From positions 1 to 64,000 of the forward strand of contig JBEKTQ010000021.1 in NCBI GenBank assembly GCA_049515895.1: a stretch of 64,000 nucleotides of DNA. Reading direction: 5' to 3'. A model generated the notes under the pieces. It had not been told where the DNA came from and did not search any database. It saw only the letters and a list, made by a program, of their open reading frames with translations. Position numbers and translations under genes: made by a program. Below are positions 1 through 64,000 of the stretch, piece after piece (position 1 is the stretch's first letter; every line of letters starts with the position of its first letter). This stretch comes from Candidatus Bathyarchaeia archaeon. Lineage in GTDB: Archaea > Thermoproteota > Bathyarchaeia > Bathyarchaeales > Bathycorpusculaceae.

Positions 1-1781
1 ACAGTCGGCGAAGCAGCCACAGTAACAGAAGGCGTGTTAGACTGCACCATAAACGGAGTAGAAGCACTGTCAGTCACCCTACAATAAATAGTAGCTGAAC
101 CAGCAGAACTTGGCGTATAAACGTAAGTTGTACCCGTCTGACCAGAAACAGCAGAACCAGCCAAATACCACTGATAACTCAAAGTCCCTGAACCACCAGA
201 AGCAACACAACTAAACACCTGAGATTGACCAACATCCATAGTAACCGGAGTAGGAGTCACCGCAACAATCTGAGCAGCATTCACCGTAACCGATGGCGTG
301 TTAGACTGCACCATAAACGGAGTAGAAGCACTGTCAGTCACCCTACAATAAATAGAAGGAGAACCAGCAGAACCAACATAAACGTAAGTTGTACCCGTCT
401 GACCAGAAACAGCAGAACCAGCCAAATACCACTGATAATGCAAAGTACCCGAACCGCCAGAAGCAGCACAAGTAAACGTCTGACTCTGACCAACATCCAT
501 AGTAACCGAAGTAGGAGTCACAGAAACAGTCTGAGCAGCATTCACCGTAACAGAAGGCGCAGAAGATTGAGGTGAAGTCGTACTTGAACTATCAGTAACA
601 GTCACAGTAATCAAGGGAGAACCTGCGGAACTAGGAGAATAACTAAACGTCGACGCAGTCTGACCACTCTGAGCCACACCACCAACATACCACTGATACC
701 CCGTATAACTACCCGACCCACCAGCAGGAGTAGCAGTAAACGTCTCAGACTGACCAACATCCATAGTCCACGAAGAAGGAGACACACTAACAGAAAGGGG
801 AAGCGCTGGTTTAATCGCTTCAACTATCATCGCCCAATCGCTGGTTGAGACTGTCCCAAAGGCGACCGATTGGCTAGAAAGTGTTCCGGATACAATCCTG
901 TATTCGGCTGCTGTACCTGATGATCCAGCATGTTGAGCTTTGATCAATGTTCCAGTTGTGCCTGCTATGCTTCCGGCTGTAGCATCAACAGTTGATCTGT
1001 GGCCTTCAAGTCCGATTATCATATCAGCAGCAGTCGAAGTTGACACTCCGGTAACGGTAGGAGCACCACTACCGGCGGAGGCTGTTCTTGCAGATCCGTC
1101 GAACGGGCTGGCCGCGTTTGCTCCCGAGATACCGAACACAACCACATTTAGCCCACTACTGTCACTGCTGCCGAACGTTACCGTAACCGAAGTTAGTGCT
1201 GAGCTGGTAGGAACAGCATAGAATTCCCAGATACGATCATGACTACTCTGGTCAACGTTTGCACGAGCGGGGGTCCAAGTCAGGCTACCGCCAGACACAC
1301 TCGAAATAGTGTTGCTGCTGTATGAGGACGCGAGTACGATTACCACGTCATTCACTTTACAGTTGAGCGAACTCACAGTAACAGTCGCCGAACTCGTTGA
1401 AGAACTGCTTCCCGAATTATCTAATGCCAAAACTGAATCTGTGAATGTTGTTGTTGCTATATTCATTCCGTCAGTGGCCGTTACGTCAAAGAGGGGTGCA
1501 CCAAAATTATCTATTTGATAAGTAGCGGTAAAGTTTCCGTTTGAATCTGAGATTACGTTGAAGCTGCTAACGGATCCGTCAGCCTGCTTAGTAACGTTTA
1601 TGGCCACATCAGCATTGGACATGAAGCCTGTTCCGTATATGGTTACGACATCACCAGGGTGATAGTCGGGTTTGTCTGTCCAGATTGTGGCTATTTGGCC
1701 TTTAACTTGTATTGAAGATACTATCATACTGAATGATAACAAGATAAAAAACGCTAATACTATAACTTGAGTTTTTTTCAA
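1..1781 (-). CDS. Large secreted/surface protein with tandem Ig-like (PKD-like) repeats; runs off the window start
   Basis: Not in the ORF track; translated by hand from TTG at 1781 after a purine-rich RBS: MKKTQVIVLAFFILLSFSMIVSSIQVKG (signal peptide), WTDKPDYHPGDVVTIYGTGF, then ~88-aa repeats of the type TMDVGQSQTFTCAASGGSGTLHYQWYLAGSAVSGQTGTTY; no stop seen before position 1. Confidence 0.88.
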   Translation of the reverse strand, partial: MKKTQVIVLAFFILLSFSMIVSSIQVKGQIATIWTDKPDYHPGDVVTIYGTGFMSNADVAINVTKQADGSVSSFNVISDSNGNFTATYQIDNFGAPLFDVTATDGMNIATTTFTDSVLALDNSGSSSSTSSATVTVSSLNCKVNDVVIVLASSYSSNTISSVSGGSLTWTPARANVDQSSHDRIWEFYAVPTSSALTSVTVTFGSSDSSGLNVVVFGISGANAASPFDGSARTASAGSGAPTVTGVSTSTAADMIIGLEGHRSTVDATAGSIAGTTGTLIKAQHAGSSGTAAEYRIVSGTLSSQSVAFGTVSTSDWAMIVEAIKPALPLSVSVSPSSWTMDVGQSETFTATPAGGSGSYTGYQWYVGGVAQSGQTASTFSYSPSSAGSPLITVTVTDSSSTTSPQSSAPSVTVNAAQTVSVTPTSVTMDVGQSQTFTCAASGGSGTLHYQWYLAGSAVSGQTGTTYVYVGSAGSPSIYCRVTDSASTPFMVQSNTPSVTVNAAQIVAVTPTPVTMDVGQSQVFSCVASGGSGTLSYQWYLAGSAVSGQTGTTYVYTPSSAGSATIYCRVTDSASTPFMVQSNTPSVTVAASPT

Positions 1782-2702
1782 TTTTATCTTTCCCCTTTTT
1801 TCACGTAATCTCATGTTTTTTAGAGACCTGTTTGTGCGAAGGAAAAGCTGCAATTGGACATGCCAGTTGACTGCTTTCTAGCCTTCTCCCTGTCTCCTCT
1901 TTTTGTTTGTGAGGGACTGCATTTAAGGGAGATTTCTTGCAGGCGAATATGTCAGGTTTCGGAATAGTGCCTACGAACGTTTTAGGCAGTCTGAAAAGCA
2001 GCGTCAACGATTGGTCAAAGTAGGCTAACGCTACTACAAACGTATCCTTTTGCAGCTTCTCCTTCTCCCCCTAAACTAGGGTCTCTCTAAGCCACCTGCA
2101 TCGGATTTTGAATAAAAACACCTATGGAAAAGTAGATTAACCTTCTATGCTTGCATGGTCAACTTTGCGCTTTATTTTCGCCCTTGGACTGCAGGGAACC
2201 ACCAAGCTGAGTCGAGGTATCCCAGTGGGTATTGTTGTTCCAAGCGACCAGGCAAGGAAGACTAAACATCAATGTATGCGCGCTTCAGCGCTGAAAACCG
2301 GCCTGTAAGGGGAAAAATTCGCGTGTTGGGGTTTTTTAATCTAAAAGGGCTAGCTTTCTTACAGAAGAAACATCAACTCGTTTCACAACATGGCTCATTT
2401 ACATCATTTCCAAGCATTCAATGCAAACAATATCGTTAAATTGACATTTTTATGCTGCATTTCTCAAATAATCTGAATAATTTCACTCTGTTTTATAACA
2501 TTTTTCTAGAAAACCAATCGTTTCTTCTAGAAAAATTACGCAATTGTGAAACTGGAGCAAATACACCAAAACTTGCATTAGCAAAAGAGTTGAGATGCCA
2601 AAAGGCAAGGATTGCCCGCGCCAACCGAAAAGCCAAAAAAATCAAAAAACTAAAAAGCGCTAAAGACACAAAAAAATTTTTGGCTCGGCGCGAGAATGAA
2701 AA

Positions 2703-3038
2703 TTACGGCTGCCTGATTGGCTGTAGGAGTTTGGGTCCTTCACAGTATTGAGTTAGCCGCTCGCGTTCGCTGATCAGGGCGTCAAACAATTTTTCGGCCC
2801 TGAGGTAGCGTTCCTCGAAGTTTTTGTATTGCCGGAGGAATTCTCGTCCACGCTCAGTCAAGACGTATCTGGAGCCTTCAATGCGTACAAAGCCGGTGCA
2901 GGTAACGATGTCGAGGTATTTTTCCAGGAGGCTGAAGCTTAAGCCTGCCGAAAACATAATCTTGGTTTTGCTAGCTCCTAAACGGGCAGCTTCCAAAATG
3001 GCTGCGACGAGGCTGACGCGATCGCGGTTCTTACCCAA
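2703..3038 (-). CDS. Winged helix-turn-helix transcriptional regulator (HTH_45/ArnR1-like)
   Basis: KNRDRVSLVAAILEAA...SKTKIMFSAGLSFSLLEKYL...YVLTERGREFL is the typical pattern; start moved from 3095 to TTG 3038. Confidence 0.8.
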   Translation of the reverse strand: MGKNRDRVSLVAAILEAARLGASKTKIMFSAGLSFSLLEKYLDIVTCTGFVRIEGSRYVLTERGREFLRQYKNFEERYLRAEKLFDALISERERLTQYCEGPKLLQPIRQP

Positions 3039-3344
3039 CAAAACCACCCTTAAGTTGGAATTCGCGCAGAATATTTTCTCGGGAGCCAAAAGCAAAAATC
3101 AAAGAATCAAACGATTCAAAGTACTTATTTAGTCTTCTCTTGAAACGAGATATTGAAGCCATCCTTTCTCCCCGATCCTTCTCCTTACCAACGCAAAACT
3201 CAAAAAAACCTTATAAGGGATATTTCATTTGACGCAATATATCTAGAAAAATAACACAAGTCTTCCATAGCCAACTTAGCCTCAAAAATCACGGTTTACG
3301 GAATCTCCACTTCTTTTAAGTCCTTCTACGTGAGCCCTAAGAAC

Positions 3345-3453
3345 CAGCAAGGAGGAACGAAAAGCGCGTAGGCGAACGGAAAGGGACTGGAAGAAAGGCG
3401 GAAGAACGGGAATCCTCGCGGTGGAACGGGAGAAAACGCGAAAAAACGCAACC
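3345..3453 (+). repeat. 10-bp-period array (GAAAnAACGS type) ending in a truncated anchor AACGCAACC (copy A0)
   Basis: gaagaacggg aatcctcgcg gtggaacggg agaaaacgcg aaaaaacgcaacc; matches part of the 14731-14840 array unit by unit. Confidence 0.7.
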
Positions 3454-3544
3454 GAGGATCATAGATGGCTATGCATAACTCTCAACCGATTGGCTAGGTA
3501 TCATTTTTCCTTGACAATTTCACAATGGCTAAGACTAAACCTGC

Positions 3545-3659
3545 GATTTTGAGGAGATTTCGGGAGAAATTGAGAGATTTTGAGAGATTTCTAGACGCAA
3601 CCTGAAACCAATCCAAACCCCATTCCAAGAAACCAACCCATTTCACAAAGAACAAATTT
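3545..3659 (+). repeat. Anchor plus 10-bp array element (copy A, GAGAGATTTT-type array)
   Basis: gaggagattt cgggagaaat tgagagattt tgagagattt, then GACGCAACCTGAAACCAATCCAAACCCC...CAAATTT. Confidence 0.85.
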
Positions 3660-4159
3660 ACTGCCCCTCACAACAGGCCAAAAACAAACCCGGGCTCAGA
3701 CATATACAAATCTGAAATATTCCCAAACCCGAAACTTCACTTATATCGAAACATCGGCTTTATAGGTATTCAAAGGAGAGGAAGTCGGCAATATGAAACC
3801 GTTGGAAGTAAGCAATGGAAGTAATCGGAAAGTTGAAGATTTGTTGAAACAGTACATCATAGAAAGAGTGCGAATGCTCTGGTCGGTAAAACCGATTCAT
3901 TTCTGATAGATTAAGCTCTGCAAGCAATGAAGCATTAGTTAACTTCAAAGACTGATTATAGTAACGATAAAAAACAACAGCCTGTTCCCCGTGGCCTGGG
4001 CCATTATTTTGGTTGACTGCAAGGCGAATATCAGGCTTAATTTGGTTTCCCAGTTAGAATTTGGTTTAGACTCTGCATTTTATCATAAACGTGAATTCTG
4101 AATCTATACGCTGGCTTCTGACGTCTTATATTCGCGAATTTCTCACAGTAGAGAGCATC

Positions 4160-4978
4160 ATGCTAGAAATGGCGAGTATTAAGCAATCAGATAGTGAGAT
4201 CTACGTCATGAAGTGCCATACGTGTGACAGCGTTATTATTTACCCTGAAGGGTTGGAGGGCGAAAGGATCTGCAGCGGCTGCGGACTTGTTTTAGAGGAT
4301 ACGCCTTCGATTAGAAGTTATGCGCAATGGGCACCCGAGTGGCATTCGAACTGGAATGAAGAAGACTCAGAAACGCTCAAGGAATGGTTAACCGTACTAA
4401 GATCGGTTTCCTGCCAACTAAACATTCCAAACTACCCCTACAGAGAAGAAGCAGCACGCACAATAAGAAAACAAAGACACAACTTATTCAAGTCGCAGAA
4501 GCTCTCAAAAAACAAAAGAGCAACAGTAGCCGCCCTAATACATTTGACACTTAAAGAATACGACAAGCTGCGTCCATTAAAAGAAATAAGCAAAGAACTC
4601 AGCCTCGACCCAAGAGAAGTTATGAAGCAAAGCTGGCTACTAAACAAAACAATAAACACGGAAAAAGAAACTCTGAAAACTCAAAGAAGAACAGCAACAG
4701 ACTACCTGCATGAATACGCAGGAAAAATAACAGAAGACAAACAGCTAATCCTTAAAACCGACGAAACACTGAACAGAATAAGAAGATCAGGTGGAAACCC
4801 AATTGGCCTGGCAGCAGGCGCATTCTACAACACATGCAAAAACAACAAAGTTAAAATCTCGAAAGAGAAAATAGGCGAAATATTCCATATTTCAGCTAGA
4901 ACCGTCTACACGAATGAAGCAAGAATCAGAAAACTAAAAGGATCGTTTAAAGCTGCAGGACGAACGTTCTCGCCGTAA
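4160..4978 (+). CDS. Transcription factor B (TFIIB)-like paralog
   Basis: Zn ribbon CHTC...ERICSGCGLVLE, a PEW motif, and two cyclin-like repeats (ATVAALIHL; NPIGLAAGAFY...ISKEKIGEIFHISARTV); start uncertain. Confidence 0.8.
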   Translation: MLEMASIKQSDSEIYVMKCHTCDSVIIYPEGLEGERICSGCGLVLEDTPSIRSYAQWAPEWHSNWNEEDSETLKEWLTVLRSVSCQLNIPNYPYREEAARTIRKQRHNLFKSQKLSKNKRATVAALIHLTLKEYDKLRPLKEISKELSLDPREVMKQSWLLNKTINTEKETLKTQRRTATDYLHEYAGKITEDKQLILKTDETLNRIRRSGGNPIGLAAGAFYNTCKNNKVKISKEKIGEIFHISARTVYTNEARIRKLKGSFKAAGRTFSP

Positions 4979-5078
4979 CAAAGACGAAATAACCTCAATT
5001 TTTTAAGAAAAGCCCAAGCGCCCCCATACTATCGCAGATTTCTTTCGCAGTTTATAAGACATCTTTGTCAATTAAAGC

Positions 5079-5471
5079 TTGGAAGAAAAATATCAAATGC
5101 TTAGCCAAATCGAAGAGCTCCATTTAAGGCTCGACAAACTTGAAAAACAGAAAGATCAAGAAGTCTTGGCATTGGTAGAGATACTATCAAACGCAACGTT
5201 TTTTGGAGAGCTAAGAAAAGCCAATTGTCAGTATGCCATGGATGGACAATGCGCCCTTTTTGTTTTGCAAGAAGAAGCAAAAAACAAGATACCGATTGTA
5301 AGTGAATGCAGAATCAAGCAATGTGAAGAATCGGCTAAGCACTTTCATATTGAATTGTCAAATATCACTTGCACACTCTGCCAGGAAGCAGAAGCGGAAC
5401 TGTTAAGCTCTTCGCCTACTAAGAAAACTAAAATTGAAGTTAATTCTCTCGAAGAAACAGGGGTAGAATGA
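5079..5471 (+). CDS. Hypothetical Cys-rich protein
   Basis: 130-aa ORF with six Cys; its stop overlaps the next start (ATGA), suggesting translational coupling. Confidence 0.65.
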   Translation: MEEKYQMLSQIEELHLRLDKLEKQKDQEVLALVEILSNATFFGELRKANCQYAMDGQCALFVLQEEAKNKIPIVSECRIKQCEESAKHFHIELSNITCTLCQEAEAELLSSSPTKKTKIEVNSLEETGVE

Positions 5472-7663
5472 ACATAATGAATAAGAAATTAGTAACCTTG
5501 ACAATTATTTTGGTCCTGTCAGTTTCAGCATTTATTGCATTTAATCAAAACAGCGCTACCCATGCAGCAGCAAGTAATCCCTTCCTCAAGATTTACGTTG
5601 CGCCAAGCAGCGTACTTGCCGACAATAATGTTTACAACTGCATTTTCGTACAGTTTATTGATTCCAGCGGACAACCCTTTAGAGCGCTGCAGGATACAAC
5701 TATAAGCTTGTCCTCGTCGCTTACGAATATTGGAACAGTGGATCCGACAATAACTATACTCAAAAATACAACTTACTCATCAGCAAACTTCTACACCACG
5801 CTTAATCCCGGAACAACAACCATATCAGCCTCAGCAACGGGCTACTCAACGGTGCAAGCATCTGTAACTACGGTTACACCGATTCCATCTGCAATAGCAG
5901 TTTATGGGTTTCCATCAATTCTTCCAGCCGACGGAGGTACTTATCCGGCTATAATGGTGCAACTGCAAGATTCAAGTGGTTTACCGGAAAGGGCACCACC
6001 AGATGGCGTAAACGTATCACTGTTCTGCTCAGACAGTAACATAGGCACCGTTAGTTCCAACGTGACCATTCCTTACGGGCAAACCTACGCCATAGCCAAT
6101 TTCACTACAACCCCAACGACTGGCAGCGCAACAGTCACCACTCTGGCAAATGGATACGCAACCCGACAAATGACGATTGCAACAAGAAATGTTGTATTCA
6201 GTCCTGATAATCCTAAATACCTTAAAATCTTTGCAGGACCCACTGAAGTTCTAGCAGATAGTAACTCATATCCACAAGTTGCAGTTGAATTACAAGACAG
6301 TCAAGGAGACATTGCGAGCATGGTTAATTCAGACGTCTTGGTCAGCTTGATTTCAACGGATACGAACATAGGGCAAATAAATCCAACTTTAACGATTGGC
6401 CCCGGTTCACAATTTCTAACTTATTCCATAGCCACTTTCAACACTACGTACACAGCAGGATCAACAAATATCGTTGCTGCAGCAACTAATTGGACCGCAG
6501 CTTCACAGTCAATAAGTACAGTAGAGTTTATTCCGCCAAAATTAGCTGTCTACACTGTCCCATCATTACTGCCAGCGGACAAAGCAACATATTCGGCTGT
6601 AATAGTGCAGCTACAAGACTCACAAGGACGCCCAGCAAAAAACCTTGAAGGAGACGTAAACGTCAACCTCTTTTCAACAGAACCACAGATAGGATCCATC
6701 AACTCAACACTAACAATCCCCTCGGGTAAAACGCAAGCCACAGTAAACTTGACGACGACAAATGCTCCTGGGTCAACCACAATCACAGCCCAAGCCCCAG
6801 GCTACGCCATAGGTCAAGGAACAGTCACAACATACCTCATCGACTTCTCACCCCTCTCTATAACCTTAACAAGCAGCGCACAAAGCATCACCAGTTCAAA
6901 TGCGACACAGATAACAGCATATGTCAACGTTAACGGCAGCCCAATAACGGGAGCGACAGTGGCCTTCTCGTCGAATGATGGCGGATTATTTTCAGCTACC
7001 ACTGAACAAGGAAACGGCTACTACCAAACAAATTTCACGGCAGCAAGCTTCTCCCAGACAACATTATGTACCATTACAGCAAGCGCTTCAAAAACAGGAG
7101 CATATATTAGCTCACAGAATACGATGCAAATAACTGTAACACCAGCGCCAGCAGCAACTCCAGCACCAACCCCAACACCAACGCCAACTGCTACTCCGAC
7201 ACCAACACCAACGCCTTCATCAAACTCGACCACAAAGACCGCGGCGACATTAACTTTGCGAATCCTTGATGACAACGATAACCCGCTGAACGACACGCTT
7301 GTTTCCTCAATAACTCAACCTGCGGGAATAGGCACGTTAGTTGACTTGACAAACGCAACGGGATACGTCACATTCCAAAACGTCACAGCCGGATCATACA
7401 CGTTTAAACTGGTCAAACAAGGGTACCCCACAACCAACGAAACAATAGACTTCCCAGGCCAATCTTTAACACTTGACATAAACTTGGTCAACGGCAAGAT
7501 AACCACCCAAACCAACGGCACATCAATAATGTTAGTATTAATAATCGTCGTGGCAGCAATCGCAATTGCAGGAGCAAGCGGATTCCTAATGATAAAAAGC
7601 GGAGAAAGATCAAGGACGAGAAAAATAAAAGAACTCCAAAAACAACTAAACCCAAAAACCTAA
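5468..7663 (+). CDS. Membrane-anchored surface protein with Ig/invasin-like repeats
   Basis: Signal peptide, four repeats of the type P..LPAD...Y....VQLQDS.G, a Pro/Thr linker, a carboxypeptidase-regulatory-like domain, and a C-terminal TM helix with basic tail. Confidence 0.85.
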   Translation: MNIMNKKLVTLTIILVLSVSAFIAFNQNSATHAAASNPFLKIYVAPSSVLADNNVYNCIFVQFIDSSGQPFRALQDTTISLSSSLTNIGTVDPTITILKNTTYSSANFYTTLNPGTTTISASATGYSTVQASVTTVTPIPSAIAVYGFPSILPADGGTYPAIMVQLQDSSGLPERAPPDGVNVSLFCSDSNIGTVSSNVTIPYGQTYAIANFTTTPTTGSATVTTLANGYATRQMTIATRNVVFSPDNPKYLKIFAGPTEVLADSNSYPQVAVELQDSQGDIASMVNSDVLVSLISTDTNIGQINPTLTIGPGSQFLTYSIATFNTTYTAGSTNIVAAATNWTAASQSISTVEFIPPKLAVYTVPSLLPADKATYSAVIVQLQDSQGRPAKNLEGDVNVNLFSTEPQIGSINSTLTIPSGKTQATVNLTTTNAPGSTTITAQAPGYAIGQGTVTTYLIDFSPLSITLTSSAQSITSSNATQITAYVNVNGSPITGATVAFSSNDGGLFSATTEQGNGYYQTNFTAASFSQTTLCTITASASKTGAYISSQNTMQITVTPAPAATPAPTPTPTPTATPTPTPTPSSNSTTKTAATLTLRILDDNDNPLNDTLVSSITQPAGIGTLVDLTNATGYVTFQNVTAGSYTFKLVKQGYPTTNETIDFPGQSLTLDINLVNGKITTQTNGTSIMLVLIIVVAAIAIAGASGFLMIKSGERSRTRKIKELQKQLNPKT

Positions 7664-8155
7664 TTTCACTTTTCCCATTTTTAGACCGTTTTTACTGTGT
7701 CATTTTTATGGATAATTTCTTTATAGGATATGAAATAGTTCAGCAATCTGGCGGCTTCTTCATTCTTAAATATAGCCTGTGATTCCTTCAACCTATTCAC
7801 CCTTCAACTTGACGGATTTTAACTCGCCTCTCAGAGAATAAAACGTTTCATAATATGCGCGGATATGTCTCACTAATTCAAAAAGGAAAAACCACTTTGG
7901 GTAAGCCTTCTTTACTCTGCAAAAGCAAGCCGATTAAAACTCTAAATAAACATAAAAAATTAAAGAATCCAGAAAAAGATCCCGAAAATTAGGAAACAGC
8001 CGCGTAGAATCCAACCTATTGCAATATTCCTTCAGGTTAAATCTGGACAAATTTGAGTTCTTCGGTGGGATGCACTTGTAGGAGTATCGTTACAGTCACA
8101 TTTGTTTATACATTACTGTATGGTTTATTATGACATAATACAAAAGGGGTTCTGA

Positions 8156-8689
8156 ATGGTTCATCAAAGCATTAGGAAAGTACCTCACAAGATCAATGAA
8201 GGAACGGTACACTTAATTCAATCAATGGTCAACCCGAGCGGCAATCATACCCGCAGAAAAATAATGACCGCTGCAACGTGTTTATTGGCCATCGTTGTTT
8301 TCAGCGCCGTCGTTGCAGCTCTCGCCACGGACAAAACTATTGTCTACGCGAACCCCTTGAGCAGCCTCGGAGCAGGGGTTTACTGGGATCAAGCTTGCAC
8401 AAATAGGACTCTTTCGCTCGTTTGGGGAGCAATGGAGCCTGGTTCAAACAGTACTTTAACGATATATGTTAGAAATGAGGGCAATTCGGCGGCTTCGCTG
8501 ACATTGCAAACATCAAACTGGAACCCACCAATCGCCATGAACTACTTGTCTCTAAAATGGAACTACACGGGTCAAGTCCTTAGCACAGGTCAAGTAATCC
8601 CTCTCGAACTAACCCTAACTGTTAGCCCGACCATAACTGGAATAACTAATTTCAACTTCGGCACACTCATAACCACAAGCCACCACTAA
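8156..8689 (+). CDS. Hypothetical exported beta-sandwich protein
   Basis: Hydrophobic N-terminal helix followed by GVYWDQACT..WG...PG....TIYVRNEGN. Confidence 0.7.
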   Translation: MVHQSIRKVPHKINEGTVHLIQSMVNPSGNHTRRKIMTAATCLLAIVVFSAVVAALATDKTIVYANPLSSLGAGVYWDQACTNRTLSLVWGAMEPGSNSTLTIYVRNEGNSAASLTLQTSNWNPPIAMNYLSLKWNYTGQVLSTGQVIPLELTLTVSPTITGITNFNFGTLITTSHH

Positions 8690-8964
8690 CAATTTAATAA
8701 TCAGAAGCGCAAAGATCATTGATTCAGGCTTAGGCAGACGAACAAAAACAAATCGTCCAAGCTCAATTCATTAGCTTCTTTGAATCCGAGAAACGACTAT
8801 CCGAAATTGATGTTAATCTCCGAGACTTATGAAGAAAGTAACCCATCACCAATTTGCAGTAAATTTCTAGTTTGACTGTTACCCTACTGAAAAACGCATC
8901 AAGTTTTCCATCTGTGTTTATATTCAAATTCTTTGTCAAATGAAAACAGGAGAGAAGGCAGCTA

Positions 8965-9186
8965 ATGCCCGAAGGCGAAAAAACAGACAAGACCTTGACG
9001 AATGAACCTGATAACGTTCTCAAGCCGAAGAGTTTCTACAAGGGAACGGCGGAAACAATAGGCGCACTTGATATTTTCTCCAAAAAAATGAAGACGGAAA
9101 ATGCAGGAAAACCCTGCGATTTTGAAGACTCCTGTTTCATTTCCAAATCCAAAATGGGTAGATGCCCCTGCGAATGCTACAGATAA
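8965..9186 (+). CDS. Small hypothetical protein with Cys-rich C-terminus
   Basis: Purine-rich RBS upstream; ends CDFEDSC...CPCECYR. Confidence 0.45.
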   Translation: MPEGEKTDKTLTNEPDNVLKPKSFYKGTAETIGALDIFSKKMKTENAGKPCDFEDSCFISKSKMGRCPCECYR

Positions 9187-9410
9187 AAAACAACCTAATT
9201 TATATAAAAATAAACCCGTTTCATGAATAGAGCAAAACTCCACAAAAGTCAGTCAATGCTTTAATCTAACTCTCTTTCTGAGCGGAATTTTTTGTTGAAG
9301 GGTGAGGTCGAAGGCCAACCATTAGACTGACTGTTGTTTAGGAAACAGCACAACCGTCTATGAGACAAAAAGTCCCCTGCAGATGAAATAGGGTCGCAGC
9401 AAACGGGAAA

Positions 9411-9558
9411 GGTCGGGGATAGTCGGGATGGGTCGTTGCGAGTCGTATTGGGTCGCTGCGAGTCGCAGTGGGTCGAATGGAGTCGTTTTGGGTCGCAACC
9501 TGCAACCAATCCAAACCCCATTTCAAAGAAGCAACCCATTTCACAAAAAACAAATTTT
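9411..9558 (+). repeat. Anchor plus 10-bp array element (copy B, alternating GGTCG/AGTCG-N5)
   Basis: Nine in-phase RGTCG units from 9411; the ninth (9491) runs into GCAACCTGCAACCAATCCAAACCCC...CAAATTTT. Confidence 0.9.
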
Positions 9559-9620
9559 CTGCGACGAAAAACCGCAAAACCTGCCCTCAATCTTCTCGAC
9601 AAGATTTTCCTCGCGATTTT

Positions 9621-9758
9621 AGATTCTTCTAGATTTTTCTAGATGTTTCTAGATTTTTCTAGAGCTTTATAGATGTTTTTAGATGTTTCTAGATGATAGT
9701 TGAAGCCGATCCGAGCTCCAAACCAAGAAAGCAACCCAAAACACAAACAACAAATTTT
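9621..9758 (+). repeat. Anchor plus 10-bp array element (copy C, AGATKTTTCT array)
   Basis: Eight in-phase AGA-started units, a diverged core, then AAGAAAGCAACCCAAAACACAAACAACAAATTTT. Confidence 0.88.
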
Positions 9759-9805
9759 CTACCCAAAAAAAAGAAAATGAAGGTTGCACGCCGTAGCTTG
9801 TTCGC

Positions 9806-10468
9806 TCAAGTTAGTTTGGTGCCGCATTCGCCGCAGAAACTGGTGCTTGCAGGGTTTTTGGCTCCGCATTTGGGGCATACTTTCAATCCTAAGGGTGCTC
9901 CGCAGTTGTTGCAGAATTTGCCTGAGCCGGCTGGTTTTCCGCAGACTGGGCAAATTGTTTGTCTTTGTGTTATTTCGCCTGTGTAGACTTGGGTGGCTTC
10001 TGCTTTTTGTTTGATGTCCGCGACCATTTTTTCGGATCTGGCAGCAGCTACTTCGGTGCTTTCTCGTGGGGCGTCTTCTATGCATAGTCCTTCTTGTTCG
10101 TTCCAGTCGTTTTCGCAGACGTATTTGTGGCATCTTGGGCACCTGTTGAAGTGGCCTTTGGCTTCGTTTTGTGCAAGCTCAAATGCTTCTTCGTGTTCCT
10201 TGTGCCATTCCGGCGTCATGCCCTGAAATCGTTCACTCATGGCGTTTGCGCCTTGCTGAGCTGCATAACCTCCGCTGCCGCCCGCTAGTTGTGACCCTAT
10301 CGAAGCGACTTGGCCTATTCCTTTCCAGAATCCTCTTTTCTTGTAGGTTTTGCTTGCGATGAAGTTTGTTTTGTAGCCGTCGTTGCAGATGTCGCAGTTG
10401 AAAGTGAATTGGAATCCTGCGTCTGTGCTAAGGTCTTGATAATTTCGAGTAAATGGTTGAAGTGGCAT
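9806..10468 (-). CDS. Zinc-ribbon (double zinc ribbon) domain protein
   Basis: CDIC, CPRC...C and a C-terminal CPVC/CNNC/CPKC/CGEC set. Confidence 0.85.
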   Translation of the reverse strand: MPLQPFTRNYQDLSTDAGFQFTFNCDICNDGYKTNFIASKTYKKRGFWKGIGQVASIGSQLAGGSGGYAAQQGANAMSERFQGMTPEWHKEHEEAFELAQNEAKGHFNRCPRCHKYVCENDWNEQEGLCIEDAPRESTEVAAARSEKMVADIKQKAEATQVYTGEITQRQTICPVCGKPAGSGKFCNNCGAPLGLKVCPKCGAKNPASTSFCGECGTKLT

Positions 10469-10474
10469 TTTGTT

Positions 10475-10810
10475 TCATCTCCCTGTTATGTTTAGGGGTT
10501 TGCCGCATTTTATGCATTTCTCTCCGAGCGGCGGCTGTTCGGTCTTGCATTTTGGGCAAATTACTGTGAGTCTTTTGTCGCAGTTTTGGCAGTAGTCGCC
10601 GAAGAATGTGGGTTTTCCACAGTATGGGCAGTTTATTTGAAGTGTCAAGCCGCAGTTGCTGCATCTGACTTGGCCGGTTTCGATGGGGTTTCGGCATTTT
10701 GGGCATCTTTGAGGTCCTACTGGGTTAACTTTTCCACAGAAGGGGCAGACGTTATCATCTACAGAGACTAGTTTTCCACAGAATTTGCAAGGATGTTTGT
10801 AACCTGGCAT
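10475..10810 (-). CDS. Poly zinc-ribbon protein
   Basis: Eight CxxC motifs in 111 aa. Confidence 0.85.
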   Translation of the reverse strand: MPGYKHPCKFCGKLVSVDDNVCPFCGKVNPVGPQRCPKCRNPIETGQVRCSNCGLTLQINCPYCGKPTFFGDYCQNCDKRLTVICPKCKTEQPPLGEKCIKCGKPLNITGR

Positions 10811-12217
10811 TTATTGGTCTTCTCCTTTGCTCCATTTTTCGTTGTCATCTATGCTTTTGGCGTTGAAGGCTAATAAGCTAGCGACATCGGCTTTCCATTG
10901 TTCTATGGAAGTATGGATTACTCTGCCTACAAAAAGGTCTCTGGGGGTCTTGAGGGATGGGATTTTTGCTATCGCGAATCTATATTGAGTGTACCGCGTG
11001 CTTTCAAGCTGGTTTTCTGTGAGGTAGATGGGTTCTCTTCTGAAGTTGATTTCAATCATGGATCGGTTGATGTTTTTGATAAAATCTTCTAGTCTTTGGG
11101 CTAAATCCTCGTCTTTGGTTTGTGAATACTCTTTTCTTCCTGCTGCTCTGAAGAAATAAGTTGCTCCTGTTGCGGCGGGTTTTTGTTCTTCGTTTGAGCT
11201 TTGGTTGGTTTGTTCCACTGACTCTAAACCGGTGCTGTTGGTTGGTTGCCCTTTGCCATTTGTTGTTTTGTCTGATACGTTAAACGCTTCGAGGGCTATT
11301 GCATTGCTAAGTCTATTTGTTCCTGGGTTAAGCAGGGGAAATAGCATCCAAATGTAGGTTCCTGTCAATTCTCCCATAAGACCGCGTTTTATTCCTACGC
11401 ACACTTGATTTTTTGCAGCCAGTGAATTTAGGAACCCGTACTCCGTGGTTAAGCCTGCTTCATCGATTTTTTTTGTAAGTCGCCGCCAGAAGTCCGATGT
11501 TTGCTGTTCGATATCTTTTCTTTTTGCTGCTTTTCCGTCTCGCATTAGGGAGGCTATTTTGTTTATAGTGATGGGATTTGCCTCTGGGATTAGTTCTTTT
11601 ATGTTTTGTTGTGTTCTGAGAATCATTTTGTTTATTGCGTCAGAGAGGGCTTTTGCGAATGGATCGAAGTTTTGTCCGAGTAAAGTGAGCTCAATTTTTT
11701 CTAAGAATTCGTTTGTTATGATTAGTTTGTAGTCTTGTTTGTTTACATTGGTTATGTAGCAGTATGGGAGGCGGATGGGCTCGCTTTTTTGTGGCAAAAT
11801 TACGATTGCGGTGTCGTAGAGGCGGATTTCGCAGTTTCCGGATTGGGCTATCTGCTCATTAGGGTCAAGTTGTGCGTATTTTGCCTCGAAACCAGCTTGG
11901 AGGAGTGACTCTTCCATGAGTAAATATTTTAGCATGAGCTCATTCCGGAGCTTGTAGAGTTGGAAGAGGAAGTCTTCATATTGGTACCCTAACCCCCAAA
12001 GATTCAGTTTTTCCTTGGAAGTTAAGAAGAGGTCAATTTTATAGTCGTAGTCTGATATGCCGACGATGTCCGTGTACATGAATAGCATGGGTTCCCCGAA
12101 CATGACCGTCAGTGTAAGGTATCGTTCATCGAAGGTGGCTCTTGCTTCTCCTTCGTTCTTTATGTTTGACAGTTCGTCGTATAGTTTGTAATTAACTGCA
12201 ACTTCCATTTGTGTCAC
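10811..12217 (-). CDS. Hypothetical protein, possibly with PH-like domains; first gene of the zinc-ribbon operon
   Basis: 468-aa ORF abutting the next gene; two similar beta-rich segments each containing DYK. Confidence 0.7.
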   Translation of the reverse strand: MTQMEVAVNYKLYDELSNIKNEGEARATFDERYLTLTVMFGEPMLFMYTDIVGISDYDYKIDLFLTSKEKLNLWGLGYQYEDFLFQLYKLRNELMLKYLLMEESLLQAGFEAKYAQLDPNEQIAQSGNCEIRLYDTAIVILPQKSEPIRLPYCYITNVNKQDYKLIITNEFLEKIELTLLGQNFDPFAKALSDAINKMILRTQQNIKELIPEANPITINKIASLMRDGKAAKRKDIEQQTSDFWRRLTKKIDEAGLTTEYGFLNSLAAKNQVCVGIKRGLMGELTGTYIWMLFPLLNPGTNRLSNAIALEAFNVSDKTTNGKGQPTNSTGLESVEQTNQSSNEEQKPAATGATYFFRAAGRKEYSQTKDEDLAQRLEDFIKNINRSMIEINFRREPIYLTENQLESTRYTQYRFAIAKIPSLKTPRDLFVGRVIHTSIEQWKADVASLLAFNAKSIDDNEKWSKGEDQ

Positions 12218-12380
12218 CTTTTGTGATTAGTTATGCGTTAGTGAAATATCTAATTTTGCAAGATAGTCTGTGCGTTGCAACAAGGTAGGTTAGGTGGTAA
12301 ATTAGTGCTCGCGTCCTACCAACGCTCATGAGCTGTCCTCCTTCAGGGGAAATAGAACCGAGTACTCAACATAAACGTCA

Positions 12381-13082
12381 ATGAAAATAGCGCATCACAG
12401 GCTACGACGTCTAACACTTCAGAGTAACGTTTTTAGCGATGCTTCAGAGATAAAACTTGTAGAAGGCGCTTTTGTGTCTGGAACTCCGCTGGAAATCACG
12501 TTTGATTTTGCCAAGGCTGTACTCGCGCTTTTTATTATTGTGGATCCATTTGGCGACATCCCCATATTCATAAGTTTAACGGAGAATATGTCTGACGGGG
12601 AAAAACGAAGAGTGTTTAACACGGCCACTATCGTTGGTTTGGCTCTTCTTCTTGTATTCTCGATTACCGGGCAAGAGATTTTTGCACTTTTCGGAATTTC
12701 CGTCTACGGTTTCGAGGTTGCTGGAGGCATTCTTCTGCTAATTATTGCGATTAGAATCCTGATTTCAGGCACGCATGAGGCGACGGAGTCCCCTGAAAGC
12801 CTGGGCGCTGTGCCAATAGCTATGCCTCTCCTCGTAGGTCCGGGAGCCATCACAACCACGATATTGAACTTGCAATTTTACGGGCTACTTACAGCTGTGG
12901 GAGCAGCCGTAGTCGTGGTGCTAATAACCTGGGTCATTTTAAGATTCGTGGGTTCGATTTACCGAGTCTTGGGCAAAACGGGTTCACTTGTCATCGCAAG
13001 AGTTGTAGCGTTGCTGATCGCTGCGATAGCCACTCAATACATCTTGATTGGGATAATGCACTACCTTGTTCTGTCTCATTAG
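12381..13082 (+). CDS. MarC family integral membrane protein
   Basis: LFIIVDPFG.IPIF, AGGILL and AVPIAMPLLVGPGAITT motifs; the true start is probably ~30 codons downstream. Confidence 0.92.
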   Translation: MKIAHHRLRRLTLQSNVFSDASEIKLVEGAFVSGTPLEITFDFAKAVLALFIIVDPFGDIPIFISLTENMSDGEKRRVFNTATIVGLALLLVFSITGQEIFALFGISVYGFEVAGGILLLIIAIRILISGTHEATESPESLGAVPIAMPLLVGPGAITTTILNLQFYGLLTAVGAAVVVVLITWVILRFVGSIYRVLGKTGSLVIARVVALLIAAIATQYILIGIMHYLVLSH

Positions 13083-13225
13083 AACCGCAAAATCAGATTG
13101 TCGGCTTGGCAACCGCGCTACAGCATTCTACGCGCCGAGTAGTTTCTGCTCATGCAGAATAAGGTAATAAAGAAAACCTTGCCCTACGTGGGCAATCATG
13201 AAGTAGATTCGCGTGAGAGACGGCC

Positions 13226-13414
13226 TCATTCTGCACGTATGAGTAGAAGCGGTTTGGAAGCTTCTTTTTTCATTATTTTTCTTATTTCAACCTTATCGAG
13301 ATCTTCCGCAGTCTTCGTGGTCTCATCATGCGTATTATCTGGGAGAATGAGGTGAATCTCGCCATTTGGAGATTGTTCTCTAATTGTTCGCCAGTTTGGC
13401 AAACATATCACCAT
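13226..13414 (-). CDS. Small hypothetical protein
   Basis: 62-aa ORF with plausible composition, divergent from the candidate ncRNA. Confidence 0.4.
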   Translation of the reverse strand: MVICLPNWRTIREQSPNGEIHLILPDNTHDETTKTAEDLDKVEIRKIMKKEASKPLLLIRAE

Positions 13415-13660
13415 AGAATATACTCTCAGGCTCTTAACTTAATGTTTTTGGCGAAGTGTACTTTGCTTGTTTGCAAAGCAGGCATGCTTAGTTCTGTTTT
13501 CAGAAATAATTGCGTCATTCATGTCAAATTGACAAATTTATGTTAAAAGCTAATTTCACCACAAAAACCTCTTGGACTAAGTTAGCTGGGACAACCCCTG
13601 TTGGTGAGAAAGGAGTTCTTTACAAGACAAAAAACGCGTTCAATTGCCGATTTTTTGTAC

Positions 13661-13676
13661 AAAATTTGTTATATTT
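13661..13676 (+). promoter_or_regulatory. Putative BRE/TATA promoter of the structured ncRNA
   Basis: aaaatttg-TTATATTT ends 22 nt upstream of the first base of the closing stem (13698). Confidence 0.5.
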
Positions 13677-13697
13677 TACCAATACTATTAGAATGGC

Positions 13698-14013
13698 GTA
13701 GGTTGAGGAGCACGCTTTAAAGGCGATGTATCGAGACAAAGAGCGTACCAGTTAAAACAGCGGAAAACTGGTATGCGACTAAGACTCTGTTTCGATGGGC
13801 TGAACATTGGACGCAGTGCATTGAGGCAATGAGCGTGTCAGTCAAAACAGCGAAAGATTGATACGCGGCAAAGACAAGGCTTCGATGGGCTGAACATCAC
13901 TATATGTTGCAGTGAGGCAATGAGCGGTGCAGTCAAAACGGTGAAAGACTGCACAGCGACAAAGACATAGCCTCAATGGACCGCGAATATGTTAAGGCTT
14001 AGACTCAACCTAC
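13698..14013 (+). ncRNA. Unrecognised structured RNA: three tandem ~90-nt units inside a terminal stem with a bulge-helix-bulge motif
   Basis: Terminal inverted repeat GTAGGTTGAG/CTCAACCTAC; units at 13729-13803, 13819-13893 and 13910-13984 have conserved loops and compensatory stem changes; G-U pairs indicate the + strand; a pyrimidine tract follows at 14015. Confidence 0.8.
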
Positions 14014-14322
14014 ACTTCTCTTCAAAACAACTTAAACAACATCATTCTTGGTTCAGGAAAATCACGTTTCCTTCTTACGTTTAGACAATCAGCAATCTAA
14101 TTCTTAATTTACAAGCAGCCTTCAAAGAATTGTTAAAGAATTTGAAATCGAGTTGTATGGCGTAGCGCTGTTTAACGGCGCAAGGCTATTTTTTACTAGC
14201 TAAGAGTAGGTGGTTATGTGGTACGGATTTGGTTAAGATTTGAGTGCAAATCTGGAATATCGATTAATAATCTGTCGCTAAGAAGAAATTGAAAACTTCA
14301 ACACATAAGGGAGGCTCGAAGA

Positions 14323-14565
14323 ATGAAGCAAATACAGGTGTATGTATTGGATTTAAACAAAATAGATGGACGCGGAGATTTTTTATGTCCAAGATGTGGA
14401 AACGAAATTTCTCCTGACGACCCCACTGAAACGGCTTATTCCATTCTTGAAGCAATTGTCAGCAACCACGGTTTGGATGAAATAATAATTCGCTGCAACA
14501 AATGCGAAAGTGAACTCCATTTAACTGGTTTTTCTCTGCTGCAAAAACTGAGCGTACACTTTTGA
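14323..14565 (+). CDS. Small zinc-finger protein
   Basis: GGAGG RBS; DFLCPRCG.EISPDD...IRCNKC.SELHLTGF. Confidence 0.8.
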   Translation: MKQIQVYVLDLNKIDGRGDFLCPRCGNEISPDDPTETAYSILEAIVSNHGLDEIIIRCNKCESELHLTGFSLLQKLSVHF

Positions 14566-14730
14566 CCCCCTCAAAAGAGGCGGAAAACTATGCAAAAATC
14601 CCTTCAAAAAAATAGAAGTGAAAAAACACAAAAACCTAACTGGGAATGCCCTGAAAAGCAGAATGCATCTTCGGGAGCCTATGTTAATCACATTTAGAGA
14701 GCAGACATGAACCAGGAAAAGCACGAGCAG

Positions 14731-14902
14731 AAAAGAACGCAAGTAAACGCGAAAGAACTGGGAAGAACGGGAAACAACGCGAAAGCACGGGAATCAACGC
14801 GGTGGAACGGGAGGAAACGGGAAAAGACTGGAAAAAACGTGACCTGCAGAAGGTCCAAGCTCTGAACAAGAAAAGCAATCTGAAAAGAGCTTCGCAAGTT
14901 TT
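14731..14902 (+). repeat. Anchor plus 10-bp array element (copy D, GAAAnAACGS array)
   Basis: Eleven in-phase units, then ACGTGACCTGCAGAAGGTCCAAGC...AAAAGCAATC (diverged anchor). Confidence 0.82.
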
Positions 14903-15060
14903 GTGTTCGTCCCTGGGCAACTTTTCTTCACAAGGAGACAAAAAAATCGCCGGAAAAGCACCTCTGACGCACGTTCTTGAATCTTCGATTTTTGACGGTA
15001 TTTGACTTGGGTAATGTTAAACGACGGTGGTGGCCATCTATTGACTTTTGTTGACGTTAG

Positions 15061-15217
15061 GACTTTAGGAGACTTTACCAGACGATGGAGGACTTTGGGA
15101 GACTTTGGCAGACGATGGCGGACGATAGGAGACTTTAGGAGACGATAGGAGACGCAACCTGCAGCTGATCCAAGTTTCTCCACAAAAAAGCAACCCAAAA
15201 CACAAACAACAAAATTT
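15061..15217 (+). repeat. Anchor plus 10-bp array element (copy E, GACKWTRGGA array)
   Basis: Nine units all starting GAC, then GACGCAACCTGCAGCTGATCCAAG...AAAGCAACCCAAAACACAAACAACAAAATTT. Confidence 0.9.
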
Positions 15218-15341
15218 GGAGCGAAAGAATAAACTTGCAAACTTGGCGACTACCGTTTTCCTTCGCAACCTGCTTTTGGCGTCTTTTAAGAAGGAAAGAG
15301 AAATAAGCAGACGCGCCACCAATATTTTTTGTTTTACAAAG

Positions 15342-15902
15342 GTGATTTATGCGTCTTCGAAAACTCAAGTAAACATATCCTCAGCAACCCGGCTTCTTCA
15401 TCCGATGCACATAGTGTTGGTTTCATGTGTCGGGAAAGCGGGTAAACCCAATATAACAACGCTTGCATGGGCGATGCCGACCTCAATTAACCCGCCGCTT
15501 GTAGCCATCAGTCTGGCGCCAACACGGCATTCACACGCACTTATTGAGGAGTCGGGCGACTTCGTTGTGAATATTCCGACGTTGGAGATTCTTCAAGCCG
15601 TCTATGCCTGCGGTTCATTAACGGGAAGAAGCTTTGACAAATTCAAGAAAACAAACCTAACCCCGATTGCCGCTAAAAAAGTTAAAGCACCAGCGATACG
15701 CGAATGCGTAGCGCACCTTGAATGCACGGTAGAAGATAAATTCACCACGGGCGACCACACGGTTTTCGTCGGAAAAATAGTCGAAGCCTATGCTGACCTA
15801 GGCGTCTTCACCGAAACCTATGACTTGAAAAAGGCTCGCATGCTCTACCATCTGGGCGGCAACAACTTCGCAGTGCTTGATCCCAAAACCTACAAGCCCT
15901 AA
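15342..15902 (+). CDS. Flavin reductase-like FMN-binding protein
   Basis: KPNITTLAW.MP.SINPP, FVVNIP, ECVAHLEC and GDHTVFVG motifs; start uncertain. Confidence 0.9.
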   Translation: MIYASSKTQVNISSATRLLHPMHIVLVSCVGKAGKPNITTLAWAMPTSINPPLVAISLAPTRHSHALIEESGDFVVNIPTLEILQAVYACGSLTGRSFDKFKKTNLTPIAAKKVKAPAIRECVAHLECTVEDKFTTGDHTVFVGKIVEAYADLGVFTETYDLKKARMLYHLGGNNFAVLDPKTYKP

Positions 15903-16003
15903 GGCTATAACGGTGGAGCTTTGTTTGCGGGGAACCCTTTGTCAGCGGTTACGCATTTAAGCTTCTACCGCGTAATCCCAACACAGCGAAAAAGTGAGCA
16001 GCA

Positions 16004-16909
16004 ATGGCCTACGACAGGGAAGAAATTGAAAAATTCCGTATTTCCGGACGAATTCTGCGCGAAACAAGAGAGGAAATGAAAGCCAATGTTAAAGAAGACA
16101 TGTTAATAATCGATGTCTGCGAAAAAGCCGAGGCGCTAATCCGAGCTAAAGGAGGCAAACCAGCTTTCCCCTGCAACGTAAGCATAAACGAGGTAGCAGC
16201 GCATTACACTGCGACGCCAAACGATACGTCACGGATTCCTCAAGGCTCCACCGTTAAGGTGGACCTCGGAGTGCAAGTAGACGGCTACGTCACCGACACC
16301 GCGTTCACTGCATGCTTTAACCCTGAGGGCAGGGCAATGGCTAACACGGCGGAGGCAGCTTTGAAAACAGCCATCGAAAACATCCACGGAGACATGGCGC
16401 TCGGTAAAATCGGAGGCTTAATAGAGACCACTATTAGAAACCGCGGGTTCAAACCCATCTCGAACCTCACAGGGCACTCGGTTGGAAGATACTTGATTCA
16501 CGCCGGAACGTCTATTCCCAACGTAGCTCAACCAGTATCGCTTACCAAAGTCAAAGTCGGAGAAGTCTACGCCATTGAACCATTCGTTACTTTACCAGAC
16601 GCCATTGGCCGCGTTGACGATAGCCCGCAGACAACCATTTACCGCCTGCTTAAAGCGAAAGCCGTCAAGACGGAATCTGCAAAAAAACTGCTCAAGCACA
16701 TCGAGGCTAATTTTAGGACATTACCTTTTGCTGAAAGGTGGCTAATAGGGGTTGTTCCCAAAGAGCAACACGGCGCTGCCTTCAAGGAGCTGCTTTCTTT
16801 AAAAGCAATAATGAGTTATCCCGTTTTTGTTGAAGTGAGTAAGAAACCCGTTGCCCAAGCTGAACACACTGTGCTCCTAAACGAAGAGAGCTGCGAAGTT
16901 TTGACTTAG
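16004..16909 (+). CDS. map: Methionine aminopeptidase, type II
   Basis: AFPCNVSINEVAAHYT, KVDLGVQVDGYVTDTA, NLTGH, AIEPF and AQAEHTV motifs. Confidence 0.96.
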   Translation: MAYDREEIEKFRISGRILRETREEMKANVKEDMLIIDVCEKAEALIRAKGGKPAFPCNVSINEVAAHYTATPNDTSRIPQGSTVKVDLGVQVDGYVTDTAFTACFNPEGRAMANTAEAALKTAIENIHGDMALGKIGGLIETTIRNRGFKPISNLTGHSVGRYLIHAGTSIPNVAQPVSLTKVKVGEVYAIEPFVTLPDAIGRVDDSPQTTIYRLLKAKAVKTESAKKLLKHIEANFRTLPFAERWLIGVVPKEQHGAAFKELLSLKAIMSYPVFVEVSKKPVAQAEHTVLLNEESCEVLT

Positions 16910-16918
16910 GCGTTCAAG

Positions 16919-17179
16919 ATGGCAGCCTATGAAGACTCAATCTTTTACGAACCGAAGAACATTGACGATTTAAGGGGATTTCTGAAAACTAACAAAGAGA
17001 AGTACCATGAAATTTGGATCGTCCTAATTAAAAAGGAGAAGGCCAACCCTCAGCCTGTATCTTTCAACGAAGCGGTCAGTGAAGCGATCGCGCAGGGGCT
17101 TGTTGATAGCCGAACAAAGACTTTAGACAATAGCAGGTATGCAGTTCGTTTCACAAAAAGAAAAAACAAGCTAAGTTAG
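16919..17179 (+). CDS. YdeI-like short protein (N-terminal domain only)
   Basis: EIWIVLIKK...VSFNEAVSEA...GLVDS....LD..RYAVRFTKR resembles the YdeI/OmpD-associated N-terminus. Confidence 0.6.
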   Translation: MAAYEDSIFYEPKNIDDLRGFLKTNKEKYHEIWIVLIKKEKANPQPVSFNEAVSEAIAQGLVDSRTKTLDNSRYAVRFTKRKNKLS

Positions 17180-17631
17180 ACATTGTATTTCTTTTCCTTA
17201 TCTTTGACTTCCTTGTATATCGCAGTTATCATTTGCTTCCCAGAGCATTTTTGACATGGCGCATCAAGTTCCTTGTAGACGAAGTCTCCGCGTTGGAATT
17301 CTCGCACTGTTTTGGCGTCACAGCCTACGCTGCTGCATCCAATGGTTGTCATTACTTTTGGGATTTCAATTTTCATTTCTGATATTTGCCTCCTTGATTG
17401 CAAAAGCGTGAAAGAAGACATTGAAAGGGCTATTGCGCCAATTACGGCAAGCACTCCTGCGGCTGAGTAATCGCCTGATTGGGTTGAGCCGGTGGCAGTG
17501 GTTCCAGAGTAATATAGATTGGCCGCCAGTATGAGCGCTATTGCAGCAAGAGCCATCACGGTCACGACGATCATGGTTATGTAATTTGAGATTTTTTTAG
17601 TGGATGCTGATGCTTGGTCATTTTTTGTCAT
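17176..17631 (-). CDS. Membrane protein with C-terminal Zn-ribbon-like domain
   Basis: Two TM helices, then C....C...VREFQRGDFVYK....CQKC....ITAIY. Confidence 0.75.
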   Translation of the reverse strand: MTKNDQASASTKKISNYITMIVVTVMALAAIALILAANLYYSGTTATGSTQSGDYSAAGVLAVIGAIALSMSSFTLLQSRRQISEMKIEIPKVMTTIGCSSVGCDAKTVREFQRGDFVYKELDAPCQKCSGKQMITAIYKEVKDKEKKYNV

Positions 17632-17645
17632 TCAATTTATCCTCC

Positions 17646-18815
17646 TTATTGTCCGACTCCGATAGAGTTGCCAACACCGACAATTATGATTCTGTCGCCT
17701 TCCTTGGTTCTCTCTAAGACCACGCTTCTAATCCTTTCAATGGCTTTGTCTACTGCATCGTTGATTTCCTTGCGCAGGGGTGAAACCGCGTCCCCGATGT
17801 CTTCCTTGATTATTATCGCGTAGTTTGGAATCTTGTATTTTGTAAGTTTCTCTTCAATCTTGTACTGGTCAACGCCTGGGCCGCCGATTGCCGCGCCGAT
17901 TCCTTCTGCAACTTCGCCGACGTCTTCGCCCTCCAGCTTTAGACCTGCATCAATCATGATAACGGTGGCGATTTTGCCTTCATTTTCTTCGATGACTGCT
18001 TCAACAGCGTCGCCCGGTTTCCCGACGTTGCCGCCTGGGCCTTCAGCTTTTATGATCATGGCTGTGCGTCCTGCAAACGGAACTGTTGCCATGACGCAGT
18101 CTTTTTGCAGTTTGCGGGTTTCGTATCCATGCATGAGTTTTGCCGCTATCAGTGGGCCTGCTCCGTCGCCGATAGGTTCTCCATAAGCGAATGCTTTGAG
18201 TGCGCTGGCGTATGCTTCGGCTTCTTTCATGACCATGGGCAATATCATTTGTAGTTGCATTATTACGTATAGGCTTAGGGTTTTTTTGCCTTGTATGTAA
18301 TAGTGTCTGACCACTTTGTAGATGAAGTTTAACGCCATTGCGGCTTCCAAAGTGTTCTCTAAATTGTTGACTTGGACTTCGTCGCTTGCTGGCGCCATGA
18401 GTTTAACTTCATCTTTCATCCTCTCGTCCCTGACGTCAAGGATGTGATCAAGCTTGTAAACCACTCCGGCCGGATCCATGTTTTGGGGGCCAATCGTGAA
18501 GTACTCTAAGAAGCGGTCGACACGAGCAGAAGGGTCAGCGGTTGGTTTGCCGATTTCTTTTATAGCTTCTATAGTGACTTTCCGACCTTCCTCTTTAATG
18601 TACTTAAGTTTATGAAGAGAGTTCTCCACCTCACGAATCATAACGTACATTTGGATTCTTTGACCATAGAAAATTAGAACTATGAAGAACACGTATGAAA
18701 GCAGGCTCAGGTAGGTTAGCCATGTGTTTGAACCGCCGCCGAGTTGACTTGCGTGTACCGGCAGCGCTAACGACATTACCCGCGCAAATGCGGCGCTCAC
18801 TGGAATAAGACTCAA
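17646..18815 (-). CDS. DUF1512 family protein
   Basis: PIGDGAGPL, KAEGPGGNVGKPG, IDAGLKLEGE, GAAIGGPG and a C-terminal GVGNSIGVGQ. Confidence 0.85.
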   Translation of the reverse strand: MSLIPVSAAFARVMSLALPVHASQLGGGSNTWLTYLSLLSYVFFIVLIFYGQRIQMYVMIREVENSLHKLKYIKEEGRKVTIEAIKEIGKPTADPSARVDRFLEYFTIGPQNMDPAGVVYKLDHILDVRDERMKDEVKLMAPASDEVQVNNLENTLEAAMALNFIYKVVRHYYIQGKKTLSLYVIMQLQMILPMVMKEAEAYASALKAFAYGEPIGDGAGPLIAAKLMHGYETRKLQKDCVMATVPFAGRTAMIIKAEGPGGNVGKPGDAVEAVIEENEGKIATVIMIDAGLKLEGEDVGEVAEGIGAAIGGPGVDQYKIEEKLTKYKIPNYAIIIKEDIGDAVSPLRKEINDAVDKAIERIRSVVLERTKEGDRIIIVGVGNSIGVGQ

Positions 18816-18896
18816 CTATTACACCACTTCTCAAAAACAATTAAATCTTAGTTATAAAGCTATGCCAAATCTACCCGCAAAATTTTAGGATGAAAA

Positions 18897-19021
18897 GTGG
18901 CTGCCAGCTTTCCCAGGTTCACGTGGCCTAAGACCACACTACAGCTGGAAACGGAGCACGGTTTAACTTCTGAGTTCGGAATGGGATCAGGTGGAACCCG
19001 TGCCCTTTGACCGGGAAACAC
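18897..19021 (-). rRNA. rrf: 5S ribosomal RNA, unlinked from 16S/23S
   Basis: Minus strand contains CACCTGATCCCATTCCGAACTCAGAAGTTAAACCGTGCTCCG and ends GGGAAAGCTGGCAGCCAC; length ~120 nt. Confidence 0.93.
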
Positions 19022-19099
19022 AGGTTTTCTGATGATTTCTTGGAAGCGAAGAAAATTTAAGGGAAGCAATCGCAATAAATTGTTAGCGGGATCAAAGGG

Positions 19100-19705
19100 A
19101 TGCTTGATTCAGGAAAAGCTGGAAATCTACGAAGGGCCGGATTGACGGGTATATTAGCACCTATCCTTGCGTTCAGCTGCATACTATTATCCATAGCATC
19201 GTACCCGAACTTTAGCTGGACAAACAACGCTCTAAGCGATTTAGGCGTGGTAACGGGCATAACTGGACCACTTTTCAATTTTGGAATCTACACCAGCGGT
19301 TTGTTAGCTCTCAACTTTGCTTTGGCTGGCTTGTTTACCTATCTTAAGAAAAGTTTGGTTGGAAAAGTTGGAGCTTTGACCTTTGCGGCGGCAACAGTGG
19401 CGCTTATCGGCATAGGCGTTTTTAATGAGAGCTTTTCTGGAACGCACTACGCCTTTTCTGTAGCGTTCTTTGTTTTGGCGCCCATTTCACTATTTATTAT
19501 TGCGTGTGCGTTTGTGCTGGAAAATCAAGTACGGCTGTCTGTTTTCACGGTTTTGACTGGGATAATTGCTGCTCTGCCGTGGATATTGTTTTTTGCGATT
19601 AATTATGTTGAGGGCGTAGCTATTCCCGAAACTGTGTCGGGACTTGCTGTTTCGGTTTGGGCGATCACACTTGGCTACAGAATAATGAAACATGCAAAGC
19701 GCTGA
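19100..19705 (+). CDS. DUF998 family membrane protein
   Basis: FSWTNNALSDLG motif, GVFNE...H and VAIPE; multiple TM helices. Confidence 0.85.
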   Translation: MLDSGKAGNLRRAGLTGILAPILAFSCILLSIASYPNFSWTNNALSDLGVVTGITGPLFNFGIYTSGLLALNFALAGLFTYLKKSLVGKVGALTFAAATVALIGIGVFNESFSGTHYAFSVAFFVLAPISLFIIACAFVLENQVRLSVFTVLTGIIAALPWILFFAINYVEGVAIPETVSGLAVSVWAITLGYRIMKHAKR

Positions 19706-20716
19706 TTATTTCTTGTTTTTGCCGGCATTATCAAAGTACATTTGAGCACAACAATAAGAAGAAAAAGAAAACCGTTGGTCTTTGCTTTCCGCGTATTTAA
19801 TTGCTTCCTCACTGGGAAATGCAATCGCATCGACTCCGGCTTTTAATGCTAAAACGTCGGTTTTGGCTCGCGCTTCGCCTTTGGGTCTCATGCAGCCCAG
19901 AATCAGCGGTGTCTCTGGAAACATAAGCCGTGCTGTTGCGAGGACTTTGGCTATGTCTTCCGGTTTGGTCGGCGCAGTTTTCTCCATGGCTGTTCCATGT
20001 ATAGGCATGAAGGCTATTATCACCAGTGCAGAAGGGTTAACGTTGGTTATCATTTTGAGGGCTTCTAACTCGCCTTCTAATTTGCCTTCGTTCAACCCGA
20101 CGGTGACATGAGGCATGAAGCTTAGCCCCGACTTTTCGAGAGCCTGCAGCGAGTCGCTGTAATCTTGCGGGGTTACACTTAGGTTGAGGGCTTTCCTTAT
20201 CGTTTGGGCAGAGCCGAGCACATCGATTAACGCCGCGTCGACTCCCGCCTTCTTTAGCGCAACCGCTGTTTGAGGCTTTATTATGCCGGTGTGAACAAAA
20301 ACGGTTAATCCGAGTTCACGCTTGATCTTCCCAAGCGCGTCTATGAACCCGTCAAGAGGTACAGATCCGTTGGGTAAACATCCGCCGCTGACAAGGCAGC
20401 CTACCGCTCCATCCCCCTTAAGTCTGGCGCATAAATTGAAGAGTTCCACAGGCAGAAGCGCGGGATGCATGGTTTCAAGGACTTTGCCGCCGCAGTGCCT
20501 GCAGTTTAAAGCGCAGCTTGTGCCCGTTACGGAAATTGTTGGGAAACTCGTCGGTGAAGAGCAATAGTATTGCGTTTTGTAGTAGGTGAAGCTTGGCGCG
20601 TAAAAACGGACCTCGTGAGGTCTTGGCGCAAAAAAGCCTGATTCCAGCAAGTTTACGAGTTCTTTTTTGCTTAAACTCCAAGCTGTTTCGGGCGAGAGCT
20701 GCGGCATAATTTTCAC
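19706..20716 (-). CDS. lipS1: Radical SAM protein, probably LipS1-type lipoyl synthase subunit
   Basis: ISVTGTSCALNCRHC plus GCMR and C-terminal CC motifs, as recalled for Thermococcus LipS1. Confidence 0.72.
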   Translation of the reverse strand: MKIMPQLSPETAWSLSKKELVNLLESGFFAPRPHEVRFYAPSFTYYKTQYYCSSPTSFPTISVTGTSCALNCRHCGGKVLETMHPALLPVELFNLCARLKGDGAVGCLVSGGCLPNGSVPLDGFIDALGKIKRELGLTVFVHTGIIKPQTAVALKKAGVDAALIDVLGSAQTIRKALNLSVTPQDYSDSLQALEKSGLSFMPHVTVGLNEGKLEGELEALKMITNVNPSALVIIAFMPIHGTAMEKTAPTKPEDIAKVLATARLMFPETPLILGCMRPKGEARAKTDVLALKAGVDAIAFPSEEAIKYAESKDQRFSFSSYCCAQMYFDNAGKNKK

Positions 20717-20814
20717 CCTAAGAATTCTTTGCCTCGCTTAATAGTGTAACGTCCAGTTCTCGGCATTACTCAATTTCCAGGTTTGCTAGTGATTTAGCAC
20801 GTGGAAAATCCGGC

Positions 20815-20942
20815 AAAATTTGTTGTTTGTGTTTTGGGTTGCTTTGCTTGTTTAGGGCTTGGATTGGCTGCAGGTTGCGTCTAAAAATCTCCCCAAATCT
20901 CCCAAATTCTCCTTAAATCTCCCGAAATCTGTAAAATTCTCT
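20815..20942 (-). repeat. Anchor plus 10-bp array element (copy F, GGAGATTT array)
   Basis: Minus strand: agatttcggg agatttaagg agaatttggg agatttgggg agattttta, then GACGCAACCTGCAGCCAATCCAAGCCCTAAACAAGCAAAGCAACCCAAAACACAAACAACAAATTTT. Confidence 0.9.
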
Positions 20943-21152
20943 GAGAACGTCAATAACGAAGAACCTATTATTTGATAAGAAGACGAACGGTTCCGAAGTC
21001 CGTCTTATATTAGGCGTTACGGGGGACAAGACCTTAAATATTAGGCGCCGCAGTTTTTGGGATAGAAGAGAACTTGAAGCTTTTGCAGTTTCATTGAATT
21101 ACTCCCCAAATCTTTAAAATTATCCAAGCCACTAATGATTTGAGAATCGTAA

Positions 21153-21422
21153 ATGAACAAACAAGAAGCAGCCTCTTTCCTAAAAGAGCTATTAGCTCAA
21201 TGCAAACTAGGTTCAGAATCATTTATTTTGTTAGAGCCCAACCCCAAAGATAGCCGCTCAACTGGATACACAATCAAAATCAAGACAATCTTGGAAAATG
21301 AATGCAGATGGCGCTTGCGAGAAATCACAAAAAAATATGATTTAGCGGTGATAGAAGAACAAAATCAAATAATAGTTTACAAACCTAAGTCAAACCACTC
21401 TGACAACTTAATTTTAAAATAA
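21153..21422 (+). CDS. Hypothetical protein
   Basis: 89-aa ATG ORF with a TATA-like TTTAAA about 35 nt upstream. Confidence 0.65.
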   Translation: MNKQEAASFLKELLAQCKLGSESFILLEPNPKDSRSTGYTIKIKTILENECRWRLREITKKYDLAVIEEQNQIIVYKPKSNHSDNLILK

Positions 21423-21753
21423 TTGAATTACGCAATGGTGAATTCGGTTAACATGATTTCACTAGCTGAAAAGCAATAATGTATTCGGTCATGGGAGCAA
21501 GCTAAACAACGAAATGGGCAGTTGGCTGCGTATTCTCAAGTATCTTCCGAGCTCGAATAAACAATTAATCGATCATTTACTTTTTGCAATCTATTTTGTT
21601 TGTAATACCGCCGCTGCGCGTGTAGTATCAAATATGCCTTGTTTCTTCGGCAGCAGTTGAAATATTCCAGTTTCTGACCTATTCAGGCTCTCGAAACATC
21701 TCTTATATCATGACACTCGACATCTTAAGTTAACTAAAAAGGAGAAGGAAAAA

Positions 21754-23529
21754 ATGCACAAACAACAAATCGTAATAATCGTATTTCTAATCGCCTTATC
21801 AATCTGCGCATTCACAAACATTCAAGCCAAAGCCTGCTCAGCTAATGAATACAGTGCGAGCATATCGCCAACAACAACCTATACAGGCCTAACCGGTGTA
21901 TCATACACTATAACATTTACCGACACCGGCACCACCAACATGGGTTCCGGGGCAATAACTATTCCCACGGGCTATTCTGCAGTTTCATTAATTAGTGAAA
22001 CAGCGTCAGGAGGCCAGACTTGGACAGGATCAATATCTTCTTCAACAATAAGCTTTTCAGCAACTTCTTCCAGCGGAGAAATAACTACTGATCAAACAGT
22101 TAAAGTGGTTTTCACTGCGACAAATCCCTCGTCTGCGGGTTCATACACTTGGAAAACTTCAGCTTACAGCAACACAGGCCAAAGCGGGACAGCGTTTACT
22201 GAGGATCCAGTCACGGTGACGGTGATCAATGCTCCAACTCCAACTGTGAGTCTGTCGCCTACTTCGTGGACTATGGATATGGGTCAGTCTGAGATGTTCA
22301 CAGCAACTCCCAGTGGAGGTTCAGGTACATACACAAGTTACCAGTGGTACGTCGATGGGACTGCTCAAAGCGGTCAAACTGCATCAACGTTCAGTTTTGT
22401 TCCTGCTTCCGCGGGTTCTTACTCGATTACCGCAACAGTTACTGACAATTCAGGTGCGACTTCAAATCCGTCTTCTGCTGCTACGGTTACGGTGAATCAA
22501 CTCGTCATTACGGTTACTCAAACTGCAAACGGTCTGATTACTCCTGGAACGAGCAATGTTAACTATGGTGACACTCCAATCTTCAACATTACGCCTGCTA
22601 TTGGCCATTACATCGCGAGCATTACTGCTAACGGTGCAGCGGTGGCTGTCACTTCGCCTTCGGGTCAGACATACCAGTTTAGCGCGGTTTCAGCTAATGG
22701 TACATTGACTGCAACTTTCGCGATTAAAATGTGTAGCCTCACTGTTAATGTTGGCGTTGGTGGTTCGTCAAATATTGCCTCAATGACGGTTAACTGGGGT
22801 TCATTGGAGAACTTCGTATTTACTTCTAACTTAGGTCACAGTGTCTCTGACGTTAAGGTCAACGGAACCATTGATGAAGGCGCGGTTTCTTCTTTGAGTC
22901 TAACAATTACTGCCGATACAAGTGTCGACGTGAGCTTTGCAATTAACACATACACGATTACTGTCACTCAGGGCGCTAACGGTGTCATTGCTCCTGGTAC
23001 ATCTATTGTTAATTACGGCGATACTCCAAGCTTCACTATTACACCAAACGCAAACTACTACATCGCTAGTATAACTGTAAACGGTGCAGCGGTGGCTGTC
23101 ACTTCGCCTTCGGGTCAGACATACCAGTTTAGCGCGGTTTCAGCCGACGGCTCATTAACTGCAACTTTCGCGATTAACACAGAAACGCAAACCTCAACTC
23201 CGACACCAACACCAACTCCCACACCTACACCAAGTCCGACGCCAACACCGACTCCAACGATAACTCAAACATCTACTGAAACGTCAACCTCAACAGGGAC
23301 AGGATCATCAACTCCAACACCGACAGTAAAACCAACTCCAACACCAACAGCGAAACCAAACCCAACACAACTCCCAACAGCTACACCACATGCAACACCG
23401 AAACCAACACCACTGTATGTCGTACTAGTCGCCGTCATAATCTTCGCAGCAATCATCATTCTATTACTCTCAATGCTAGCCATCAGACATCTAAAACGAA
23501 AAGTGAGCAAAGCATTACCAAAACCTTAA
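21754..23529 (+). CDS. Membrane-anchored surface protein with Ig-like and InlB-B-like repeats
   Basis: Signal peptide, PKD-like module, GxIxPG..VNYGDTP.F.ITP..Y.I.SIT.NG repeats, Pro/Thr linker and C-terminal TM helix. Confidence 0.88.
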   Translation: MHKQQIVIIVFLIALSICAFTNIQAKACSANEYSASISPTTTYTGLTGVSYTITFTDTGTTNMGSGAITIPTGYSAVSLISETASGGQTWTGSISSSTISFSATSSSGEITTDQTVKVVFTATNPSSAGSYTWKTSAYSNTGQSGTAFTEDPVTVTVINAPTPTVSLSPTSWTMDMGQSEMFTATPSGGSGTYTSYQWYVDGTAQSGQTASTFSFVPASAGSYSITATVTDNSGATSNPSSAATVTVNQLVITVTQTANGLITPGTSNVNYGDTPIFNITPAIGHYIASITANGAAVAVTSPSGQTYQFSAVSANGTLTATFAIKMCSLTVNVGVGGSSNIASMTVNWGSLENFVFTSNLGHSVSDVKVNGTIDEGAVSSLSLTITADTSVDVSFAINTYTITVTQGANGVIAPGTSIVNYGDTPSFTITPNANYYIASITVNGAAVAVTSPSGQTYQFSAVSADGSLTATFAINTETQTSTPTPTPTPTPTPSPTPTPTPTITQTSTETSTSTGTGSSTPTPTVKPTPTPTAKPNPTQLPTATPHATPKPTPLYVVLVAVIIFAAIIILLLSMLAIRHLKRKVSKALPKP

Positions 23530-23619
23530 ACACCCCTTTAAAACGCCCATTTTTGGGCTCTTTTTCTTAATCTGATTTATTTAGGGAAAATTTTTATTCA
23601 AACAAACATATCTCAAACT

Positions 23620-24597
23620 ATGACTAGATTCCTTTCATGCGGGGAACTTTATGAAACGATTCAACAAAAATCCCTAGAAGCTAAAGAGATTCTATGGGTA
23701 TGTTCCCCGAATCTTGGATTGGACGCGCACAAAATCTTCTCCCAAGAGATCCTAAAGAATCCTCCAGCAGATATTCGATTTGTTTTCAGAGTTGACGATG
23801 CCACGGTCAAGAGAGGCGAAGTCAATCCCTATGAAATACAATATTTCTCGGAGCATTTCAATGGCAGCAGCATCAGGACACATGAAAACTTTCATTCGAA
23901 CATTTACATTTTCGACCAATCCGCATTAATCACATCAGCAAACATGACAAAAACCGCTTTTGAAAACAACATTGAAGTTGGAGTCCTGATTGAAGGGTCA
24001 GAAGTAGATGAAGTAAAGAGCTTCTTTAATCAAAGTCTGTGGACACACGCAAAAACGATAAACGACTTAAAAAGATACAAGCAAGCATGGAACATCGCCC
24101 AAAAAACTTGGAAAAACAGTAATGTGAAAAGAGCCAAGCCTCAAACGGCAATCAGGGATTGGACCAACGATTATACCAGAACTTGGTATATAGGTATCCT
24201 CAATCGAGTGTCGTCAAAGAATGAGCGCAAGATAAAGAAAGAAACAAATTGGCAACCTGAACTCTCGCTAGCGGGTGACATCGGTTATAATTGTTTTAAG
24301 GAAATCAAGCTCGGCGATTTAGCCTACGTGATTGACTTAAGCAAGAAACGCGGAAAGATAGAAATTGAATTAGCACGGGTATTTGACAAAAGCAGGGTAG
24401 AAACGGATCAGGGCGACCTTCATCTTGCCTACGAAATAAAAAACTGCTACTCAATAGAGAGGCAACAATTCTATGAAATGTTGGAAAACTCAGATATTAA
24501 GTCTAGAAGTTGTGAAAAATTACTTGATGAAGATCAACTAATGCAAATTGCCAATACACTTTCCTCAATCAAACGTAAACGGAAACCTAAACGATAG
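23620..24597 (+). CDS. Phospholipase D-like (nuclease-type) domain protein with altered HKD motif
   Basis: CSP, FHSNIYIFD..ALITSANMT..AFENNIEVGV. Confidence 0.8.
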   Translation: MTRFLSCGELYETIQQKSLEAKEILWVCSPNLGLDAHKIFSQEILKNPPADIRFVFRVDDATVKRGEVNPYEIQYFSEHFNGSSIRTHENFHSNIYIFDQSALITSANMTKTAFENNIEVGVLIEGSEVDEVKSFFNQSLWTHAKTINDLKRYKQAWNIAQKTWKNSNVKRAKPQTAIRDWTNDYTRTWYIGILNRVSSKNERKIKKETNWQPELSLAGDIGYNCFKEIKLGDLAYVIDLSKKRGKIEIELARVFDKSRVETDQGDLHLAYEIKNCYSIERQQFYEMLENSDIKSRSCEKLLDEDQLMQIANTLSSIKRKRKPKR

Positions 24598-24740
24598 CAA
24601 TTTTTGTTCTTTGTGCTTTTAGATTGCTTTCTTTGTTTGGGGCTTTTATTGATTGCAGGTTGAGTCAAAAAAAGTCAAAATTAGTCAATAAAAGTTAAAA
24701 TAAGTCGAAAAAAGTCAAAATAAGTTCAGAAAATTCGAAA
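24598..24740 (-). repeat. Anchor plus 10-bp array element (copy G, TTTTGACTTW array)
   Basis: Plus strand tgagtcaaaa aaagtcaaaa ttagtcaata aaagttaaaa taagtcgaaa aaagtcaaaa; minus-strand anchor GACTCAACCTGCAATCAAT...AAGAAAGCAATC..AAAGCACAAAGAACAAAAATT. Confidence 0.85.
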
Positions 24741-24824
24741 AATCTTTCTCAGAATTAGGTATCGAGAACTGAATAATAACGATGAATAAACTGATAGGAT
24801 CTGCTAACAAAGAAACATTCATTT

Positions 24825-25931
24825 TCAACGTTTTATGTGATACTGTTCGATCACGTCTTTGGCCCTTTCCCGTCGTGACCTGTGCGCTTCTAGGAATTTG
24901 TTGAGCTTTTCAGCTATGTCTTTCTTGCATTCGCCACATAGAATTTCGCCGCCTCTGCATCTTCGTTCTCGCTCTGCAAGCTTGCCACTGTCCTCTTCGA
25001 ACAGATAGAAGTAGTATTGGAAGATGCTGCATACCGTGGGGTCAGCGCCTGTTTTCCGCTGCTCCGCCGCCGTACCCTTGCCGCCGGTGAAGGCGTTCCA
25101 AATCTTCTTCTTGACAACGTCCGGCGGATCCATCGTGAATATGCTGGTTTCAGGCATAGAGGCACTCATTTTTCCGCCTGCACCAAGCCCGGGTAAGAAG
25201 CGACAATGAATTTGTGCTGGCTTATAATAGCCGAGTTTTTGCGCTATGTCACGTGTTACTCGCCAGTAAGGGTCTTGATCAATGGCTGCTGGGATCAGTG
25301 CTGGGACGTTTTCGCCCGTGAGTTTCTTGTGAATGAAACATGGGGCGGCTTGGATGGCTGGCCAAAAGATCCAGCCGATGTTGGTGCTGTCTTGGAAGCC
25401 AAAGCTGCTGCGTGCGGTGCTGTATGTGATGCGTTTGGCTACTTCAAGCGTGACGTCGTAGAGCAAGTCGATGTCTTGCGTGTCGTAAATGATGAAAGTG
25501 TTTTCAGGCTTGAAGCCGAGGGCGATAAGGTCTAGCGCGTTTTCGTAGGCGTATTTACCGGTTTCCTTAAGGTCTGCTTCATCATCTATTAAGAATTTTT
25601 CGTCATCCGTAAGCTGGAAATAAAGCCGTGTGTTGAATTTTTGTTGAATATGGAGGGTGAAAATCCACGGGACAAGGTGTCCGATGTGCACGGGTCCGGA
25701 TGGTCCTCTGCCCGTGTAAAGGACAAATTTAACACCTTTGTCGTAGAGTTCAAGCACGGTGTCTAAGTCTCGGTGGCTGAAGAATATGCGCCTTTCGAGC
25801 TGGAGGTGCAATTTGTCCGTGTGTGTTTCTATTCTCTTAAGCAGTTCGGGTGTGATTGGTTGCGTGCCGAACTCGCGGATTAGACGCTCATAATCTACTT
25901 TGCCCTTAACTTCCCACGGAGTTACGACCAT
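24825..25931 (-). CDS. trpS: Tryptophan--tRNA ligase
   Basis: YTGRGPS, HIGH, AIDQDPY and KMSAS motifs. Confidence 0.97.
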   Translation of the reverse strand: MVVTPWEVKGKVDYERLIREFGTQPITPELLKRIETHTDKLHLQLERRIFFSHRDLDTVLELYDKGVKFVLYTGRGPSGPVHIGHLVPWIFTLHIQQKFNTRLYFQLTDDEKFLIDDEADLKETGKYAYENALDLIALGFKPENTFIIYDTQDIDLLYDVTLEVAKRITYSTARSSFGFQDSTNIGWIFWPAIQAAPCFIHKKLTGENVPALIPAAIDQDPYWRVTRDIAQKLGYYKPAQIHCRFLPGLGAGGKMSASMPETSIFTMDPPDVVKKKIWNAFTGGKGTAAEQRKTGADPTVCSIFQYYFYLFEEDSGKLAERERRCRGGEILCGECKKDIAEKLNKFLEAHRSRRERAKDVIEQYHIKR

Positions 25932-26067
25932 TTCGTTGTTTTCGTCAGCTTTAGATGAAGCCGTCTTATTTCACCAGTGCCTTTCCAAAAGATTGGTGTC
26001 TAAGTGATATATGCTTTTTCTGCTAAAGGCATTTGATTTTGGGTTCAATTAACTGTTTCATAGGACT

Positions 26068-26595
26068 TCAATAGGTTTCTCTGTGCATTATCTCGCTTAA
26101 CGGTCGCCTGCTCCTAGCTGCGGGTTTCTCTTCAGGGTACCCTACGGGAATAAGGGCGACTGGACGGATATCCTTGGGAGCGCCAATCAATTCCCGCACT
26201 TGGTCTTCCTTGAATGCGCCCACCCAGCATGAGCCTAAACCAAGGGAGTATGCTGTCAACAGGATGTTTTGAGTGGCTGCGGCTGTGTCTTGAAGGCAAT
26301 AAAGTGTTTTGCCACGTTCGCCATAGCTTTCTTCAGCGCGTTTTTCGTTGGCGCAAACTACAATCACAACCGAAGAGTCCTCAATATCTTTTTGGCCGAA
26401 AGCTGCCAGGCTAAGAGCCCGCTTCATATCTTCCGAGACGGCAACGACAAACTCCCATGGCTGAACGTTACCAGCCGAAGGCGCCCATCTTGCGGCATCA
26501 AGAAGCTTCTCCATGGTGCCCGGCGGTAGCTCCTTCTTCTTGAAGGCTCTTATGCAGCGCCTATTCTTTATAGCTTCAAAAATCTCCATCGACAT
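26068..26595 (-). CDS. Nitroreductase family protein
   Basis: RRCIRAF, APSAGNVQPWEF and LGLGSCWVGAF motifs; start moved to ATG 26595. Confidence 0.93.
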   Translation of the reverse strand: MSMEIFEAIKNRRCIRAFKKKELPPGTMEKLLDAARWAPSAGNVQPWEFVVAVSEDMKRALSLAAFGQKDIEDSSVVIVVCANEKRAEESYGERGKTLYCLQDTAAATQNILLTAYSLGLGSCWVGAFKEDQVRELIGAPKDIRPVALIPVGYPEEKPAARSRRPLSEIMHRETY

Positions 26596-26992
26596 CTGGA
26601 CTACACCAATACAGAGTATCTGTCTTTTCAAATAAAAACAGTTCCCCTTTTGGCATTCGTTTGTGAGCCAGCGTAAAAGTCTTAAGCCTTGTCGACCATC
26701 CAATTTTAGGATGATGAGCACTAGAGTCACTGAGCCTTAGGCGGTGATATTGACTCGACGGGCGAACTGACGAAAAAACCAAAATGCAAAGCCATTAAAA
26801 TGGGCTGAGAAGGCTTGCTCAGGGGGAGAGAAGGCACACCGAGACTATGTTAGCCTATCTTAAATTTCCGGTCTCCTTGAAGACCAAAATAGCAATTTGT
26901 AAGCAACCATTATATACAACTTTTTTGCCATTGCTAACTACGAAGCCCCAATTCAAAGCCCAGAAAGAACGACGGTGCTAAGTGATTCTTAA

Positions 26993-27778
26993 ATGTGTGA
27001 AATAGGCAAAGTTGACTTAATTATGTGGACTTTTAACAGCGAAAAACTTTTGCCTAGCGTGCTTCAAAGAATCTCGGAAGTCATACCTGCAAACTGCGTA
27101 AACAGAAAAATTGTCACTGACGATTACAGCACTGACCGAACGGTAAAGATTGCAAAAGAGTTCGGGTGGGAAGTACATCTTAACAGGGGCAGGGGGTTAC
27201 AGGCCAACAAGCAAACAGCACTAAGTCTTGTTTCAACTTCCATCTTTGCCAGCTTTGAGCATGATGTCCTTCTAAGCCGTGACTGGTGGAGAAAAGCCTC
27301 TGCGGCAATGAAGAATCCGCAGGTAGGCGTTGTTCAAGGCATAAGGCTTTCTACTGAGCCAAGGCTGAGGAAACTTGACGCTTACGAATACCAAAGAAGA
27401 CCGGACAAACGCAGCGTTGACAACAATCTCTGCAGAACCGAAGTTGTGAGAAGATTTGGTTTCTGCGAGTCTTCAAGCCCTGCCAGAATGGCAAGAGCGG
27501 GGTATTCATGGCTTGTCATGTCAGATGTTGTTTCCGACCACATAACCAGAGCCAGCTTACCAGAGACCATTCAACACGACATGCGCATTCACTTGTTATC
27601 CTTGCCATCCTACACTAGCGGAGAAAAAGCGAATTGTTTTCGGTTGCTGATGACCAGCCCAGTTCGAGCTTTAGCTGTCGTTCGGAAAACCAAGTGCTAC
27701 TCGATGCTTCTTTTTTATCCGGTTGACCGGTTAGCGATTTTTTCTGCATATTTCACGAGAGACCGAAAAGATTGCTGA
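26993..27778 (+). CDS. Glycosyltransferase family 2 protein
   Basis: TFNSE..L, IVTDDYSTDRT and FEHD motifs. Confidence 0.85.
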   Translation: MCEIGKVDLIMWTFNSEKLLPSVLQRISEVIPANCVNRKIVTDDYSTDRTVKIAKEFGWEVHLNRGRGLQANKQTALSLVSTSIFASFEHDVLLSRDWWRKASAAMKNPQVGVVQGIRLSTEPRLRKLDAYEYQRRPDKRSVDNNLCRTEVVRRFGFCESSSPARMARAGYSWLVMSDVVSDHITRASLPETIQHDMRIHLLSLPSYTSGEKANCFRLLMTSPVRALAVVRKTKCYSMLLFYPVDRLAIFSAYFTRDRKDC

Positions 27779-27869
27779 AGTTGCAGCGGAAAACTTATCT
27801 GTGAAGCAACTGTGAATTGCATGGTTAAACGAAAACTTTAGGCGCACGTGAATCGAGGTGAATTGAAAA

Positions 27870-28166
27870 ATGGTTGAAACGAAAACTGTTGAAATGAAGG
27901 TTGACGCGTCAGAACTCAAAGGCGACAAGAAGGACCTGGTTTCGAAGCTGTCAGATTTCCTCAAGGACAAAACAGGCGGAGAAGTCTCCTTAGCATCGGA
28001 AGTTGTAACAATTAAAGGCCAAGGCGAAGCCTTAAGCAAAAAGTACATTCGGGTTACGGTGAAAAAGTTCTTGCACAAGCATGAGCTAACAGAGCAGTTC
28101 AGAGTAATCGGCGGCGAAGAGAACCTACTAAAAGTTAAAGAAAGAGTAACGGGCGAAGAAGACTAA
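27870..28166 (+). CDS. rpl22e: Ribosomal protein eL22-like
   Basis: FLKDK...LSKKYIRVTVKKFLHKHEL...FRVI parallels eukaryotic eL22 FSKRYLKYLTKKYLKK..LRDWLRVV. Confidence 0.75.
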   Translation: MVETKTVEMKVDASELKGDKKDLVSKLSDFLKDKTGGEVSLASEVVTIKGQGEALSKKYIRVTVKKFLHKHELTEQFRVIGGEENLLKVKERVTGEED

Positions 28167-28297
28167 ATTCCTTCCTTTTAAACTTATATTAATCAAATTT
28201 TTCTTGGTTCAAAGATCTTGAGAGCGCAACCTGTACTATTATGTGAACAGCTTGTTCTAATGCGTAGCATTAAATCAAAAAACGCCATTTCTAAACA

Positions 28298-28504
28298 TTG
28301 CACAAGCAGGCGGGAGATTGGAACTTGAGCCACAAAACCATCGCCGTAAGCACGGCAATTATCGTTATTTCACTCGTGACTTTGACCGCGCTCTTTGCTG
28401 AAACCTACGCCACGCTGCAAAATATTAACCCCGTAGCCGCTTTGGCAGCCGTAGCAGTCGTATTAATAGGTTTAGTTTGGTTCAAAAAAGCATGCAAATC
28501 CTAA
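28298..28504 (+). CDS. Small two-TM membrane protein
   Basis: Two hydrophobic helices and a basic tail. Confidence 0.55.
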   Translation: MHKQAGDWNLSHKTIAVSTAIIVISLVTLTALFAETYATLQNINPVAALAAVAVVLIGLVWFKKACKS

Positions 28505-28529
28505 AAAGGAAAAAGTAGAAAGAAGCAGT

Positions 28530-30974
28530 TTACTTTCGTTTCAGCATGTTTTCCAGGATTGGTTTTAGCTTTGCGTTCTCAATTTGAATCTTTTCTTTGC
28601 CGAGCGCTTTTCGTTGCTCGTCGATTTCTTTGATGACCTCAGCGTAGCGTATGCCTTCAGCCGCTGAAACATATTCGACGCGGAACCGTTCGGGACTCAT
28701 TCCTAGTTTGGTTAGCATTCCTTTGAGTGCATCTGTTCGCGCTTTCATCTTGTAGTTTCCGCTGATGTAGTGGCAGTCATATGGCAAGTGGCATGCTCCG
28801 ATCAGAACCATTCCTGCCCCGAGCCTAAGCGCTTCCAAAATGAATTCGCGCGCAACCCTGCCGCTGCACATTACACGGATGGCTCTCACGCTTGAAGGGT
28901 AGTCGAAACGGCTAGTCCCTGCTAGGTCTGCTCCCGCGTAGCTGCACCAGTTACAGAGGATCGCGAGGATTTTGTCTTCAGGCTTGTCTTCGAGCGCAGC
29001 GCGGATTTGAGCTATGATTTGAGCATCTGTGAAGTGCATCTGTGTTATAGCATGCTGCGGGCATTCGGCAACGCATGTTCCGCATCCGTGGCAGCTGGCG
29101 GTGATTATTTGCGCTGGCTTAGGCTTTTCAAGTCTGATTGCCCCGTAGGGGCATTTGTCAACGCAGATGCCGCAGCTTTTGCATTTGCTCTCGTCGATGA
29201 CAGAAATGATTGGTTCAATCTTCCATTTTGGCTTGCTGATGACTGTTGCTGCACGTGAAGCGGCGCCGCTGCCCTGGGAAACGCTGAAAGGAATGTCTTT
29301 TAAGCCTACGCATGCGCCAGCATAGAAGACTCCGTCAGTGGGGGCATCCATCGGTTTAAGTTTAGGATGGGCTTCCATGAAGAAGCCGTCTGCGCCACGT
29401 GACAGGTTGAGTATTCGTGCGATGTCTTCTGAGCCTTTTTTAGGTATGGCTGCCGTGGCGAGCACGACCATGTCCACGTCGACCTCGATGGGTACCCCGA
29501 GGATTGAGTCTTCGGAGTGAACTGTTAAATTGTGAGTTGTTGGGTCTTCGTCGATGCGGCTTACTCGTCCGCGGATGAAGTTTACGCCTCGTTCTCTTGC
29601 GCGATCATAGAATTCTTCGTAGCCTTTGCCTGGGCTACGGATGTCCATGTAGAAAACGTAGACTTCAACATCTTCCTTGTACTTCTCCTTGATTTGAACC
29701 ACATGCTTGAGCGTGTACATGCAGCAGAAGTTGCTACAGTACGGGTACTTACTCTTGTCTCGGCTGCCAACACACTGGATAAAAGCTATTCTATGCGGTT
29801 TTTGACCGTCGGATTGCCGAATCACTTTGCCTCCTGTTGGGCCAGCAGCCAGAATCAGCCGTTCAAACTCCATGCTTGTGATGACATTGGGGTATTTTCC
29901 GTATCCGAGAAGCGGCATGTCGTAGGGTAAATAAACGTCAAAGCCAGTGGAAACAATGATTGCGCCAACGTCAATGTCGACTTCTTCAGCCTTTTGGTTG
30001 AAATCGATGGCTTGTCGGTCACCGCAGACTTCTTGGCATTTGAAGCATTCAATACAGTAATCCTTGTTGATCGAGTAAATCAACGGCACAGTTTGGTCAA
30101 ACGGCACGGAAATTGCTTTTCTTGTGCCAAGGTTCATGTCCCACTCGTTAGGGTACTCTATTGGGCAAGCGTCTTTACATTCGCCGCAGCCGGTGCATTT
30201 ATCTTGAATGACGTAGCGCGGGTTTTTGCGGATTTTCACTTTGAAGTTGCCGATGTAACCGTCAACTTTAACAAGCTCTGAGTTAGCCAAGATTGTTATG
30301 TTCGGGTGGCGTCCGCAATCCACCATTTTTGGGCCTTCAATGCAGATGCTGCAATCAAGCGTCGGGAAGGTTTTATCTAAGGCTGCCATGTGCCCGCCGA
30401 TGCTCTGGGTGCTTTCAACCATGTAAACTTTGAAACCCATTTCGGCAAGGTCCAATGCCGCGTTCATTCCTGCTATTCCGCCGCCGATGATGAGCGCCTT
30501 GTTGGTGACTGGCACCTCAATTGTTTGCAGCGGCTGCATAAAACGTACCTTTGCTACGGCCATGCGAACGGCATCTTTAGCTCGCTGAGTCGCGCCCTCA
30601 GGGTCGCTCTGGTGGCACCATGAAGCGAACTCCCTGATGTTCGCCATCTCATAGAGGAACGGGTTTAAGCCTGCTTCAGCAACAGTGCGTCTAAAGGTGG
30701 GTTCATGCATTCTGGGTGAGCAAGCGGCGATGACAACGCGGTTCAGTTTCTGCTCCTTTATGGCTTTGCGGATTTCTTCCTGCCCTGGGTCGGCGCATGT
30801 GTAACGGTTTTCTTTTGTGAAGACGACGTCAGGTATTGTTTTTGCGTACTCGACAACTGCTTTAACGTCTACTGTGCCAGCGATGTTTAAGCCACAGTCG
30901 CAGACGAAGACGCCGACACGTAACTCTTCAGGTTTTGGAGTTTCTGGCTGTTTGGGGATTTGCGGTGAAGCCAT
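28530..30974 (-). CDS. hdrA: Heterodisulfide reductase subunit A fused to MvhD
   Basis: VFVCDCG, AACSP, NIREF.SW, GGGIAG, LDKTFPTLDC, QCVGSR and ferredoxin motifs; C-terminal MvhD motifs CNWCSYAGAD, VMCSGR and DCHY. Confidence 0.95.
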   Translation of the reverse strand: MASPQIPKQPETPKPEELRVGVFVCDCGLNIAGTVDVKAVVEYAKTIPDVVFTKENRYTCADPGQEEIRKAIKEQKLNRVVIAACSPRMHEPTFRRTVAEAGLNPFLYEMANIREFASWCHQSDPEGATQRAKDAVRMAVAKVRFMQPLQTIEVPVTNKALIIGGGIAGMNAALDLAEMGFKVYMVESTQSIGGHMAALDKTFPTLDCSICIEGPKMVDCGRHPNITILANSELVKVDGYIGNFKVKIRKNPRYVIQDKCTGCGECKDACPIEYPNEWDMNLGTRKAISVPFDQTVPLIYSINKDYCIECFKCQEVCGDRQAIDFNQKAEEVDIDVGAIIVSTGFDVYLPYDMPLLGYGKYPNVITSMEFERLILAAGPTGGKVIRQSDGQKPHRIAFIQCVGSRDKSKYPYCSNFCCMYTLKHVVQIKEKYKEDVEVYVFYMDIRSPGKGYEEFYDRARERGVNFIRGRVSRIDEDPTTHNLTVHSEDSILGVPIEVDVDMVVLATAAIPKKGSEDIARILNLSRGADGFFMEAHPKLKPMDAPTDGVFYAGACVGLKDIPFSVSQGSGAASRAATVISKPKWKIEPIISVIDESKCKSCGICVDKCPYGAIRLEKPKPAQIITASCHGCGTCVAECPQHAITQMHFTDAQIIAQIRAALEDKPEDKILAILCNWCSYAGADLAGTSRFDYPSSVRAIRVMCSGRVAREFILEALRLGAGMVLIGACHLPYDCHYISGNYKMKARTDALKGMLTKLGMSPERFRVEYVSAAEGIRYAEVIKEIDEQRKALGKEKIQIENAKLKPILENMLKRK

Positions 30975-31909
30975 TATTGTGCCTCCTTTAATGCAGGGAA
31001 TCTTTTTTCGACTGCAATGCGCCTGCTTTCACCTGCGATGGCGCGGAACTCTTTTGCTGCGTCAGCTGGCGAGGTCATTCTCTCTAAAGCTTTGTTCCAT
31101 GCGCCAGAGCGGATGGGCGTGTGGTGCACTGTTGTGCGTTTAACTGTCAGTGCTTCAGGAACGGGACAAACGTTTTTGCATGCGCCACAGTAAGTGCAGA
31201 ATAAATCGTTAACGTGAACTTTCTTGTCTTCTCCAAGCGTTAGCGCGCCTGGAATGGGGCAAACGTCGAGGCAGTCTTTGCAGCCTTCGGGACATTTCTC
31301 TTGAGCAATGGCGATTATTCCTTCGAAGGCTTTCTTGACATTTATCACGCCTGACCCACATTTGAACTCGCATACTCTGCAAGTTGGGCAATAATCCTTC
31401 TGAATGTTAAGGTTAACTTGAATACGTTTTCTGAAGCTGGGAGATAGGTCCGCTGTGTTTTCTACCGGTTTGCCGTCAAAACCAACTTTAGAAACCGTAA
31501 TTAGCCCAAGTGGACAAGCCGTTTCGCATTCAACGCATTCTTTGGGGCATTGTGCAGTATCCACTTTTATGTCGCGAACGAGTTTTGGGTAGCTGTCTTT
31601 CGCCAACAAGGAAAGGTCATGGTTTCCATTCAAAGTGACCTTGATTGCGCCGTAGGGGCACGTGACGTCGCAGATTCCGCAGAAATTACATTTTGCCAAG
31701 TCAACGTCGACTTTGGCTTTTTTAGTTTTTTCGCCCGCGGTCTTAGGCTGCTTTTGTGTCGTTATCGCCTCTTTAGGGCAGGCTAATGTGCATATTTGAC
31801 ATCCGACACAGCGTTTTTTGTCAAGGGTTAATTTGTAATTCTTAACTTGCAAACCCCACTCTATCGTCAAGGCATCAGCCGCATCTTTCTTTACGGTTTT
31901 AAACGGCAT
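30974..31909 (-). CDS. Polyferredoxin (FwdF-like)
   Basis: Six CxxCxxCxxxC(P)-type motifs; stop overlaps the hdrA start. Confidence 0.85.
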   Translation of the reverse strand: MPFKTVKKDAADALTIEWGLQVKNYKLTLDKKRCVGCQICTLACPKEAITTQKQPKTAGEKTKKAKVDVDLAKCNFCGICDVTCPYGAIKVTLNGNHDLSLLAKDSYPKLVRDIKVDTAQCPKECVECETACPLGLITVSKVGFDGKPVENTADLSPSFRKRIQVNLNIQKDYCPTCRVCEFKCGSGVINVKKAFEGIIAIAQEKCPEGCKDCLDVCPIPGALTLGEDKKVHVNDLFCTYCGACKNVCPVPEALTVKRTTVHHTPIRSGAWNKALERMTSPADAAKEFRAIAGESRRIAVEKRFPALKEAQ

Positions 31910-32152
31910 ATCTTTACCACCAAGAGCCCCATTCACACCGAACAGACGGTGCTACATCAACCAACAGGCTATTTGGAAGGAATTGCAGCGCTTTTGATAT
32001 AAATATTGCTTGAAAAAAACCGTCTTTTCTACGGTAAAAAGAAAAAAATAGAGCTTTGCGACTGTAACAGGCGTTATTGCTTGCTTTCTTGCTGGTTTAG
32101 CTTCCTTGCAATGTTTAAATTCAACGTTTACAATTTATCTGAAGGGATTATT

Positions 32153-33334
32153 ATGGCAAACTCAATTTCTGCCGAAGATGTATGTTCAAAAAGCTTTCGA
32201 AGCGTGCAGGAGAACGATCCGCTTTCCCGATGCTTAGAAGCCTTTGAAAAAGGAATGCTTCCTGTCTTAGCTGTCTTGAACGATAAAGGCAAGTATGCAG
32301 GCATGATTACTCGCCGCGCGATTTTAAGATCAAGACTTGACCTCAACGCCACTAAAGTTAAAACGCTGATGAAGACGGCTCCGCCAGTGACTCCTGATTT
32401 TTCAGTGAGCAAAACGGCCAAGTTGATGATTGAAAGCGGGTTAAGGCAGCTTCCGGTTCTTGAGAAAAACAAGCTTTCGGGTTTCATCACTGACGAGAAC
32501 ATTATTCATGCGGCGGTGGCACAGGAGTGGGGAAACACCAAAATAGAGACGATCATGACCCGAGCACCACACACTCTTGAAGCTAACCGTTCTGTTGGAG
32601 CGGTTCTTAGCTTAATGAGGGAGTATGGTATTTCGCATGTTCCAATCATTGATGGCGGAAAACTCGTGGGCATGATTAGCATTGAAGATATTTTAGAGAA
32701 TATCTATTGGCCGCAGAGGCGCCAGACAACGGGGGACATAGTTGGCGAGAAGCTTGAAACTTTGAGCGTTCCAGCTAAAGGAATAATGAGTAGGCAGGTG
32801 GTCACTGTTGAACCACAGACAAGCCTGCGTGATGCCGAGAAAATGATGCATGATCATGACGTTTCCTGTTTAGCAGTTACGTCTAACGAGCGCCTGGTCG
32901 GTGTTGTGACGAAGCTTGATTTTCTTGAACCGATTAGCCAGCTAGAAACCGTTGAACGCAAATTGTCGGTGCAGTTCGGTCTTAAAGATTTGGAGATCAC
33001 GCCTGAGCAGCAAGCCTTCATGATGGATGAATTCGATTCTTTCACACACAAGTACCAGGAAGCCTTCCAGTTAGGCACACTCTTCGTATACATGAAAAGC
33101 CACGGCAACACAAACCTGCGCGGAACACCCATGATCCACTGCCGCCTCCAATTCAGAACCGTCAGAGGCACATTCTACAGCGCAAGCGAAGGCTGGGGCA
33201 TTGAACCCACATTCAGAGTGGCCTTAGACCGCCTCGACCGCAGATTACTGCGAAGCAAAGAATTGCTGGCATACAACCCAAGGTACGCGCGGGATTACCT
33301 GCGTAAAATCGGGTTGCCACAAGAAGAGAGCTAA
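32153..33334 (+). CDS. Four-CBS-domain protein with C-terminal HPF/RaiA-like domain
   Basis: CBS motifs (LRQLPV, ISHVPII, VGVVTKLD); the C-terminus ...IHCRLQFRT.RGTFYSASEGW...FRVALDRLDRRL fits an HPF-like fold. Confidence 0.8.
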   Translation: MANSISAEDVCSKSFRSVQENDPLSRCLEAFEKGMLPVLAVLNDKGKYAGMITRRAILRSRLDLNATKVKTLMKTAPPVTPDFSVSKTAKLMIESGLRQLPVLEKNKLSGFITDENIIHAAVAQEWGNTKIETIMTRAPHTLEANRSVGAVLSLMREYGISHVPIIDGGKLVGMISIEDILENIYWPQRRQTTGDIVGEKLETLSVPAKGIMSRQVVTVEPQTSLRDAEKMMHDHDVSCLAVTSNERLVGVVTKLDFLEPISQLETVERKLSVQFGLKDLEITPEQQAFMMDEFDSFTHKYQEAFQLGTLFVYMKSHGNTNLRGTPMIHCRLQFRTVRGTFYSASEGWGIEPTFRVALDRLDRRLLRSKELLAYNPRYARDYLRKIGLPQEES

Positions 33335-33369
33335 TTCCATCCCTCTTTCTTATGGCAAAGACTTAGGTA

Positions 33370-33556
33370 TATTTTTGTTGTTTGTGTCTTGTGTTGCTTT
33401 GCTTGTTTAGGGCTTGAAGCGTTTGCAGGTTGCGACCCACAACGACTCCCTTCGACCCATTGCGACTCGTAACGACCCAATACGACTCGTAATGACCCAT
33501 CCCGACTATTCCAGACCTTCCCGTTTTTTCGCGTTTTTTAGCGTTCTTTCCCGTTA
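33370..33556 (-). repeat. Anchor plus composite 10-bp array element (copy H)
   Basis: Minus strand: GAAAAAACGS units, then nine RGTC(G) units, then GCAACCTGCAAAC...GCCCTAAACAAGCAAAGCAACACAAGACACAAACAACAAAAAT. Confidence 0.9.
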
Positions 33557-34187
33557 CAAGCATCCTTTCCTCTCGTCGGTCCTTTTTGACTATCGTCCTG
33601 CCGAACATACAGCTAACCAAGGCAGGCAACAACTCAAGATCGCCCCATCCCTATGAAAGCGCCGAAATAAAACTGCCTGGCAAAACGGGTCAACAATCAG
33701 AATTGGAGAGGCACCTTTCCGAACGTAATTGGTCGGATACTGTTTTAGCCAAATAATGATTAGGTTAACTGTAGAAACGATAAACAAGTGCGGCAAGTTG
33801 CGCACATGAATCAAGGCGGCAAAATCGGCATTTCTAGAATGCATCTGAAAAAGGCTTTTGAAATCTTAGCTGAAAAGAGAAAACAGTTCTCAACCGTAAT
33901 CTGAGTTATTTCTTTTTTATTATAAGAGGTTTTACCTAAAACCCATGCTCACCACCTTTACTGCTGACAGCAAACACGCGCAAAACGAAAAGAAAGACTG
34001 GCTTCCAGGAATAATCAATCAGTTTGAAGAATGTGGGTTTGCTAAGGCTCTGGAAAATTAAGGAAGAGAATTCATTAAGAAAAATCTGCATCACTCTTCT
34101 ATGCAGCCATTTCTCTTCGTTTCTTCTAATTGCTTTTTAGGGACTAAAAAAGGGGGAAAGGTGATTTATTTGCTTGGATAATCCAGC

Positions 34188-36773
34188 TTATGGCCGTTTT
34201 CTAAGCATTATCATTGCGAGTACGGCGATTCCCACGATTATTACCACTATTATGGCCAAGCCTATGTACATGACGGCGTTTTGAGTGGCTAAACCGCTAA
34301 GTGGTGTGGCTGTGGGTGCGGGTGTAGGCGCTGATGCGCCGGCATGGAGGTATGTTTCAGCGTAAGATCCATAGTACGAGTTTGTGCCTGCGAAAGTAGC
34401 GAAAACTGTGAAGTTACCTAGTATGATGGGTGTCCAAGTTAGGCTGAATGTGCCGCTTGCATCAGTCGTTGCAGTGCCAATGGGGTAGTGATTTCCATTA
34501 GAATCCAAAACTGCTATCTGCACAGGAACGCCTGTAATGTTGGTTGGCATCGGCTGTTGCATGTAAACAGCTTCCATAAACTGGCTCATGCTAGCGTCAG
34601 AAACGCATGGTAACCCGTTGGGGAAGTTCGCTGCAACTGCATTTTGCGATGCGCCTGCGGAGATGTCTGTAACTGAACCGGTGATCGTCACTGGTGTCGA
34701 TGTTGTAACGCCAACTTGAGGTGCATTAACGGTTGTTTTGCTTGGTCCCATGCCATAGGCGTATACCTGGTTGTCGTAGCCGTTTAGGGCTACAAGGGAG
34801 CCATCTGAAATAGGCATGTCTCCTTCACCGAATGTATTTATGTTCCAAATTAGTTTTCCAGTGGTAGCGTTTACGCAGTAAAGTTGTGCGCCATCAAAAA
34901 CGGGGTCTCCATGACTGACGCCTGTGTTCAAGTAGAGTTTTCCGTCAGCAATGGTCATCGTAGCTTGCTCAAATGGATAGTAATTGAATCCAGGGAAATT
35001 CGTTCCACTGCTAATTCCGTTGAAAGTCCATAGAAGGTTGCCAGTTGCGAGATCGAAGGCGTGAACCCCATCTGAGGCAAATCCATATAGGATTCCATAA
35101 GCGATTTGAGATTGCCACGGGCAAGGTTCTGAACCCCATGGGTCTGTATCGGCTGTGGTGGGGCCCCATATCTTTGCGCCTGTGTTGGCATTATATGCAT
35201 ACCACTGCTCAGCAAATGCGTCATATGCTGTGAATATGCCGTCGGCCATTGGTCCCATCTCGTAGTTGAATCCGGTTGTGGGTCCAGATGGTAGTGTCAC
35301 TTTTTGAACCCAGAGTTGTTGCCCTGTTGTCGCGCTATAGCCTACTTCGGTTGCATAGGTAGCTGTGGGCGGCGCCAAAAAGCTGCCTACTCCTGTATTT
35401 GTGCTTGTAAGTATTATTCCTGAATTGACGTCTACTATTGCCTCGCCTGGGTAAGTTTGAATCGTAAGGTTCCACTGTATGCCTTTTTCCCAGTTAAGAG
35501 TTGCTCCAATTGGCGCACTCCAGACCCAATAGTTTGAACTAAACAGCGGGATCGGTGGGGTATAGTCGCCGTAGGTTCCGATGCAATGTGACGAGTTCCA
35601 CAAAGCTATCCAATTATTTCCTACGATGTAGTCCAGCAATTCGCCACTAGGTCCTTCGACAGTTAGTTGAGAAAACTGCGTTGGATTCAATGCATTAGTC
35701 ATCTGCAAGATCAGGTTTCCTGTGTTAGCGTCATACAGGTACCACGTATTTGCATCAGTAGACCATAAGTAAGGGAAACCTCCTTCCATGTTGGGTGACT
35801 CGTAGTTATAAACTTGGCCGAGGGTAATCTGAGGATATTCCCAGCCTACAACCAAACCGCCAAAAGGTTGGAACGGTTCGCCAGTGCTGTTTTGCCACCA
35901 TAATGTTTGTCCCGTTCGCAAATCTACAGCGTAGAAGCCTTCTTTAGGATTTGTAGGAGCATTATAGAAAAGTACGCCGTTGATAATTATTGGCGGTGTG
36001 AACTCCATTTGATAAGACTTTCCCGTGAAGTAGTTGCTCGTATCGGTTCCGCCGAATTCGCCTCCGATTAAGCCGCCAGCCTCCAAAGGCTTAGACCAAA
36101 GTATGTGAGCACTTCCAGGTCCTGTGCTGTATGCATTAAAGTTTCCTGTCGAGTTGTAGTTTGTTGATCCAAAAGTTGATACTCCTAACGAAAGCCAGTT
36201 TCCTGAAATTCCTGCCCACAAGCTATTTTGTGAATTTATGGGACGTGTCCAGTAGGATGTTGGGAGCTGAGATTGTGAATAAGATGCCGCTGCCTGCTGC
36301 TGCACTAAAAGGCCTGTGGTGAAACCGCTCGCTGCAAAATAATTGTCGATTGGTTGCCCAGTTAATGCTGAAAATCCAGTTACGTGTTGCCCTGGAAAAG
36401 TGAACTTAAAGGTGTAATTACCGATCTTGGCAGGAGTGTAGTATGTCACATAGAATGAAGCGTCGTTGGCAGTGAAAGGCCCTAGAGTTGTGGTTGACCC
36501 GCCAGGCTCTGTGATCAACATTGTGAAACCCTGCCACCTTCCACCTACCAATCCAAATGCAGTCGGGTTGGCTTGCCCCAACCACATTTCTATGGTTACC
36601 TGCTGACCGATGCCGGCAGGGTTTGGCGAAACATTACAAAAGGCATTCGTAGGGAAAGGAGAAGCTGCTGTCTGAGCTTTTGAAGTTGGAATTGCAGTCA
36701 TTATTCCTGAAACTGTCAACAAGAGAATAAACGCAATTGAAATCGCTGCAGTTTTGTTTTTAGGAATTTTCAT
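34188..36773 (-). CDS. PQQ-binding-like beta-propeller surface protein
   Basis: Signal peptide, YWTRPI, HILW, repeated (D/N)xxTGxxxW blades and a C-terminal TM helix. Confidence 0.9.
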   Translation of the reverse strand: MKIPKNKTAAISIAFILLLTVSGIMTAIPTSKAQTAASPFPTNAFCNVSPNPAGIGQQVTIEMWLGQANPTAFGLVGGRWQGFTMLITEPGGSTTTLGPFTANDASFYVTYYTPAKIGNYTFKFTFPGQHVTGFSALTGQPIDNYFAASGFTTGLLVQQQAAASYSQSQLPTSYWTRPINSQNSLWAGISGNWLSLGVSTFGSTNYNSTGNFNAYSTGPGSAHILWSKPLEAGGLIGGEFGGTDTSNYFTGKSYQMEFTPPIIINGVLFYNAPTNPKEGFYAVDLRTGQTLWWQNSTGEPFQPFGGLVVGWEYPQITLGQVYNYESPNMEGGFPYLWSTDANTWYLYDANTGNLILQMTNALNPTQFSQLTVEGPSGELLDYIVGNNWIALWNSSHCIGTYGDYTPPIPLFSSNYWVWSAPIGATLNWEKGIQWNLTIQTYPGEAIVDVNSGIILTSTNTGVGSFLAPPTATYATEVGYSATTGQQLWVQKVTLPSGPTTGFNYEMGPMADGIFTAYDAFAEQWYAYNANTGAKIWGPTTADTDPWGSEPCPWQSQIAYGILYGFASDGVHAFDLATGNLLWTFNGISSGTNFPGFNYYPFEQATMTIADGKLYLNTGVSHGDPVFDGAQLYCVNATTGKLIWNINTFGEGDMPISDGSLVALNGYDNQVYAYGMGPSKTTVNAPQVGVTTSTPVTITGSVTDISAGASQNAVAANFPNGLPCVSDASMSQFMEAVYMQQPMPTNITGVPVQIAVLDSNGNHYPIGTATTDASGTFSLTWTPIILGNFTVFATFAGTNSYYGSYAETYLHAGASAPTPAPTATPLSGLATQNAVMYIGLAIIVVIIVGIAVLAMIMLRKRP

Positions 36774-36911
36774 TTTTCTTTTCCTTCCTAATTCTTATTG
36801 AGCAAGAGCTCAAATGCTCTCGCCCAATGGTGTATGCTTTATGAAAGGTTTTAAATCCTAGAAAGAACAGCAGAGTTCTATCAACTCGTAGTCACCTTCG
36901 CCGGTATTCTA

Positions 36912-37733
36912 ATGAGTTATTTAACGGTTTCAAACGAAGACATCCATGTTCTGAGACAATTAGGGCTGTCTTCTCTCGAAGCCAGAGTCTACATCGCACT
37001 CACTCGCACGGAAAGAGCAACCATAAAAGCCTTATCCAAGAGTACAGATTTAGCACGTCAACACGTTTATCAAGTGATTAATGACTTATTAGACATTGGA
37101 ATAATTGAAAAAATAGTGGCGGCACCCTTTGAGTACTCAGCTATCCCAATAAAAGATGCGATTTTCATTATGCTTCAGCGGAAACAGCATGAATTTTTGG
37201 ACATGGAGATAGAAATTGAGTCAGCAGCAAAGCAGTTGCTTGAACGATACGAAGCAGCAAGCAAAATAAAACGTACTATGTCACAAGAGAAACAAACCTT
37301 TGTTTTTCGCAACATCCGCCTGCATGAAGTCGCGCGTGTGCGTGTCCGCGATTTTTCTGATTGCAGGTCAAGTATCGATTTAGTTATTTTAGAGAGAAAT
37401 TTAGAATCAATAAATGAAGAATTAGGCGATGCATTGAAAAAAGAAGTGAAGATAAGAATGATTATAGGAAATACCGAAAGAAGTAGCTTTCAGTTTAGTT
37501 TAGAAGATTTGATAACAAATCCTTTTTTCGAAGCTAAAGTTTCGCTTAACCAGGCAATTTTTCCACTTGCTATCTTGGACGAGAAACAAGCCGTGATTAT
37601 TACGTCGAAACCAAGCGATTTTCCTAAAGCATCCTATTTAAAGACAAATAACTCTCATCTAATGGCGATAGCCAAAGTATACTTTGAAAAGCAGTGGACA
37701 GACTCCCAAACACTGAAAGCGGCTGGAAATTAG
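36912..37733 (+). CDS. TrmB family transcriptional regulator
   Basis: LRQLGLSSLEARVYIAL...RQHVYQVINDL..IGIIEK wHTH plus C-terminal effector-like domain; divergent from the beta-propeller gene. Confidence 0.88.
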   Translation: MSYLTVSNEDIHVLRQLGLSSLEARVYIALTRTERATIKALSKSTDLARQHVYQVINDLLDIGIIEKIVAAPFEYSAIPIKDAIFIMLQRKQHEFLDMEIEIESAAKQLLERYEAASKIKRTMSQEKQTFVFRNIRLHEVARVRVRDFSDCRSSIDLVILERNLESINEELGDALKKEVKIRMIIGNTERSSFQFSLEDLITNPFFEAKVSLNQAIFPLAILDEKQAVIITSKPSDFPKASYLKTNNSHLMAIAKVYFEKQWTDSQTLKAAGN

Positions 37734-38129
37734 GAGTTTCAGTGTAAAGCGCGTACAACTACAGTAAATCAGCTTTCGCCTCAATGAAAAAGCAAATACA
37801 ACAAAACCCGAAAACGAGTTTAGAATTTGTGAGCTGTAGTCTTAACAAAATAACCTGTCTCTATTCCAGTCCTTTTTCCCTGCAGCAACAAACAGAAAAA
37901 AAATTGTGCCTCAGTTCTTTGTAGCTGTTTTTTTGTCTGTGTGTGCTCTCCTGCTCACCTGCATGCTCACTTGCATGGATGCTTGCTTGCCGCCCGGGGG
38001 AGAGATAGTAAGTAAGTAAGTATGAGTGATTGAGTGATAGAGAAAATGAGTGACTGAGTGACAGTCACTGAGTGATGCAACAAGTAAGTGATGCAGTCAG
38101 TGTGTGATGGAGTTAGTTTCAGAGAGAGA

Positions 38130-38146
38130 GGATTAAAATTTAATCC
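38130..38146. repeat. 17-bp palindrome GGATTAAAATTTAATCC (copy 1 of 6)
   Basis: Perfect 8-bp arms around a central A. Confidence 0.8.
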
Positions 38147-38239
38147 ACACACAAAACGACCTGAAGTATAGGGTGTTGAATAGAATCTACTGGTGTCGGT
38201 TAAAACAATAATTTTAATTGAAAGAAGACAAGACCTTTC

Positions 38240-38527
38240 TTATCTGGTTTTGACGTTGTAGTCTACTTCAAAGATTCTTGGGGTTATTTGCCTGGTTTTG
38301 CCAACCTTCAACTCCGCTTTGCCGCTTAGAGCTTTGATTTGTTGTGCGAAGCCTTCGACGTAATCGAGTACGCCACAGCTGTAGCAGAAGCCCCCGGAAA
38401 ACGAAACCGTGACGCTTACAGGAGTTACTGAAATCTGTTTAACCGTTATTTCCGGGCTTCTGAGCCTGTTGTAGAGAGAAATGGCTTTACTTACGAGTTG
38501 TTCAAGCTCCTGCTGACTAAGAGACAT
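38240..38527 (-). CDS. Conserved hypothetical protein with CxxC motif
   Basis: YNRLRSPE...FSGGFCYSCGVLDYVE; last gene of the pyrD-pyrK operon. Confidence 0.75.
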   Translation of the reverse strand: MSLSQQELEQLVSKAISLYNRLRSPEITVKQISVTPVSVTVSFSGGFCYSCGVLDYVEGFAQQIKALSGKAELKVGKTRQITPRIFEVDYNVKTR

Positions 38528-38536
38528 AGTGTCGCC

Positions 38537-39355
38537 TTAGAAGGGTATTCTTGCGCCGTCGAATCCTAACTTTGAAATCCCCAGTTCCTCTTTGACTTCC
38601 CGCAGCTGCGCAGCTGTGAATACGGGTCCGTCTCTGCAGACTCGGTACTTGCCGATTACGCAGCTTCCGCATAAGCCTATGCCGCAGCGCATCAGCCGCT
38701 CCAAGCTTGCTTCCAATGGCAGTTTGCGTTGTTCTGTCAAGTCGAAGATCTTCTTCACCATAACCTCGGGTCCGCAGGTGTAGATCATGTCGAATTTTTC
38801 CCTATCCAGCAACTTGGCTAAGGGTTCAGTCACCATGCATTGCAAGCCATATGTACCGTCTTCAGTTGTTGTTATCAGGCTTTTCTCGTTGCAGACGCCA
38901 TTGAGCTCCCGTATGAAAAGAAGTTCGTCTTTGGTTTTTGCACCCTCCACAAAGGACAACCGTTCAGTCTTAGCCGCAAGCTGCTTTGCCAAAAACAGAA
39001 GAGGAGCTGTTCCAGTTCCACCGCCTACCAGCAAGACTCTACCTCGGCTTTCAGTGAAGCTATTCCCAAAAGGTCCCCGAACGCCAACGGTTGCGCCTGC
39101 TTCCAAACCGTGGAGATGCCGGGTTGCGTCGCCAACCTGCTTCACAGAGACGGAAACCAAGTCTTTTCCAACTTCCATTATGCTCAGCGGAATTTCGTCT
39201 ATTCCCGGGAGCCAAAGCATCAAAAATTGCCCTGGCTTAGCCTTTGAGCATAGTTTGTCGTAGATTGTGTAGGTTCTTACGGTTGGACTTTCCGTCCGGA
39301 CCCGCACGATTTCTGACGTTCTAATCGTATTAGCTGCGATGAGCGAGGCTGACAA
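38537..39355 (-). CDS. pyrK: Dihydroorotate dehydrogenase electron transfer subunit
   Basis: PGQF, RGPFG, GGGTG, CGP and MRCGIGLCGSC...VCRDGPVF motifs. Confidence 0.95.
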   Translation of the reverse strand: MSASLIAANTIRTSEIVRVRTESPTVRTYTIYDKLCSKAKPGQFLMLWLPGIDEIPLSIMEVGKDLVSVSVKQVGDATRHLHGLEAGATVGVRGPFGNSFTESRGRVLLVGGGTGTAPLLFLAKQLAAKTERLSFVEGAKTKDELLFIRELNGVCNEKSLITTTEDGTYGLQCMVTEPLAKLLDREKFDMIYTCGPEVMVKKIFDLTEQRKLPLEASLERLMRCGIGLCGSCVIGKYRVCRDGPVFTAAQLREVKEELGISKLGFDGARIPF

Positions 39356-40253
39356 TTTCCTTCACACTCCCAACATGTTTCTTTCTCAAGTAAACTTCTA
39401 AGCCTTTAGTTATCTTCTGGAAAACATCCGTGTCCTCCCAAGCCACCGCGGTGCCGACCTGCACGGCTGAAGCGCCTGCAAGCAGAAACTCAACAGCGTC
39501 GCGCCAGTCACTTACGCCTCCGCAGCCTATTATGGGTACATCGGGCAACTCTTCGCGAATGTCAAAGACACACCTTAGCGCCACGGGTTTGATGGCTGCG
39601 CCTGACAGTCCACCTTTGATGTTGCTTAGGATTGGCCGCGTCGTCTCCGTGTCAATCGCCATTGCCTTAAGTGTATTTATCGCCGTTAATGCGTCCGCGC
39701 CAGCTTCAACCGCCGCCTTAGCTGTGACTGCGATGTCTGCGACGTTTGGCGTAAGCTTTACGATGACGGGTTTACTAATTGCCGCCTTAACTTTTTCAAC
39801 GACTTGCGAGAGAAGCTTGGGGTTTTGACCGATTTCCGAGCCTGTAAACTGGACATGCGGGCATGAAACGTTGAGTTCCACGGCATCTGCGCCTGCTTTG
39901 ACGGCTTTCTCAGCGACTGCCTCGTATTCGTCAGCTGTGTATCCAAAGACGCTGACGATTAGCGGAATGCGAAGTATGGTTTTTGCATATTCTATTTCTC
40001 CAGCGTACTCATCGATGCCTGGGTTCGGCAAGCCCATTGCGTTTATCAACCCAGATTCAGCTTGAACCACCGTTGGATTCGGGTACCCACCTCGGGCTTT
40101 TACACCGATGGATTTTGAAACCACGGCGCCTGCCCCGCCTTTAGCAACGCGGCTTAAGGATTCTGCTGAGAAACCCAACACGCCAGAGGCAAGAATCGTG
40201 GGGTTCGGCAGCTCCAAGCCCGCGATGCTCACGCGTAACGGATTGCTTTCCAA
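39330..40253 (-). CDS. pyrD: Dihydroorotate dehydrogenase catalytic subunit (family 1B)
   Basis: INAMGLPNPG, ELNVSCPH, VKLTPN, INT and GGLSG motifs. Confidence 0.96.
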   Translation of the reverse strand: MESNPLRVSIAGLELPNPTILASGVLGFSAESLSRVAKGGAGAVVSKSIGVKARGGYPNPTVVQAESGLINAMGLPNPGIDEYAGEIEYAKTILRIPLIVSVFGYTADEYEAVAEKAVKAGADAVELNVSCPHVQFTGSEIGQNPKLLSQVVEKVKAAISKPVIVKLTPNVADIAVTAKAAVEAGADALTAINTLKAMAIDTETTRPILSNIKGGLSGAAIKPVALRCVFDIREELPDVPIIGCGGVSDWRDAVEFLLAGASAVQVGTAVAWEDTDVFQKITKGLEVYLRKKHVGSVKEIVSLAHRS

Positions 40254-40368
40254 ATTCTAAGTCACCTTTCTTAAAACTAGTTTGCGCAACTAAAAAGATA
40301 AAGCTTCTTTTTCAGCAAAAACTGAACCGAAAGCGCACGCAAATTTTCGGGCAAAGTTTTTTCGAGGA

Positions 40369-41940
40369 CTACTTTGTAAACATAGCCGCGTCCTGAATGT
40401 ACTCCTTCCCAGTTCTCAGCGCGATTTCAGCCTTCGCCAACTCGCTTCCCAAATAAGCCAAATGGAGGGGCTGCACCGCTAAACCTAAATCGACGATTTC
40501 CGTGTAGATAGCCTCTGCCGTTTTGCCCTTGATGATTTTGTCGGGTTTATCCTTCTTTTGGTCTGAGTAATGCGTAGCCACAATGTATCCGCCGACGCGG
40601 TCAAGGATAACTTTGAAAGCTCCCGACGGGTCCAGTTTCGCCGCACCACTTTTTTCAGCATCGATTACAAGCGCTTTCCGCTCCAGCTTTTTGTCGTACT
40701 GTTCTTCCCTGTTTCTTTTGTCCTTAAACAGAAGCAGATCCATGCCGAGGTCTTTAGGAACCGAGCCACGCTTTTTCGCGAGAAACATCATTTTAGCCGC
40801 CGTGGCTTCCTCACCTACGCTGCCTTTCGCCTTGTCGCTTTTCTCAGTTGCCAAAAGGATGCTTGCGCCAACCTCTGAAGAGAGCCGCGCCAACAGAGCG
40901 TTGACCCCGACGGAATCGGCATCTATTAGCTCGGTAACGTTTGAAACACCTACAAACAAAGGGACATCGGGGTTTCTTTGGGCGAACAGATGAAAAGCCA
41001 TAAGCGATTCCAAAATGTCTGTCGGGTCAAGAATTAGGTCAGCAATGCATTTCGATATTCCAAGCCGTTTTGCCTTCGCAATTGTTAGTTCAAGAATAGC
41101 TGCGCGTTCCTCTGCTTTTTTATAGAATACCCCTTGCTGTTGATTAGTGGGAATCACGACGACTGCGACGTTGGAGACATATGTCGCGATTGTTTCAATG
41201 TTTCCTGCGTCCCCGCTTAAAACCAAGTCTGCCCCTGCACGGACGGCCTCGCGGATTTCTGCGGCGTCAAGCGAATCAATGCTGACCGGCACTTTCACCG
41301 CCCGTTTAACAAGCGCCAGAATTCGCTTTGCTTCTGAAGGCTGGGATTCGCCTGCAATCATGCCCACGTCGATGATGTCTGCTCCTGACTTTACGTGCCG
41401 TTTTGCCAATCTCTCAATGGCTACTTCATCCATTAGTGGGGCATCGACGATCTCGGCGAGGACGCGCATTGGAAAAGCTTTGCCGACAGCCAAGTCACCA
41501 ATCAGCATGCTACCAGGCATCTTGAGCAGTTCCACGCGGTTCTGTTCTGCCGTCCTTATCTCCCTCAGCGCTTTTTCATGAAGCTTCTCGCGAAGAAGGT
41601 CGTCAGCAGGCACCACTGTTGAAAGCTTAACTTGCCCAAGCGAATCCAGAACAATCGGCAGGTCGGCGTCGTACCGTGGACCCTTAAAAGCTGGGACGCT
41701 GAGGGCTTTTGAAATGGTTGATGTGTCGCAGCAGATTAAACCTGGGGTTAGGATTAAATCGTAACCTTTTAAGTTGGTTTTTTTTAGCGCTTCACTTATG
41801 GTCTTAGGCGTTAAGAAGGCGGCGATGGCGACGTTCAACGCGAGCACATGGGTTTCGACGTGGCTTTCTTTAGCGTAGCGTTCAACTGCGTCTTTTTCGT
41901 GCACGCTGGTTACTAGGAGTACTTTCATTTTTGACTCCAC
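40369..41940 (-). CDS. Dihydropteroate synthase-like protein with DUF4346-like C-terminus
   Basis: MRVLAEIVDA, GADIIDVG, SIDS, NVTELIDADSVGVNA, DLLLFKDK and HLAYLGSEL.KAE motifs. Confidence 0.88.
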   Translation of the reverse strand: MESKMKVLLVTSVHEKDAVERYAKESHVETHVLALNVAIAAFLTPKTISEALKKTNLKGYDLILTPGLICCDTSTISKALSVPAFKGPRYDADLPIVLDSLGQVKLSTVVPADDLLREKLHEKALREIRTAEQNRVELLKMPGSMLIGDLAVGKAFPMRVLAEIVDAPLMDEVAIERLAKRHVKSGADIIDVGMIAGESQPSEAKRILALVKRAVKVPVSIDSLDAAEIREAVRAGADLVLSGDAGNIETIATYVSNVAVVVIPTNQQQGVFYKKAEERAAILELTIAKAKRLGISKCIADLILDPTDILESLMAFHLFAQRNPDVPLFVGVSNVTELIDADSVGVNALLARLSSEVGASILLATEKSDKAKGSVGEEATAAKMMFLAKKRGSVPKDLGMDLLLFKDKRNREEQYDKKLERKALVIDAEKSGAAKLDPSGAFKVILDRVGGYIVATHYSDQKKDKPDKIIKGKTAEAIYTEIVDLGLAVQPLHLAYLGSELAKAEIALRTGKEYIQDAAMFTK

Positions 41941-42572
41941 CCGTCAATTCTTTTCAACAAATCAGCCAGAACCGAGGAGTACGATGAGTTCGGTGCAACC
42001 CGATTCACCAATAAGTTGTAGTCTCGAATTTTTCTTAGCAATTCGCTCACATGCCCCTGTTCGTTTTGGTCGCGTGCCAGCGCTTTCACGCGGGTTGCGT
42101 GTACAATGGCTTCAAGCGTCAACCCAAACGCACGGCAGTAAACTTGCGGATACCCCTTTTCCGCCCACACCTGCTCAACAGTAAAAACCGCCCGCGTCTT
42201 TTCCTCGCCGTCTGCAGCCAAATCTGCGACGGAAACCTCAACTATTGCATCCGCCAGGCGTAGTTTGGGTGCGTTTACTGCTTGGGCTTTTGTGAACCAT
42301 TCCTTGGGGAGCGCACCGTTTAGGTTTGCCTCTTTAAATGCTGTTCTGTAGTAGGCTTCTACGTTGCCGGTCAAGTTGACAACGGCGCATCTTCCCGTTT
42401 TTACGTTGACAAGGGTTTTGGAGGAATTATAAATGTTAACGGTTAGATGCTGCTCGTCAATGAGGGTGGCGCCCATGGGTGCAGCGTTGGCCGATTCATC
42501 TTGGTTGTAGGTGGAAACTATGGTTTCTGCGATTGCACCTTTTAAGAAGCCTAGATCGGTGAGTTTGACCAT
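41925..42572 (-). CDS. DUF447 family protein
   Basis: ETIVST....NAAPMG and EAIVHATR; overlaps the DHPS-like gene. Confidence 0.85.
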   Translation of the reverse strand: MVKLTDLGFLKGAIAETIVSTYNQDESANAAPMGATLIDEQHLTVNIYNSSKTLVNVKTGRCAVVNLTGNVEAYYRTAFKEANLNGALPKEWFTKAQAVNAPKLRLADAIVEVSVADLAADGEEKTRAVFTVEQVWAEKGYPQVYCRAFGLTLEAIVHATRVKALARDQNEQGHVSELLRKIRDYNLLVNRVAPNSSYSSVLADLLKRIDGWSQK

Positions 42573-42699
42573 CGAACCAACCCAATTGACCTAGAAGGTT
42601 GTGATAATTAAGTATAATTGTTTCCTCCGAAACAACTATTGGAAAATCCCAGAAATCAAAGCCTTTTATACGGTTGCGAGGTGATAGTTCTTTAGTCGT

Positions 42700-43038
42700 A
42701 TGAGCGAGGAAATCACCCCGTGGCTACTACAGTTTGAAAGCGGCAGAAAATGGTTTAACACTTTCAAGTCAGAGCAGACCAAGAGACTTTACACGGAAAG
42801 GTTGGAACACTATTGCAAAACGGTAGGTAAAAATCCAGATGAATTGATTGAACTTAAAATTGAAGGGTTAAAAAACATAAATTCAGTAAAAGAGTGGCAA
42901 GCGGAAAACTTGTTAGATAGCTACCTTTACAGCCCATCGGAACAGTTTGCTAAAAACAAATGTGGAACTGGCAACGCCAAAAAAAGGAAAAAAGGTGAAA
43001 TACTTAATAGTCCAAGTACTTCATTTTCTCTGACCTAA
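42700..43038 (+). pseudogene. N-terminal fragment of a tyrosine recombinase/integrase
   Basis: WFNTFKSEQTKRLY...LEHYC....KNPDELI resembles integrase core-binding domains; no catalytic domain follows and the frame ends inside a repeat. Confidence 0.65.
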
Positions 43039-43147
43039 CTGTTGAACTTACAATAACTTTTTAACATCGGACAAGTTTTAGTAAATTAAGTGAAACGGCA
43101 TGGAAGAAAAACTTAATAACCATGTCGGAGGAAACCGTTATTTAAGT
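43008..43147. repeat. ~140-bp dispersed repeat, copy 1
   Basis: TAGTCCAAGTACTTCATT...AACTTTTTAACATCGGACAAG...CATGTCGGAGGAAACCGTTATTTAAGT. Confidence 0.9.
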
Positions 43148-43625
43148 TTATCAGAAAGATTAAGTTGCCAAAATATTCTAGGCAAGTTCGATTTTATGGC
43201 GCGCGCGCAGTTAGGCTTAACTTTAACGGAGACATGCATAAGAATCAACTTGGAGCCATTAATAGTTGAAGAAGAGAAATAGCATGGAAGTAAATGAAGC
43301 AGAAACTTTTAAGTCCTACAATCAAAAGCTGGAAGAGAAGTACGGTGACAATTGGCTTGGAAAAGGCAAATGTACGGGACTTGAGTTTAAGCGTTGGTTA
43401 GCCCTGCGTGATAATAAAACAGAAATTCCGTGACGCAGGCGCTAAGAGTTAGATTAAGCGCATGCATTAACCATAATTATCATTGCAATTCCTAACAATA
43501 TTCTTAATTATTTCTTATTTCGCTAGGGGTAACTTTTCTCATATTTTTAACCCCCAAAATCCTTATTTTAACGCGTACATTCAAGGGTCCATGTTCTCTT
43601 CTATCGTCTCTGAGAATGGCTCCAA

Positions 43626-43719
43626 AACTTTTTAACATCGGACAAGTTTTAGTAAATTAAGTGAAACGGCATGGAAGAAAAACTTAATAACCATGTCGGA
43701 GGAAACCGTTATTTAAGTT
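43626..43719. repeat. ~140-bp dispersed repeat, copy 2 (3' ~94 bp only)
   Basis: Matches 43055-43148 base for base by eye. Confidence 0.9.
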
Positions 43720-44197
43720 AATCCTTATTCCAGCTAGCTTTGAAATAAACAGCAGTTCCCAATAAAATAAAACATTCTTGCGTTTTTCTTACTTTTCCTT
43801 TTTTTCCACACGCAATAGTTGATTTCTACGTTCCAAGCGTCAAAGTAACTATTGAGTGTAAAGCTTGTGGACTTACGCCTGTCCCGAGAATACAACAAAA
43901 TCCTCAGTCCCATATTTACGAAAGACTTTGACTTTAACGCTTAATCAGAAAACGCGCGCTGGTCTGTCCCTAAAATATCAACATTTAGGTTTGGAATAAA
44001 ATCTTGATTTAACCAACAAACCAACAAACCAACAATACTGCAACCTCCTGTAAACCTGAGAAACCTGTGATCCTTATGGCATGCAATTCACATTTGGCAG
44101 CAACCTACAAAACTAACACAAATACGAAAGCATCAAGAATGTCAACGATTCACAAGCCTGAATTTCACAAAAGAAAAAAAGGGTATGTTTTAGTTTC

Positions 44198-44674
44198 TTA
44201 ATCAATCAAAGTATGTCCTTGGCCGATAAAGAGGGTACTGCAACCAAATGCTGTTACGCAATATGGCTTGCTAAGATCAATAACTACGGTAATGGGCGAT
44301 AAAGGCGTCGAAAACACTATGGGATTGCTTGCAACAGGATCATCGACAGCATAAGGGGAAGCGCATAGTGTTAGAACGTTGCATTTACTGATCTTAACAG
44401 AGGACAGATCAATTACCCATTCGAACCCATGACCATGCACCACAAGCAGGACAAAACCCCCACCGAGGGTGTCGGTTATGGCTGGCACCTCGCCGGGTGC
44501 AAGACCAAACACAACCTCCAAAGTCGCGCAACCACTAATGCAGCCCTCGCTAGTTTTCACATAAGCCCATCCAGATGCCTCTGTATTCGGATAAGTAGTC
44601 GCAAATGCTGGTGTCACAAGCAGACTTAGCATTGAGAGCAACGGAATCAAAACAAGCAAAGCTTTCCTATTCAT
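44198..44674 (-). CDS. Secreted hypothetical protein
   Basis: GGAG RBS and signal peptide MNRKALLVLIPLLSMLSLLVTPAFA. Confidence 0.75.
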   Translation of the reverse strand: MNRKALLVLIPLLSMLSLLVTPAFATTYPNTEASGWAYVKTSEGCISGCATLEVVFGLAPGEVPAITDTLGGGFVLLVVHGHGFEWVIDLSSVKISKCNVLTLCASPYAVDDPVASNPIVFSTPLSPITVVIDLSKPYCVTAFGCSTLFIGQGHTLID

Positions 44675-44910
44675 ACATTATACTCCTTACAATTTAAACG
44701 AAGAGAAAACTAACCCAAAAACTGGGCTCTTCGCCACAACCCCCCCTTCTCGCCCTCATATTTATTCATTTTCAAAAAAGTACTCTTACGATACCAAACA
44801 ATCTCCTCTCCCACAAATTAACATGACTTTTCCTAAATTGGGTAGACCTCAGCAATCATCAACCAAGCCGCGTGATTATTCCAAAAGACGTGTGTGGGGG
44901 TTTGGGTTTG

Positions 44911-44927
44911 GGATTAAAATTTAATCC
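44911..44927. repeat. 17-bp palindrome, copy 2
   Basis: GGATTAAAATTTAATCC, exact match. Confidence 0.8.
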
Positions 44928-44987
44928 AAACACACAAAAACATAAAATCGTCTATGTCTATAGAGTCTTAGGATTGGGTGAGAAAGC

Positions 44988-45215
44988 ATGAAACTCCATT
45001 GTGTGAAATGTGGTCACCTGCTACCAAAAGATGAGAGCGCAAAATCCTTGCTGCCATTTGACGTTTACCGATGTCGGAATTGCGGGGATGGTATGCTTTT
45101 TGATATGGCTACAAAAGAAGCTTATCTGATTCCTAAAAGCCTAGGACTGTTCAAGATGACACTTGAAAAAGTCAAAAAAGCAATCAACCAAATTCCGTAT
45201 GATGAAGATTACTAA
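44988..45215 (+). CDS. Small zinc-finger protein
   Basis: GGTGA RBS; CVKCG...CRNCG. Confidence 0.7.
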   Translation: MKLHCVKCGHLLPKDESAKSLLPFDVYRCRNCGDGMLFDMATKEAYLIPKSLGLFKMTLEKVKKAINQIPYDEDY

Positions 45216-45256
45216 ACTTCCTGCAAGCGTGAACACGCCTGTATGTGTATTAGCAA

Positions 45257-45303
45257 GTTTAAACTAAATTTGTAAACCAGTAATTTTTGTGGATAAACGT
45301 GAA
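45257..45303. repeat. ~47-bp direct repeat, left copy
   Basis: GTTTAAACTAAATTTGTAAACCAGTAATTTTTGTGGATAAACGTGAA. Confidence 0.85.
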
Positions 45304-45570
45304 TGTAGACCTAACACCCTGCACTTTTTGCTTGTTTCTTGCTATTTTCTTGCTTCTTCGCAAAGAAGGTAACGCATATTCACTTTGGTTGGGTTCAATC
45401 CTTCGCGTCCATAATGCGATTCGAACACGGCAAGCTTCAAATCCCAAAGATCCGCGTCACTTAAGCTTCAGAACCTGCTTGGATCATCTTAAGATTCACA
45501 ATCGAAAGAACGTGTCTTCTCAATAAGAGACGGCAAGATTCTGCCGTTTTCTTCTTTGACAAGTTCCCAT

Positions 45571-48500
45571 TCACTTTTTTATTTCTTGGGGAGGGAAACG
45601 AACTGTGAAAGTTGTTCCTTTGCCTTCTTGGCTCTCAAAAGTCACTGTGCCGCCTAAAGCTTCACTCATCCGCTTAACGACAGGTAAGCCAAAACCTTGA
45701 CCCTTAGCCTTTGTCGTGAACATTGGCGTAAACAATTTACTTTTTACACCTTCAGGAATACCAACTCCAGTGTCCTTAACGGTTATGACGACGTCGTTTG
45801 CTTCCTTGTAGGCGTGTATGGAAAGCTTTCCGCCTTTAGGCATGGCTTGAACAGCATTATTCACTAAATTATGCATAATACGGTTAATGTAAGAGGAATC
45901 AACAATAACTTTACAAGCCTCAGTTTCCACTTTAACGCTTGCCTTAACGTTCTCTGGCAACCCGTTCTTTGCTAGCAACTCTTCAATTATCAGTTTTAGG
46001 TCGGCTTCCTCAACACGAGGGTTCAGAGGCCTAGCAAAATCTTGAAGATCAGCCACAATCTTGTTAATATAATCAATGTTCTTTTCAATCTCTTTCAGAC
46101 TCTCTACTGCACTCTTTTTCTCATCGCTTTCCGGAATCAAGGCCAACTCTGTTTTAGCCAAGTAAACATCGCCAGTTATAGCCTGCAACGGATTACGAAT
46201 GTCATGACCAACCATACCAGCAGTCGTACCTATTGCTGCAAGCCTCTCCGAATCTTTTAGCTGCTTAGAACGCTCATCAACAAGATTCTCCAAATTTTCA
46301 GTGTACTGTTTAATCTTCTGCCGCAATTCTTTGTGTTTACTTATGTCGCCACCGTAAATGTTAACGTAACCTTCAGCTGCTATTGGCATAAACAGCAACA
46401 GAAGAGTCATATCGCCAAAGGTTTCCTCAAGCTCAACCTGTTTGTTAGAGTCTAATGCGTCGACAACAAGTTTGTTTATGTGGTCAGGTGCGCGTTCGCC
46501 GACTTTGCTTCTCCATTTAGTTAACAAAGACGCGGCGGCGGGATTACGGTATAAAATGGTGCCAGTCCGGTCGATGCGTAATACAGTGGATGGGTTTTCG
46601 GAAGGAAATTTTGCAAGACTTTCAACTTCGCGCTGGTGCTTCTTGCGTTCAGTTATGTCTGTGAAGGATAAGACTGCGCCGTCAATCTTTTTCTCCTCAG
46701 TTAAATAGGGTCGAACTCGCATTTCATAGCAACGACCTTCGGTGCTTGTGACTTCTCGGTTGACAGGCGTTAGTTTGGTGATCACATCCGAGATTGTCTT
46801 TCTTAAATTTACAATAAGAATCCCTGAATTGATGCTAATGATTGAGTGCCCAACATCGGACGGCGAAATTTTCAAAAGTACTTGAGCTGAAACCGTAAAA
46901 CGTCTTATCTTCAGGTCGTTATCAACAATAATTACTGGTAGGTCAATGTTTGTTTGCAGATTGGCTAAGTCATCATTCAGGCGACCAAGAGCCTGATTGC
47001 GGTTCTTAAGCTCCTCGTTTAGAGTATGCAGTTCCTCGTTTCCCGACTGCAGCTCCTCTTTTGCTGTTTCCAGCTCTTCATTTGTGCTCTGCAATTCTTC
47101 ATTGCTAGATTGAACCTCTTCCATAGACGATCGCAGCTCCTCATTGGTTGCCTCCTGCCCCTCGACAAGAGTTTGCAAAGACTCCTTGGTTGCCTCCAAA
47201 TCCTCCCTAAGTTCGCGAATTTGTCGATCCTTAAGATTTTCCATCTCGACAGGCGAAACTACAGATTCAATTTCTTTAGTTGAATTTATATTCTGTGAAG
47301 TTGCTTCAGTAAATAACACAAGATAAAAAGGTTCGTCGCATTCTGGTATTTTTAGTGGTCTTATCTCGATGTTAATTGTTTTTGCGGCCTCTTTTTGCTT
47401 GAAGCGCACCGTTTCTTTGAAGATTTTATTTTCTTTTCTTGCTCTATAAACAGCAGTCTGAACTTGCGACCTCAACTCTTTCCGAATAATCTTAGTAACG
47501 TTCAGGCTCGCCGCTCCCGATTCAGGCGAAAGATAAGGTGCAACGTCTCCGCGAAAAACAAGTATGTCTAAGCTACTATTAGCCAACAAAGTCGCTGGAC
47601 CATACTCTGTCATTATCAGACGGTCGACTTTCTCTCCTAAAACAGTTAGCAGATCCACTTTTCCAATCGGTTTAGCAGTTTTATTGGCTGCGTAAGGAGT
47701 AAAGGTGCCTTCGCCTAAAATCGCTTGCGGCTGGGTTTGCTTCTTTCTGTAAATCTGGCCTTTCGGGATAATTGGTTCAAACATGTATTGGAATTTGCCG
47801 ACGCTTTCGGATTCGCCTAAAACTAAAAAACCATTCGGCTTTAATCCGTAATGGAAAATCGGCAATACACGCTCGTGAAGATGAGAATCAAAATAAATGA
47901 GTACATTTCTGCACATAATGAGGTCTATGTTGGAGAAAGGCGGATCTGTTGTTATGTCCTGTTTTGCAAATATGCACATGTCACGTATGGATTTTATTAT
48001 TCGGCAATGTCCATTGTCAGAAGTGAAAAATCGTTTAAACCTGTTCTGGGAGATTTTGTCTTCTACACTTTTTGGATATGCTCCTTGGCGAGCTTTCTCA
48101 ATATTCTTTTCATTTGCATCGGTTCCAAAAATTTGAATTCGTATCTCTGTTATGGCTTTTTCTTCTAGGAATTCTCGAAGTGCTATGGCGAATGAATAAA
48201 CTTCTTCACCTGTTGAACAGCCAGGAACCCAAACCCGTATCGACTCGTCGGGAGACCTTTTCGCTACAAGTTCTGGAAAAACCTTTTCTTTCAAAGCCAC
48301 GAAAGTGTTCGGTTCTCTAAAGAAGCTTGTTACGCCGATTAGCATGTCATCAAACAATGCTTGTTGCTCACTTGGCTGTTTCCGCAAATACTCAAGGTAC
48401 GCCTTCATGTTTTCGGCCTTGTTGATGACCATACGGCGCGTGATGCGCCGATTTATGGTTGTTTCTCTGTAATGGGTAAAATCAACGCCGAAAGAAGCTT

Positions 48501-49191
48501 TGAGCAGCATAATGATTTTTTTAAAGTCAGTCTCGACTTTCTCTTGCTCCGACGCCTTTGTTTTGGAACGGACAAGTTGAGGATGATTGGCGATTCTTGC
48601 TAGCTCTCTTGCTATCAGCTCCGGGGATAGAACAAAATCAGGGGTTTCGTCGGCTATGGCGTTCTTGGGCATGTCAGGATATTGCGCTGTGTCTGGGTCT
48701 TGTACAAAGGTTATTCCGTCTTCAGCTTTGATTGCTTTTAATCCTTCGGTTCCGTCATTTCCCGTTCCAGAGAGCACTATTCCAATTGCCCGTGTTTTTT
48801 TCTCTGAAGCCAGGGAAATCAGAAAGTCATTAATAGGTTTGAAAAACTGTTTCTTAGGAAAAAGCTTGATGCATCCGTTCTTTAGAGTCATGGTTGCCCC
48901 TGGAGGAATAACGTAAACTTGATCTTGTTCTACCTTCATGTCGTCCTTGGCTTGTTGAACCTTCATTTTGGTGGATCTTGAAAGGATCTCGGGCAACATG
49001 CTTTCTTGACCAGCAGCCAAATGTTGGATAACCACGAAGGACAAACCCGTTCGGATGGGCAAATTTTCCAGTAATTTCGTAATGGGTTCTAATCCGCCTG
49101 CAGAAGCGCCAATCCCAACAATTGGAAACTCATTTGATGCCTTGGTTTCAGAAGAGCTTTGTGGGTTCAACCCCGCTTTTTTTGTCTTCAT
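45571..49191 (-). CDS. CheB methylesterase / CheR methyltransferase / PAS / histidine kinase fusion
   Basis: GASAGG, QH and GTGNDG (CheB); VTSFFR, GCSTGEE and CRNVLIYF (CheR); EELQSxNEEL coiled coil; HDIRNPL, N box, DTGVG and FTTK.KG.G.GL (kinase). Confidence 0.95.
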   Translation of the reverse strand: MKTKKAGLNPQSSSETKASNEFPIVGIGASAGGLEPITKLLENLPIRTGLSFVVIQHLAAGQESMLPEILSRSTKMKVQQAKDDMKVEQDQVYVIPPGATMTLKNGCIKLFPKKQFFKPINDFLISLASEKKTRAIGIVLSGTGNDGTEGLKAIKAEDGITFVQDPDTAQYPDMPKNAIADETPDFVLSPELIARELARIANHPQLVRSKTKASEQEKVETDFKKIIMLLKASFGVDFTHYRETTINRRITRRMVINKAENMKAYLEYLRKQPSEQQALFDDMLIGVTSFFREPNTFVALKEKVFPELVAKRSPDESIRVWVPGCSTGEEVYSFAIALREFLEEKAITEIRIQIFGTDANEKNIEKARQGAYPKSVEDKISQNRFKRFFTSDNGHCRIIKSIRDMCIFAKQDITTDPPFSNIDLIMCRNVLIYFDSHLHERVLPIFHYGLKPNGFLVLGESESVGKFQYMFEPIIPKGQIYRKKQTQPQAILGEGTFTPYAANKTAKPIGKVDLLTVLGEKVDRLIMTEYGPATLLANSSLDILVFRGDVAPYLSPESGAASLNVTKIIRKELRSQVQTAVYRARKENKIFKETVRFKQKEAAKTINIEIRPLKIPECDEPFYLVLFTEATSQNINSTKEIESVVSPVEMENLKDRQIRELREDLEATKESLQTLVEGQEATNEELRSSMEEVQSSNEELQSTNEELETAKEELQSGNEELHTLNEELKNRNQALGRLNDDLANLQTNIDLPVIIVDNDLKIRRFTVSAQVLLKISPSDVGHSIISINSGILIVNLRKTISDVITKLTPVNREVTSTEGRCYEMRVRPYLTEEKKIDGAVLSFTDITERKKHQREVESLAKFPSENPSTVLRIDRTGTILYRNPAAASLLTKWRSKVGERAPDHINKLVVDALDSNKQVELEETFGDMTLLLLFMPIAAEGYVNIYGGDISKHKELRQKIKQYTENLENLVDERSKQLKDSERLAAIGTTAGMVGHDIRNPLQAITGDVYLAKTELALIPESDEKKSAVESLKEIEKNIDYINKIVADLQDFARPLNPRVEEADLKLIIEELLAKNGLPENVKASVKVETEACKVIVDSSYINRIMHNLVNNAVQAMPKGGKLSIHAYKEANDVVITVKDTGVGIPEGVKSKLFTPMFTTKAKGQGFGLPVVKRMSEALGGTVTFESQEGKGTTFTVRFPPQEIKK

Positions 49192-49356
49192 TTACAAACC
49201 TCACAGCCAATAAAATCGATATAATTCTTGACCGAAATTTATGCTCAGGCTATAATTTAAAACTTGGTACTATCGAATTGAAAAACCGCGCACGAATCGT
49301 TTTTCTACCAACTTCTTAATCGCAGGTGAATCAAGTTCACCTTTTCTTTTACGAAG

Positions 49357-49404
49357 GTTTAAACTAAATTTTGTAAACAAGTAATTTTTGTGGATAAACG
49401 TGAA
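49357..49404. repeat. ~47-bp direct repeat, right copy
   Basis: GTTTAAACTAAATTTTGTAAACAAGTAATTTTTGTGGATAAACGTGAA; one indel and one substitution relative to the left copy. Confidence 0.85.
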
Positions 49405-49521
49405 ATTAAACGATTAGCGGATAAACTTAACTTTCTATCAAGTTGCTTTGAATTGCCTCTCACGGTGGATGCGGGGCGACAGGGAATAATCACCCTCAGT
49501 TTGGCGTTAAAAACGATATTT

Positions 49522-49662
49522 TAGTCCAAGTACTTCATTCTATCTGACCTAACAGACAAAACTTACAATAACTTTTTAACATCGGACAAGTTTTAGTAAA
49601 TTAAGGGAAACGGCATGGAAGAAAAATTTAATAACCATGTCGGAGGAAATCGTTATTTAAGT
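49522..49662. repeat. ~140-bp dispersed repeat, copy 3
   Basis: Colinear with 43008-43147 with scattered substitutions. Confidence 0.9.
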
Positions 49663-50368
49663 ATAATCGTTTCTGAAGCATTAAATACTGGCTTCTTCGG
49701 CTGAAAACGTAACTACTTCTGATTCAGAAGCACACAATATCACGAAAGAACAACTAACTCTGTTTTAATGATGGACTGTTATTATCTTGAAACGCTCGTG
49801 ATACCAAGTCATATGAACCAGAAATGGATGTTGCGGAGCTCGCCAGAATATTTCAATTTCTTACATATTAGTGTACGTGAAATCTGCTTTAAATCGAGTT
49901 AAAGCTTTGAGTGCATAGGAGCGCACGAAATTAGTGCGGGGGGATAGGAGACGGCTAGTAATACTGCCAAAATAGACGAAGTATCAGATGCTCTGCATAA
50001 GGTTTTCTGCGACCACGCACGGGCACAAGCACAGAAAGTACAACCAGAGAAGCAATGATAATTTGAAGGCGGTTTGATATGGAATCTATTCAGCATTCCA
50101 TTTGTTGAGAAGACGAACGCTTTCTTGTTTGTGAATTGGGTAGTTTGTCTGCAAAGTCAAGGAGTTCTCTGTAGTTTTTCCCGGTGTCGATTGCTGAGCC
50201 GAAGCCTAATAATTCGTGCTTTTGAAGCTCATCTGGGATAGTCGGTTGGGGAGACTTCGCCTGTGCATCGAGCACTTTGGCGAAGACTTCGTCTACTTTC
50301 TGGTGTTGTTGTGAAGATATGAGAATAAGATTATCAAAGACTTCAAAAGTTGCTCAACCCTTACTTTT

Positions 50369-50926
50369 TCATTGTTTAGCTATTTCTCTTGTCCAATTAC
50401 GTATAGCGTCTAAGTCTCTTAAGTCATAAACTCCAGCTTTTGTTTCCTTGTAACCAGCCCCCTCAAGCTTTGGCTTAATTGATGATAGAGTTTTTTTGAA
50501 GAACCATGGCATTTTGTTGAAATCATAGCATCCACCAAAGAACCCCAATGCGACTGGATTCACTTTGTATTCAACAGCTTTATCTTCAAGATATTTTCGT
50601 TTGGCATTTTCTAGCTCTTCGTTTTTCTTTTCTCCTTCCGATAGAGGATTTGCGCCACCACAAGAAACAAAAAGGGCTAACTTCTTGGTTGATAATTCCT
50701 TCTGGTGTTTTTTGAGGAAGTCTTCAGGTTCGCTGGTCCATTTACCCATTTGGATTCCACTGCCAACTATGATGAGGTCGAATTCGCTTATGCTTTGGAC
50801 TTTTTCTTTTTTGGCATCGACAATCTTGACCTCATAGCCTGCTTGTTGAAGAGTATCAGCGATAACTTCAGATGTATTCGCAGTTGCTCCATAGCGAGTT
50901 CCGTAAACAATCAAAGCCTTACTCAT
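50369..50926 (-). CDS. Flavodoxin-domain protein (HemG-like)
   Basis: IVYGTRYGAT, DLIIVGSGI and DLRD.DAIRNW motifs. Confidence 0.9.
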   Translation of the reverse strand: MSKALIVYGTRYGATANTSEVIADTLQQAGYEVKIVDAKKEKVQSISEFDLIIVGSGIQMGKWTSEPEDFLKKHQKELSTKKLALFVSCGGANPLSEGEKKNEELENAKRKYLEDKAVEYKVNPVALGFFGGCYDFNKMPWFFKKTLSSIKPKLEGAGYKETKAGVYDLRDLDAIRNWTREIAKQ

Positions 50927-51286
50927 GCTTTCCTCCCTCTGCTATTCTATTTCGTTTGTGATATATAATAAGTGATTCTCAGAAATCACAATTATTGAAG
51001 AACGGTGTGTCAAATTACTCTGGGTTTCCAATCAATCATCAAGTGCATTAAAACTGGTCCTAAAGTGTTTTTCGTGCGAAGCATCAAAAATCCCAAAGCA
51101 AAAGAAAGCGGAACTAAGTTTTGTCAACTTCAAATTCGATGGTTATTGAACAGCTTTTCTGCGGCAAAGGGTCATCAGAACTTTACAGGTGTGGAAGGTT
51201 TTTAAAGGATTGAATGCTCTATTTTCATGAGGATTTTTGAGGCGCCCACCTTTTGAGAAAGCGCTTTTTGGTGGTTAAAAATCAAC

Positions 51287-52663
51287 ATGACAGTTAAAGT
51301 AGCCTTAGTTTACCCTTATTTCCACCCGGCGAACGATAACTCAATCTTTCGTTTTCCACCGCTGGGGTTAGGCTACATAGCAGCTGCCCTGAAGAAGCAC
51401 GGTTTTGATGTGGAATTGGTGGACTGCACTTTTATGCAGTTTTCGGAAGCCGTTGAAAGGGTGAAGCGTGCCAAACCACAAATTGTTGGTTTTTACTCCA
51501 TGTTTTCGATGAAGAAAACAACGCTGGAACTGGCGGCAGCAATCAAGCGAGATTGTAAAGATGACTGCGGCTTGTTTGTGGTTGGCGGTCCAATGCCGAC
51601 TTGGTCGCCTGAAAGTTTCCTTGGCCCCTTTGATGTGGTTGCGGTGGGTGAAGGCGAGGAAACCATGGTTGAGCTTGCCAACTGCGTTTCACAGGGGATG
51701 GCTTTTTCAAGCGTTAGAGGGGTTGTATTTAAGGATGGCGACCGCGTTGTGCACACCGAGCCCAGACCCTTCATCCGCGACCTCGACAATTTGGCCTATC
51801 CGGCTCGTGAACTTTTTGATAACGACGCTTATCAGAAGTATTATCTTGACCGTTTCGGCTACTCGACGTCGTCGATGATTACGTCGCGGGGTTGCCCGTT
51901 TTCATGCGATTTCTGCAGTAGACCAATCTTCGGGGTTGACATGAGAAGCCGATCTGCTGAGAGCATTGTTGGCGAGGTGGAGCAGATTAAGTCGCTGGGT
52001 TATTCGCGAGTCTGGTTTGCTGACGACTGCTTCACCCTCAACCGAACACATCTTCTCAATGTATGCAACGAGCTGGTCCGGCGCGGAGTTGACATAGGCT
52101 GGGAGTGTCTGTCGCGTGTGGACACGATGGATGCCAAGGTGGCGGAGGGCATGAAGCGTGCTGGTTGCCTTCGCGTTTTCTTTGGCATAGAGTCAGGCAA
52201 TAACTCTGTTTTAGGCTTGATGAACAAATGCATCACAACCGAGCAGGCGAAAAGAGCGGTGTACGCCGCTAAGGCTGCGGGGCTCAAGGTCGGCGCCTTC
52301 TTCATCATTGGATACCCCGGGGAAAGCAACAAAACAGTGCTGGATACAGTGCGTTTCGCTTCGGCTTTGCCGCTTGATTACTTGTCGTTCACGTTGCCTT
52401 ACCCGATTCCTGGAACCCCGCTGTACGAACGGGTTAAAGGCAAAGGGGTTGCGATTGATGATTGGGAAGAGCCGAAAAATTACCGTTTGATTAGGCACAA
52501 GCTGCTTTATGCTTCTGGCTTTAGCGAGAGTAAGTTGAAGTTTGCTATTGGGAAAGCGCACGCGCAGTTTTACGGACGAAAGTACTTGGGAAAAGCGGGC
52601 TACAGCATTTTGGGGAAACCCTTTGAACGTTTAACTGACGCCACATTTGAAATTATGCTTTAG
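51287..52663 (+). CDS. B12-binding domain radical SAM protein
   Basis: PPLGLGYIAA, VVGGP, GEGEET, TSRGCPFSCDFC, GIESG, IGYPGE and PIPGTPLY motifs. Confidence 0.93.
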   Translation: MTVKVALVYPYFHPANDNSIFRFPPLGLGYIAAALKKHGFDVELVDCTFMQFSEAVERVKRAKPQIVGFYSMFSMKKTTLELAAAIKRDCKDDCGLFVVGGPMPTWSPESFLGPFDVVAVGEGEETMVELANCVSQGMAFSSVRGVVFKDGDRVVHTEPRPFIRDLDNLAYPARELFDNDAYQKYYLDRFGYSTSSMITSRGCPFSCDFCSRPIFGVDMRSRSAESIVGEVEQIKSLGYSRVWFADDCFTLNRTHLLNVCNELVRRGVDIGWECLSRVDTMDAKVAEGMKRAGCLRVFFGIESGNNSVLGLMNKCITTEQAKRAVYAAKAAGLKVGAFFIIGYPGESNKTVLDTVRFASALPLDYLSFTLPYPIPGTPLYERVKGKGVAIDDWEEPKNYRLIRHKLLYASGFSESKLKFAIGKAHAQFYGRKYLGKAGYSILGKPFERLTDATFEIML

Positions 52664-52761
52664 CTTTCCACCTAAAATTTTCCAAGAAAGAACTGCTAAA
52701 AACTGGTCGGAGACATTTAGCTTCAATTAGCCATAAGGTTAATGTTGCCTGCCATCCAAGA

Positions 52762-53274
52762 TTGCACCAGATGCAGAAATCAATCTTGGTGCCCGCCTGC
52801 ATAAGCTCAATCCGAATCGCAGTCCTGCCTCTCTGGTTCTACCTTTACAATTCAGGAAACATCGTCCTGTGCTTGGCTGTGTTCGCTGCCGCAGCATTCA
52901 CAGACCTTATTGATGGTTTCTTGGCGCGAAGATTGAAGGGGAGCACTAGGTTTGGCGCCTACTACGATGCCGCAACCGACTTTGCCTTCGTGATTGGCAT
53001 TTTCACGTTTTTCAGTTTGAAAGGTTTCTACCCGGTTTGGCTGCTGCTTCTCATAACCGTGTCGTTCGCCCAATTCATCGCTTCAAGCGTCTACGCCAAA
53101 AAACTTCACGATCCTATCGGCAGATTCACGGGTAGTGCGCTGTACATAGGTGTCGTGTTAACGCTTGTCATTCCTTCAAAGGCAACATTCAGCTTCGTAG
53201 AATACGCTTTCTTTGGATTTTTCTTATTGTCGCTTGCGAGCCGCGCTGTAAGCTTTGCCAAAAAACCCGCTTAA
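52762..53274 (+). CDS. CDP-alcohol phosphatidyltransferase family protein
   Basis: DLIDGFLARRLKGSTRFGAYYDAATD fits DxxDGxxAR...GxxxDxxxD. Confidence 0.9.
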   Translation: MHQMQKSILVPACISSIRIAVLPLWFYLYNSGNIVLCLAVFAAAAFTDLIDGFLARRLKGSTRFGAYYDAATDFAFVIGIFTFFSLKGFYPVWLLLLITVSFAQFIASSVYAKKLHDPIGRFTGSALYIGVVLTLVIPSKATFSFVEYAFFGFFLLSLASRAVSFAKKPA

Positions 53275-53536
53275 AACAGCATTTGCAACTAGCTTTTGTT
53301 TAGGTGATTTTTTGTTTGCTCATGCATGCTACACTGCGGTCAAAATAGACAAAACGAAAAGAAGCATCTAGATGAGCAAAATAGGGAACTAACGAACCAT
53401 TTTTCATGTGCCCCAATGTTTTTCATCCAAGCATTTTGAAAACTGAAATTCAAGAACTCTCAAACTAAGAATAAAGAAAGGATTTTTGCATCCCTTCTTT
53501 TGACTCTTTACCTGCAACTACAAGCGAAGGATTTTC

Positions 53537-53992
53537 TTAGGTTTTCTTAGGCTTTCTAAGCATTGAACCAGCATAAAGCCCGATGAAACTAACCACTAAC
53601 CCAACGACAAAGTCAACCGTTATCACAAGTGCTGCATAAGCTGACCAATCATGATTTGTCCAACCACTAGTTTTGAACATGCTCGTTATAGAGTCCTTGA
53701 ACCAAGGGCTCGCTAAGGGATTGGCGATCCAAATCCCGAGGAAGAACATCAGCGTAAAAGCAGACAAGACAACAATACTGCCAATTGTTCTAATTCTCGA
53801 CTCGTCCTGAATCTTTAGCGCAAACACGAAGCCGACAATTAATGAAGCCACCAGCCACGCAATAATATAAGCAAGCAGGTCACTCATCGAGTTAGAGTTT
53901 AGTGGAATAAACGCAACCAGCAAGATAGCGTCAAGCGCTAAGCCAATGAGAACTAAAGAAGCCGTTGCCATAACCACATCACTGAATTTCAA
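53537..53992 (-). CDS. Hypothetical four-TM membrane protein
   Basis: GGAGGAGGTGA RBS before TTG 53992; four hydrophobic segments. Confidence 0.75.
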   Translation of the reverse strand: MKFSDVVMATASLVLIGLALDAILLVAFIPLNSNSMSDLLAYIIAWLVASLIVGFVFALKIQDESRIRTIGSIVVLSAFTLMFFLGIWIANPLASPWFKDSITSMFKTSGWTNHDWSAYAALVITVDFVVGLVVSFIGLYAGSMLRKPKKT

Positions 53993-54406
53993 ACAATCAC
54001 CTCCTCCCAAGCTGAAATGCAAAAATACTATTTTCTTGTTATTAGCTTAAATAATTTGTGATGTCGATTCATTCACAGTTGTTTTTCCGTCACAAATTGA
54101 AGGTTTCATGCAATCAACATGCCGTAGTGAATCATCTGAAACCTCTACCGCAAACTTTAAACCTAAGGCTAAGCTCACACGCAAAGTGAAGTGAGAGAAG
54201 AAGCCGCTGGCAGAGGCTCATCTGACCAAGGCTATCAGACTCACACAATCGCACGCAAACAACAACCCTTGCAAAAAGTTGCATGCGACCAAAAGATCGC
54301 TATTTCTCTCCCAAGAAAACAATCGAGATTTAGCCGCCAAAAGCGGCTCACATCACTTCCAAAATTAACAGCAGACACTACAAGATAAGAATGGAGGTGA
54401 AATTGA

Positions 54407-54718
54407 GTGACGAAGTATTATGTAAAGTGGACAGTGAATCCTCTGGAAATCCCCAAAAATCCAGAAGAAAGAATGAAACTCTGGCAATCAGCTCTCGAAA
54501 TGGTTAAAGCAGACATGAAGGCTGGGATTGTCAAAGAATGGGGGTTTGCTGCTGATTCAAGTGAAGGATTCGGTATCACGGAATTCGCTAACGAAACAGA
54601 CCACGCCGCTTACGCATTAAAATGGATACCAGTCCTCAACAGTGTAGACAAACCAGTTCTTTCAGTGGACGAGTGTTTAGAGGTATTCCAGAAATTGACT
54701 ACTTCGATGAAGAAATAA
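54407..54718 (+). CDS. DUF3303-like small protein
   Basis: GGAGGTGA RBS; KYYVKW...P.NPEER...VKADMKAG.VKEWG. Confidence 0.7.
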   Translation: MTKYYVKWTVNPLEIPKNPEERMKLWQSALEMVKADMKAGIVKEWGFAADSSEGFGITEFANETDHAAYALKWIPVLNSVDKPVLSVDECLEVFQKLTTSMKK

Positions 54719-54848
54719 TTAAATTCACTTCCTCCTCTTTTTTTTGTGCGATATAGGTGATATGCGCGTGGATGTAAGTGGAAGAGAGAATAAGAAAACA
54801 ATTATTGAAAGATCGAAAAAACAAGTCAGAAAAGTATTTTTGGATTTG

Positions 54849-54865
54849 GGATTAAAATTTAATGA
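54849..54865. repeat. 17-bp palindrome, copy 3 (degenerate right end)
   Basis: GGATTAAAATTTAATGA. Confidence 0.65.
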
Positions 54866-54992
54866 AAAAAACATGGTTTTTACTTCGAAATTATTAGTTG
54901 TCGAGTCACGGAAAGATTTTTTTATGCAAGAAAGTTGGTGTGAAGCACTGAGAGAAGGAAAGATAAGGTTTAATCTTTCCCAAAAGCTGCAC

Positions 54993-55883
54993 TTAAGGTA
55001 TCGCAGAGGATTTTTGGAAATCTACGTAGTACCACAACACAGTGTTATTGATAACGGAAACTGTGCGATTTCCATTTTGATAGGGTTTTCCAACCGTGAC
55101 ATTGACCATCTTGTCCCACTGCGGCTCCACGTAAACAAGCCCCCTGTTTGTGGTGTTGAAACAGTCAAGTGCATGACTTTGGTTGCCTGGAAAATACACG
55201 AATGCGTAACCACATTCATATCCCGCTCTTAAGGCGTTGTTTCTAAAGTCAGTGGCGAAATTGACGCAGGTGTAGCTTCCTTCAATGTAAGGATGACTAC
55301 CAGTTTTGTCTGACGCGACAAACTGTTGGGCTTCAGAATAGGTTGGATTCAAAGGGCTTGCGCTGGCAACCAAAGTTGTTGCCAAAATAACCAAGAGAAA
55401 AACTGATAGACCGAGACTCCAGCATTTGCCCAAGCCTTTAGCCAGAACACGCGCTTTTTTCACAATTCTGTTAACGTTTTTTTCTCCTCTCTCGACAAAA
55501 TCAATGCGTGCTTGCAGTTGCTGCCTCAAGAAGGCTTCAAAATTGGGATTGCTTTTCAACTCGTTTACTGGTTTTCCCTTTTGAAACAGGAACCAGACAA
55601 TTAATAGAACAGCAAAAGCCGAGCAATAGAACTTCGCAACCCAAGTTGAGACCAGCAAAAGGACTAACACTCCATAAACTGGAGTCAGCAACAATATCCA
55701 CATCAGCTCAAGCAAGTTATGAGCTTGTAATAAGACAAATCCGAAAGGTGAAAGAAAAATGATAGAAGCGATAAACCACGCGAAATGTTCGCGATAGAGA
55801 GATTTGAGAATTCTGAAAAGAGTGAAGTAAACTAGCATAATAGTAAGCAAAACAGGAGGGATTGCAAGCCACAAACCCACCAT
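54993..55883 (-). CDS. Membrane protein with C-terminal transglutaminase/cysteine-protease-like domain
   Basis: Several TM helices, then YTCVNFA..F..NA...G..CG, SHAL and VYVEPQ.D (candidate Cys/His catalytic residues). Confidence 0.65.
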   Translation of the reverse strand: MVGLWLAIPPVLLTIMLVYFTLFRILKSLYREHFAWFIASIIFLSPFGFVLLQAHNLLELMWILLLTPVYGVLVLLLVSTWVAKFYCSAFAVLLIVWFLFQKGKPVNELKSNPNFEAFLRQQLQARIDFVERGEKNVNRIVKKARVLAKGLGKCWSLGLSVFLLVILATTLVASASPLNPTYSEAQQFVASDKTGSHPYIEGSYTCVNFATDFRNNALRAGYECGYAFVYFPGNQSHALDCFNTTNRGLVYVEPQWDKMVNVTVGKPYQNGNRTVSVINNTVLWYYVDFQKSSAIP

Positions 55884-56056
55884 CGATTACCTTCTTGTTT
55901 AAACTTTTCGGGATTAAACTTGCTGCGTATTCCGTCAACAGCTATTGTGTCGAACTATCTCTTAGATTTATCTGATTAAGACCATTTTTTGGCTAAACCT
56001 TGATTCAATATGATGAATGCTACTTTGCGCAGCATGAACTTTGGATTTGGGTTTTG

Positions 56057-56073
56057 GAATTAAAATTTAATCT
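56057..56073. repeat. 17-bp palindrome, copy 4
   Basis: GAATTAAAATTTAATCT. Confidence 0.65.
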
Positions 56074-56118
56074 TTCTCTCTCGCCTATCGTCGCTGGTTC
56101 AAGATTAGGTGTTGTCAA

Positions 56119-57339
56119 TTAGGCAGTTGGAAGCAATTGATTTTTGCAGGGATCTTTTGCAAACAAGAACACAACGGCGGCTGATGCTACACCGCATATC
56201 CCAAACATGGCATATAGGATTTGAAAGTTGTTCGCGTAAAGGTTAAGCAACAAACCGCTTAAAATTAATCCCGCAATAACGCCAACGCTCCGAAACGATC
56301 CGTTCAAAGACATCATAGTGCCTCGAAAACCCGGAGCCTGTTCGAGAGCCAAACTGTTGAGACCCACAATTGACATACTGGCAAAACCTGCTGATACCAT
56401 CCACATTGCAGCAGAAGCCCACGCGTTAGGCATAAAGGCGATCAAAACTGCGAATATTCCCGAAATTGCACTTGCCACGACAGCAAGAGGTTTCCTCCCG
56501 ATTCGATTAATCAATCGCCCCCCAACTATTACACCCATAATCCCCATTGCTGAAGCGATCGAATAGAAAATCGCCCCCGTGCTCAAAGACTCATGAAAAT
56601 ACAATCTGTAAAACGACACCGCATACACAGGCGCCAAGAACGCGAAGTTAGCAAACGCGGTCCCGATTTGGCAAGCAAGCACGGATTTCTTTGACAAGAT
56701 TTGTTTAAAAGCCTCCAAGTATCGAGGCTTGTTTACAACCTCTTCTTGACATGGTTTCGAGGGAAGAGCAAAAAAGCCAAATAGCAAACTAAATACGGAT
56801 ATTGGAAGGATAACCCACAAAAGAACAGGGCGCCATCCAGCAGCATTAGTAATTAGGCTCGTCATTTGAGGCATAACCAAATTCGCAATAAATACGCCCC
56901 CCATTACTAACCCTACTGCCATTCCCTTTTTCTCCAAAGGCAAAAAATCTCCAATTAAAGCGAAAACCACAATGCCAATCATTGCTGCGCCTATTCCAAG
57001 AAAGAGACTGAAGAACAGAATAGACGCAAAATCTGGAGCGAAAAACGAACCTAAAGCTCCGACGCCAAAAAGCGCAACACCAAGCAAGAACAACGATTTA
57101 TGTTTGAACCTGACTGTCAAAAAACCCATGACAAAACCTACAATAAGACCCACAAACGAGCTGATGGTCAAAATCTGGCTTGCAGTTCCCACAGTAACTT
57201 TTAGCGACGAGGCCACGTTTACCATAGCATTGCTTAAGAAAACCTCAAATGTGAAGGTTAAGAACATGCCCAAAAGCAAGGCAGGCACGAACAATTGGCT
57301 TTTAAGACTTTTCTTAGCAGCAGACCCTTGGATGCTCAT
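56119..57339 (-). CDS. Major facilitator superfamily transporter
   Basis: About 12 TM helices, GGRLINRIGRK motif, GWR and RGTMMS. Confidence 0.92.
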   Translation of the reverse strand: MSIQGSAAKKSLKSQLFVPALLLGMFLTFTFEVFLSNAMVNVASSLKVTVGTASQILTISSFVGLIVGFVMGFLTVRFKHKSLFLLGVALFGVGALGSFFAPDFASILFFSLFLGIGAAMIGIVVFALIGDFLPLEKKGMAVGLVMGGVFIANLVMPQMTSLITNAAGWRPVLLWVILPISVFSLLFGFFALPSKPCQEEVVNKPRYLEAFKQILSKKSVLACQIGTAFANFAFLAPVYAVSFYRLYFHESLSTGAIFYSIASAMGIMGVIVGGRLINRIGRKPLAVVASAISGIFAVLIAFMPNAWASAAMWMVSAGFASMSIVGLNSLALEQAPGFRGTMMSLNGSFRSVGVIAGLILSGLLLNLYANNFQILYAMFGICGVASAAVVFLFAKDPCKNQLLPTA

Positions 57340-57558
57340 GTTTTTCTATTATTTATGTAACTAATATATCAGATTATAGTAATTATGTTTGGACTTTTTA
57401 GAATTTTTATTAAGAATTGGCGCATGATTCCTGTGTTGTAGCGTGGCCTGAAAGTATCTGTATACTAAATGTTGTGATTGAAATAGGTTAACTCTTGAGT
57501 TATTCCTAAATTTGAAATAGCACTCTTATATCATATTACAGATCAGTAAATAAGTAAA

Positions 57559-58575
57559 ATGGCGCAAAATCAAAAATTGCCTTCTGAAATCCTAGCCGAG
57601 CCAATTCTGGTGGGAAGAGAAAAAGAACTTGAAGAGTTGAAAGGATGTCTAGATGAAGCTTGGTCGGGAAAAGGAGTAACCCTCTTTATTTCTGGAGAGG
57701 CTGGCGCAGGAAAAACCAGACTTACAACAGAATTCCTAAACATCGCCAAGAAAAAACAAGTAACTGTTTTAACTGGCTGGTGCCTAAGCGATGTCGCAGT
57801 CCCCTACTTTCCATTCATGGAAGCCTTTGACTCTTACACATCAAGCATAGAAGACAATGAAGTAACGATTGCTAACCAACAATTAAGTTTGAAATCATGG
57901 CTTATTAAGAACCAATCTGAAGCAAACGAGACAATTCGAAACACCTCTCCGCAGGTGTGGAAAGATCAAGTGTTTGTGGCAGTCGCTAAAGAACTGCTGT
58001 TCTTATCAACGAAAAAACCCTTGATTTTGGTTTTGGAAGACATACACTGGGCGGATTCCGCCTCTCTTTCGTTGCTTCATTATCTTGCACGCCAAGCGGT
58101 TTCTGAGAGAATTCTCATCGTAGCAACTTTCAGAAGCGAGGAACTTAATGTACGTGTTGAAGGTCATTCTAATTCCCTGTCCAAAGAACTACTTCTAATG
58201 GGACGTGAGGATCTCTACCGAGAAGTGAAACTTTCCAGTCTCACTCGGGATGCCGTTCGGAGAGTTGCTGAGAACATGTTAGGTGGATCGGTGCAGCCAG
58301 ACCTTGGGGAAAAATTAGCAGCCAACACTATGGGCAATCCTCTTTTCCTCGTGGAATCTCTAAGAATGATGCATCAACAAGGAAGCCTCGCCAAAACTAA
58401 CGGTAAATGGAGTCTGCGCGTTGATAACTTTGAAATTCCCAAAAAAGTCAAGGACGTGATACTGCGAAGATTAGAAGCCTTGAAATCCGATCAAAGACTA
58501 ATTTTGAACGCAGCATCTGTGGTGGGAGAAAAATTTGATCCTAAGTTGATCGCTGCCGTTGTTTCTCAGGATTAA
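57559..58575 (+). CDS. AAA/STAND-like ATPase, N-terminal part of a frameshifted gene
   Basis: LVGREKEL, Walker A GEAGAGKT, Walker B LVLEDIHWAD and GNPLFL. Confidence 0.85.
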   Translation: MAQNQKLPSEILAEPILVGREKELEELKGCLDEAWSGKGVTLFISGEAGAGKTRLTTEFLNIAKKKQVTVLTGWCLSDVAVPYFPFMEAFDSYTSSIEDNEVTIANQQLSLKSWLIKNQSEANETIRNTSPQVWKDQVFVAVAKELLFLSTKKPLILVLEDIHWADSASLSLLHYLARQAVSERILIVATFRSEELNVRVEGHSNSLSKELLLMGREDLYREVKLSSLTRDAVRRVAENMLGGSVQPDLGEKLAANTMGNPLFLVESLRMMHQQGSLAKTNGKWSLRVDNFEIPKKVKDVILRRLEALKSDQRLILNAASVVGEKFDPKLIAAVVSQD

Positions 58576-60850
58576 TGTTGGAGTTCTTACAACATTAAAT
58601 GAGATTGCAAAAACTACCCTAATGATACATTGTGATGCAAGCTGCTGCAGATTTGATCACGCAAAATCTCGAGAAATGATATACGAGGAAATTCCCCCAC
58701 TTCTGAGAAAAGAATATCATTCAAGGATTGCAAAGAAAATTGAGGCTGACCAAGAAACTGAAGGTTTCTCCATAAATGACTTGGCGTTTCATTATGATGA
58801 AGCGGGAAATAAGGAAAAAGCCGTGAAATACTCATTACAAGCGGGTCAAATTGCTCTCTCGCGATTCAGCAACGTGGAAGCCATCAAACACTTCAAATAC
58901 GTCTTGGAGAGCATCGCCCAAAATCCTGAAAACGCTGAAGCAAGAAGAACAGCTCAGGAAGGATTAGGCGACGCTTACTACGCCAACAGCGCGTTCAAAG
59001 AGGCAATGAGAACATTCGAGGATTTGGGCAAAAGCGAAACAGGCACTGTTAAGTTGCGGGCGCTCCGAAAAGCAATGGAGTGCGCATTCCAATGTATGGA
59101 TATAGCTCGTTTGATGGAGCTTGTGAAGGAAGCCGAGCCATATGCTGCCGCCGATCGTTTAGAAAGCGCAAGAGTTCTAATGAGCAGAGGCAGAGTTTAC
59201 ATAATGCGACATTTGGTAACCCTCGCCCCTGAAGATCGCATGCACGCACTTGAAGACATGAGAGCTGCTTTGCGCGTTTTTGAAGAAGAGTATTCTCTTT
59301 GGGACGCCGCTTTAGCCTTGATCGGAGCAGGGACAATGCATCCTTTGTTCGGCGAGCCTCAAAAGGGGATAGCGGAGTCGTTGCGTTCGATTGCGCTGTT
59401 TGAGGAATTGGGCGATTTTCGCTTTCAAATGGAGGCGTGCTGGGCTGCAGGCTTAGTATTTGAGCAGATGCTATTGCTTAATAATGAAGCATTGGGTGTG
59501 CTTGCGAAGATTATAGAAATTGATGAGAAAATGAAGATGGGTGATTATAATAGATTGGTTTACGCGTATGCATTCTCAGCTTCGACTCATGAGCAAATGG
59601 GTGATTGGGAAGGAGCGTTGTCTTTCAGTCTGAAAGCTCTGGAGGCGTCGAAGAAGACGGAGAACTTCATAGCTCCGGGGATTGTTTACGCCAACCTTTG
59701 TAGGGAATATGCTAGGCTTGGAGACATGAAGAATGCGGAAGAATACTTCGAGAAACTCATAAAACTGCCTCCTGAAGTACAAAAGAACATTCTTACAAAG
59801 GGGGAATTAGCTAAAGCTGTCTTTTTTGCAGGAAAGGGTCAGTGGAAGGAGTCAAACCAGTTCTTCAAAGATCACATCGAATCTTTTAAAGTGGACCAAG
59901 TCCGCGGAGATGAAGTGCGTGGAAGATTGTTCTATGCTTGGGCTCTCGAAAGGCAGGGACGATTGGAGGAAGCAAAGGTACAACTCGAGTATGTCCAGAA
60001 GTTGTATCGAGATACGGAGGAAATGTTTGCTCATGTTAGTTTGCAAGCGAATTTGATGGTGCCCAAAAAGGTAGAGGTTGGTCAGATATTTGAGGCGCGT
60101 CTTTGCATCGTTAATGTTTCCAGAGGACATGGTTTGCTGGTTAGAGTTGAAAACGATCTGCACCCCGAATTTAGAGTTAGAAACCTTCCGCAAGAGTATA
60201 CGAACAAAAACGAGTTTTTTGATGAAAAGGAAAGAAAACTTGAACCGTTCCAAGTCACGACACTCAAGGTTAAGCTGGAAGGCACAAAAACGGGTGTTTT
60301 CGACTTTAATCTGAAGGTAGTTTACAGAGATGACTTAGGAAAAATTCGAATATGCAACCCTGAGCAATATAACATCACTGTTGAACCCGAAAGTGCGGGA
60401 GTTGGAAGGCAAGAACTAATTGCGCCCAGGTCAGCAGGCAAACCTCACGTCAAAACCTCCGAAAGCGAGAAAACTGAAGCAGGACCAACTGTTATTTTGG
60501 ATGCAAAGTTTGAATTTGCGTCTGAACCATCAAAGATGGCCTTTGATTATCTGGTTAACGCTTTTATTGAAGATTACATGCGACGCAGAATTGCACAAGA
60601 AAAAGCTGGCTGGAGATCTTTAATGAGAATTATTACTAAGGGAAAGTTGCCGAGGTCCAGTTTGTATGGCTATGGAGGACGCAGGGGAAAAGCGTTAATT
60701 GAGTTGGAAAGTCGGGGTCTAGTTGAAGCTCGATTCTTTCCAGGCGAAAGGGGCCGCGGAGGCAAAACCCTGAAAATAAGAGTCGCTTACGAAAAAGAAG
60801 TAATAAAACGCATAGTTGATAGCAGAATAATGAACAAGAAAAATGCATAA
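58559..60850 (+). CDS. TPR repeats plus Ig-like domain and C-terminal wHTH; C-terminal part of the frameshifted AAA-TPR gene
   Basis: RFDH...RE.IY, LAFHY, TPR-like helices, a beta-sandwich segment and ELESRGLVE.RFFPGERGRGG. Confidence 0.8.
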   Translation: MFLRINVGVLTTLNEIAKTTLMIHCDASCCRFDHAKSREMIYEEIPPLLRKEYHSRIAKKIEADQETEGFSINDLAFHYDEAGNKEKAVKYSLQAGQIALSRFSNVEAIKHFKYVLESIAQNPENAEARRTAQEGLGDAYYANSAFKEAMRTFEDLGKSETGTVKLRALRKAMECAFQCMDIARLMELVKEAEPYAAADRLESARVLMSRGRVYIMRHLVTLAPEDRMHALEDMRAALRVFEEEYSLWDAALALIGAGTMHPLFGEPQKGIAESLRSIALFEELGDFRFQMEACWAAGLVFEQMLLLNNEALGVLAKIIEIDEKMKMGDYNRLVYAYAFSASTHEQMGDWEGALSFSLKALEASKKTENFIAPGIVYANLCREYARLGDMKNAEEYFEKLIKLPPEVQKNILTKGELAKAVFFAGKGQWKESNQFFKDHIESFKVDQVRGDEVRGRLFYAWALERQGRLEEAKVQLEYVQKLYRDTEEMFAHVSLQANLMVPKKVEVGQIFEARLCIVNVSRGHGLLVRVENDLHPEFRVRNLPQEYTNKNEFFDEKERKLEPFQVTTLKVKLEGTKTGVFDFNLKVVYRDDLGKIRICNPEQYNITVEPESAGVGRQELIAPRSAGKPHVKTSESEKTEAGPTVILDAKFEFASEPSKMAFDYLVNAFIEDYMRRRIAQEKAGWRSLMRIITKGKLPRSSLYGYGGRRGKALIELESRGLVEARFFPGERGRGGKTLKIRVAYEKEVIKRIVDSRIMNKKNA

Positions 60851-61060
60851 GATTATTTTGCGCTCTATTCAGTAGAATCAGCAATTATTTAACGCAATAG
60901 ACTGTTTAACGGCGTAAATGTGCTCATTCAGCTGTGATTCACATAATGATCTCTTATTTTTGGTTTTTAAGCAGTTTTTTCGGCGCTTTACTACTAGAAA
61001 AATGATTAAGTATTTTTCTAGACCCAGAACATGACAAAGATATCAGTGGAGGTGAAAAAC

Positions 61061-61663
61061 ATGAAGATGAAAAGAATTATGATTTTGGTCTTCTCATTGG
61101 CTTTGGTTGTGGTGTTTGCTGCGTCTACGCCTGCTTTAGCATGCGGGCCACATCATGAGACTTTCACATGGACAGGAATTGGAGTTGGAACCAGTCCTGG
61201 AACCGTCTATGTGGACAGTAATAAGGTTGAGCATGTAACGGGACATACTGCAGAATGGACGTACTCTGCAGCACCATGGGGGACGGGAGCGCCTACAGCC
61301 ACAAGCACAGAATATTTCACCCTTAATTTGAACACACTCACCGGAACCGATTTTGCGCTGAACGTAGGTACCTACCCAGGGGCAGGAGTCACTAATGGCG
61401 TCGCATTCATTAAATTCAATGGACTTGGCATGTTCACCTGCAATGGACCAACTGTAAGCGCTTATGGATACACAGCAACTACAGGGCACTCATACTTCGG
61501 ATTACTGAATTCGGCTGTCGCAACGCAATTCGGCACGAGCGGGACACTGAAAGGACTGTACGCGGTAACTGAATCATCTACTGGAGTAACCGTAAGTAAT
61601 CCGACAACCCACGCACCTCTGTATACCATCGCTGTCGAAACTTACACGTATTGGTTCATTTAG
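61061..61663 (+). CDS. Secreted hypothetical protein
   Basis: GGAGGTGA RBS, signal peptide ending PALA, Thr/Gly-rich body. Confidence 0.75.
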   Translation: MKMKRIMILVFSLALVVVFAASTPALACGPHHETFTWTGIGVGTSPGTVYVDSNKVEHVTGHTAEWTYSAAPWGTGAPTATSTEYFTLNLNTLTGTDFALNVGTYPGAGVTNGVAFIKFNGLGMFTCNGPTVSAYGYTATTGHSYFGLLNSAVATQFGTSGTLKGLYAVTESSTGVTVSNPTTHAPLYTIAVETYTYWFI

Positions 61664-61887
61664 CAAGACGAACCTGTGTGAACAAGTCTGGATAGAGAAA
61701 ATAGGAATTAACCCAATTTTTTTCTTTCTCATAGGCTTTTTCTACGCTGTGCAGATCTGATTTATTTTCATGAAAACTTTTAAAATCGACTAATTGTGTA
61801 AGGTGACTGACAGGGTTGGCACGCGCACGTGTACCTGGGAGTGAGTACCTAGTCGTAAGCGTGTGCGAGTTCGAGAGAGAGAGAGAA

Positions 61888-61904
61888 AGATTAAAACTTA
61901 ATCC
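61888..61904. repeat. 17-bp palindrome, copy 5
   Basis: AGATTAAAACTTAATCC, with (GA)n on the left and ACACAC on the right as in copy 1. Confidence 0.7.
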
Positions 61905-62148
61905 TACACACACCTTTTACGCTTTCTGAAGGTTTGCGGAATTTTTTATTGAGGTTGATTTGGATAGAAATAATGTGGTGTTGGTATTTGTTGGTAGTAT
62001 TCTTTTGAAGAAGAAAGTTTTTGCGCTCTCTTCACTGTTTTGCGCAAATAATTATTCTAAATATGTTTTCTAGGTTAACACACCTTTTTAAGCACCATTG
62101 GATTTTAGTTCAATCAACAAGAATCACGTGATTATTAAGATTTAAGAG

Positions 62149-63090
62149 ATGGAAATTAGCGTGCTAACGAAGCCAAGCGTCCAAATTGAAGAAATGGCAT
62201 GTTTCATGGACGCCTGCTATAAAGGAAAGGTTTCAGTTAATTCGAAAATAAAACTGAAAGACTTTGATTCTGGGTGGGCGCAAAATGAAGAAGCCAAATT
62301 CTTGGGAAAAGGCAAATTAAAGGAAATGGCTAATACACTGTTAGAGCAGAACCGCCGAGAATTGGCGAAAGCGCAGGAGTTGCTTTATGCAAATAATACT
62401 TACGCTTTGCTTGTGATCTTGCAAGGTATGGATGCAGCGGGCAAAGATGGCATTATCAAACATGTAATGTCGGGAGTTAACCCGCAAGGTTGTCAGGTAA
62501 CTAGTTTTAAGCAGCCGTCTATTATGGAGTTAGAGCATAATTTTTTATGGCGACAGGTTGTGGCTTTACCTGAAAAAGGCAAGATTGGCATCTTTAACAG
62601 ATCATACTACGAAGAAGTCTTGATTGTTAAAGTTCATAGAAATCTTTTAGAAAACCAAAATCTTCCGGCGAGAAAATATAACAGCGAGTTTTGGAAAAAC
62701 CGCTATGAGGATATAGCAAATTTTGAACATCATCTTGTTCGAAATGGAACAGTGATTCTAAAGTTTTTTTTGCATATTTCCAAAAATGAACAGGAAAAAC
62801 GCTTAGTTGAACGATTAAACAACCCTGACAAATATTGGAAATTTTCGGATACTGACATTAAAGAAAGGGATTATTGGGATGATTACATGAAAGCTTATGA
62901 GGACATGATAAACAATACAAGCACGAAATGGGCGCCTTGGTATATTATTCCAGCAGACTATAAATGGCTAGCTCGTTCACTAGTTGCCGACATAATGACC
63001 ACAAGCATACTGTCTTTGGGGATCAAATTTCCCATGTTGAGTGAGCAACAATTTGAAGCAATTGAAGAAGCCAAAAGAAAACTTGAATGA
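62149..63090 (+). CDS. ppk2: Polyphosphate kinase 2 family protein
   Basis: QGMDAAGKDG, GVNPQG, FNRSYYEEVL, LKFFLHISK and WYIIPAD.KW motifs. Confidence 0.94.
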   Translation: MEISVLTKPSVQIEEMACFMDACYKGKVSVNSKIKLKDFDSGWAQNEEAKFLGKGKLKEMANTLLEQNRRELAKAQELLYANNTYALLVILQGMDAAGKDGIIKHVMSGVNPQGCQVTSFKQPSIMELEHNFLWRQVVALPEKGKIGIFNRSYYEEVLIVKVHRNLLENQNLPARKYNSEFWKNRYEDIANFEHHLVRNGTVILKFFLHISKNEQEKRLVERLNNPDKYWKFSDTDIKERDYWDDYMKAYEDMINNTSTKWAPWYIIPADYKWLARSLVADIMTTSILSLGIKFPMLSEQQFEAIEEAKRKLE

Positions 63091-63169
63091 GCATCATAAT
63101 AGTAGACATGATAAGTTATCATTCTAGAAGCAGGCAGGTTTCGTTGGTGACAGATTCAAGCGGTTGTTT

Positions 63170-63186
63170 GGATTAAAATCTAATTC
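63170..63186. repeat. 17-bp palindrome, copy 6
   Basis: GGATTAAAATCTAATTC. Confidence 0.6.
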
Positions 63187-63269
63187 TCTTTTTCATTTGT
63201 TTTGTTGTTCTCCCCGTGGCTAGACCATTACCAATAAATCGTTCAGCTACTTCTTTTTGGCACGGTCGT

Positions 63270-64000
63270 TTGACCAAGTTGGAACAAGAAAACTTCAGCC
63301 TATATCCAAATCTAATTCGTGTTTCAACGGGCACCGCCATAGTTCTCGGGTTGCTACAAGGCAAGCTAGATGCTGAGCCTTCAACGGCATACTTGATGAC
63401 TTACAGGAACGGCAAGTGCACGGCTAACTGTGGCTTCTGTCCTCAAGCTCGCGGCAGCAAGAGCAGCGCAGAGTTGCTTTCCAGGGTTACTTGGCCAACC
63501 TTTTCAACTCCTAAAGTTTTGTCGGCACTCGGAGACAGGTTCAGGAAAGGCAAAATCAAGAGGGTCTGCATTCAAGCCTTAAATTACCCTGAAGTTTTCG
63601 CGCATCTAGAAGCCCTCGTCAAAGAAATAAAAAGGAATGCAGCAGTTCAGGTTTCGGTTTCCTGCCAGCCTCTGAGCAGAACAAATATTGAGCTTTTGGC
63701 GAAAGCAGGCGTTGACAGGTTAGGGGTAGCTTTCGATGCGGCAACCGAGCCACTTTTTGACCAAGTTAAGGGTAAAGGTGCAGGAGGCCCTTACAGCTGG
63801 AGTAACCAGTTCCAAATGCTAGCTGAGGCTTTAGCGGTTTTTGGAAAGGGAAATGTCAGTACACATGTTATTGTTGGGCTCGGCGAGATTGAACAGGAAG
63901 CGGTACAGCTAATTCAGAAGTCCGTTGACATGGGTGTTTTGCCTGCTCTTTTTGCTTTCACCCCCGTTCGTGGAACCTCGCTCGAAAAGAATTCGCCGCC
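63270..64000 (+). CDS. Radical SAM protein, probably LipS2-type lipoyl synthase subunit; runs off the window end
   Basis: Not in the ORF track; translated by hand from TTG 63270: IRVSTGTAIVLGL...STAYLMT...CTANCGFCPQAR...LSRVTWP...LFAFTPVRGT. Confidence 0.75.
   Translation, partial: MTKLEQENFSLYPNLIRVSTGTAIVLGLLQGKLDAEPSTAYLMTYRNGKCTANCGFCPQARGSKSSAELLSRVTWPTFSTPKVLSALGDRFRKGKIKRVCIQALNYPEVFAHLEALVKEIKRNAAVQVSVSCQPLSRTNIELLAKAGVDRLGVAFDAATEPLFDQVKGKGAGGPYSWSNQFQMLAEALAVFGKGNVSTHVIVGLGEIEQEAVQLIQKSVDMGVLPALFAFTPVRGTSLEKNSP

What the first reader, a model, noticed from the sequence alone, without database searches (positions are those of the whole stretch)
3345..33556. Dispersed family: conserved ~65-bp anchor fused to locus-specific 10-bp-periodic arrays
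Seen: eight full copies (3545, 9411, 9621, 14731 and 15061 on +; 20815, 24598 and 33370 on -) plus a truncated one (3345). The anchor consensus is roughly GACGCAACCTGCAGCCAATCCAAGCCC-N-AAGAAAGCAACCCAAAACACAAACAACAAATTTT. It is always preceded on the same side by about 5-12 units of 10 bp. Unit sequence differs between loci (RGTCG-N5, AGATKTTTCT, GACKWTRGGA, GAAAnAACGS, GAGAGATTTT, TTTTGACTTW), yet the period holds and each array is in phase with the first 10-mer of its anchor and shares its leading bases. Inference: period rather than sequence is conserved, consistent with sites phased on one helical face. Candidate roles are histone positioning, a centromere-like polymerisation track, or accessory sites for a recombinase. 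I do not recognise it as a named element.
Basis: partly seen in the sequence, partly recalled or inferred. Interest (0 to 1): 0.85.

Follow-up and report, generated by a model that had tools for sequence, protein, structure and literature searches.

The report
Dispersed archaeal repeat with 10-bp arrays
A peat-dwelling Bathyarchaeia genome carries about 75 copies of a short non-coding element, each a conserved 70-base core joined to a run of 10-base repeats whose sequence keeps changing while their spacing never does, and nothing like it has been described.

Summary
An HMM built from the eight window copies finds 75 anchors in the 3.18-Mb genome. In 73 of 75, the 80 bp upstream repeat best at lag 10. 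Of the genome's 54 strong 10-bp tracts, 52 lie beside an anchor. In other species, 131 of 140 anchors behave the same way, and no strong array has period 9 or 11.

The arrays are specific to subfamilies, not to loci. Their units share a weak consensus, nnGACkTTTn. Arrays change length in steps of 10 bp and are most uniform next to the core. Elements are intergenic, non-coding and unstructured. They have no terminal inverted repeats and no recurrent partner gene. They were found almost only in one Bathyarchaeia genus, at 0 to at least 47 copies per genome. Some sit at the same site in several species with the core kept but the array type replaced.

Best reading: a new REP/BOX-like dispersed repeat family that acts as DNA, with a core recognition site next to helically phased weak sites. 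Its function is untested.

The parts
3345..3453 (+). Truncated copy. It has a 10-bp array of GGAACGGGAA/AAAACGCGAT type, then only the first bases of the core (GCAACC at 3448-3453), then unrelated sequence.
   Evidence: Read. TRF finds period 10 at 3425-3449. nhmmer finds no core here.
3545..3665 (+). Full copy. Array 3545-3592 has GRGAGATTTY units. Core is 3593-3665.
   Evidence: E 6e-14.
9411..9563 (+). Full copy and first member of a tandem pair. Array 9411-9490 alternates GAGTCG-N4 and GGGTCG-N4 units. Core is 9491-9563.
   Evidence: E 1.4e-15.
9612..9763 (+). Full copy and second member of the tandem pair. Array 9612-9690 has TAGATKTTTC units. Core 9691-9763 has the variant start TAGATGATAGTTGAAGCC.
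   Evidence: E 2.3e-15.
14731..14909 (+). Full copy and first member of a composite pair. Array 14731-14836 has GGAACGGGAA/AAAACGCGAW units. Core 14837-14909 is divergent (GTGACCTGCAGAAGG...).
   Evidence: E 2.3e-13. The same composite occurs at C13 and C18.
15037..15221 (+). Full copy. Array 15037-15149 has TTGACK units at the far end and GGAGACKWTA units next to the core. Core is 15150-15221. This copy has no tail.
   Evidence: (E 3.5e-15).
20810..20945 (-). Full copy. Array 20945-20884 has GGGAGATTTN units. Core is 20883-20810. It lies upstream of a radical-SAM gene (19706-20716).
   Evidence: (best hit, E 1.1e-17). Elements occupy the same site in other species.
20783..20817 (-). Optional 3' tail, TTTGCCGGATTTTCCAC...AACTCACAA-like. 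A subset of copies share it.
   Evidence: Alignment of 17 copies. The motif is found at offset +65 or +66 in 15 of 75 copies.
24592..24742 (-). Full copy. Array 24742-24668 has TTGACTTWTT units. Core is 24667-24592. It lies between two convergent genes, an aminoacyl-tRNA synthetase and a PLD-like protein.
   Evidence: (E 7e-12).
33368..33556 (-). Full copy with a mosaic array, 33556-33438. AACG-type units lie at the far end and GRGTCG-N4 units lie next to the core. Core is 33437-33368.
   Evidence: E 3.3e-13.

Best explanation
This is a family of short (about 150-350 bp) non-coding dispersed repeats found almost only in one Bathyarchaeia genus. It resembles bacterial REP/BOX-type intergenic repeats but shares no sequence with any of them.

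Each copy has two parts. The first is a conserved, G-poor core of 65-70 bp with two invariant blocks, each containing GCAACC. The second is a one-sided 10-bp minisatellite that ends in a partial unit (6 of 10 nt) exactly at the core.

Shown here:
- Whole elements, array plus core variant, exist as subfamilies at several loci.
- Arrays gain or lose units in multiples of 10 bp.
- The units next to the core are the most uniform, and the far units decay.
- Elements are present or absent at matching sites in different species.
- Where an element is kept at a matching site, the core persists while the array type is replaced.

Inferred:
- New units arise at or near the core junction by in-register duplication (slippage, unequal exchange, or microhomology-mediated tandem duplication). 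Old units drift outward and decay.
- Copies spread and homogenise within a genome by copying or gene conversion.
- The element works as DNA. The core is the specific site for a still unidentified protein. The array is a row of weak nnGACk sites, one per helical turn, on which that protein or a chromatin protein binds cooperatively or wraps.
- A spacing of exactly 10.0 bp fits overwound, wrapped DNA better than free B-DNA at about 10.5 bp per turn. This last point rests on established helical-repeat values, not on a test made here.
For: Family and period:
- 75 anchors in the genome.
- 73 of 75 have best lag 10 upstream, and none shows this downstream except where a tandem partner follows.
- 52 of the genome's 54 strong 10-bp tracts adjoin an anchor, and one of the other two is a truncated copy. 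Strong tracts at other lags number 2, 3, 5, 0 and 0 for lags 7, 8, 9, 11 and 13.
- In other species, 131 of 140 anchors have best lag 10, and all 94 strongly periodic arrays do.

Shared unit core and junction: C at position 5 in 81% of 95 distinct unit consensuses. The junction matches the unit at 4.19 of 6 positions.

In-register change: indels of 10, 20 and 30 bp separate subfamily copies. A 30-bp difference separates two closely related metagenome contigs at one site.

Polarity: in 110 arrays of 6-14 units, a unit's best identity to another unit of its array is 8.77, 8.30 and 8.57 of 10 for the three units nearest the core, against 7.48, 8.01 and 8.39 for the three at the far end.

Subfamilies copied whole.

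Same site, same core, different array: the C5:27956 site in 5 species, the C7:175240 site in 4, and the window 20883 site in several.

Presence or absence: 19 of 24 two-flank placements filled in other species are empty in this genome.

Not RNA structure or coding: no consensus structure on either strand and no Rfam match.

Distribution:
- 76 of the 80 listed exact-pattern loci are Bathyarchaeota or Bathyarchaeia MAG records.
- 68 of 100 congeneric genomes match the model, with 0 to at least 47 hits each.
- 1 of 16 genomes outside the genus matches.

A histone gene is present.
Against: - No binding protein was identified, and no gene recurs next to the elements.
- At least 8 unit types coexist in one genome, which is awkward for a single sequence-specific binder.
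- 32 of 100 congeneric genomes have no match, so the element is dispensable. The model may, however, miss diverged cores in the more distant species.
- The fixed period could be partly inherited. In-register slippage preserves an ancestral period without any selection.
- Only 43% of 215 arrays carry at least 4 A-tracts per 60 bp, and 57 of 215 carry 1 or none, so intrinsic bending is not universal.
- Within units, A/T and G/C bases are only modestly segregated: first-harmonic amplitude 1.59 against 1.37 after permutation, reached by 3 of 2000 permutations.
- The far-end values in the polarity test are biased downward by the way I called array ends.
- No mechanism of spread is shown. Exact insertion boundaries could not be resolved at 70-82% flank identity.
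Confidence: 0.45

Rival explanations
1. A purely selfish MITE-like non-autonomous transposon. A transposase encoded elsewhere in the genome moves it. The core and the repeated nnGACk units are that enzyme's binding sites, as with the multiple subterminal sites of Tn7 or Mu ends. The period is held because the enzyme needs it, or simply because it was inherited.
For: - 75 dispersed copies, with subfamilies copied whole.
- Presence or absence at matching sites.
- Copy number from 0 to at least 47 within one genus.
- Every kind of intergenic context is used: divergent 22, convergent 21, co-directional 15 and 12, of 75.
- The genome holds DDE (12 hits) and tyrosine-recombinase (12 hits) genes.
- The same reasoning led to the parasitic reading of the pneumococcal BOX, RUP and SPRITE repeats (abstract of PMC3049150).
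Against: - No terminal inverted repeats in any of the 5 copies scanned, and no shared end motif across the family.
- No target duplication could be seen.
- No anchor lies beside a transposase.
- The genome's long multi-copy repeats are host paralogues, not IS elements.
- No Y1 transposase, and no TnpB over the cut-off.
- Integrase counts do not follow element counts. G115 has 39 elements and 0 integrase hits, and G110 has 47 and 1. G066 has 0 and 15, and G065 has 0 and 13.
- Cores are retained at matching sites across species whose flanking genes are only 73-85% identical.
- DDE counts were not profiled across the genus.
Confidence: 0.25
2. A host chromatin or chromosome-architecture element. 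The phased array positions or nucleates the archaeal histone, whose footprint grows in 30-bp steps, or another nucleoid protein. The stiff A-rich core stays free. Together they would mark domain boundaries or roadblocks.
For: - The invariant 10.0-bp period.
- Superperiods of 20 and 30 bp in the window arrays.
- Typical array length of 5-9 units, or 50-90 bp.
- One histone gene.
- Enrichment of phased A-tracts: 43% of arrays against 18.5% of controls have at least 4 per 60 bp, with a modal spacing of 10.
- P. furiosus histone tetramers occupy regions of about 60 bp beside a specific site in CRISPR leaders (passage of PMC13748974).
- A-tracts together with TrmBL2 position Smc at tens of sites in T. 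kodakarensis (passages of PMC11840125).
Against: - Nothing was tested biochemically.
- 32 of 100 congeneric genomes have no match.
- A quarter of arrays have almost no A-tracts.
- The units' conserved C at position 5 points to base-specific contact rather than shape alone.
- A/T versus G/C segregation within units is modest.
Confidence: 0.2
3. A transcription-linked element: a small unstructured RNA gene, a terminator or insulator, or an upstream promoter module. T-runs in the array and in the core's complement would stop RNA polymerase from either side.
For: - Strong strand asymmetry. There are 377 T runs of 4 or more against 78 A runs of 4 or more on the array-to-core strand.
- The core's complement is G/T-rich with many T3-4 runs.
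- Many copies lie 30-40 bp beyond the stop codon of a convergent gene.
Against: - No bias in orientation towards neighbouring genes. The upstream gene is on the same strand in 38 cases and the opposite strand in 34. The downstream gene is on the same strand in 38 and the opposite in 33.
- The distance from the core to a downstream start codon ranges from 2 to 1301 bp.
- Some array types have no T-runs, for example GRGTCG-N4.
- No conserved structure and no Rfam family.
- The radical-SAM promoter region is intact in relatives that lack the element.
Confidence: 0.07
4. Recombination sites. Cores are crossover or accessory sites for a site-specific recombinase, or hotspots for homologous recombination, and they drive inversions.
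For: - The window segment from about 14.7 to 24.7 kb is inverted relative to two relatives, and both breakpoints fall in gaps that hold oppositely oriented elements.
- Gaps holding anchors are more often synteny breaks: 21 broken against 13 collinear, compared with 39 against 56 for other gaps of at least 150 bp (odds ratio 2.3, p 0.046).
Against: - The relatives have no element at either junction.
- The two flanking copies belong to different subfamilies.
- The enrichment is weak and loses significance when only convergent or divergent gaps are compared (p 0.12).
- Integrase counts do not track element counts.
- Any dispersed repeat can mediate rearrangement.
Confidence: 0.03

Closest known systems
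BOX elements of Streptococcus pneumoniae (with RUP and SPRITE)
   Same: Both are short, non-coding, intergenic, dispersed repeats. Both are built of modules, one of which is repeated a variable number of times. Both are confined to a narrow group of species and carry no transposase of their own. Both insert slowly. The distribution and the parasitic reading come from the abstract of PMC3049150. The boxA-boxB(n)-boxC layout is recalled.
   Different: BOX units are tens of bases long and fold into extensive secondary structure. Here the unit is 10 bp, neither strand folds, the array lies on one side only and is polar, and the host is an archaeon. There is no sequence similarity.
REP/BIME and REPIN elements with their RAYT transposases
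   Same: Both are high-copy intergenic repeats, partly selfish and partly used by the host.
   Different: REPs are palindromic hairpins moved by a Y1 (IS200-like) transposase. This is recalled. Here there is no palindrome and no Y1_Tnp match in the genome.
MITEs that contain tandem repeats (for example DTC84 of the clam Donax trunculus)
   Same: Both are non-autonomous dispersed elements built around a short internal tandem array. I saw only the search listing and the start of the abstract of PMC3879986.
   Different: Those are eukaryotic and are bounded by inverted repeats. Here there were no inverted ends in any of 5 copies, and the array abuts one fixed core.
Plasmid centromeres made of iterons (R1 parC and pSK41 parC, bound by ParR)
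   Same: Both have rows of direct repeats of about 10-11 bp, one per helical turn, often with a 20-bp superperiod. In the plasmids a small protein polymerises on them cooperatively. This is recalled and was not checked in a call.
   Different: Centromeres are single loci next to their own par genes. Here there are 75 chromosomal copies with no recurrent neighbouring gene and many unit sequences in one genome.
Archaeal histone-positioning DNA and histone-bound CRISPR leaders
   Same: Both involve sequence with about 10-bp periodicity that places histone dimers or tetramers (30 or 60 bp) next to a specific functional site. I saw a passage of PMC13748974 and the listing of PMC3691661.
   Different: There is no evidence here that histones bind the arrays. 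The arrays are true tandem repeats rather than a dinucleotide bias.

Membership tests
MITE (non-autonomous DDE transposon) | Terminal inverted repeats at both ends | tested here: not met
   An inverted-repeat scan of 5 window copies found 0-4 weak internal pairs per copy. None lay at the two ends and none was shared between copies. Candidate end motifs occur in only a minority of the 75 copies.
MITE (non-autonomous DDE transposon) | Target-site duplication flanking the insertion | tested here: inconclusive
   Five filled/empty pairs were aligned. At 70-82% flank identity the boundaries cannot be placed to the base.
MITE (non-autonomous DDE transposon) | A parent IS in the genome with the same ends | tested here: not met
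   No anchor lies next to any of the 12 DDE_Tnp_1 hits. The long multi-copy repeats are host paralogues. The ends of the DDE elements were not compared base by base.
REP/REPIN-RAYT | Palindromic hairpin unit | tested here: not met
   RNAalifold gives 0 pairs on the top strand, and 6 invariant G-U-rich pairs (-1.45 kcal/mol) on the bottom strand.
REP/REPIN-RAYT | Y1 (IS200-like) RAYT gene in the genome | tested here: not met
   PF01797 gives 0 matches in the genome, while 6 of 14 control genomes match.
BOX-type modular repeat | Conserved end modules flanking a middle module repeated a variable number of times, with stable secondary structure | tested here: not met
   The layout is modular with a variable repeat number, but there is only one conserved module and no structure. 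It works like BOX but is not a member.
CRISPR array | Repeats of 24-40 bp separated by unique spacers | tested here: not met
   The units are 10 bp and contiguous, with no spacers.
Known RNA family (Rfam 15) | A match to a covariance model | tested here: not met
   A cmscan of window 1-36000 at E up to 1 found only the 5S rRNA at 18899-19018.
ParR-type iteron centromere | An iteron array next to its own partition genes | tested here: not met
   The flanking genes are ordinary housekeeping or surface-protein genes. No gene family recurs beside the elements.
Helically phased protein-binding array (a functional class, not a family) | Sites spaced by one helical turn, with spacing conserved when sequence changes | tested here: met
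Helically phased protein-binding array (a functional class, not a family) | Demonstrated protein occupancy | not testable with these tools
   This needs MNase, ChIP, DAP-seq or gel-shift experiments.

The most novel reading that the evidence does not exclude
These may be copyable chromatin-phasing cassettes. The 10.0-bp array would nucleate a short histone (or other nucleoid-protein) superhelix at a position fixed by the protein-bound core. About 75 such units per chromosome would act as boundaries or roadblocks that shape chromosome folding and local transcription. The constant replacement of unit sequence under a fixed period would then be the signature of selection on DNA shape and phase rather than on base sequence. 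If so, this would be the first dispersed, self-propagating nucleosome-positioning element described in an archaeon.
Probability: 0.18. Interest if true: 0.85.

Novelty: new variant of a known kind. Interest (0 to 1): 0.62.

Why it matters
Small dispersed repeats are well catalogued in bacteria but barely in archaea. I found no description of this family: three full-text searches, Rfam and the plasmid, phage and viral collections all came back empty.

Its unusual feature is a natural experiment. More than 200 arrays carry about 95 different unit sequences, yet every strongly periodic one keeps a 10-bp period and the same phase to a conserved core. This separates spacing from sequence more cleanly than most designed constructs do. 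It therefore makes helical-phase constraints in archaeal chromatin or protein-DNA assembly directly testable.

In practice the family is also the main repeat that breaks assemblies of these abundant peat archaea, and it is a marker for one Bathyarchaeia clade.

Tried and rejected
- Expression. No RNA holder was listed for window 14001-24000, so expression could not be examined.
- Laying contigs. Contigs of four DNA runs laid on window 3200-23199 showed only contigs ending at the anchors and depth spikes there. For example, depth is about 1105 at 15175 against about 40 nearby. The listed 'joints' have short sides of 20-43 nt and look like pieces of other copies. None was usable as evidence of excision or copy-number variation.
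- Upstream motif. GCTTTGAAAGTTAAC, seen before a few arrays, occurs 26 times at up to 2 mismatches, but only 5 of those lie upstream of an anchor. I dropped it.
- Apparent inverted ends. The similarity between CGGTGGTGGCCGCC and the tail turned out to be two degenerate array units, not an element end.
- Long downstream homology. Homology beyond the core comes from tandem partners only. Elements end within about 70-140 bp after the core starts.
- Partner genes. No family recurs beside the elements. The largest family near them is a 35-member set of beta-propeller surface proteins, 7 of which lie within 2.5 kb.
- Hypermutability. In species pairs with 93-95% identical flanks, the arrays are 95-96% identical, so these are not contingency loci.
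- Exact insertion boundaries. They could not be resolved.
- Metagenome scan. A scan with a flanking-gene pattern gave 5 contigs. One is identical to the window, two carry the related element and differ by 30 bp in the array, one carries a different array type, and one is empty.
- Replication polarity. GC skew on the element strand is -0.014 +/- 0.0055 and is positive at 23 of 60 loci. This is too weak to use.
- Supplements of the cited papers were not consulted.

Full report
WHAT IS THERE

Each has a run of 10-bp units that leads, always on the same side and strand, into a conserved G-poor stretch of about 70 bp:

...GCAACCTGCARnnnnTCCAAGCCCnAAAC.AAGAAAGCAACCCAAAACACAAASAACAAATTT

TRF reports every array at period 10, often with 20- or 30-bp superperiods. 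The 3345 copy is an array followed by only the first bases of the core. Half of the anchor matches 3 times in the window at up to 3 mismatches, against none in 100 shuffles.

SCALE

The window is C21:1-64000 of a 3.18-Mb, 53-contig assembly. An HMM built from the eight window cores finds 75 copies at E below 1e-3.

- In 73 of 75, the 80 bp upstream repeat best at lag 10 among lags 5-15.
- Mean self-match is 0.617 at lag 10, 0.615 at lag 20 and 0.59 at lag 30. At other lags it is 0.24-0.33.
- Downstream of the core the lag-10 value is 0.295. In 5000 control intergenic 80-mers it is 0.274.

The reverse test is equally clear. The genome has 54 strong non-simple 10-bp tracts. Of these, 52 lie within 150 bp of an anchor, and one of the other two is a truncated copy. 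Tracts at lags 7, 8, 9, 11 and 13 number 2, 3, 5, 0 and 0. Lag 12 has 34. Ten-base tandem periodicity in this genome is therefore essentially a property of this family alone.

ANATOMY

Homology among copies runs from about 60-400 bp before the core to 70-140 bp after its start. Longer downstream matches arise only because many copies sit in same-strand tandem pairs 170-310 bp apart. A subset carries a 3' tail, TTTGCCGGATTTTCCAC...AACTCACAA. It is found at +65 or +66 in 15 of 75 copies.

The units fall into types: GGGAGATTTN, TTGACKTTAG, GGAGACKWTA, TAGATGTTTC, GRGTCG-N4, GGAACGGGAA, TAACCRTTTT and TTGACTTWTT. These types are shared by several loci and travel with particular core variants. Mosaic arrays occur, with one type at the far end and another next to the core.

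I registered 210 arrays from this genome and other species on the CAACCTGCA block.

- 153 have units at least 70% identical to their own consensus, giving 95 distinct consensus units.
- The 6 nt before CAACCTGCA match the array's unit at 4.19 of 6 positions. Unit positions 7-10 match the core's CAAC at only 0.73 of 4.

The 'first 10-mer of the anchor' is therefore really the last, partial repeat unit, and the array/core boundary is sharp.

Unit sequence is not free. Position 5 is C in 81% of distinct units, position 3 is G in 56%, position 4 is A in 58%, and positions 7-9 are T in 61-63%. The consensus is nnGACkTTTn.

Median array length is 7 units (interquartile range 4-9, n 63) in this genome and 5 units (3-6, n 124) in other species.

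WHAT IT IS NOT

- RNA structure: no consensus secondary structure on the top strand (0 pairs) or the bottom strand (6 invariant pairs, -1.45 kcal/mol).
- Rfam: nothing apart from a 5S rRNA elsewhere in the window.
- Inverted ends: none in any of the 5 copies scanned.
- Coding capacity: I saw none.
- Neighbouring genes in the window are ordinary. They include surface proteins, MarC, flavin reductase, an M24 peptidase, radical SAM, a class I tRNA synthetase, a heterodisulfide-reductase-like protein and a CBS protein.
- By my own crude ORF calls, copies lie in divergent (22), convergent (21) and co-directional (15 and 12) gaps, with 5 at contig ends, of 75. There is thus no orientation rule relative to genes, and no fixed distance to a start codon.
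- No gene family recurs beside the elements.
- The genome's long multi-copy repeats are host paralogues: TrmB-like, GT2, wHTH, beta-CASP, MFS and KaiC-like genes.
- The genome has 12 DDE_Tnp_1 hits and 12 tyrosine-recombinase hits. It has no Y1 transposase and no TnpB over the cut-off. None of these genes adjoins an anchor.
- No match in the viral, plasmid or phage collections.

DISTRIBUTION

Of the 80 listed, 76 are records titled Candidatus Bathyarchaeota or Bathyarchaeia archaeon, and 4 are strays.
- nhmmer finds 143 anchors in 101 of those 111 loci.
- 131 of the 140 anchors with enough upstream sequence have best lag 10, and all 94 strongly periodic arrays have lag 10.
- Other species show further unit types, such as GCGATTATTT, ACACAWTTNA, AGCCTTTTTG and GTACGTTTAC.
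- A BLAST with one copy found 1 of 16 genomes outside the genus.
- Hit number follows relatedness to this genome (Spearman 0.72 over 48 non-independent genomes). All 15 genomes with at least 80% identity in a tRNA-synthetase gene have elements (median 37 hits). Of 17 genomes at 77% or less, 12 have none. The model may miss diverged cores in the distant species.
- Runs labelled peat or wetland metagenome hold the stretch.

EVOLUTION

- Subfamily copies at different loci differ by indels of 10, 20 and 30 bp inside the arrays.
- Two closely related metagenome contigs at the radical-SAM site differ by exactly three units.
- In 110 arrays of 6-14 units, the unit touching the core is the most like its array-mates (8.77 of 10), and the far end is the least (7.48). 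The far end is biased by how I called it. The core end, however, clearly lacks the edge decay expected from symmetric unequal exchange.
- Elements persist at matching sites in several species with the core kept and the array type replaced. At the C5:27956 site the units are TAGATGTTTC here, TAGACTTWTT in two loci, TTGACTTTAG in one and CACACAATTN in one. The C7:175240 and window 20883 sites behave alike. L036 and L122 are the same sequence and count once.
- Paralogues within this genome share array types that orthologues do not. This points to copying or gene conversion within genomes.
- Conversely, 19 of 24 two-flank placements of elements from other species (about 15 distinct sites) are empty here, and 5 are filled. 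Two alignments show a clean extra block of roughly 200 bp in the filled genome, but boundaries cannot be set to the base at 70-82% identity.
- In species pairs with 93-95% identical flanks, the arrays are 95-96% identical. Turnover is therefore slow, not hypermutation.

REARRANGEMENTS

Relative to two relatives, window segment about 14.7-24.7 kb is inverted. Both breakpoints fall in gaps that here hold oppositely oriented elements: 14731 and 15061 on +, and 24598 on -. The relatives have no element at either junction.

Across the loci from other species, anchor-bearing gaps are synteny breaks more often than other gaps of at least 150 bp: 21 of 34 against 39 of 95 (odds ratio 2.3, p 0.046). 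The difference is not significant when only convergent or divergent gaps are compared.

HOW IT PROBABLY WORKS

The secure part is that this is a clade-restricted family of non-coding dispersed repeats that is copied as whole modules. It has a polar minisatellite that changes in register.

The fixed period needs an explanation. In-register slippage alone would preserve an inherited period. However, unit sequences have been replaced many times (95 consensuses), while no strongly periodic array among 94 in other species has a period other than 10, and the genome as a whole has five 9-bp and no 11-bp tracts. If single-base indels swept through arrays at even a tenth of the rate of substitutions, some would be expected. 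This is an inference with an assumed rate. I therefore favour a constraint on spacing.

Three observations together suggest a DNA-level assembly:
- the conserved C (often within GAC) once per turn;
- the sharp junction with a core carrying two GCAACC blocks;
- the absence of RNA structure.

In this model a protein recognises the core, and it or a chromatin protein occupies the phased weak sites. A spacing of 10.0 bp suits wrapped, overwound DNA better than free DNA. This rests on established helical-repeat values and was not tested here.

Other observations bear on this:
- One HMf-type histone gene is present.
- Phased A-tracts are enriched. 43% of 215 arrays have at least 4 per 60 bp, against 18.5% of controls, with a modal spacing of 10. 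They are not universal, since 57 of 215 arrays have 1 or none.
- T-runs strongly favour one strand (377 against 78).
- Within units, A/T and G/C bases cluster slightly more than chance. The observed amplitude was reached by 3 of 2000 permutations.

The main rival is a purely selfish MITE-like element whose transposase I did not find. The dispensability of the element in 32 of 100 congeners and its presence/absence pattern fit that reading. The lack of inverted ends and of a partner, and the long retention of cores, do not. Integrase counts do not follow element counts.

COMPARISON WITH KNOWN SYSTEMS

The closest known kinds are pneumococcal BOX repeats and REP elements. Like this family, both are narrow-range, intergenic and modular (abstract of PMC3049150). 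Tandem-repeat-bearing MITEs (listing) and iteron centromeres bound by ParR (recalled) also resemble it in part. It fails the defining tests for each of these.

Archaeal precedents exist for specific sites flanked by positioned histones and for A-tract-dependent Smc roadblocks (passages of PMC13748974 and PMC11840125). These are leads, not tests.

Three full-text searches found no description of this family.

VERDICT

- The family is a new variant of a known kind, the dispersed intergenic repeat. Its helical-period constraint is unusually clean and testable.
- Its function remains open.

Noticed in passing
G000 contigs; in the window, copies at 3592-15149 are on + and copies at 20883-33438 are on -: Neighbouring element loci on a contig tend to share orientation: 22 pairs are the same and 10 differ. 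Where orientation switches, it is nearly always convergent (9 convergent, 1 divergent, binomial p 0.02). On a circular chromosome the two kinds of switch must be equal in number, so the missing divergent switches would have to lie between contigs. I have no explanation.
   Followed up: partly
window about 14700-24800, compared with L122 (G064) and L123 (G051): A segment of about 10 kb is inverted relative to two relatives. It holds flavin reductase, an M24 peptidase, DUF1512, the 5S rRNA, a radical-SAM gene, a PKD surface protein and a PLD-like gene. Both breakpoints fall in element-bearing gaps.
   Followed up: partly
window 18899-19018 (-): A lone 5S rRNA gene (65.4 bits) lies among protein-coding genes.
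   Followed up: no
window 18-793, inside ORF 3-1853 (-): Three tandem copies of a 261-bp unit (79-89% matches) lie within an Ig-domain surface-protein gene that runs off the window's start.
   Followed up: no
window 7138-7212 and 23195-23412: Coding repeats of 12, 18 and 36 bp (AACACCAACTCC-like) lie inside two large surface-protein genes, one Invasin_D3/CarboxypepD_reg and one PKD. The genome has 34 strong 12-bp tracts in all.
   Followed up: no
G000 C1:148144-149506, C39:770-2134, C27:56084-56869: A gene pair (178 aa of unknown function plus a 261-aa TrmB-family regulator) is present in three copies at about 86-88% DNA identity.
   Followed up: partly
G000 contigs C48 and C50-C53: Five short contigs (2.7-3.7 kb) have 55-60% G+C, against 40-47% for the rest of the assembly. 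They may be foreign or rRNA-bearing pieces.
   Followed up: no
G000 C15:70079-70199: A second truncated copy. It has a full TTGACK-type array and the first 17 nt of the core, then unrelated sequence.
   Followed up: partly
G000 C1:18425-18644 and similar copies: In one subfamily, a short GGGAGATTT-type array is followed not by the core but by a different conserved 45-nt connector (GAAAATTTTCCAYCG...TTAATYC). A second array and the core follow that. More module types than array plus core therefore exist.
   Followed up: no

Follow-up and report, generated by a model that had tools for sequence, protein, structure and literature searches.

The REP and BIME sequences of enterobacteria are dispersed extragenic mosaics in which a conserved motif is combined with variable neighbours, and they often lie at gene 3' ends or between convergent genes. 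Phased direct-repeat arrays that are bound by cooperative proteins are found in plasmid centromeres (parC/ParR), omega heptads and iterons. In recombination-site cassettes such as shufflon sfx, integron attC and dif, modules of different origin join at a short conserved sequence. For archaea, one report on nucleosome positioning describes a 10-bp periodicity in which A/T-rich and G/C positions lie about 5 bp apart (PMC3691661), and histones are reported in Bathyarchaeota (PMC6136690). Tandem repeats are described as features of the extrachromosomal Borg elements of Methanoperedens and as virtually absent from the host (PMC9879509).

The abundant Bathyarchaeia have almost no cultured members, and annotation of their non-coding DNA is essentially lacking. 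We analysed a bathyarchaeial contig stretch of 64,000 nucleotides (hereafter the window) and describe eight copies, A to H, of one composite element, a modular, lineage-specific intergenic repeat of Bathyarchaeia-type archaea. The family has an extragenic, multicopy mosaic organisation (eight copies in 34 kb, none in a Pfam-supported ORF) and its arrays are direct repeats with a period of one helical turn. No description of it was found in the literature searched, and the family is apparently undescribed so far.

Anatomy and distribution of the repeat

Each element runs from a 10-bp tandem array through a junction to a tail, and the type of array varies by copy. Arrays comprise 4 to 12 tandem units of exactly 10 bp, with the general form G-A-C-n-W-W-W-n-n-n and more than 12 unit types. 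The junction, xxC-GCAACCTG-CA, is phased with the array and nearly invariant, although the invariance of its core is inflated by ascertainment because the cross-genome seeds were chosen by a core-containing pattern. The tail of about 55 nt is A/C-rich, G-poor and without predicted structure. The window holds the following features:

Remnant upstream of A, 3405..3457, + strand: four AACGSGAAAn units and a partial core, AAC-GCAACC, without a tail; similar to the array of copy D
Copy A, 3544..3664, + strand: GAGATTTnnn array 3544-3593; junction/core GAC-GCAACCTG 3594-3604; type 1 tail 3605-3664
Copy B, 9401..9562, + strand: GTCG-type array 9401-9491 with a 20-bp superunit and a first unit of the AACGGGAAAG type; core GTC-GCAACCTG 9492-9502; type 1 tail 9503-9562
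Copy C, 9620..9762, + strand, in tandem behind B: GATnTTTCTA array 9620-9691; variant core GAT-GATAGTTG 9692-9702; tail 9703-9762
Copy D, 14726..14884, + strand: AACGSGAAAn array of 11 units 14726-14835; variant core AAC-GTGACCTG 14836-14846; shortened tail to about 14884
Copy E, 15021..15221, + strand: subfamily "head" 15021-15060, which contains GGTGGCCA and is kept in same-type copies from other MAGs; GACTTT/GACGAT array 15061-15150; core 15151-15161; tail 15162-15221
Copy F, 20810..20941, - strand, 97 nt upstream of a radical-SAM ORF (19706-20716): GAGATTTnnn array 20882-20941; core 20871-20881; type 2 tail 20810-20870
Copy G, 24596..24746, - strand: GACTTwTTTT array 24667-24746; variant core GAC-TCAACCTG 24656-24666; tail 24596-24655, abutting the stop codon of a convergent ORF (23620-24597)
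Copy H, 33367..33557, - strand: four AACGSGAAAn units 33518-33557; GTCG-type array 33437-33517; core 33426-33436; type 2 tail 33367-33425, its end 34 nt from a convergent CBS-domain ORF (32006-33334)

The exact core occurred eight times in the window against 2.47 expected, a count that none of 100 shuffles reached. Only five of the eight belong to elements; those at 15265, 24252 and 28226 have neither array nor tail, and copies C, D and G carry variant cores. A profile of core plus tail recovered all eight window copies with E-values from 3.8e-18 to 1.6e-4, the next match having E=0.016. Outside the window, the family matched at 39 loci in 11 Bathyarchaeia MAG records, giving 74 profile matches in window and loci together, many in tandem clusters. 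An in-phase array preceded nearly all of these matches, with at least two units in 71/74 and at least four in 66/74. The logo of 444 units from 64 arrays showed C at position 3 in 84% and A/T at positions 5-7 in 81-84%. TRF assigned the arrays periods of 10, 20 or 30, and the best autocorrelation lag was a multiple of 10 in all 36 arrays of at least seven units. Several spurious ORFs of 80-150 aa traverse the repeats.

Four combinations of array and tail

The first-pass annotation had claimed that the arrays of B and H match at all but nine of 90 nt, while their tails are closest to those of A and F, respectively. Comparison of the B array (9411-9500, + strand) with the reverse complement of 33428-33517 in H reproduced this count, with nine mismatches over 90 ungapped positions. 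For the arrays proper the figure is 9/80, and the units correspond one by one, including at variable positions. Tail distances, measured over positions 15-66 past the junction (52 sites), likewise bore out the claim: the B tail was nearest to A (5/52, vs 20/52 for B-H and 13/52 for B-F) and the H tail nearest to F (8/52, vs 19/52 for A-H), with A and F differing at 12/52. A and F do share an array type, built of GAGATTTnnn units and 68% identical in register over 60 nt, yet without the unit-by-unit correspondence seen between B and H. As A and F have a common array type, the B and H arrays are alike and the tails pair differently, all four combinations of array and tail are present.

At the mismatch rate of the arrays, 20 or more differences between the B and H tails would arise with a binomial P of 3.6e-7, a calculation that presumes like evolutionary rates for arrays and tails and is calibrated by few whole-element pairs. 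The identity of these two tails falls at the 5th percentile of family pairs, and the B tail groups with that of A in the tail tree (SH-aLRT 94). The AU test on the 57-column tail tree did not reject a B+H clade (p=0.316), 57 columns affording little power; the discordance between B and H is therefore an argument from rates rather than from topology.

Comparison of the arrays supports derivation of the B array from the lineage of the H array, the former being closer to H than H is to a copy of the same type in another genome (L032). Tails of outgroup copies with GAGATTT-type arrays differed from A and B at 15-18/52 and from F and H at 21-29/52, and the L032 tail differed from H and F at 7-9/52 and from A and B at 21-22/52. 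The distances point to GAGATTT with a type 1 tail (A) and GTCG with a type 2 tail (H) as the older combinations and to B and F as the recombinant types, an assignment for which each type had one or two outgroup copies, drawn from two other genomes.

Reassortment across the family

Separate histories for arrays and tails, as the four combinations had led the first-pass annotation to expect, were evident across the family. Array and tail identities were uncorrelated (r=0.04 over 1,326 pairs), and array class was distributed almost at random on the tail tree, requiring 29 changes against 32.9±1.2 in shuffles and 13 under perfect congruence. Some co-inheritance of array and tail persists, since only 2 of 300 shuffles gave 29 changes or fewer. 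The arrays are unrelated, with a mean in-register identity of 0.39, vs 0.73 for tails. Two findings favour exchange over turnover of arrays in place: array types recurred across MAGs (GTCG in L032, GACTTwTTTT in L008, GAGATTT in L013 and L017), and whole-element copies lay in unrelated flanks, with tails identical in L002/L025 and 98% identical in L013/L021. In keeping with gene conversion and concerted evolution, tail identity was 0.765 within and 0.728 between genomes (p=2e-4).

The suggestion of patchwise gene conversion fits the tails, in which 451 of 630 informative site pairs showed all four gametes and a PHI-like test found neighbouring sites more compatible than distant ones (0.624 vs 0.717, p=4e-4). 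The homology of B and H ends sharply on both the left and the right. The accompanying claim that exchange occurs at or near the core stood only in part: B/H does break there, but other breakpoints lie around tail positions 37-40 (L012_2262/L020_2056) or at the tail end (L005/L039, L002/L025, L013/L021), and L034/L015 has an exchange patch at positions 14-20, a scatter named beforehand as speaking against the claim. A core boundary is moreover trivial in part, because unlike arrays next to like tails force the homology to end between them.

We consider the best explanation, with a probability of roughly 0.6, to be a modular repeat whose dispersed copies exchange segments or undergo conversion, seeded in the conserved core and tail, with no dedicated recombination site. 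Non-allelic homologous recombination or gene conversion would swap segments between dispersed copies. Exchange tracts would start or stop in the core and tail because unlike copies have no other homology in common, and the other edge of a tract could be supplied by common unit types, for example the AACGGGAA unit where the B-H match begins on the left. Arrays may also be altered by duplication of 20-40 bp blocks. Against conversion, which for an array would require homology on the left as well, such homology is mostly absent, and B and H have only a 10-nt unit in common there.

Alternative explanations

A single reciprocal crossover in or near the core between inverted copies, whether homologous or enzyme-mediated, could have made B and F together and inverted 9,503-20,870 of the window. 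Its parents would have been an H-type copy (GTCG with a type 2 tail) at the site of B and an A-type copy (GAGATTT with a type 1 tail) at the site of F. Reciprocal exchange between the parental types suggested by the outgroups would yield just the combinations seen in B and F, the strands of these copies (B +, F -) provide the geometry in which a crossover at the core swaps tails, and one event would replace two. The junctions, however, do not match: the switch in B falls inside the first 14 positions, but F is A/B-like (CCAATCC) at positions 15-21 and H-like only from about 22. In addition, A and F arrays are only 68% identical vs about 90% for A and B tails, so that the two pairs differ in age, and the composition profile of the 9.5-20.9 kb interval tracks gene orientation only. 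We regard this event as unlikely.

Less probable still is a non-autonomous mobile element, MITE- or REP/BIME-like, with core and tail recognised by a mobilising enzyme and chimeras formed through template switching or nested insertion. Whole elements that are nearly identical and sharply bounded do occur in unrelated flanks of the same genome (L002/L025, L013/L021), many copies are present per genome, including tandem clusters and an enrichment at gene 3' ends, and equivalent positions hold different elements in different MAGs (after carB in three, after rpl31e in two), although both EF-2 loci came from one MAG. Terminal inverted repeats, however, were absent from five of six window copies, B alone having one of 11 nt, and no target-site duplication was visible by inspection at the ends of the two recent copy pairs, L002/L025 and L013/L021. 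Nor was there a hairpin (RNAalifold, 0 pairs in 53 copies), a common inverted repeat, a transposase among the 128 ORFs scanned or a match in phage and plasmid collections. Most copies are old and diverged, and their unrelated arrays (0.39) beside kept tails (0.73) have the look of constraint, not of recent bursts.

The first-pass annotation had also considered the core a site-specific recombination site. As such it would be the crossover point of a dedicated shufflon-, integron- or dif-like recombinase that shuffles arrays and tails as cassettes. This reading accounts for a short, highly conserved junction at which modules of unlike origin meet, for several homology blocks that begin at most 1-2 nt from it and for the occurrence of all four combinations. 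A scan for inverted repeats around the core in five copies, however, found only 6-nt palindromes (CTGCAG, AAATTT, TCTAGA), none in all five, and Pfam searches of 56 window ORFs and 72 element-flanking ORFs at the 39 loci found no integrase, resolvase, transposase or recombinase family. Inverted binding arms were not found around the core, nor a cognate recombinase gene among the window and flanking ORFs, and exchange was not confined to the core, with breakpoints in mid-tail and at the tail end and a recombination signal inside tails. One apparent block starting at the core, in L005/L039, dissolved on inspection, near-continuous identity beginning only about 85 nt past the junction. We find no support for a dedicated site-specific recombination site and judge it very improbable.

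It is hardly credible that no exchange took place, with a common binding factor selecting the B and H arrays and saturated-site noise making the tail types, or with assembly chimeras: homoplasy is plausible because the tails are short and 451/630 site pairs incompatible, the AU test leaves B+H unrejected and MAG assemblies can break at repeats (the L009 stretch ends 20 nt upstream of the junction), but selection on a motif does not predict the unit-by-unit match of B and H at variable positions (9/80), the homology is sharply bounded on the left and right, type 1 and type 2 tails differ by multi-base motifs common to same-type copies in another genome, and mis-joining by usual k-mers or long reads is unlikely because exact strings common to window copies are too short (17 nt for B-H, 19 nt for A-B, at most 31 nt overall).

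Genomic context and possible function

Genomic context was typed from crude gene calls (greedy ORFs of at least 110 aa). In 25 clusters the array side looked onto the 3' end of a same-strand gene, and in 9 onto a divergent gene start. Of 20 convergent cases, 13 had the tail end within 80 nt of the stop of the convergent gene. Roughly half of the clusters (22 of 40 typed) preceded a same-strand gene, with no convergent gene. Neighbouring genes were housekeeping genes. An A run of at least five was present in 63/72 tails, corresponding to a T run of at least five on the opposite strand; in the 22 of 40 typed clusters that lie ahead of a same-strand gene, an opposite-strand terminator would have no obvious client.

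Structured RNA, promoter and mobile-element import were rejected as candidates. RNAalifold returned no consensus base pairs for 53 copies, Rfam at gathering thresholds matched only 5S rRNA in the window, and the best sub-threshold match over B-C scored 25 bits against a cutoff of 197. TATA-like 8-mers were scarce in the tail (1-8 of 64 elements per 10-nt bin vs 9.8 expected), and phage and plasmid collections gave no match. The genes of the window have ordinary upstream TATA-like and SD-like motifs by eye.

The A/T fraction was 0.25 at unit position 1, 0.10 at position 3 and 0.81-0.84 at positions 5-7. With G/C at positions 1 and 3 and A/T at 5-7, the strict 10-bp period suggests a role at the DNA level that involves a single helical face, for instance that of a bent or protein-wrapped platform, and the element is probably a helically phased DNA-level element. 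Array lengths and superperiods did not show the preference for multiples of 30 bp that histone dimers would predict. The 10-bp phasing, the opposite-strand oligo-T and the placement at gene ends favour an intergenic boundary or terminator-side element over a promoter or structured RNA, and with low certainty we suggest such a role from these sequence features.

A bolder proposal, which we hold to be improbable as a whole, is that the family constitutes a new class of cis-element in which a conserved anchor of core and tail carries an exchangeable phased docking array. Each array type would be read by its own factor or chromatin state, and recombination at the anchor would re-deal arrays and sometimes invert the intervening DNA, possibly including the 9.5-20.9 kb interval. 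If true, the four-gamete pattern would be the trace left by a natural cassette-exchange system through which intergenic boundaries are rewired in Bathyarchaeia.

The one-turn period, the many unit types, the anchor and the modular exchange together offer a tractable handle on the organisation of intergenic DNA, be it chromatin or protein docking, termination or boundaries, and the family is relevant to how dispersed repeats drive gene conversion and rearrangement in these genomes. The repeats may break assemblies, as one contig stretch, in the L009 MAG, ends inside an array, and they may mislead ORF callers, given the spurious ORFs that run through them.

Comparison with known systems

Like REP and BIME, the family is dispersed, extragenic, multicopy, mosaic and homogenised within genomes. 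It differs in having no palindrome or stem-loop, in its strict 10-bp variable array and in its archaeal host, and no RAYT-like gene was present in the ORFs scanned. With shufflon sfx, attC and dif it shares a short conserved sequence that joins modules, with all combinations seen, but neither dyad symmetry nor a recombinase was found and the breakpoints are scattered.

Centromere and iteron arrays resemble it in having about one unit per helical turn, a fixed adjoining core and a unit sequence that varies between systems. Unlike those arrays, the family is chromosomal and occupies dozens of loci, with over 12 unit types in a single lineage; neither par nor rep genes adjoin the elements among the window and flanking ORFs, and no plasmid or phage matched. 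The 10-bp period of the units, in which A/T lies about 5 bp away from G/C, resembles the positioning rules of archaeal nucleosomes, whereas the near-exact tandem units are not a statistical bias, G/C falls at single positions, 1 and 3, rather than in dinucleotides, and 30-bp multiples are not preferred in array length or superperiod. Borg repeats are likewise archaeal, intergenic, fast-changing tandem direct repeats; in contrast, the arrays of the present family are all of 10-bp units, anchored to a conserved core and tail and situated in chromosomal housekeeping regions.

Composite repeats in the window

The exact core, GCAACCTG, occurs eight times in the window against 2.47 expected, a count that 0 of 100 shuffles reached. 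The tail follows five of these eight occurrences and is absent at 15265, 24252 and 28226. A profile built from the five tail-bearing cores identified eight copies (E values of 3.8e-18 to 1.6e-4, with the next match at 0.016), designated A to H and all confined to the first 34 kb. In each copy, tandem 10-bp units run in phase into the junction xxC-GCAACCTG-CA, which is followed by a tail of ~55 nt. The coordinate listed below for each copy is where its junction trinucleotide starts.

3594, plus strand: copy A, GAGATTTnnn units
9492, plus strand: copy B, GTCG units in a 20-bp superunit
9692, plus strand: copy C, GATnTTTCTA units, variant core
14836, plus strand: copy D, AACGSGAAAn units, variant core
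15151, plus strand: copy E, GACTTT/GACGAT units
20881, minus strand: copy F, GAGATTTnnn units
24666, minus strand: copy G, GACTTwTTTT units, variant core
33436, minus strand: copy H, GTCG units in a 20-bp superunit

Looser core-like motifs lacking array and tail lie 80-115 nt beyond the core of B (GCAAAACCTG, 9574-9583), E (exact GCAACCTG, 15265-15272) and F (GCAAACCTGG, ~20777-20786), and a similar AAAACCTG at 19021-19028 stands two bases ahead of the 5' end of a 5S rRNA gene. An 11-nt inverted repeat (91% complementary) was found at the exact outer ends of B (9393-9403 and 9555-9565); the other five of six window copies tested had no terminal inverted repeats.

Distribution in other genomes

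Species-representative genomes were scanned with a pattern of 20 fixed bases that included the core, and 44 loci matched (numbered L0xx, with a suffix for the copy within a locus). Eleven MAG records titled Candidatus Bathyarchaeota or Bathyarchaeia supplied 39 of these; the tail followed the core in 39 of 39, and an in-phase array was present at nearly all, two having at most one unit. The remaining 5 of 44 lay in unrelated bacteria and had no array; by our own arithmetic about five matches to the pattern are expected by chance. The window itself was not among the 44 loci, and its best matches showed 70-89% identity over the elements, plus one gene at 69.5%. A profile search of the window and the 39 loci yielded 74 copies; 71 of them follow an in-phase array of two or more units, and 66 one of four or more. 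Copies often stood two or three in tandem on one strand, each with a different array type. Invariance of the core is partly built in, as the seed loci were picked by a core-containing pattern, and copies found secondarily do have variant cores.

The contig carrying L009 ends inside an array, 20 nt before the junction (2253), and L031 and L038, on two contigs of one MAG, overlap over 2.2 kb at 99.95% identity. Such repeats are a probable cause of broken or duplicated assemblies.

Discordance between arrays and tails

The first-pass annotation had reported that B and H resemble each other in their arrays, that A and F share another array type, and that the tails pair A with B and F with H. All three observations were reproduced. 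The arrays of B (9411-9500) and H (reverse complement of 33428-33517) differ at 9 of 90 ungapped positions, matching the count given in that annotation, and A and F both carry GAGATTTnnn units as opposed to GTCG. Tails differ at 5 of 52 positions between A and B and at 8 between F and H, but at 20 between B and H (A-F, 12; A-H, 19; B-F, 13). With 9 of 80 array positions differing between B and H, at least 20 differences in 52 tail positions would arise at the array's rate with P = 3.6e-7.

This discordance extends to the whole family. Identity in the array showed no correlation with identity in the tail (r = 0.04; 1,326 pairs, after omission of one of the 53 copies, which had less than 60 nt upstream). 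Ranked among all pairs, the B-H tail identity falls at the 5th percentile; where array identity is at least 85%, tail identities span the 5th to 100th percentiles, and unrelated arrays can be joined to tails of 89-91% identity. Congruence of the array and tail histories, which the first-pass annotation had set against its own proposal, was not what we observed. On a maximum-likelihood tail tree (57 columns), 14 array classes assigned to 49 rows, with four rows of fewer than three units unlabelled, required 29 changes compared to 13 under perfect congruence. Shuffled labels required 32.9±1.2, with 29 or fewer in 2 of 300 shuffles. As the observed number is close to the shuffled one, the two histories are nearly, though not wholly, independent. 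The A+B clade was supported on the tail tree (SH-aLRT 94) and F+H was neither supported nor rejected; as a point against the discordance, AU tests, underpowered with 57-column tails, did not reject a B+H clade (p = 0.316) and B+H+L032 (p = 0.37).

Assembly error is an unlikely source of these combinations, because exact strings common to window copies reach 31 nt at most (17 nt for B-H, 19 nt for A-B).

Probable recombinant copies

Copies from other MAGs that carry the same array types indicate which combinations would be older. Two GAGATTT-type copies of another MAG, L013_2310 and L017_2305, have tails 15-18 of 52 positions from A/B and 21-29 from F/H, and the tail of the GTCG-type L032 is 7 and 9 of 52 from H and F, respectively, and 21 and 22 from A/B. 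Since the same-type outgroup tails lie nearer to A/B for GAGATTT and to H/F for GTCG, A and H would be the older combinations, with B and F the reciprocal recombinant types.

Copies B (plus strand) and F (minus strand) are mutually inverted, so that one crossover near their cores could have created both and inverted 9,503-20,870. We consider this event improbable, however, as the arrays of A and F are just 68% identical and the switch points differ: F is A/B-like at positions 15-21 and H-like from ~22, while B switches within the first 14. GC and AT skew proved unsuitable as a test of inversion, the composition profile tracking gene orientation only.

Probable exchange points

Edges of similarity, in positions counted from the junction, fall at several places. 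Some lie at the core: B and H are similar from -91 to +14, A and B from +2 to +71, and L007_2056 and L035_2056, with unlike arrays, from +1 to +89. Others lie elsewhere. L012_2262 and L020_2056 share near-continuous identity from ~+37, within the tail, and L034 and L015 have array and distal tail in common but are unlike at positions 14-20. At L005 and L039, the rpl31e flank is homologous (90.8% identity over 2,061 nt), with near-continuous identity only from ~85 nt past the junction; the array types differ and the tails are alike at family level only. Whole elements have been copied as well: L002 and L025 have identical tails between unrelated flanks, with sharp ends, and similarity between L013 and L021 spans -93 to +71, again with sharp ends.

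Edges at the core, where exchange was first proposed, are seen for the first three pairs, and the others lie in mid-tail, around a patch or at the tail end. The accompanying suggestion of patchwise gene conversion fared better. Inside tails, four gametes were present in 451 of the 630 informative-site pairs, and incompatibility was lower between neighbouring than between distant sites (0.624 vs 0.717±0.028, p = 4e-4). Tails were also slightly more alike within genomes (identity 0.765) than between them (0.728; permutation p = 2e-4). Varied edges, four gametes and within-genome likeness are together what patchy gene conversion with concerted evolution leaves behind. A census of local-alignment block ends was discarded as a map of exchange points, being dominated by generic tail-tail similarity; the pile-up of block ends at the core is mainly the edge of a conserved module.

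The further proposal that the core is a site-specific recombination site did not hold up: copies have no common dyad symmetry at the core, no integrase, resolvase or transposase families were found in 56 window ORFs or 72 element-flanking ORFs elsewhere, and the edges are scattered. Phage or plasmid origin was likewise rejected, the element having no match in phage and plasmid collections.

Structure of arrays and tails

Pooled from 64 arrays, 444 units generalise to G (62%), A (61%), C (84%), n, three W (81-84% A/T) and three n, with positions 1-3 the most conserved within arrays; the junction trinucleotide is identical to its own array's consensus in 43 of 66 arrays. An array pattern with 11-bp spacing gave 0 matches, and the period is 10: the best autocorrelation lag (range 5-44) was a multiple of 10 in 36 of 36 arrays with at least seven units. 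No superperiod was favoured (20 bp, n = 11; 30 bp, n = 10; 40 bp, n = 10; 10 bp, n = 5). Mean similarity is slightly higher between units two to four steps apart than between neighbours, which suggests that arrays grow by duplication of multi-unit blocks. Eight perfect TCCTTCCTTG units at L044 (1879-1958), compared with the diverged units of its L010 paralogue in the same MAG, mark a recent expansion. The same array types are found again in different MAGs; types are therefore heritable and not created anew at each locus.

Units of D's type, AACGSGAAAn, were seen directly upstream of the arrays of A (3405-3457), B (9402-9411) and H (33518-33557) and of L032 (~1919-1928) in another MAG, and the B-H match has its left end within such a unit. 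Arrays can thus be compound, and this unit may be a source of left-hand homology for exchange. A conserved 'head' of ~40 nt, in which a GGTGGCCACC-like palindrome follows a TATA-like TTTTATnTTAA, is common to copies with GACTTT/GACGTT arrays, at 15021-15060 and directly upstream of arrays in L013, L017, L021, L027, L029, L039 and L040. It is a left end specific to this subfamily and a candidate promoter or binding site.

Tails contain 52% A, 25% C, 14% T and 9% G (window, 28/22/28/22), and their opposite strand has a T run of at least five in 63 of 72. Structured RNA is disfavoured by 0 consensus pairs in 53 tail copies, the lack of any matching Rfam family and the absence of tRNAs. Seven ORFs running through arrays or tails had no Pfam match at E≤0.01, which speaks against coding.

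Gene context and possible function

The surroundings of 45 clusters were read from crude gene calls, greedy ORFs no shorter than 110 aa. On the array side, 25 clusters face the 3' end of a gene on their own strand and 9 a divergent start; on the tail side, within 700 nt, 22 face a same-strand start and 18 a convergent 3' end. Tails ended less than 80 nt from the stop in 13 of 20 convergent cases. Neighbours are ordinary housekeeping genes. The 3' end of carB is occupied in three MAGs (L008, L010, L024), by elements of either orientation and of three array types, that of rpl31e in two (L005, L039) and that of EF-2 at two loci of one MAG (L020, L034), array types differing in both of the latter. 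This points to long-term positional occupancy with turnover of the element. Element clusters also lie upstream of rpl3 and rpoB.

A 5' leader is disfavoured by the convergent tail-side neighbour in 20 of 45 clusters, and ATGs right behind the L023 and L044 tails open no ORF of at least 100 aa. Scarcity of TATA-like 8-mers in the tail argues, though not decisively, against a promoter. At 20-50 nt upstream of arrays the enrichment of such 8-mers is only ~1.5-fold, and a comparable peak lies 45-75 nt past tails; by eye, window genes have ordinary TATA-like and SD-like motifs upstream.

An exact one-turn period across unrelated units points to the double helix itself as the functional part, through bending or through cooperative or wrapping protein binding. 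Our tentative reading (probability about 0.35) is that the repeat works at gene boundaries as a helically phased, DNA-level element, whose tail could terminate opposite-strand transcription.

Other features of the window

Gene content is archaeal (HdrA-MvhD fusion, TrmB, DUF1512, 5S rRNA). The stand-alone 5S rRNA gene (18899-19018, minus strand, 65 bits) is the sole Rfam match in the window, which has no tRNA genes. A 261-bp tandem repeat (18-793, ~3 copies, 79-89% identical) lies inside a large ORF with an Ig_3 domain (3-1853, minus strand), whose product is probably a repetitive surface protein. Asn/Thr/Ser-rich in frame, 12-bp AACACCAACTCC-type repeats at 7138-7212 and 23195-23412 fall in the large ORFs 5468-7663 (Invasin_D3, CarboxypepD_reg) and 21754-23529, as paralogous low-complexity linkers in putative surface proteins. 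Also present are a 90-bp tandem repeat (13733-13967; 2.6 copies, 76% identical), within a 1.2-kb stretch that has no listed ORF of at least 80 aa, and a 1,206-aa fusion of CheB methylesterase, CheR methyltransferase, PAS domains and histidine kinase (45571-49191, minus strand).

Comparison with known systems

Archaeal nucleosome positioning involves 10-bp A/T repeats offset from G/C repeats (PMC3691661), and histones are encoded by Bathyarchaeota (PMC6136690); the arrays here nonetheless lack the modulus of 30 bp that histone dimers should give. REP/BIME mosaics, iteron- or centromere-type arrays and recombination cassettes each resemble the element in single respects, but in each case it lacks a defining feature. 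Full-text literature searches turned up no description of the family, and among the matches listed for the core 10-mer all concerned unrelated subjects. Though itself undescribed in the literature searched, the family can be classed with a known kind, the dispersed intergenic repeat families that evolve by gene conversion.

What the first reader, a model, noticed from the sequence alone, without database searches (positions are those of the whole stretch)
13698..14013. Predicted circular RNA with threefold pseudo-symmetry, released by a bulge-helix-bulge motif
Seen: the two ends pair as a 10-bp outer stem (13698-13707/14004-14013), a 3-nt bulge AGA (14001-14003), a 4-bp helix GAGC/GCUU (13708-13711/13997-14000), a 3-nt bulge ACG (13712-13714) and an inner CUU/AAG stem. 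Each bulge lies 3' of the central helix, which is canonical BHB geometry, although the inner stem is short. Established: the archaeal splicing endonuclease EndA cuts after the second bulge nucleotide and RtcB can circularise the excised piece. Inference: a 289-nt circle (13714-14002) forms. Its junction reads UUAAGGC-UUAG-GCUUUAA, a 7-bp tetraloop hairpin sitting where small linker hairpins lie between units 1/2 (CAUUG-GACG-CAGUG) and 2/3 (AACAU-CACUAU-AUGUU), which completes a three-unit ring. A TATA-like box upstream and a pyrimidine tract downstream suggest a stand-alone gene.
Basis: partly seen in the sequence, partly recalled or inferred. Interest (0 to 1): 0.92.

Follow-up and report, generated by a model that had tools for sequence, protein, structure and literature searches.

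The report
Gene-encoded modular circular RNA, Bathyarchaeia
A small archaeal gene encodes a tightly folded RNA of three repeated modules whose ends are shaped for the tRNA-splicing enzymes, and RNA-derived sequences from close relatives show the same RNA joined into a ring, which points to an undescribed family of dedicated circular RNAs.

Summary
Window 13698-14013 holds three tandem ~90-nt modules, each with two helices and a covarying loop-to-tail pseudoknot. They are enclosed by a 10-bp stem and a bulge-helix-bulge (BHB).

This is one member of a family absent from Rfam. I found it in 74 of 151 genomes of the window's order and in further orders of the class, but in 0 of 131 genomes of other classes of the phylum. 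The three titled genome records that carry it are all Bathyarchaeia. Members have one, two or three modules, always inside the same BHB, with a TATA-like box about 30 nt upstream.

The genome encodes two EndA paralogues and RtcB.

The decisive evidence concerns the predicted ligation junction. It is not DNA-encoded beside the RNA in 401 genomes. It does occur in one contig that otherwise carries an RNA-virus genome (RdRP), as 1.66 head-to-tail turns of a two-module relative with a 195-nt period, bounded exactly at the predicted cut sites. It also occurs in three short chimeric metagenome contigs.

Circularisation of this window's own locus is inferred by homology, and the function is unknown. 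The BHB is not the predicted minimum-energy fold.

The parts
13659..13678 (+). Promoter: BRE-like A-rich stretch and TATA-like box TTATATTTTA (13669-13678). This places the transcription start at about the first base of the outer stem.
   Evidence: Sequence. In 45 of 68 family members a TATA-like hexamer starts 28-32 nt upstream of the 10-bp stem; 54 of 68 have one at -50..-20, against 10% of random positions.
13698..13707 (+). 5' strand of the outer processing stem (pairs with 14004-14013).
   Evidence: Each of the 10 pairs is kept in 63-69 of 69 members, with several pair types per position. In the second genomic copy two pairs change compensatorily.
13708..13711 (+). 5' strand (GAGC) of the 4-bp central BHB helix (pairs with GCUU 13997-14000).
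   Evidence: Family variation is R-R-G-Y against G-C-U-Y. The first pair is G-U in 36, A-U in 17, G-C in 16 and A-C in 0 members.
13712..13714 (+). 5' bulge ACG. The predicted cut lies between 13713 and 13714, so G13714 becomes the first base of the circle.
   Evidence: Family bulge is A-N-G: ACG 34, AAG 16, AGG 14, AUG 5. Junction-bearing contigs map to exactly this base in relatives.
13714..14002 (+). Predicted 289-nt circular RNA.
   Evidence: Inferred by homology to a two-module relative that appears as a 195-nt-period head-to-tail concatemer in RNA-derived contig L258.
13728..13809 (+). Module 1 (type A): P1 13729-13737/13789-13797; P2 13743-13753/13766-13776; pseudoknot loop 13758-13761 with tail 13799-13802.
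   Evidence: Covariance-model hit at 90.3 bits; helix coordinates; covariation.
13805..13818 (+). Linker hairpin 1/2 (CAUUG-GACG-CAGUG).
   Evidence: Sequence. Only three near-identical three-module sequences exist, so there is no covariation test.
13818..13899 (+). Module 2 (type A, a duplicate of module 1): P1 13819-13827/13879-13887; P2 13833-13843/13856-13866; pseudoknot 13848-13851 with 13889-13892.
   Evidence: Covariance-model hit at 91.2 bits.
13893..13908 (+). Linker hairpin 2/3 (AACAU-CACUAU-AUGUU).
   Evidence: Sequence.
13909..13990 (+). Module 3 (type B): P1 13910-13918/13970-13978; P2 13924-13934/13947-13957; pseudoknot 13939-13942 (CGGU) with 13980-13983 (ACCG).
   Evidence: Covariance-model hit at 89.8 bits. 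The pseudoknot letters differ from modules 1 and 2 by two compensatory changes.
13994..14000 (+). 3' strand of the inner stem (AAG) and of the central BHB helix (GCUU). After ligation, GGC-UUAG-GCC/U becomes the tip of a new hairpin.
   Evidence: The circle's minimum-energy fold contains this hairpin in 33 of 34 one-module, 19 of 31 two-module and 1 of 3 three-module members.
14001..14003 (+). 3' bulge AGA. The predicted cut lies between 14002 and 14003.
   Evidence: AGA in 65 of 69 members. The circle end maps here in relatives.
14004..14013 (+). 3' strand of the outer processing stem.
   Evidence: As for 13698-13707.
14015..14023 (+). Pyrimidine tract CUUCUCUUC, a possible termination region.
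   Evidence: Sequence only. There is no T4 run here, whereas 48 of 68 relatives have one within 40 nt.

Best explanation
Window 13698-14013 is a stand-alone gene for a member of an undescribed ncRNA family of the archaeal class Bathyarchaeia.

Shown:
- It has its own TATA-type promoter.
- The body consists of tandem ~82-90-nt modules. This genome and one relative have three, most of the genus has two, and several other families have one.
- Each module has a 9-bp lower helix, a conserved asymmetric internal loop with GA on both strands, an 11-bp upper helix, and a 12-nt loop of which 4 nt pair with the tail just 3' of the lower helix.
- The two ends always form a 10-12-bp stem followed by two 3-nt bulges separated by 4 bp.

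Inferred for this locus, observed in relatives: the splicing endonuclease (two EndA paralogues are encoded) cuts after the second base of each bulge, and RtcB (encoded) joins the ends of the excised piece into a 289-nt ring. Ligation converts the half-helices at the ends into one more linker hairpin with a UUAG loop. The ring is then N modules alternating with N hairpins.

Inference only, at low confidence (about 0.3): the ring is an abundant, exonuclease-resistant scaffold. Each module would offer one binding site for a protein, a kink-turn binder such as L7Ae being one candidate, or for a small ligand. Module number would then set the valency.

The confidence given (0.8) is for the gene, the family and the ring, not for the function.
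For: Structure:
- The fold has z = -7.65.
- Module alignment of 44 units: 93.8% of cells paired, 20 of 24 pairs change on both sides, 0 of 500 shuffles reach this, slid controls 32-42% paired. The pseudoknot is 99.4% paired, with 3 of 4 pairs compensatory.
- Alignment of 34 one-module RNAs: 94.3% paired, 40 of 51 pairs change on both sides, and 11 of 12 outer-stem pairs are compensatory.

Gene status:
- A second copy in the same genome is 94% identical only between the two stem ends, with compensatory stem changes.
- The TATA-like hexamer peaks at -32..-28 in 45 of 68 members.
- There is no Rfam match.

Distribution:
- 74 of 151 genomes of the order.
- 25 of 151 across the class, including six further families.
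- 0 of 131 genomes of other classes.
- The only titled records that hold it are Bathyarchaeia.

BHB:
- The motif is at the same place in all 69 distinct members.
- The central-helix changes are all pairing-preserving transitions, with A-C never seen.
- The same motif occurs in other orders.

Enzymes: two EndA genes, RtcB, and 11 of 46 tRNAs predicted with introns.

Ring:
- A junction pattern found L258, a 4273-nt contig encoding RdRP_3 (E = 1.4e-167) and a viral coat protein.
- One end of L258 carries 1.66 head-to-tail turns of a two-module member, with a 195-nt period.
- The monomer equals genomic member L010 from 5'-bulge base 3 to 3'-bulge base 2, at 89.9% identity.
- Three short metagenome contigs (L213, L214, L217) carry the junction with both flanks mapping to circle end and circle start. 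Two are fused to bacterial-type genes, and L217 has a type IX secretion tail.
- The junction word lies beside a family module in 0 of 40 genomic matches in 401 class genomes. The junction is therefore made at the RNA level.
Against:
- My scans required the exact predicted junction, so other junction offsets were not sampled. The mapping does agree with the predicted sites.
- The BHB is not the predicted stable conformer. The central helix is in the free minimum-energy fold in only 7 of 68 members. Enforcing it costs a median of 8.2 (one-module), 4.4 (two-module) and 8.7 (three-module) kcal/mol.
- A register with a continuous inner helix and a 6x5 internal loop fits the comparative data equally well (93.7% paired).
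- In one family (L184-L187) the BHB-register inner helix is a single pair.
- In this window's circle the 7-bp junction hairpin is not in the minimum-energy fold.
- That the contigs are RNA-derived is an inference, from the RNA-virus genes for L258 and from the chimeric single-gene layout for L213 and L217.
- The circle could be an intermediate rather than the mature form.
- Nothing tested here bears on function. The GA/GA loop has a 6-nt rather than 3-nt bulge, and its G is A in about 7 of 44 modules.
Confidence: 0.8

Rival explanations
1. The ring is only a processing intermediate. As for archaeal 16S rRNA, the excised circle is reopened elsewhere, and the mature functional RNA is a linear, circularly permuted molecule.
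For: Archaeal pre-rRNA circles are classically viewed as intermediates (passages of PMC12918454). L216 shows a DNA-encoded permuted partial copy with the junction hairpin intact and a new terminal stem, which is a linear arrangement that may work.
Against: No conserved second processing site was seen. The concatemer in L258 and the junctions in three other contigs show that joined molecules are abundant enough to be assembled. The junction hairpin letters are among the most conserved of the RNA.
Confidence: 0.12
2. The RNA is a linear structured ncRNA. The conserved GRGYAN / UYAGA letters at the base form an internal loop that binds a protein and is not cut, and the junction-bearing contigs are assembly artefacts.
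For: The internal-loop register is the predicted minimum-energy fold in most members and is as well supported by pair counts as the BHB register.
Against: Four independent contigs with four different sequences join exactly 3'-bulge base 2 to 5'-bulge base 3. One is a 195-nt-period concatemer that lacks leader, trailer and outer stem. The junction is never beside the RNA in 401 genomes. An assembler cannot invent the same precise deletion four times.
Confidence: 0.05
3. It is a selfish or mobile circular RNA, viroid-like or retrozyme-like, that spreads through DNA copies rather than a cellular functional RNA.
For: There are two copies with unrelated flanks in this genome. Some genomes give up to 6 module hits. 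L216 looks like a permuted, possibly reverse-copied fragment. L258 was filed among viral contigs.
Against: The distribution is class-wide and largely single-copy, for example one module in 20 of 20 genomes of one genus. Several families share synteny with the DNA ligase gene. All helices covary strongly. No self-cleaving ribozyme match was found. The viral label of L258 is explained by the tombus-like virus it is fused to.
Confidence: 0.05
4. It is a tandem riboswitch or cis-regulatory leader of a neighbouring gene.
For: Each module looks like a compact pseudoknotted aptamer with conserved unpaired bases. It lies in a 2.1-kb ORF-poor gap.
Against: The RNA has its own promoter directly at the stem. 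Neighbours differ between the two copies and between families, and the nearest conserved neighbour, DNA ligase, is convergent. The RNA is excised from its flanks.
Confidence: 0.02

Closest known systems
Circularised, permuted SRP RNA of Thermoproteus (PMC4731332; I saw only the search listing and the start of the abstract)
   Same: It is a stand-alone ncRNA gene. A BHB at the ends is processed by the tRNA-splicing machinery, and ligation creates a helix that the functional RNA needs.
   Different: That RNA belongs to a universal family (SRP RNA) whose gene became permuted. The RNA here belongs to no known family, is modular (1-3 repeats), and every member seen uses the BHB route.
Circular pre-16S/23S rRNA and circular 23S rRNA of archaea (PMC12918454, passages read; PMC7714728, listing only)
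   Same: A long processing stem is followed by a BHB, then EndA cleavage and ligation of the excised RNA into a circle. This is reported for Bathyarchaeia too.
   Different: Those are kilobase rRNAs inside operons. This is a 108-289-nt RNA with its own promoter and no rRNA similarity.
Circular tRNA introns, including the tRNA-Trp intron that is a C/D box sRNA (PMC12558985, passages read), and metazoan tricRNAs (PMC4536317, listing only)
   Same: A BHB-excised piece is the stable and sometimes functional product.
   Different: Those are hosted in a tRNA whose exons are the main product. Here the 'exons' are a ~16-nt leader and a short trailer with no conserved content beyond the stem.
Circular C/D box sRNAs made by the Rnl3-type RNA ligase (PMC9014305, listing only) and circular omega-RNAs (PMC12558985)
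   Same: They are small archaeal ncRNAs present as circles.
   Different: Those form without a BHB, and circular and linear isoforms coexist. No C or D boxes occur here.
Modular multi-repeat ncRNAs such as CsrB/RsmZ-type protein sponges or multi-hairpin archaeal H/ACA sRNAs (recalled, not from any call)
   Same: A variable number of similar structured modules sits in one RNA, which suggests multivalent binding.
   Different: There is no sequence or structural similarity. The modules here are pseudoknotted and joined in a ring.

Membership tests
Archaeal BHB (helix-bulge-helix-bulge-helix) substrate of the splicing endonuclease | Two 3-nt bulges on opposite strands separated by a 4-bp helix | tested here: met
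   In the window the bulges are 13712-13714 and 14001-14003, around the helix 13708-11/13997-14000. The geometry is the same in all 69 distinct members, although the collecting regex required the RRGY/GCUY letters. It is also found by an unbiased geometric scan in other orders.
Archaeal BHB (helix-bulge-helix-bulge-helix) substrate of the splicing endonuclease | Flanking helices on both sides | tested here: met
   The outer helix is 10-12 bp and covaries. The inner helix is 3 bp, then a U bulge, then 8 bp in one-module forms. It is 3 bp in the window and only 1 bp in the family of L184-L187, which would make that a relaxed BHB.
Archaeal BHB (helix-bulge-helix-bulge-helix) substrate of the splicing endonuclease | Cut after the second bulge base on each strand, with the excised piece ligated (the cut position is recalled knowledge) | tested here: met
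   This is met for relatives. The junctions in L258, L213, L214 and L217 map to member position 19 (5'-bulge base 3) and to 3'-bulge base 2. It is not testable for the window's own locus.
Archaeal BHB (helix-bulge-helix-bulge-helix) substrate of the splicing endonuclease | The enzymes are present in the genome | tested here: met
   Two PF01974 genes at 99.3 and 80.7 bits and one PF01139 RtcB at 586.8 bits.
Archaeal BHB (helix-bulge-helix-bulge-helix) substrate of the splicing endonuclease | The BHB is the thermodynamically favoured fold of the precursor | tested here: not met
   The central helix is in the free minimum-energy fold in 7 of 68 members. Enforcing it costs 8.7 kcal/mol in the window. 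The energy model ignores pseudoknots and proteins.
Any Rfam 15 family | Covariance-model score at or above the gathering threshold | tested here: not met
   The only window hit is 5S rRNA, elsewhere in the window. At E <= 10 on 13300-14400 the best hit is 16.9 bits against a threshold of 40.
Kink-turn (L7Ae-binding) motif | Tandem sheared G-A pairs next to a canonical helix, preceded by a 3-nt bulge (the consensus is recalled) | tested here: not met
   GA directly 5' of P2 is >=90% conserved, and GA in the 3' strand (AAGAC) is conserved. However, 6 nt rather than 3 separate P2 from that GA, and its G is A in about 7 of 44 modules. This is a resemblance only.
Archaeal H/ACA guide sRNA (1-3 hairpins) | ACA box directly 3' of the lower stem, and a guide pocket that differs between hairpins | tested here: not met
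   The lower stem is followed by UGGGCUGA / UGGACCGC, which pairs with the apical loop. The internal-loop letters are the same in all modules.
C/D box sRNA | C box RUGAUGA and D box CUGA forming a kink-turn | tested here: not met
   There is no RUGAUGA. The CUGA of modules 1-2 is part of the covarying pseudoknot and is absent in module 3.
Viroid-like / retrozyme circular RNA | Self-cleaving ribozyme and replication or mobility independent of a host promoter | tested here: not met
   There is no ribozyme family match. The gene is chromosomal with a TATA promoter and conserved synteny.

The most novel reading that the evidence does not exclude
The ring is the mature, functional form of a new class of archaeal ribonucleoprotein RNA. 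It would be a covalently closed necklace of one to three pseudoknotted, kink-turn-like modules, closed by the tRNA-splicing enzymes. Module number would set the valency for a dedicated protein or ligand partner in Bathyarchaeia. L216 would then be a DNA copy made from the circle, which would imply reverse copying of a circular RNA in an archaeon.
Probability: 0.3. Interest if true: 0.92.

Novelty: new variant of a known kind. Interest (0 to 1): 0.85.

Why it matters
Known BHB-made circles in archaea are by-products or intermediates of tRNA and rRNA maturation, or a single repaired housekeeping RNA. This locus represents a whole gene family whose only evident product is a small structured ring. 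It is conserved across a globally abundant, largely uncultured archaeal class, and the number of modules in the ring varies.

It gives RNA biologists three things:
- a natural, compact, covariation-supported circular RNA with a defined biogenesis signal;
- a new substrate class for EndA and RtcB;
- a directly testable question, namely what binds the modules.

The conserved 5' and 3' half-motifs are also a ready-made natural cassette for making circles.

I found no description of this family in four literature searches. Supplementary tables of the circular-RNA surveys (PMC12918454, PMC12558985) were not available to me and could list it.

Tried and rejected
Known RNA families. Rfam gave nothing at gathering thresholds or at E <= 10, and ARAGORN found no tRNA or tmRNA in the window. 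I rejected the H/ACA, C/D box and classical kink-turn readings on the sequence.

Organism. A thaumarchaeal origin was considered first. No AmoA match was found, but the control was silent, so this is uninformative. The titled records that hold the RNA are Bathyarchaeia.

Genome-contig scan. The scan with the two end motifs and a 172-200-nt gap was too loose. I scored the 80 that were listed, and only 3 were real.

Pseudo-ORF search. I searched for protein-database entries called on the antisense open frame of L003 (107 aa), hoping to reach transcript assemblies. It found nothing, and I did not repeat it with other lengths.

DNA-encoded junctions. The junction 14-mer is enriched in class genomes, with 40 matches against 10 for the reversed control. 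That briefly suggested DNA-encoded junctions. All 40 lack a family module nearby, and many encode an HtrA-like QGLGFA motif, so I rejected this.

Other junction scans. Two of six metagenome hits (L212, L215) are chance matches in an ispF-like gene; that name is my own reading of the translation, not a tool result. Viral-contig scans for one-module junctions found nothing real. Five of the six loci from the 18-mer scan were chance.

Other negatives. Thermodynamic folding does not favour the BHB.
Full report
WHAT IS IN THE WINDOW

The stretch 13698-14013 lies in a 2.1-kb ORF-poor gap between a MarC-family gene (12381-13082 +) and a flavin-reductase gene (15216-15902 +).

Tandem Repeats Finder reports a 90-nt period with 2.6 copies and 76% matches. 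The + strand folds far better than shuffles, at -120.8 against -80.7 +/- 5.2 kcal/mol (z = -7.65), and better than the - strand (z = -5.83). Rfam 15 has no family for it, and no tRNA lies in the window.

A FAMILY, NOT A SINGLETON

The genome (3.18 Mb, 53 contigs) has a second copy on contig C1 at 94% identity. The identity starts and stops at the outer stem, and the flanks are unrelated. Two outer-stem pairs and several pairs of the third module's upper helix differ by compensatory changes.

BLAST and a profile of the repeat found relatives in 22 of 41 related genomes. Most have two modules, a few have one, and only this genome (twice) and one relative have three.

Each module has the following anatomy:
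- a 9-bp lower helix P1;
- a 5-nt 5' joining strand ending in GA;
- an 11-bp upper helix P2;
- a 12-nt apical loop;
- an 11-12-nt A-rich 3' joining strand (GNYAAAGAC..);
- a tail after P1 whose four bases pair with four loop bases.

On 44 modules the three helices are 93.8% paired, and 20 of 24 pairs change on both sides. No shuffle out of 500 reaches this, and slid controls give 32-42% paired. The pseudoknot is 99.4% paired, with 3 of 4 pairs compensatory (CAGC/GCUG, CGGU/ACCG, CGGC/GCCG).

The three-module form is A-A-B. The first module type, with its own pseudoknot letters, has been duplicated.

DISTRIBUTION AND HOST

A covariance model of the module (R1) gave these results:
- 74 of 151 genomes of the order. 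One family had 33 of 34, and one genus had 20 of 20 with a single module.
- 25 of 151 across the class, including six families of other orders.
- 7 of 151 in the phylum sample, all 7 in the window's own order and 0 of 131 in other classes.

These are samples, and the stricter filters lose weak hits, so 'not found' is not 'absent'. The only titled public records confirmed by the model (3 of the 80 listed loci scored, out of 120 stretches) are named Candidatus Bathyarchaeia or Bathyarchaeota.

THE ENDS

In 28 of 29 loci of the first set, both end motifs were found. The outer stem had at least 9 of 10 pairs in 26 of them. Over all 69 distinct full-length members (34 one-module, 32 two-module, 3 three-module):
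- Each of the ten outer-stem positions is paired in 63-69 of 69, with several pair types.
- The central helix is R-R-G-Y against G-C-U-Y. Its first pair is G-U in 36, A-U in 17, G-C in 16 and A-C in 0.
- The 5' bulge is A-N-G.
- The 3' bulge is AGA in 65 of 69.

My collecting regex demanded these letter classes, so the pairing of three of the four central pairs is partly circular. An unbiased geometric scan nevertheless recovers the same motif in members from other orders, against a background of unrelated chance BHBs.

The 34 one-module RNAs give 94.3% paired cells for the full BHB-register structure, with 40 of 51 pairs changing on both sides and 0 of 500 shuffles reaching this. A second register is equally supported at 93.7%. 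In it, the third 5'-bulge base and the following bases pair with AAGGC, giving a continuous helix and a 6x5 internal loop. The cut-and-join model expects exactly this, because that register is the hairpin left after ligation. But comparative data alone cannot prove the BHB conformer.

PROMOTER AND ENZYMES

A TATA-like hexamer starts 28-32 nt upstream of the stem in 45 of 68 members, and 54 of 68 have one at -50..-20 against 10% of random positions. Transcription would therefore start at the stem. 48 of 68 members have a T4 run within 40 nt downstream, whereas the window has only a pyrimidine tract.

The genome encodes two splicing-endonuclease paralogues and RtcB. ARAGORN predicts introns in 11 of 46 tRNAs, some of them doubtful.

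IS THE RING MADE?

I therefore scanned contig collections for the predicted junction, with a family-specific tail motif attached.

Metagenome contigs. Six loci matched. Two are chance hits in a bacterial gene. Three are short contigs (1.3-1.7 kb: L213, L214, L217) in which a family fragment sits at a contig end and is fused to unrelated sequence. In L217 that sequence is a complete gene with a type IX secretion tail above Pfam's cut-off. In L213 it is a complete secreted-protein gene. In all three, the sequence before the junction maps to the circle end of genomic members, and the sequence after it maps to member position 19, the third bulge base. L213 is too short for the covariance model (no hit) and was recognised by BLAST and by eye.

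Viral contigs. The same pattern found L258, 4273 nt. It encodes an RdRP_3 polymerase (E = 1.4e-167) and a viral coat protein, which marks a plus-strand RNA virus, so the contig comes from RNA. Its last 324 nt are 1.66 head-to-tail turns of a two-module family RNA. The evidence is three model hits, a 129-nt direct repeat at spacing 195 with 99% identity, and the sequence itself. The monomer equals genomic member L010, from the window's genus-level group, from the third 5'-bulge base to the second 3'-bulge base at 89.9% identity. Leader, trailer and outer stem are absent.

Control. The junction 14-mer occurs 40 times in 401 class genomes, but never next to a module. Many of these matches are QGLGFA codons. 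The junction therefore arises at the RNA level. A concatemer with the period of the predicted circle is what an assembler produces from a ring.

CAVEATS

- The patterns forced the exact junction, so offsets were not sampled.
- The RNA origin of L213, L214 and L217 is inferred from their layout.
- None of this is from the window's own species.
- Nearest-neighbour folding does not favour the BHB. It is in the free minimum-energy fold in 7 of 68 members, and enforcing it costs 8.7 kcal/mol here. The model ignores the pseudoknots and the enzyme.
- The post-ligation hairpin is in the circular minimum-energy fold in 33 of 34 one-module, 19 of 31 two-module and 1 of 3 three-module rings, and not in the window's own ring.

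One 10.8-kb archaeal-looking contig (L216) encodes a permuted partial copy with the junction hairpin contiguous in DNA and no BHB. It may be a copy made from the ring or a linear derivative.

FUNCTION

Nothing tested here reveals the function. Neighbours are not conserved in the window's family. In two other families the gene converges on the DNA ligase gene, which I read as plain synteny.

The conserved GA/GA internal loop resembles a kink-turn that would bend P2 back so that its loop reaches the tail, but it fails the 3-nt-bulge criterion. That fragments of the RNA turn up fused to abundant transcripts in four assemblies suggests high cellular abundance; this is inference.

My best guess, at about 0.3, is a stable multivalent scaffold for a protein or ligand.

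NOVELTY

The biogenesis route is known, from rRNA, tRNA introns and the Thermoproteus SRP RNA. A class-wide, promoter-driven gene family whose product is a modular small ring is not described in Rfam. Nor does it appear in the four literature searches I ran or the passages I read.

Noticed in passing
L216:2326-2450 (metagenome contig Ga0326727_10026368): This is a DNA-encoded, circularly permuted partial copy of a two-module family RNA. It comprises the tail of module 1, the linker, module 2, the exact ligation junction and about 12 nt of the circle start. A GC-rich stem closes it and there is no BHB. The 10.8-kb contig also holds a tRNA and a DUF996 gene. It could be a reverse copy of the ring or a linear derivative.
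   Followed up: partly
window 13504-13552: The two copies of the RNA gene in this genome also share a ~50-nt conserved block 150-200 nt upstream, which contains the palindrome TGTCAAATTGACA. The DNA between this block and the RNA has diverged. It may be a regulatory site.
   Followed up: no
L014, L017, L023, L026-L028, L042, L045: 20-60 nt downstream of the RNA: A conserved nested hairpin (..AGTGGAA..ACGG-AAAA-CCGT..TCCACTT) follows the RNA gene in one subgroup of the window's family. It could be a terminator or a second small RNA.
   Followed up: no
L035, L041, L018, L020: In two other families the RNA gene converges on the ATP-dependent DNA ligase gene (Pfam E about 1e-63). In L035 and L018 it is preceded, divergently, by a ~220-aa protein with no Pfam match.
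   Followed up: partly
L258 (IMGVR_UViG_3300037652_000012) 790-4244: This is a tombus-like RNA virus genome (RdRP_3 and an S-domain coat protein) assembled as a chimera with the archaeal circular-RNA concatemer.
   Followed up: partly
401 genomes of the class: The 14-nt junction word is four times commoner than its reversed control. The reason is that it spells the QGLGFA motif of HtrA-like proteases. This is a trap for junction searches.
   Followed up: yes
window 18899-19018 (-): A lone 5S rRNA gene (65.4 bits) with no other rRNA in the window.
   Followed up: no
window 14323-14565 (+) and 14753-14800: An 80-aa ORF with weak zinc-ribbon matches below the cut-offs, and a short tandem repeat, AAGAACGGGAAACAACGCGA x 1.9. 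Both lie in the same ORF-poor gap.
   Followed up: no
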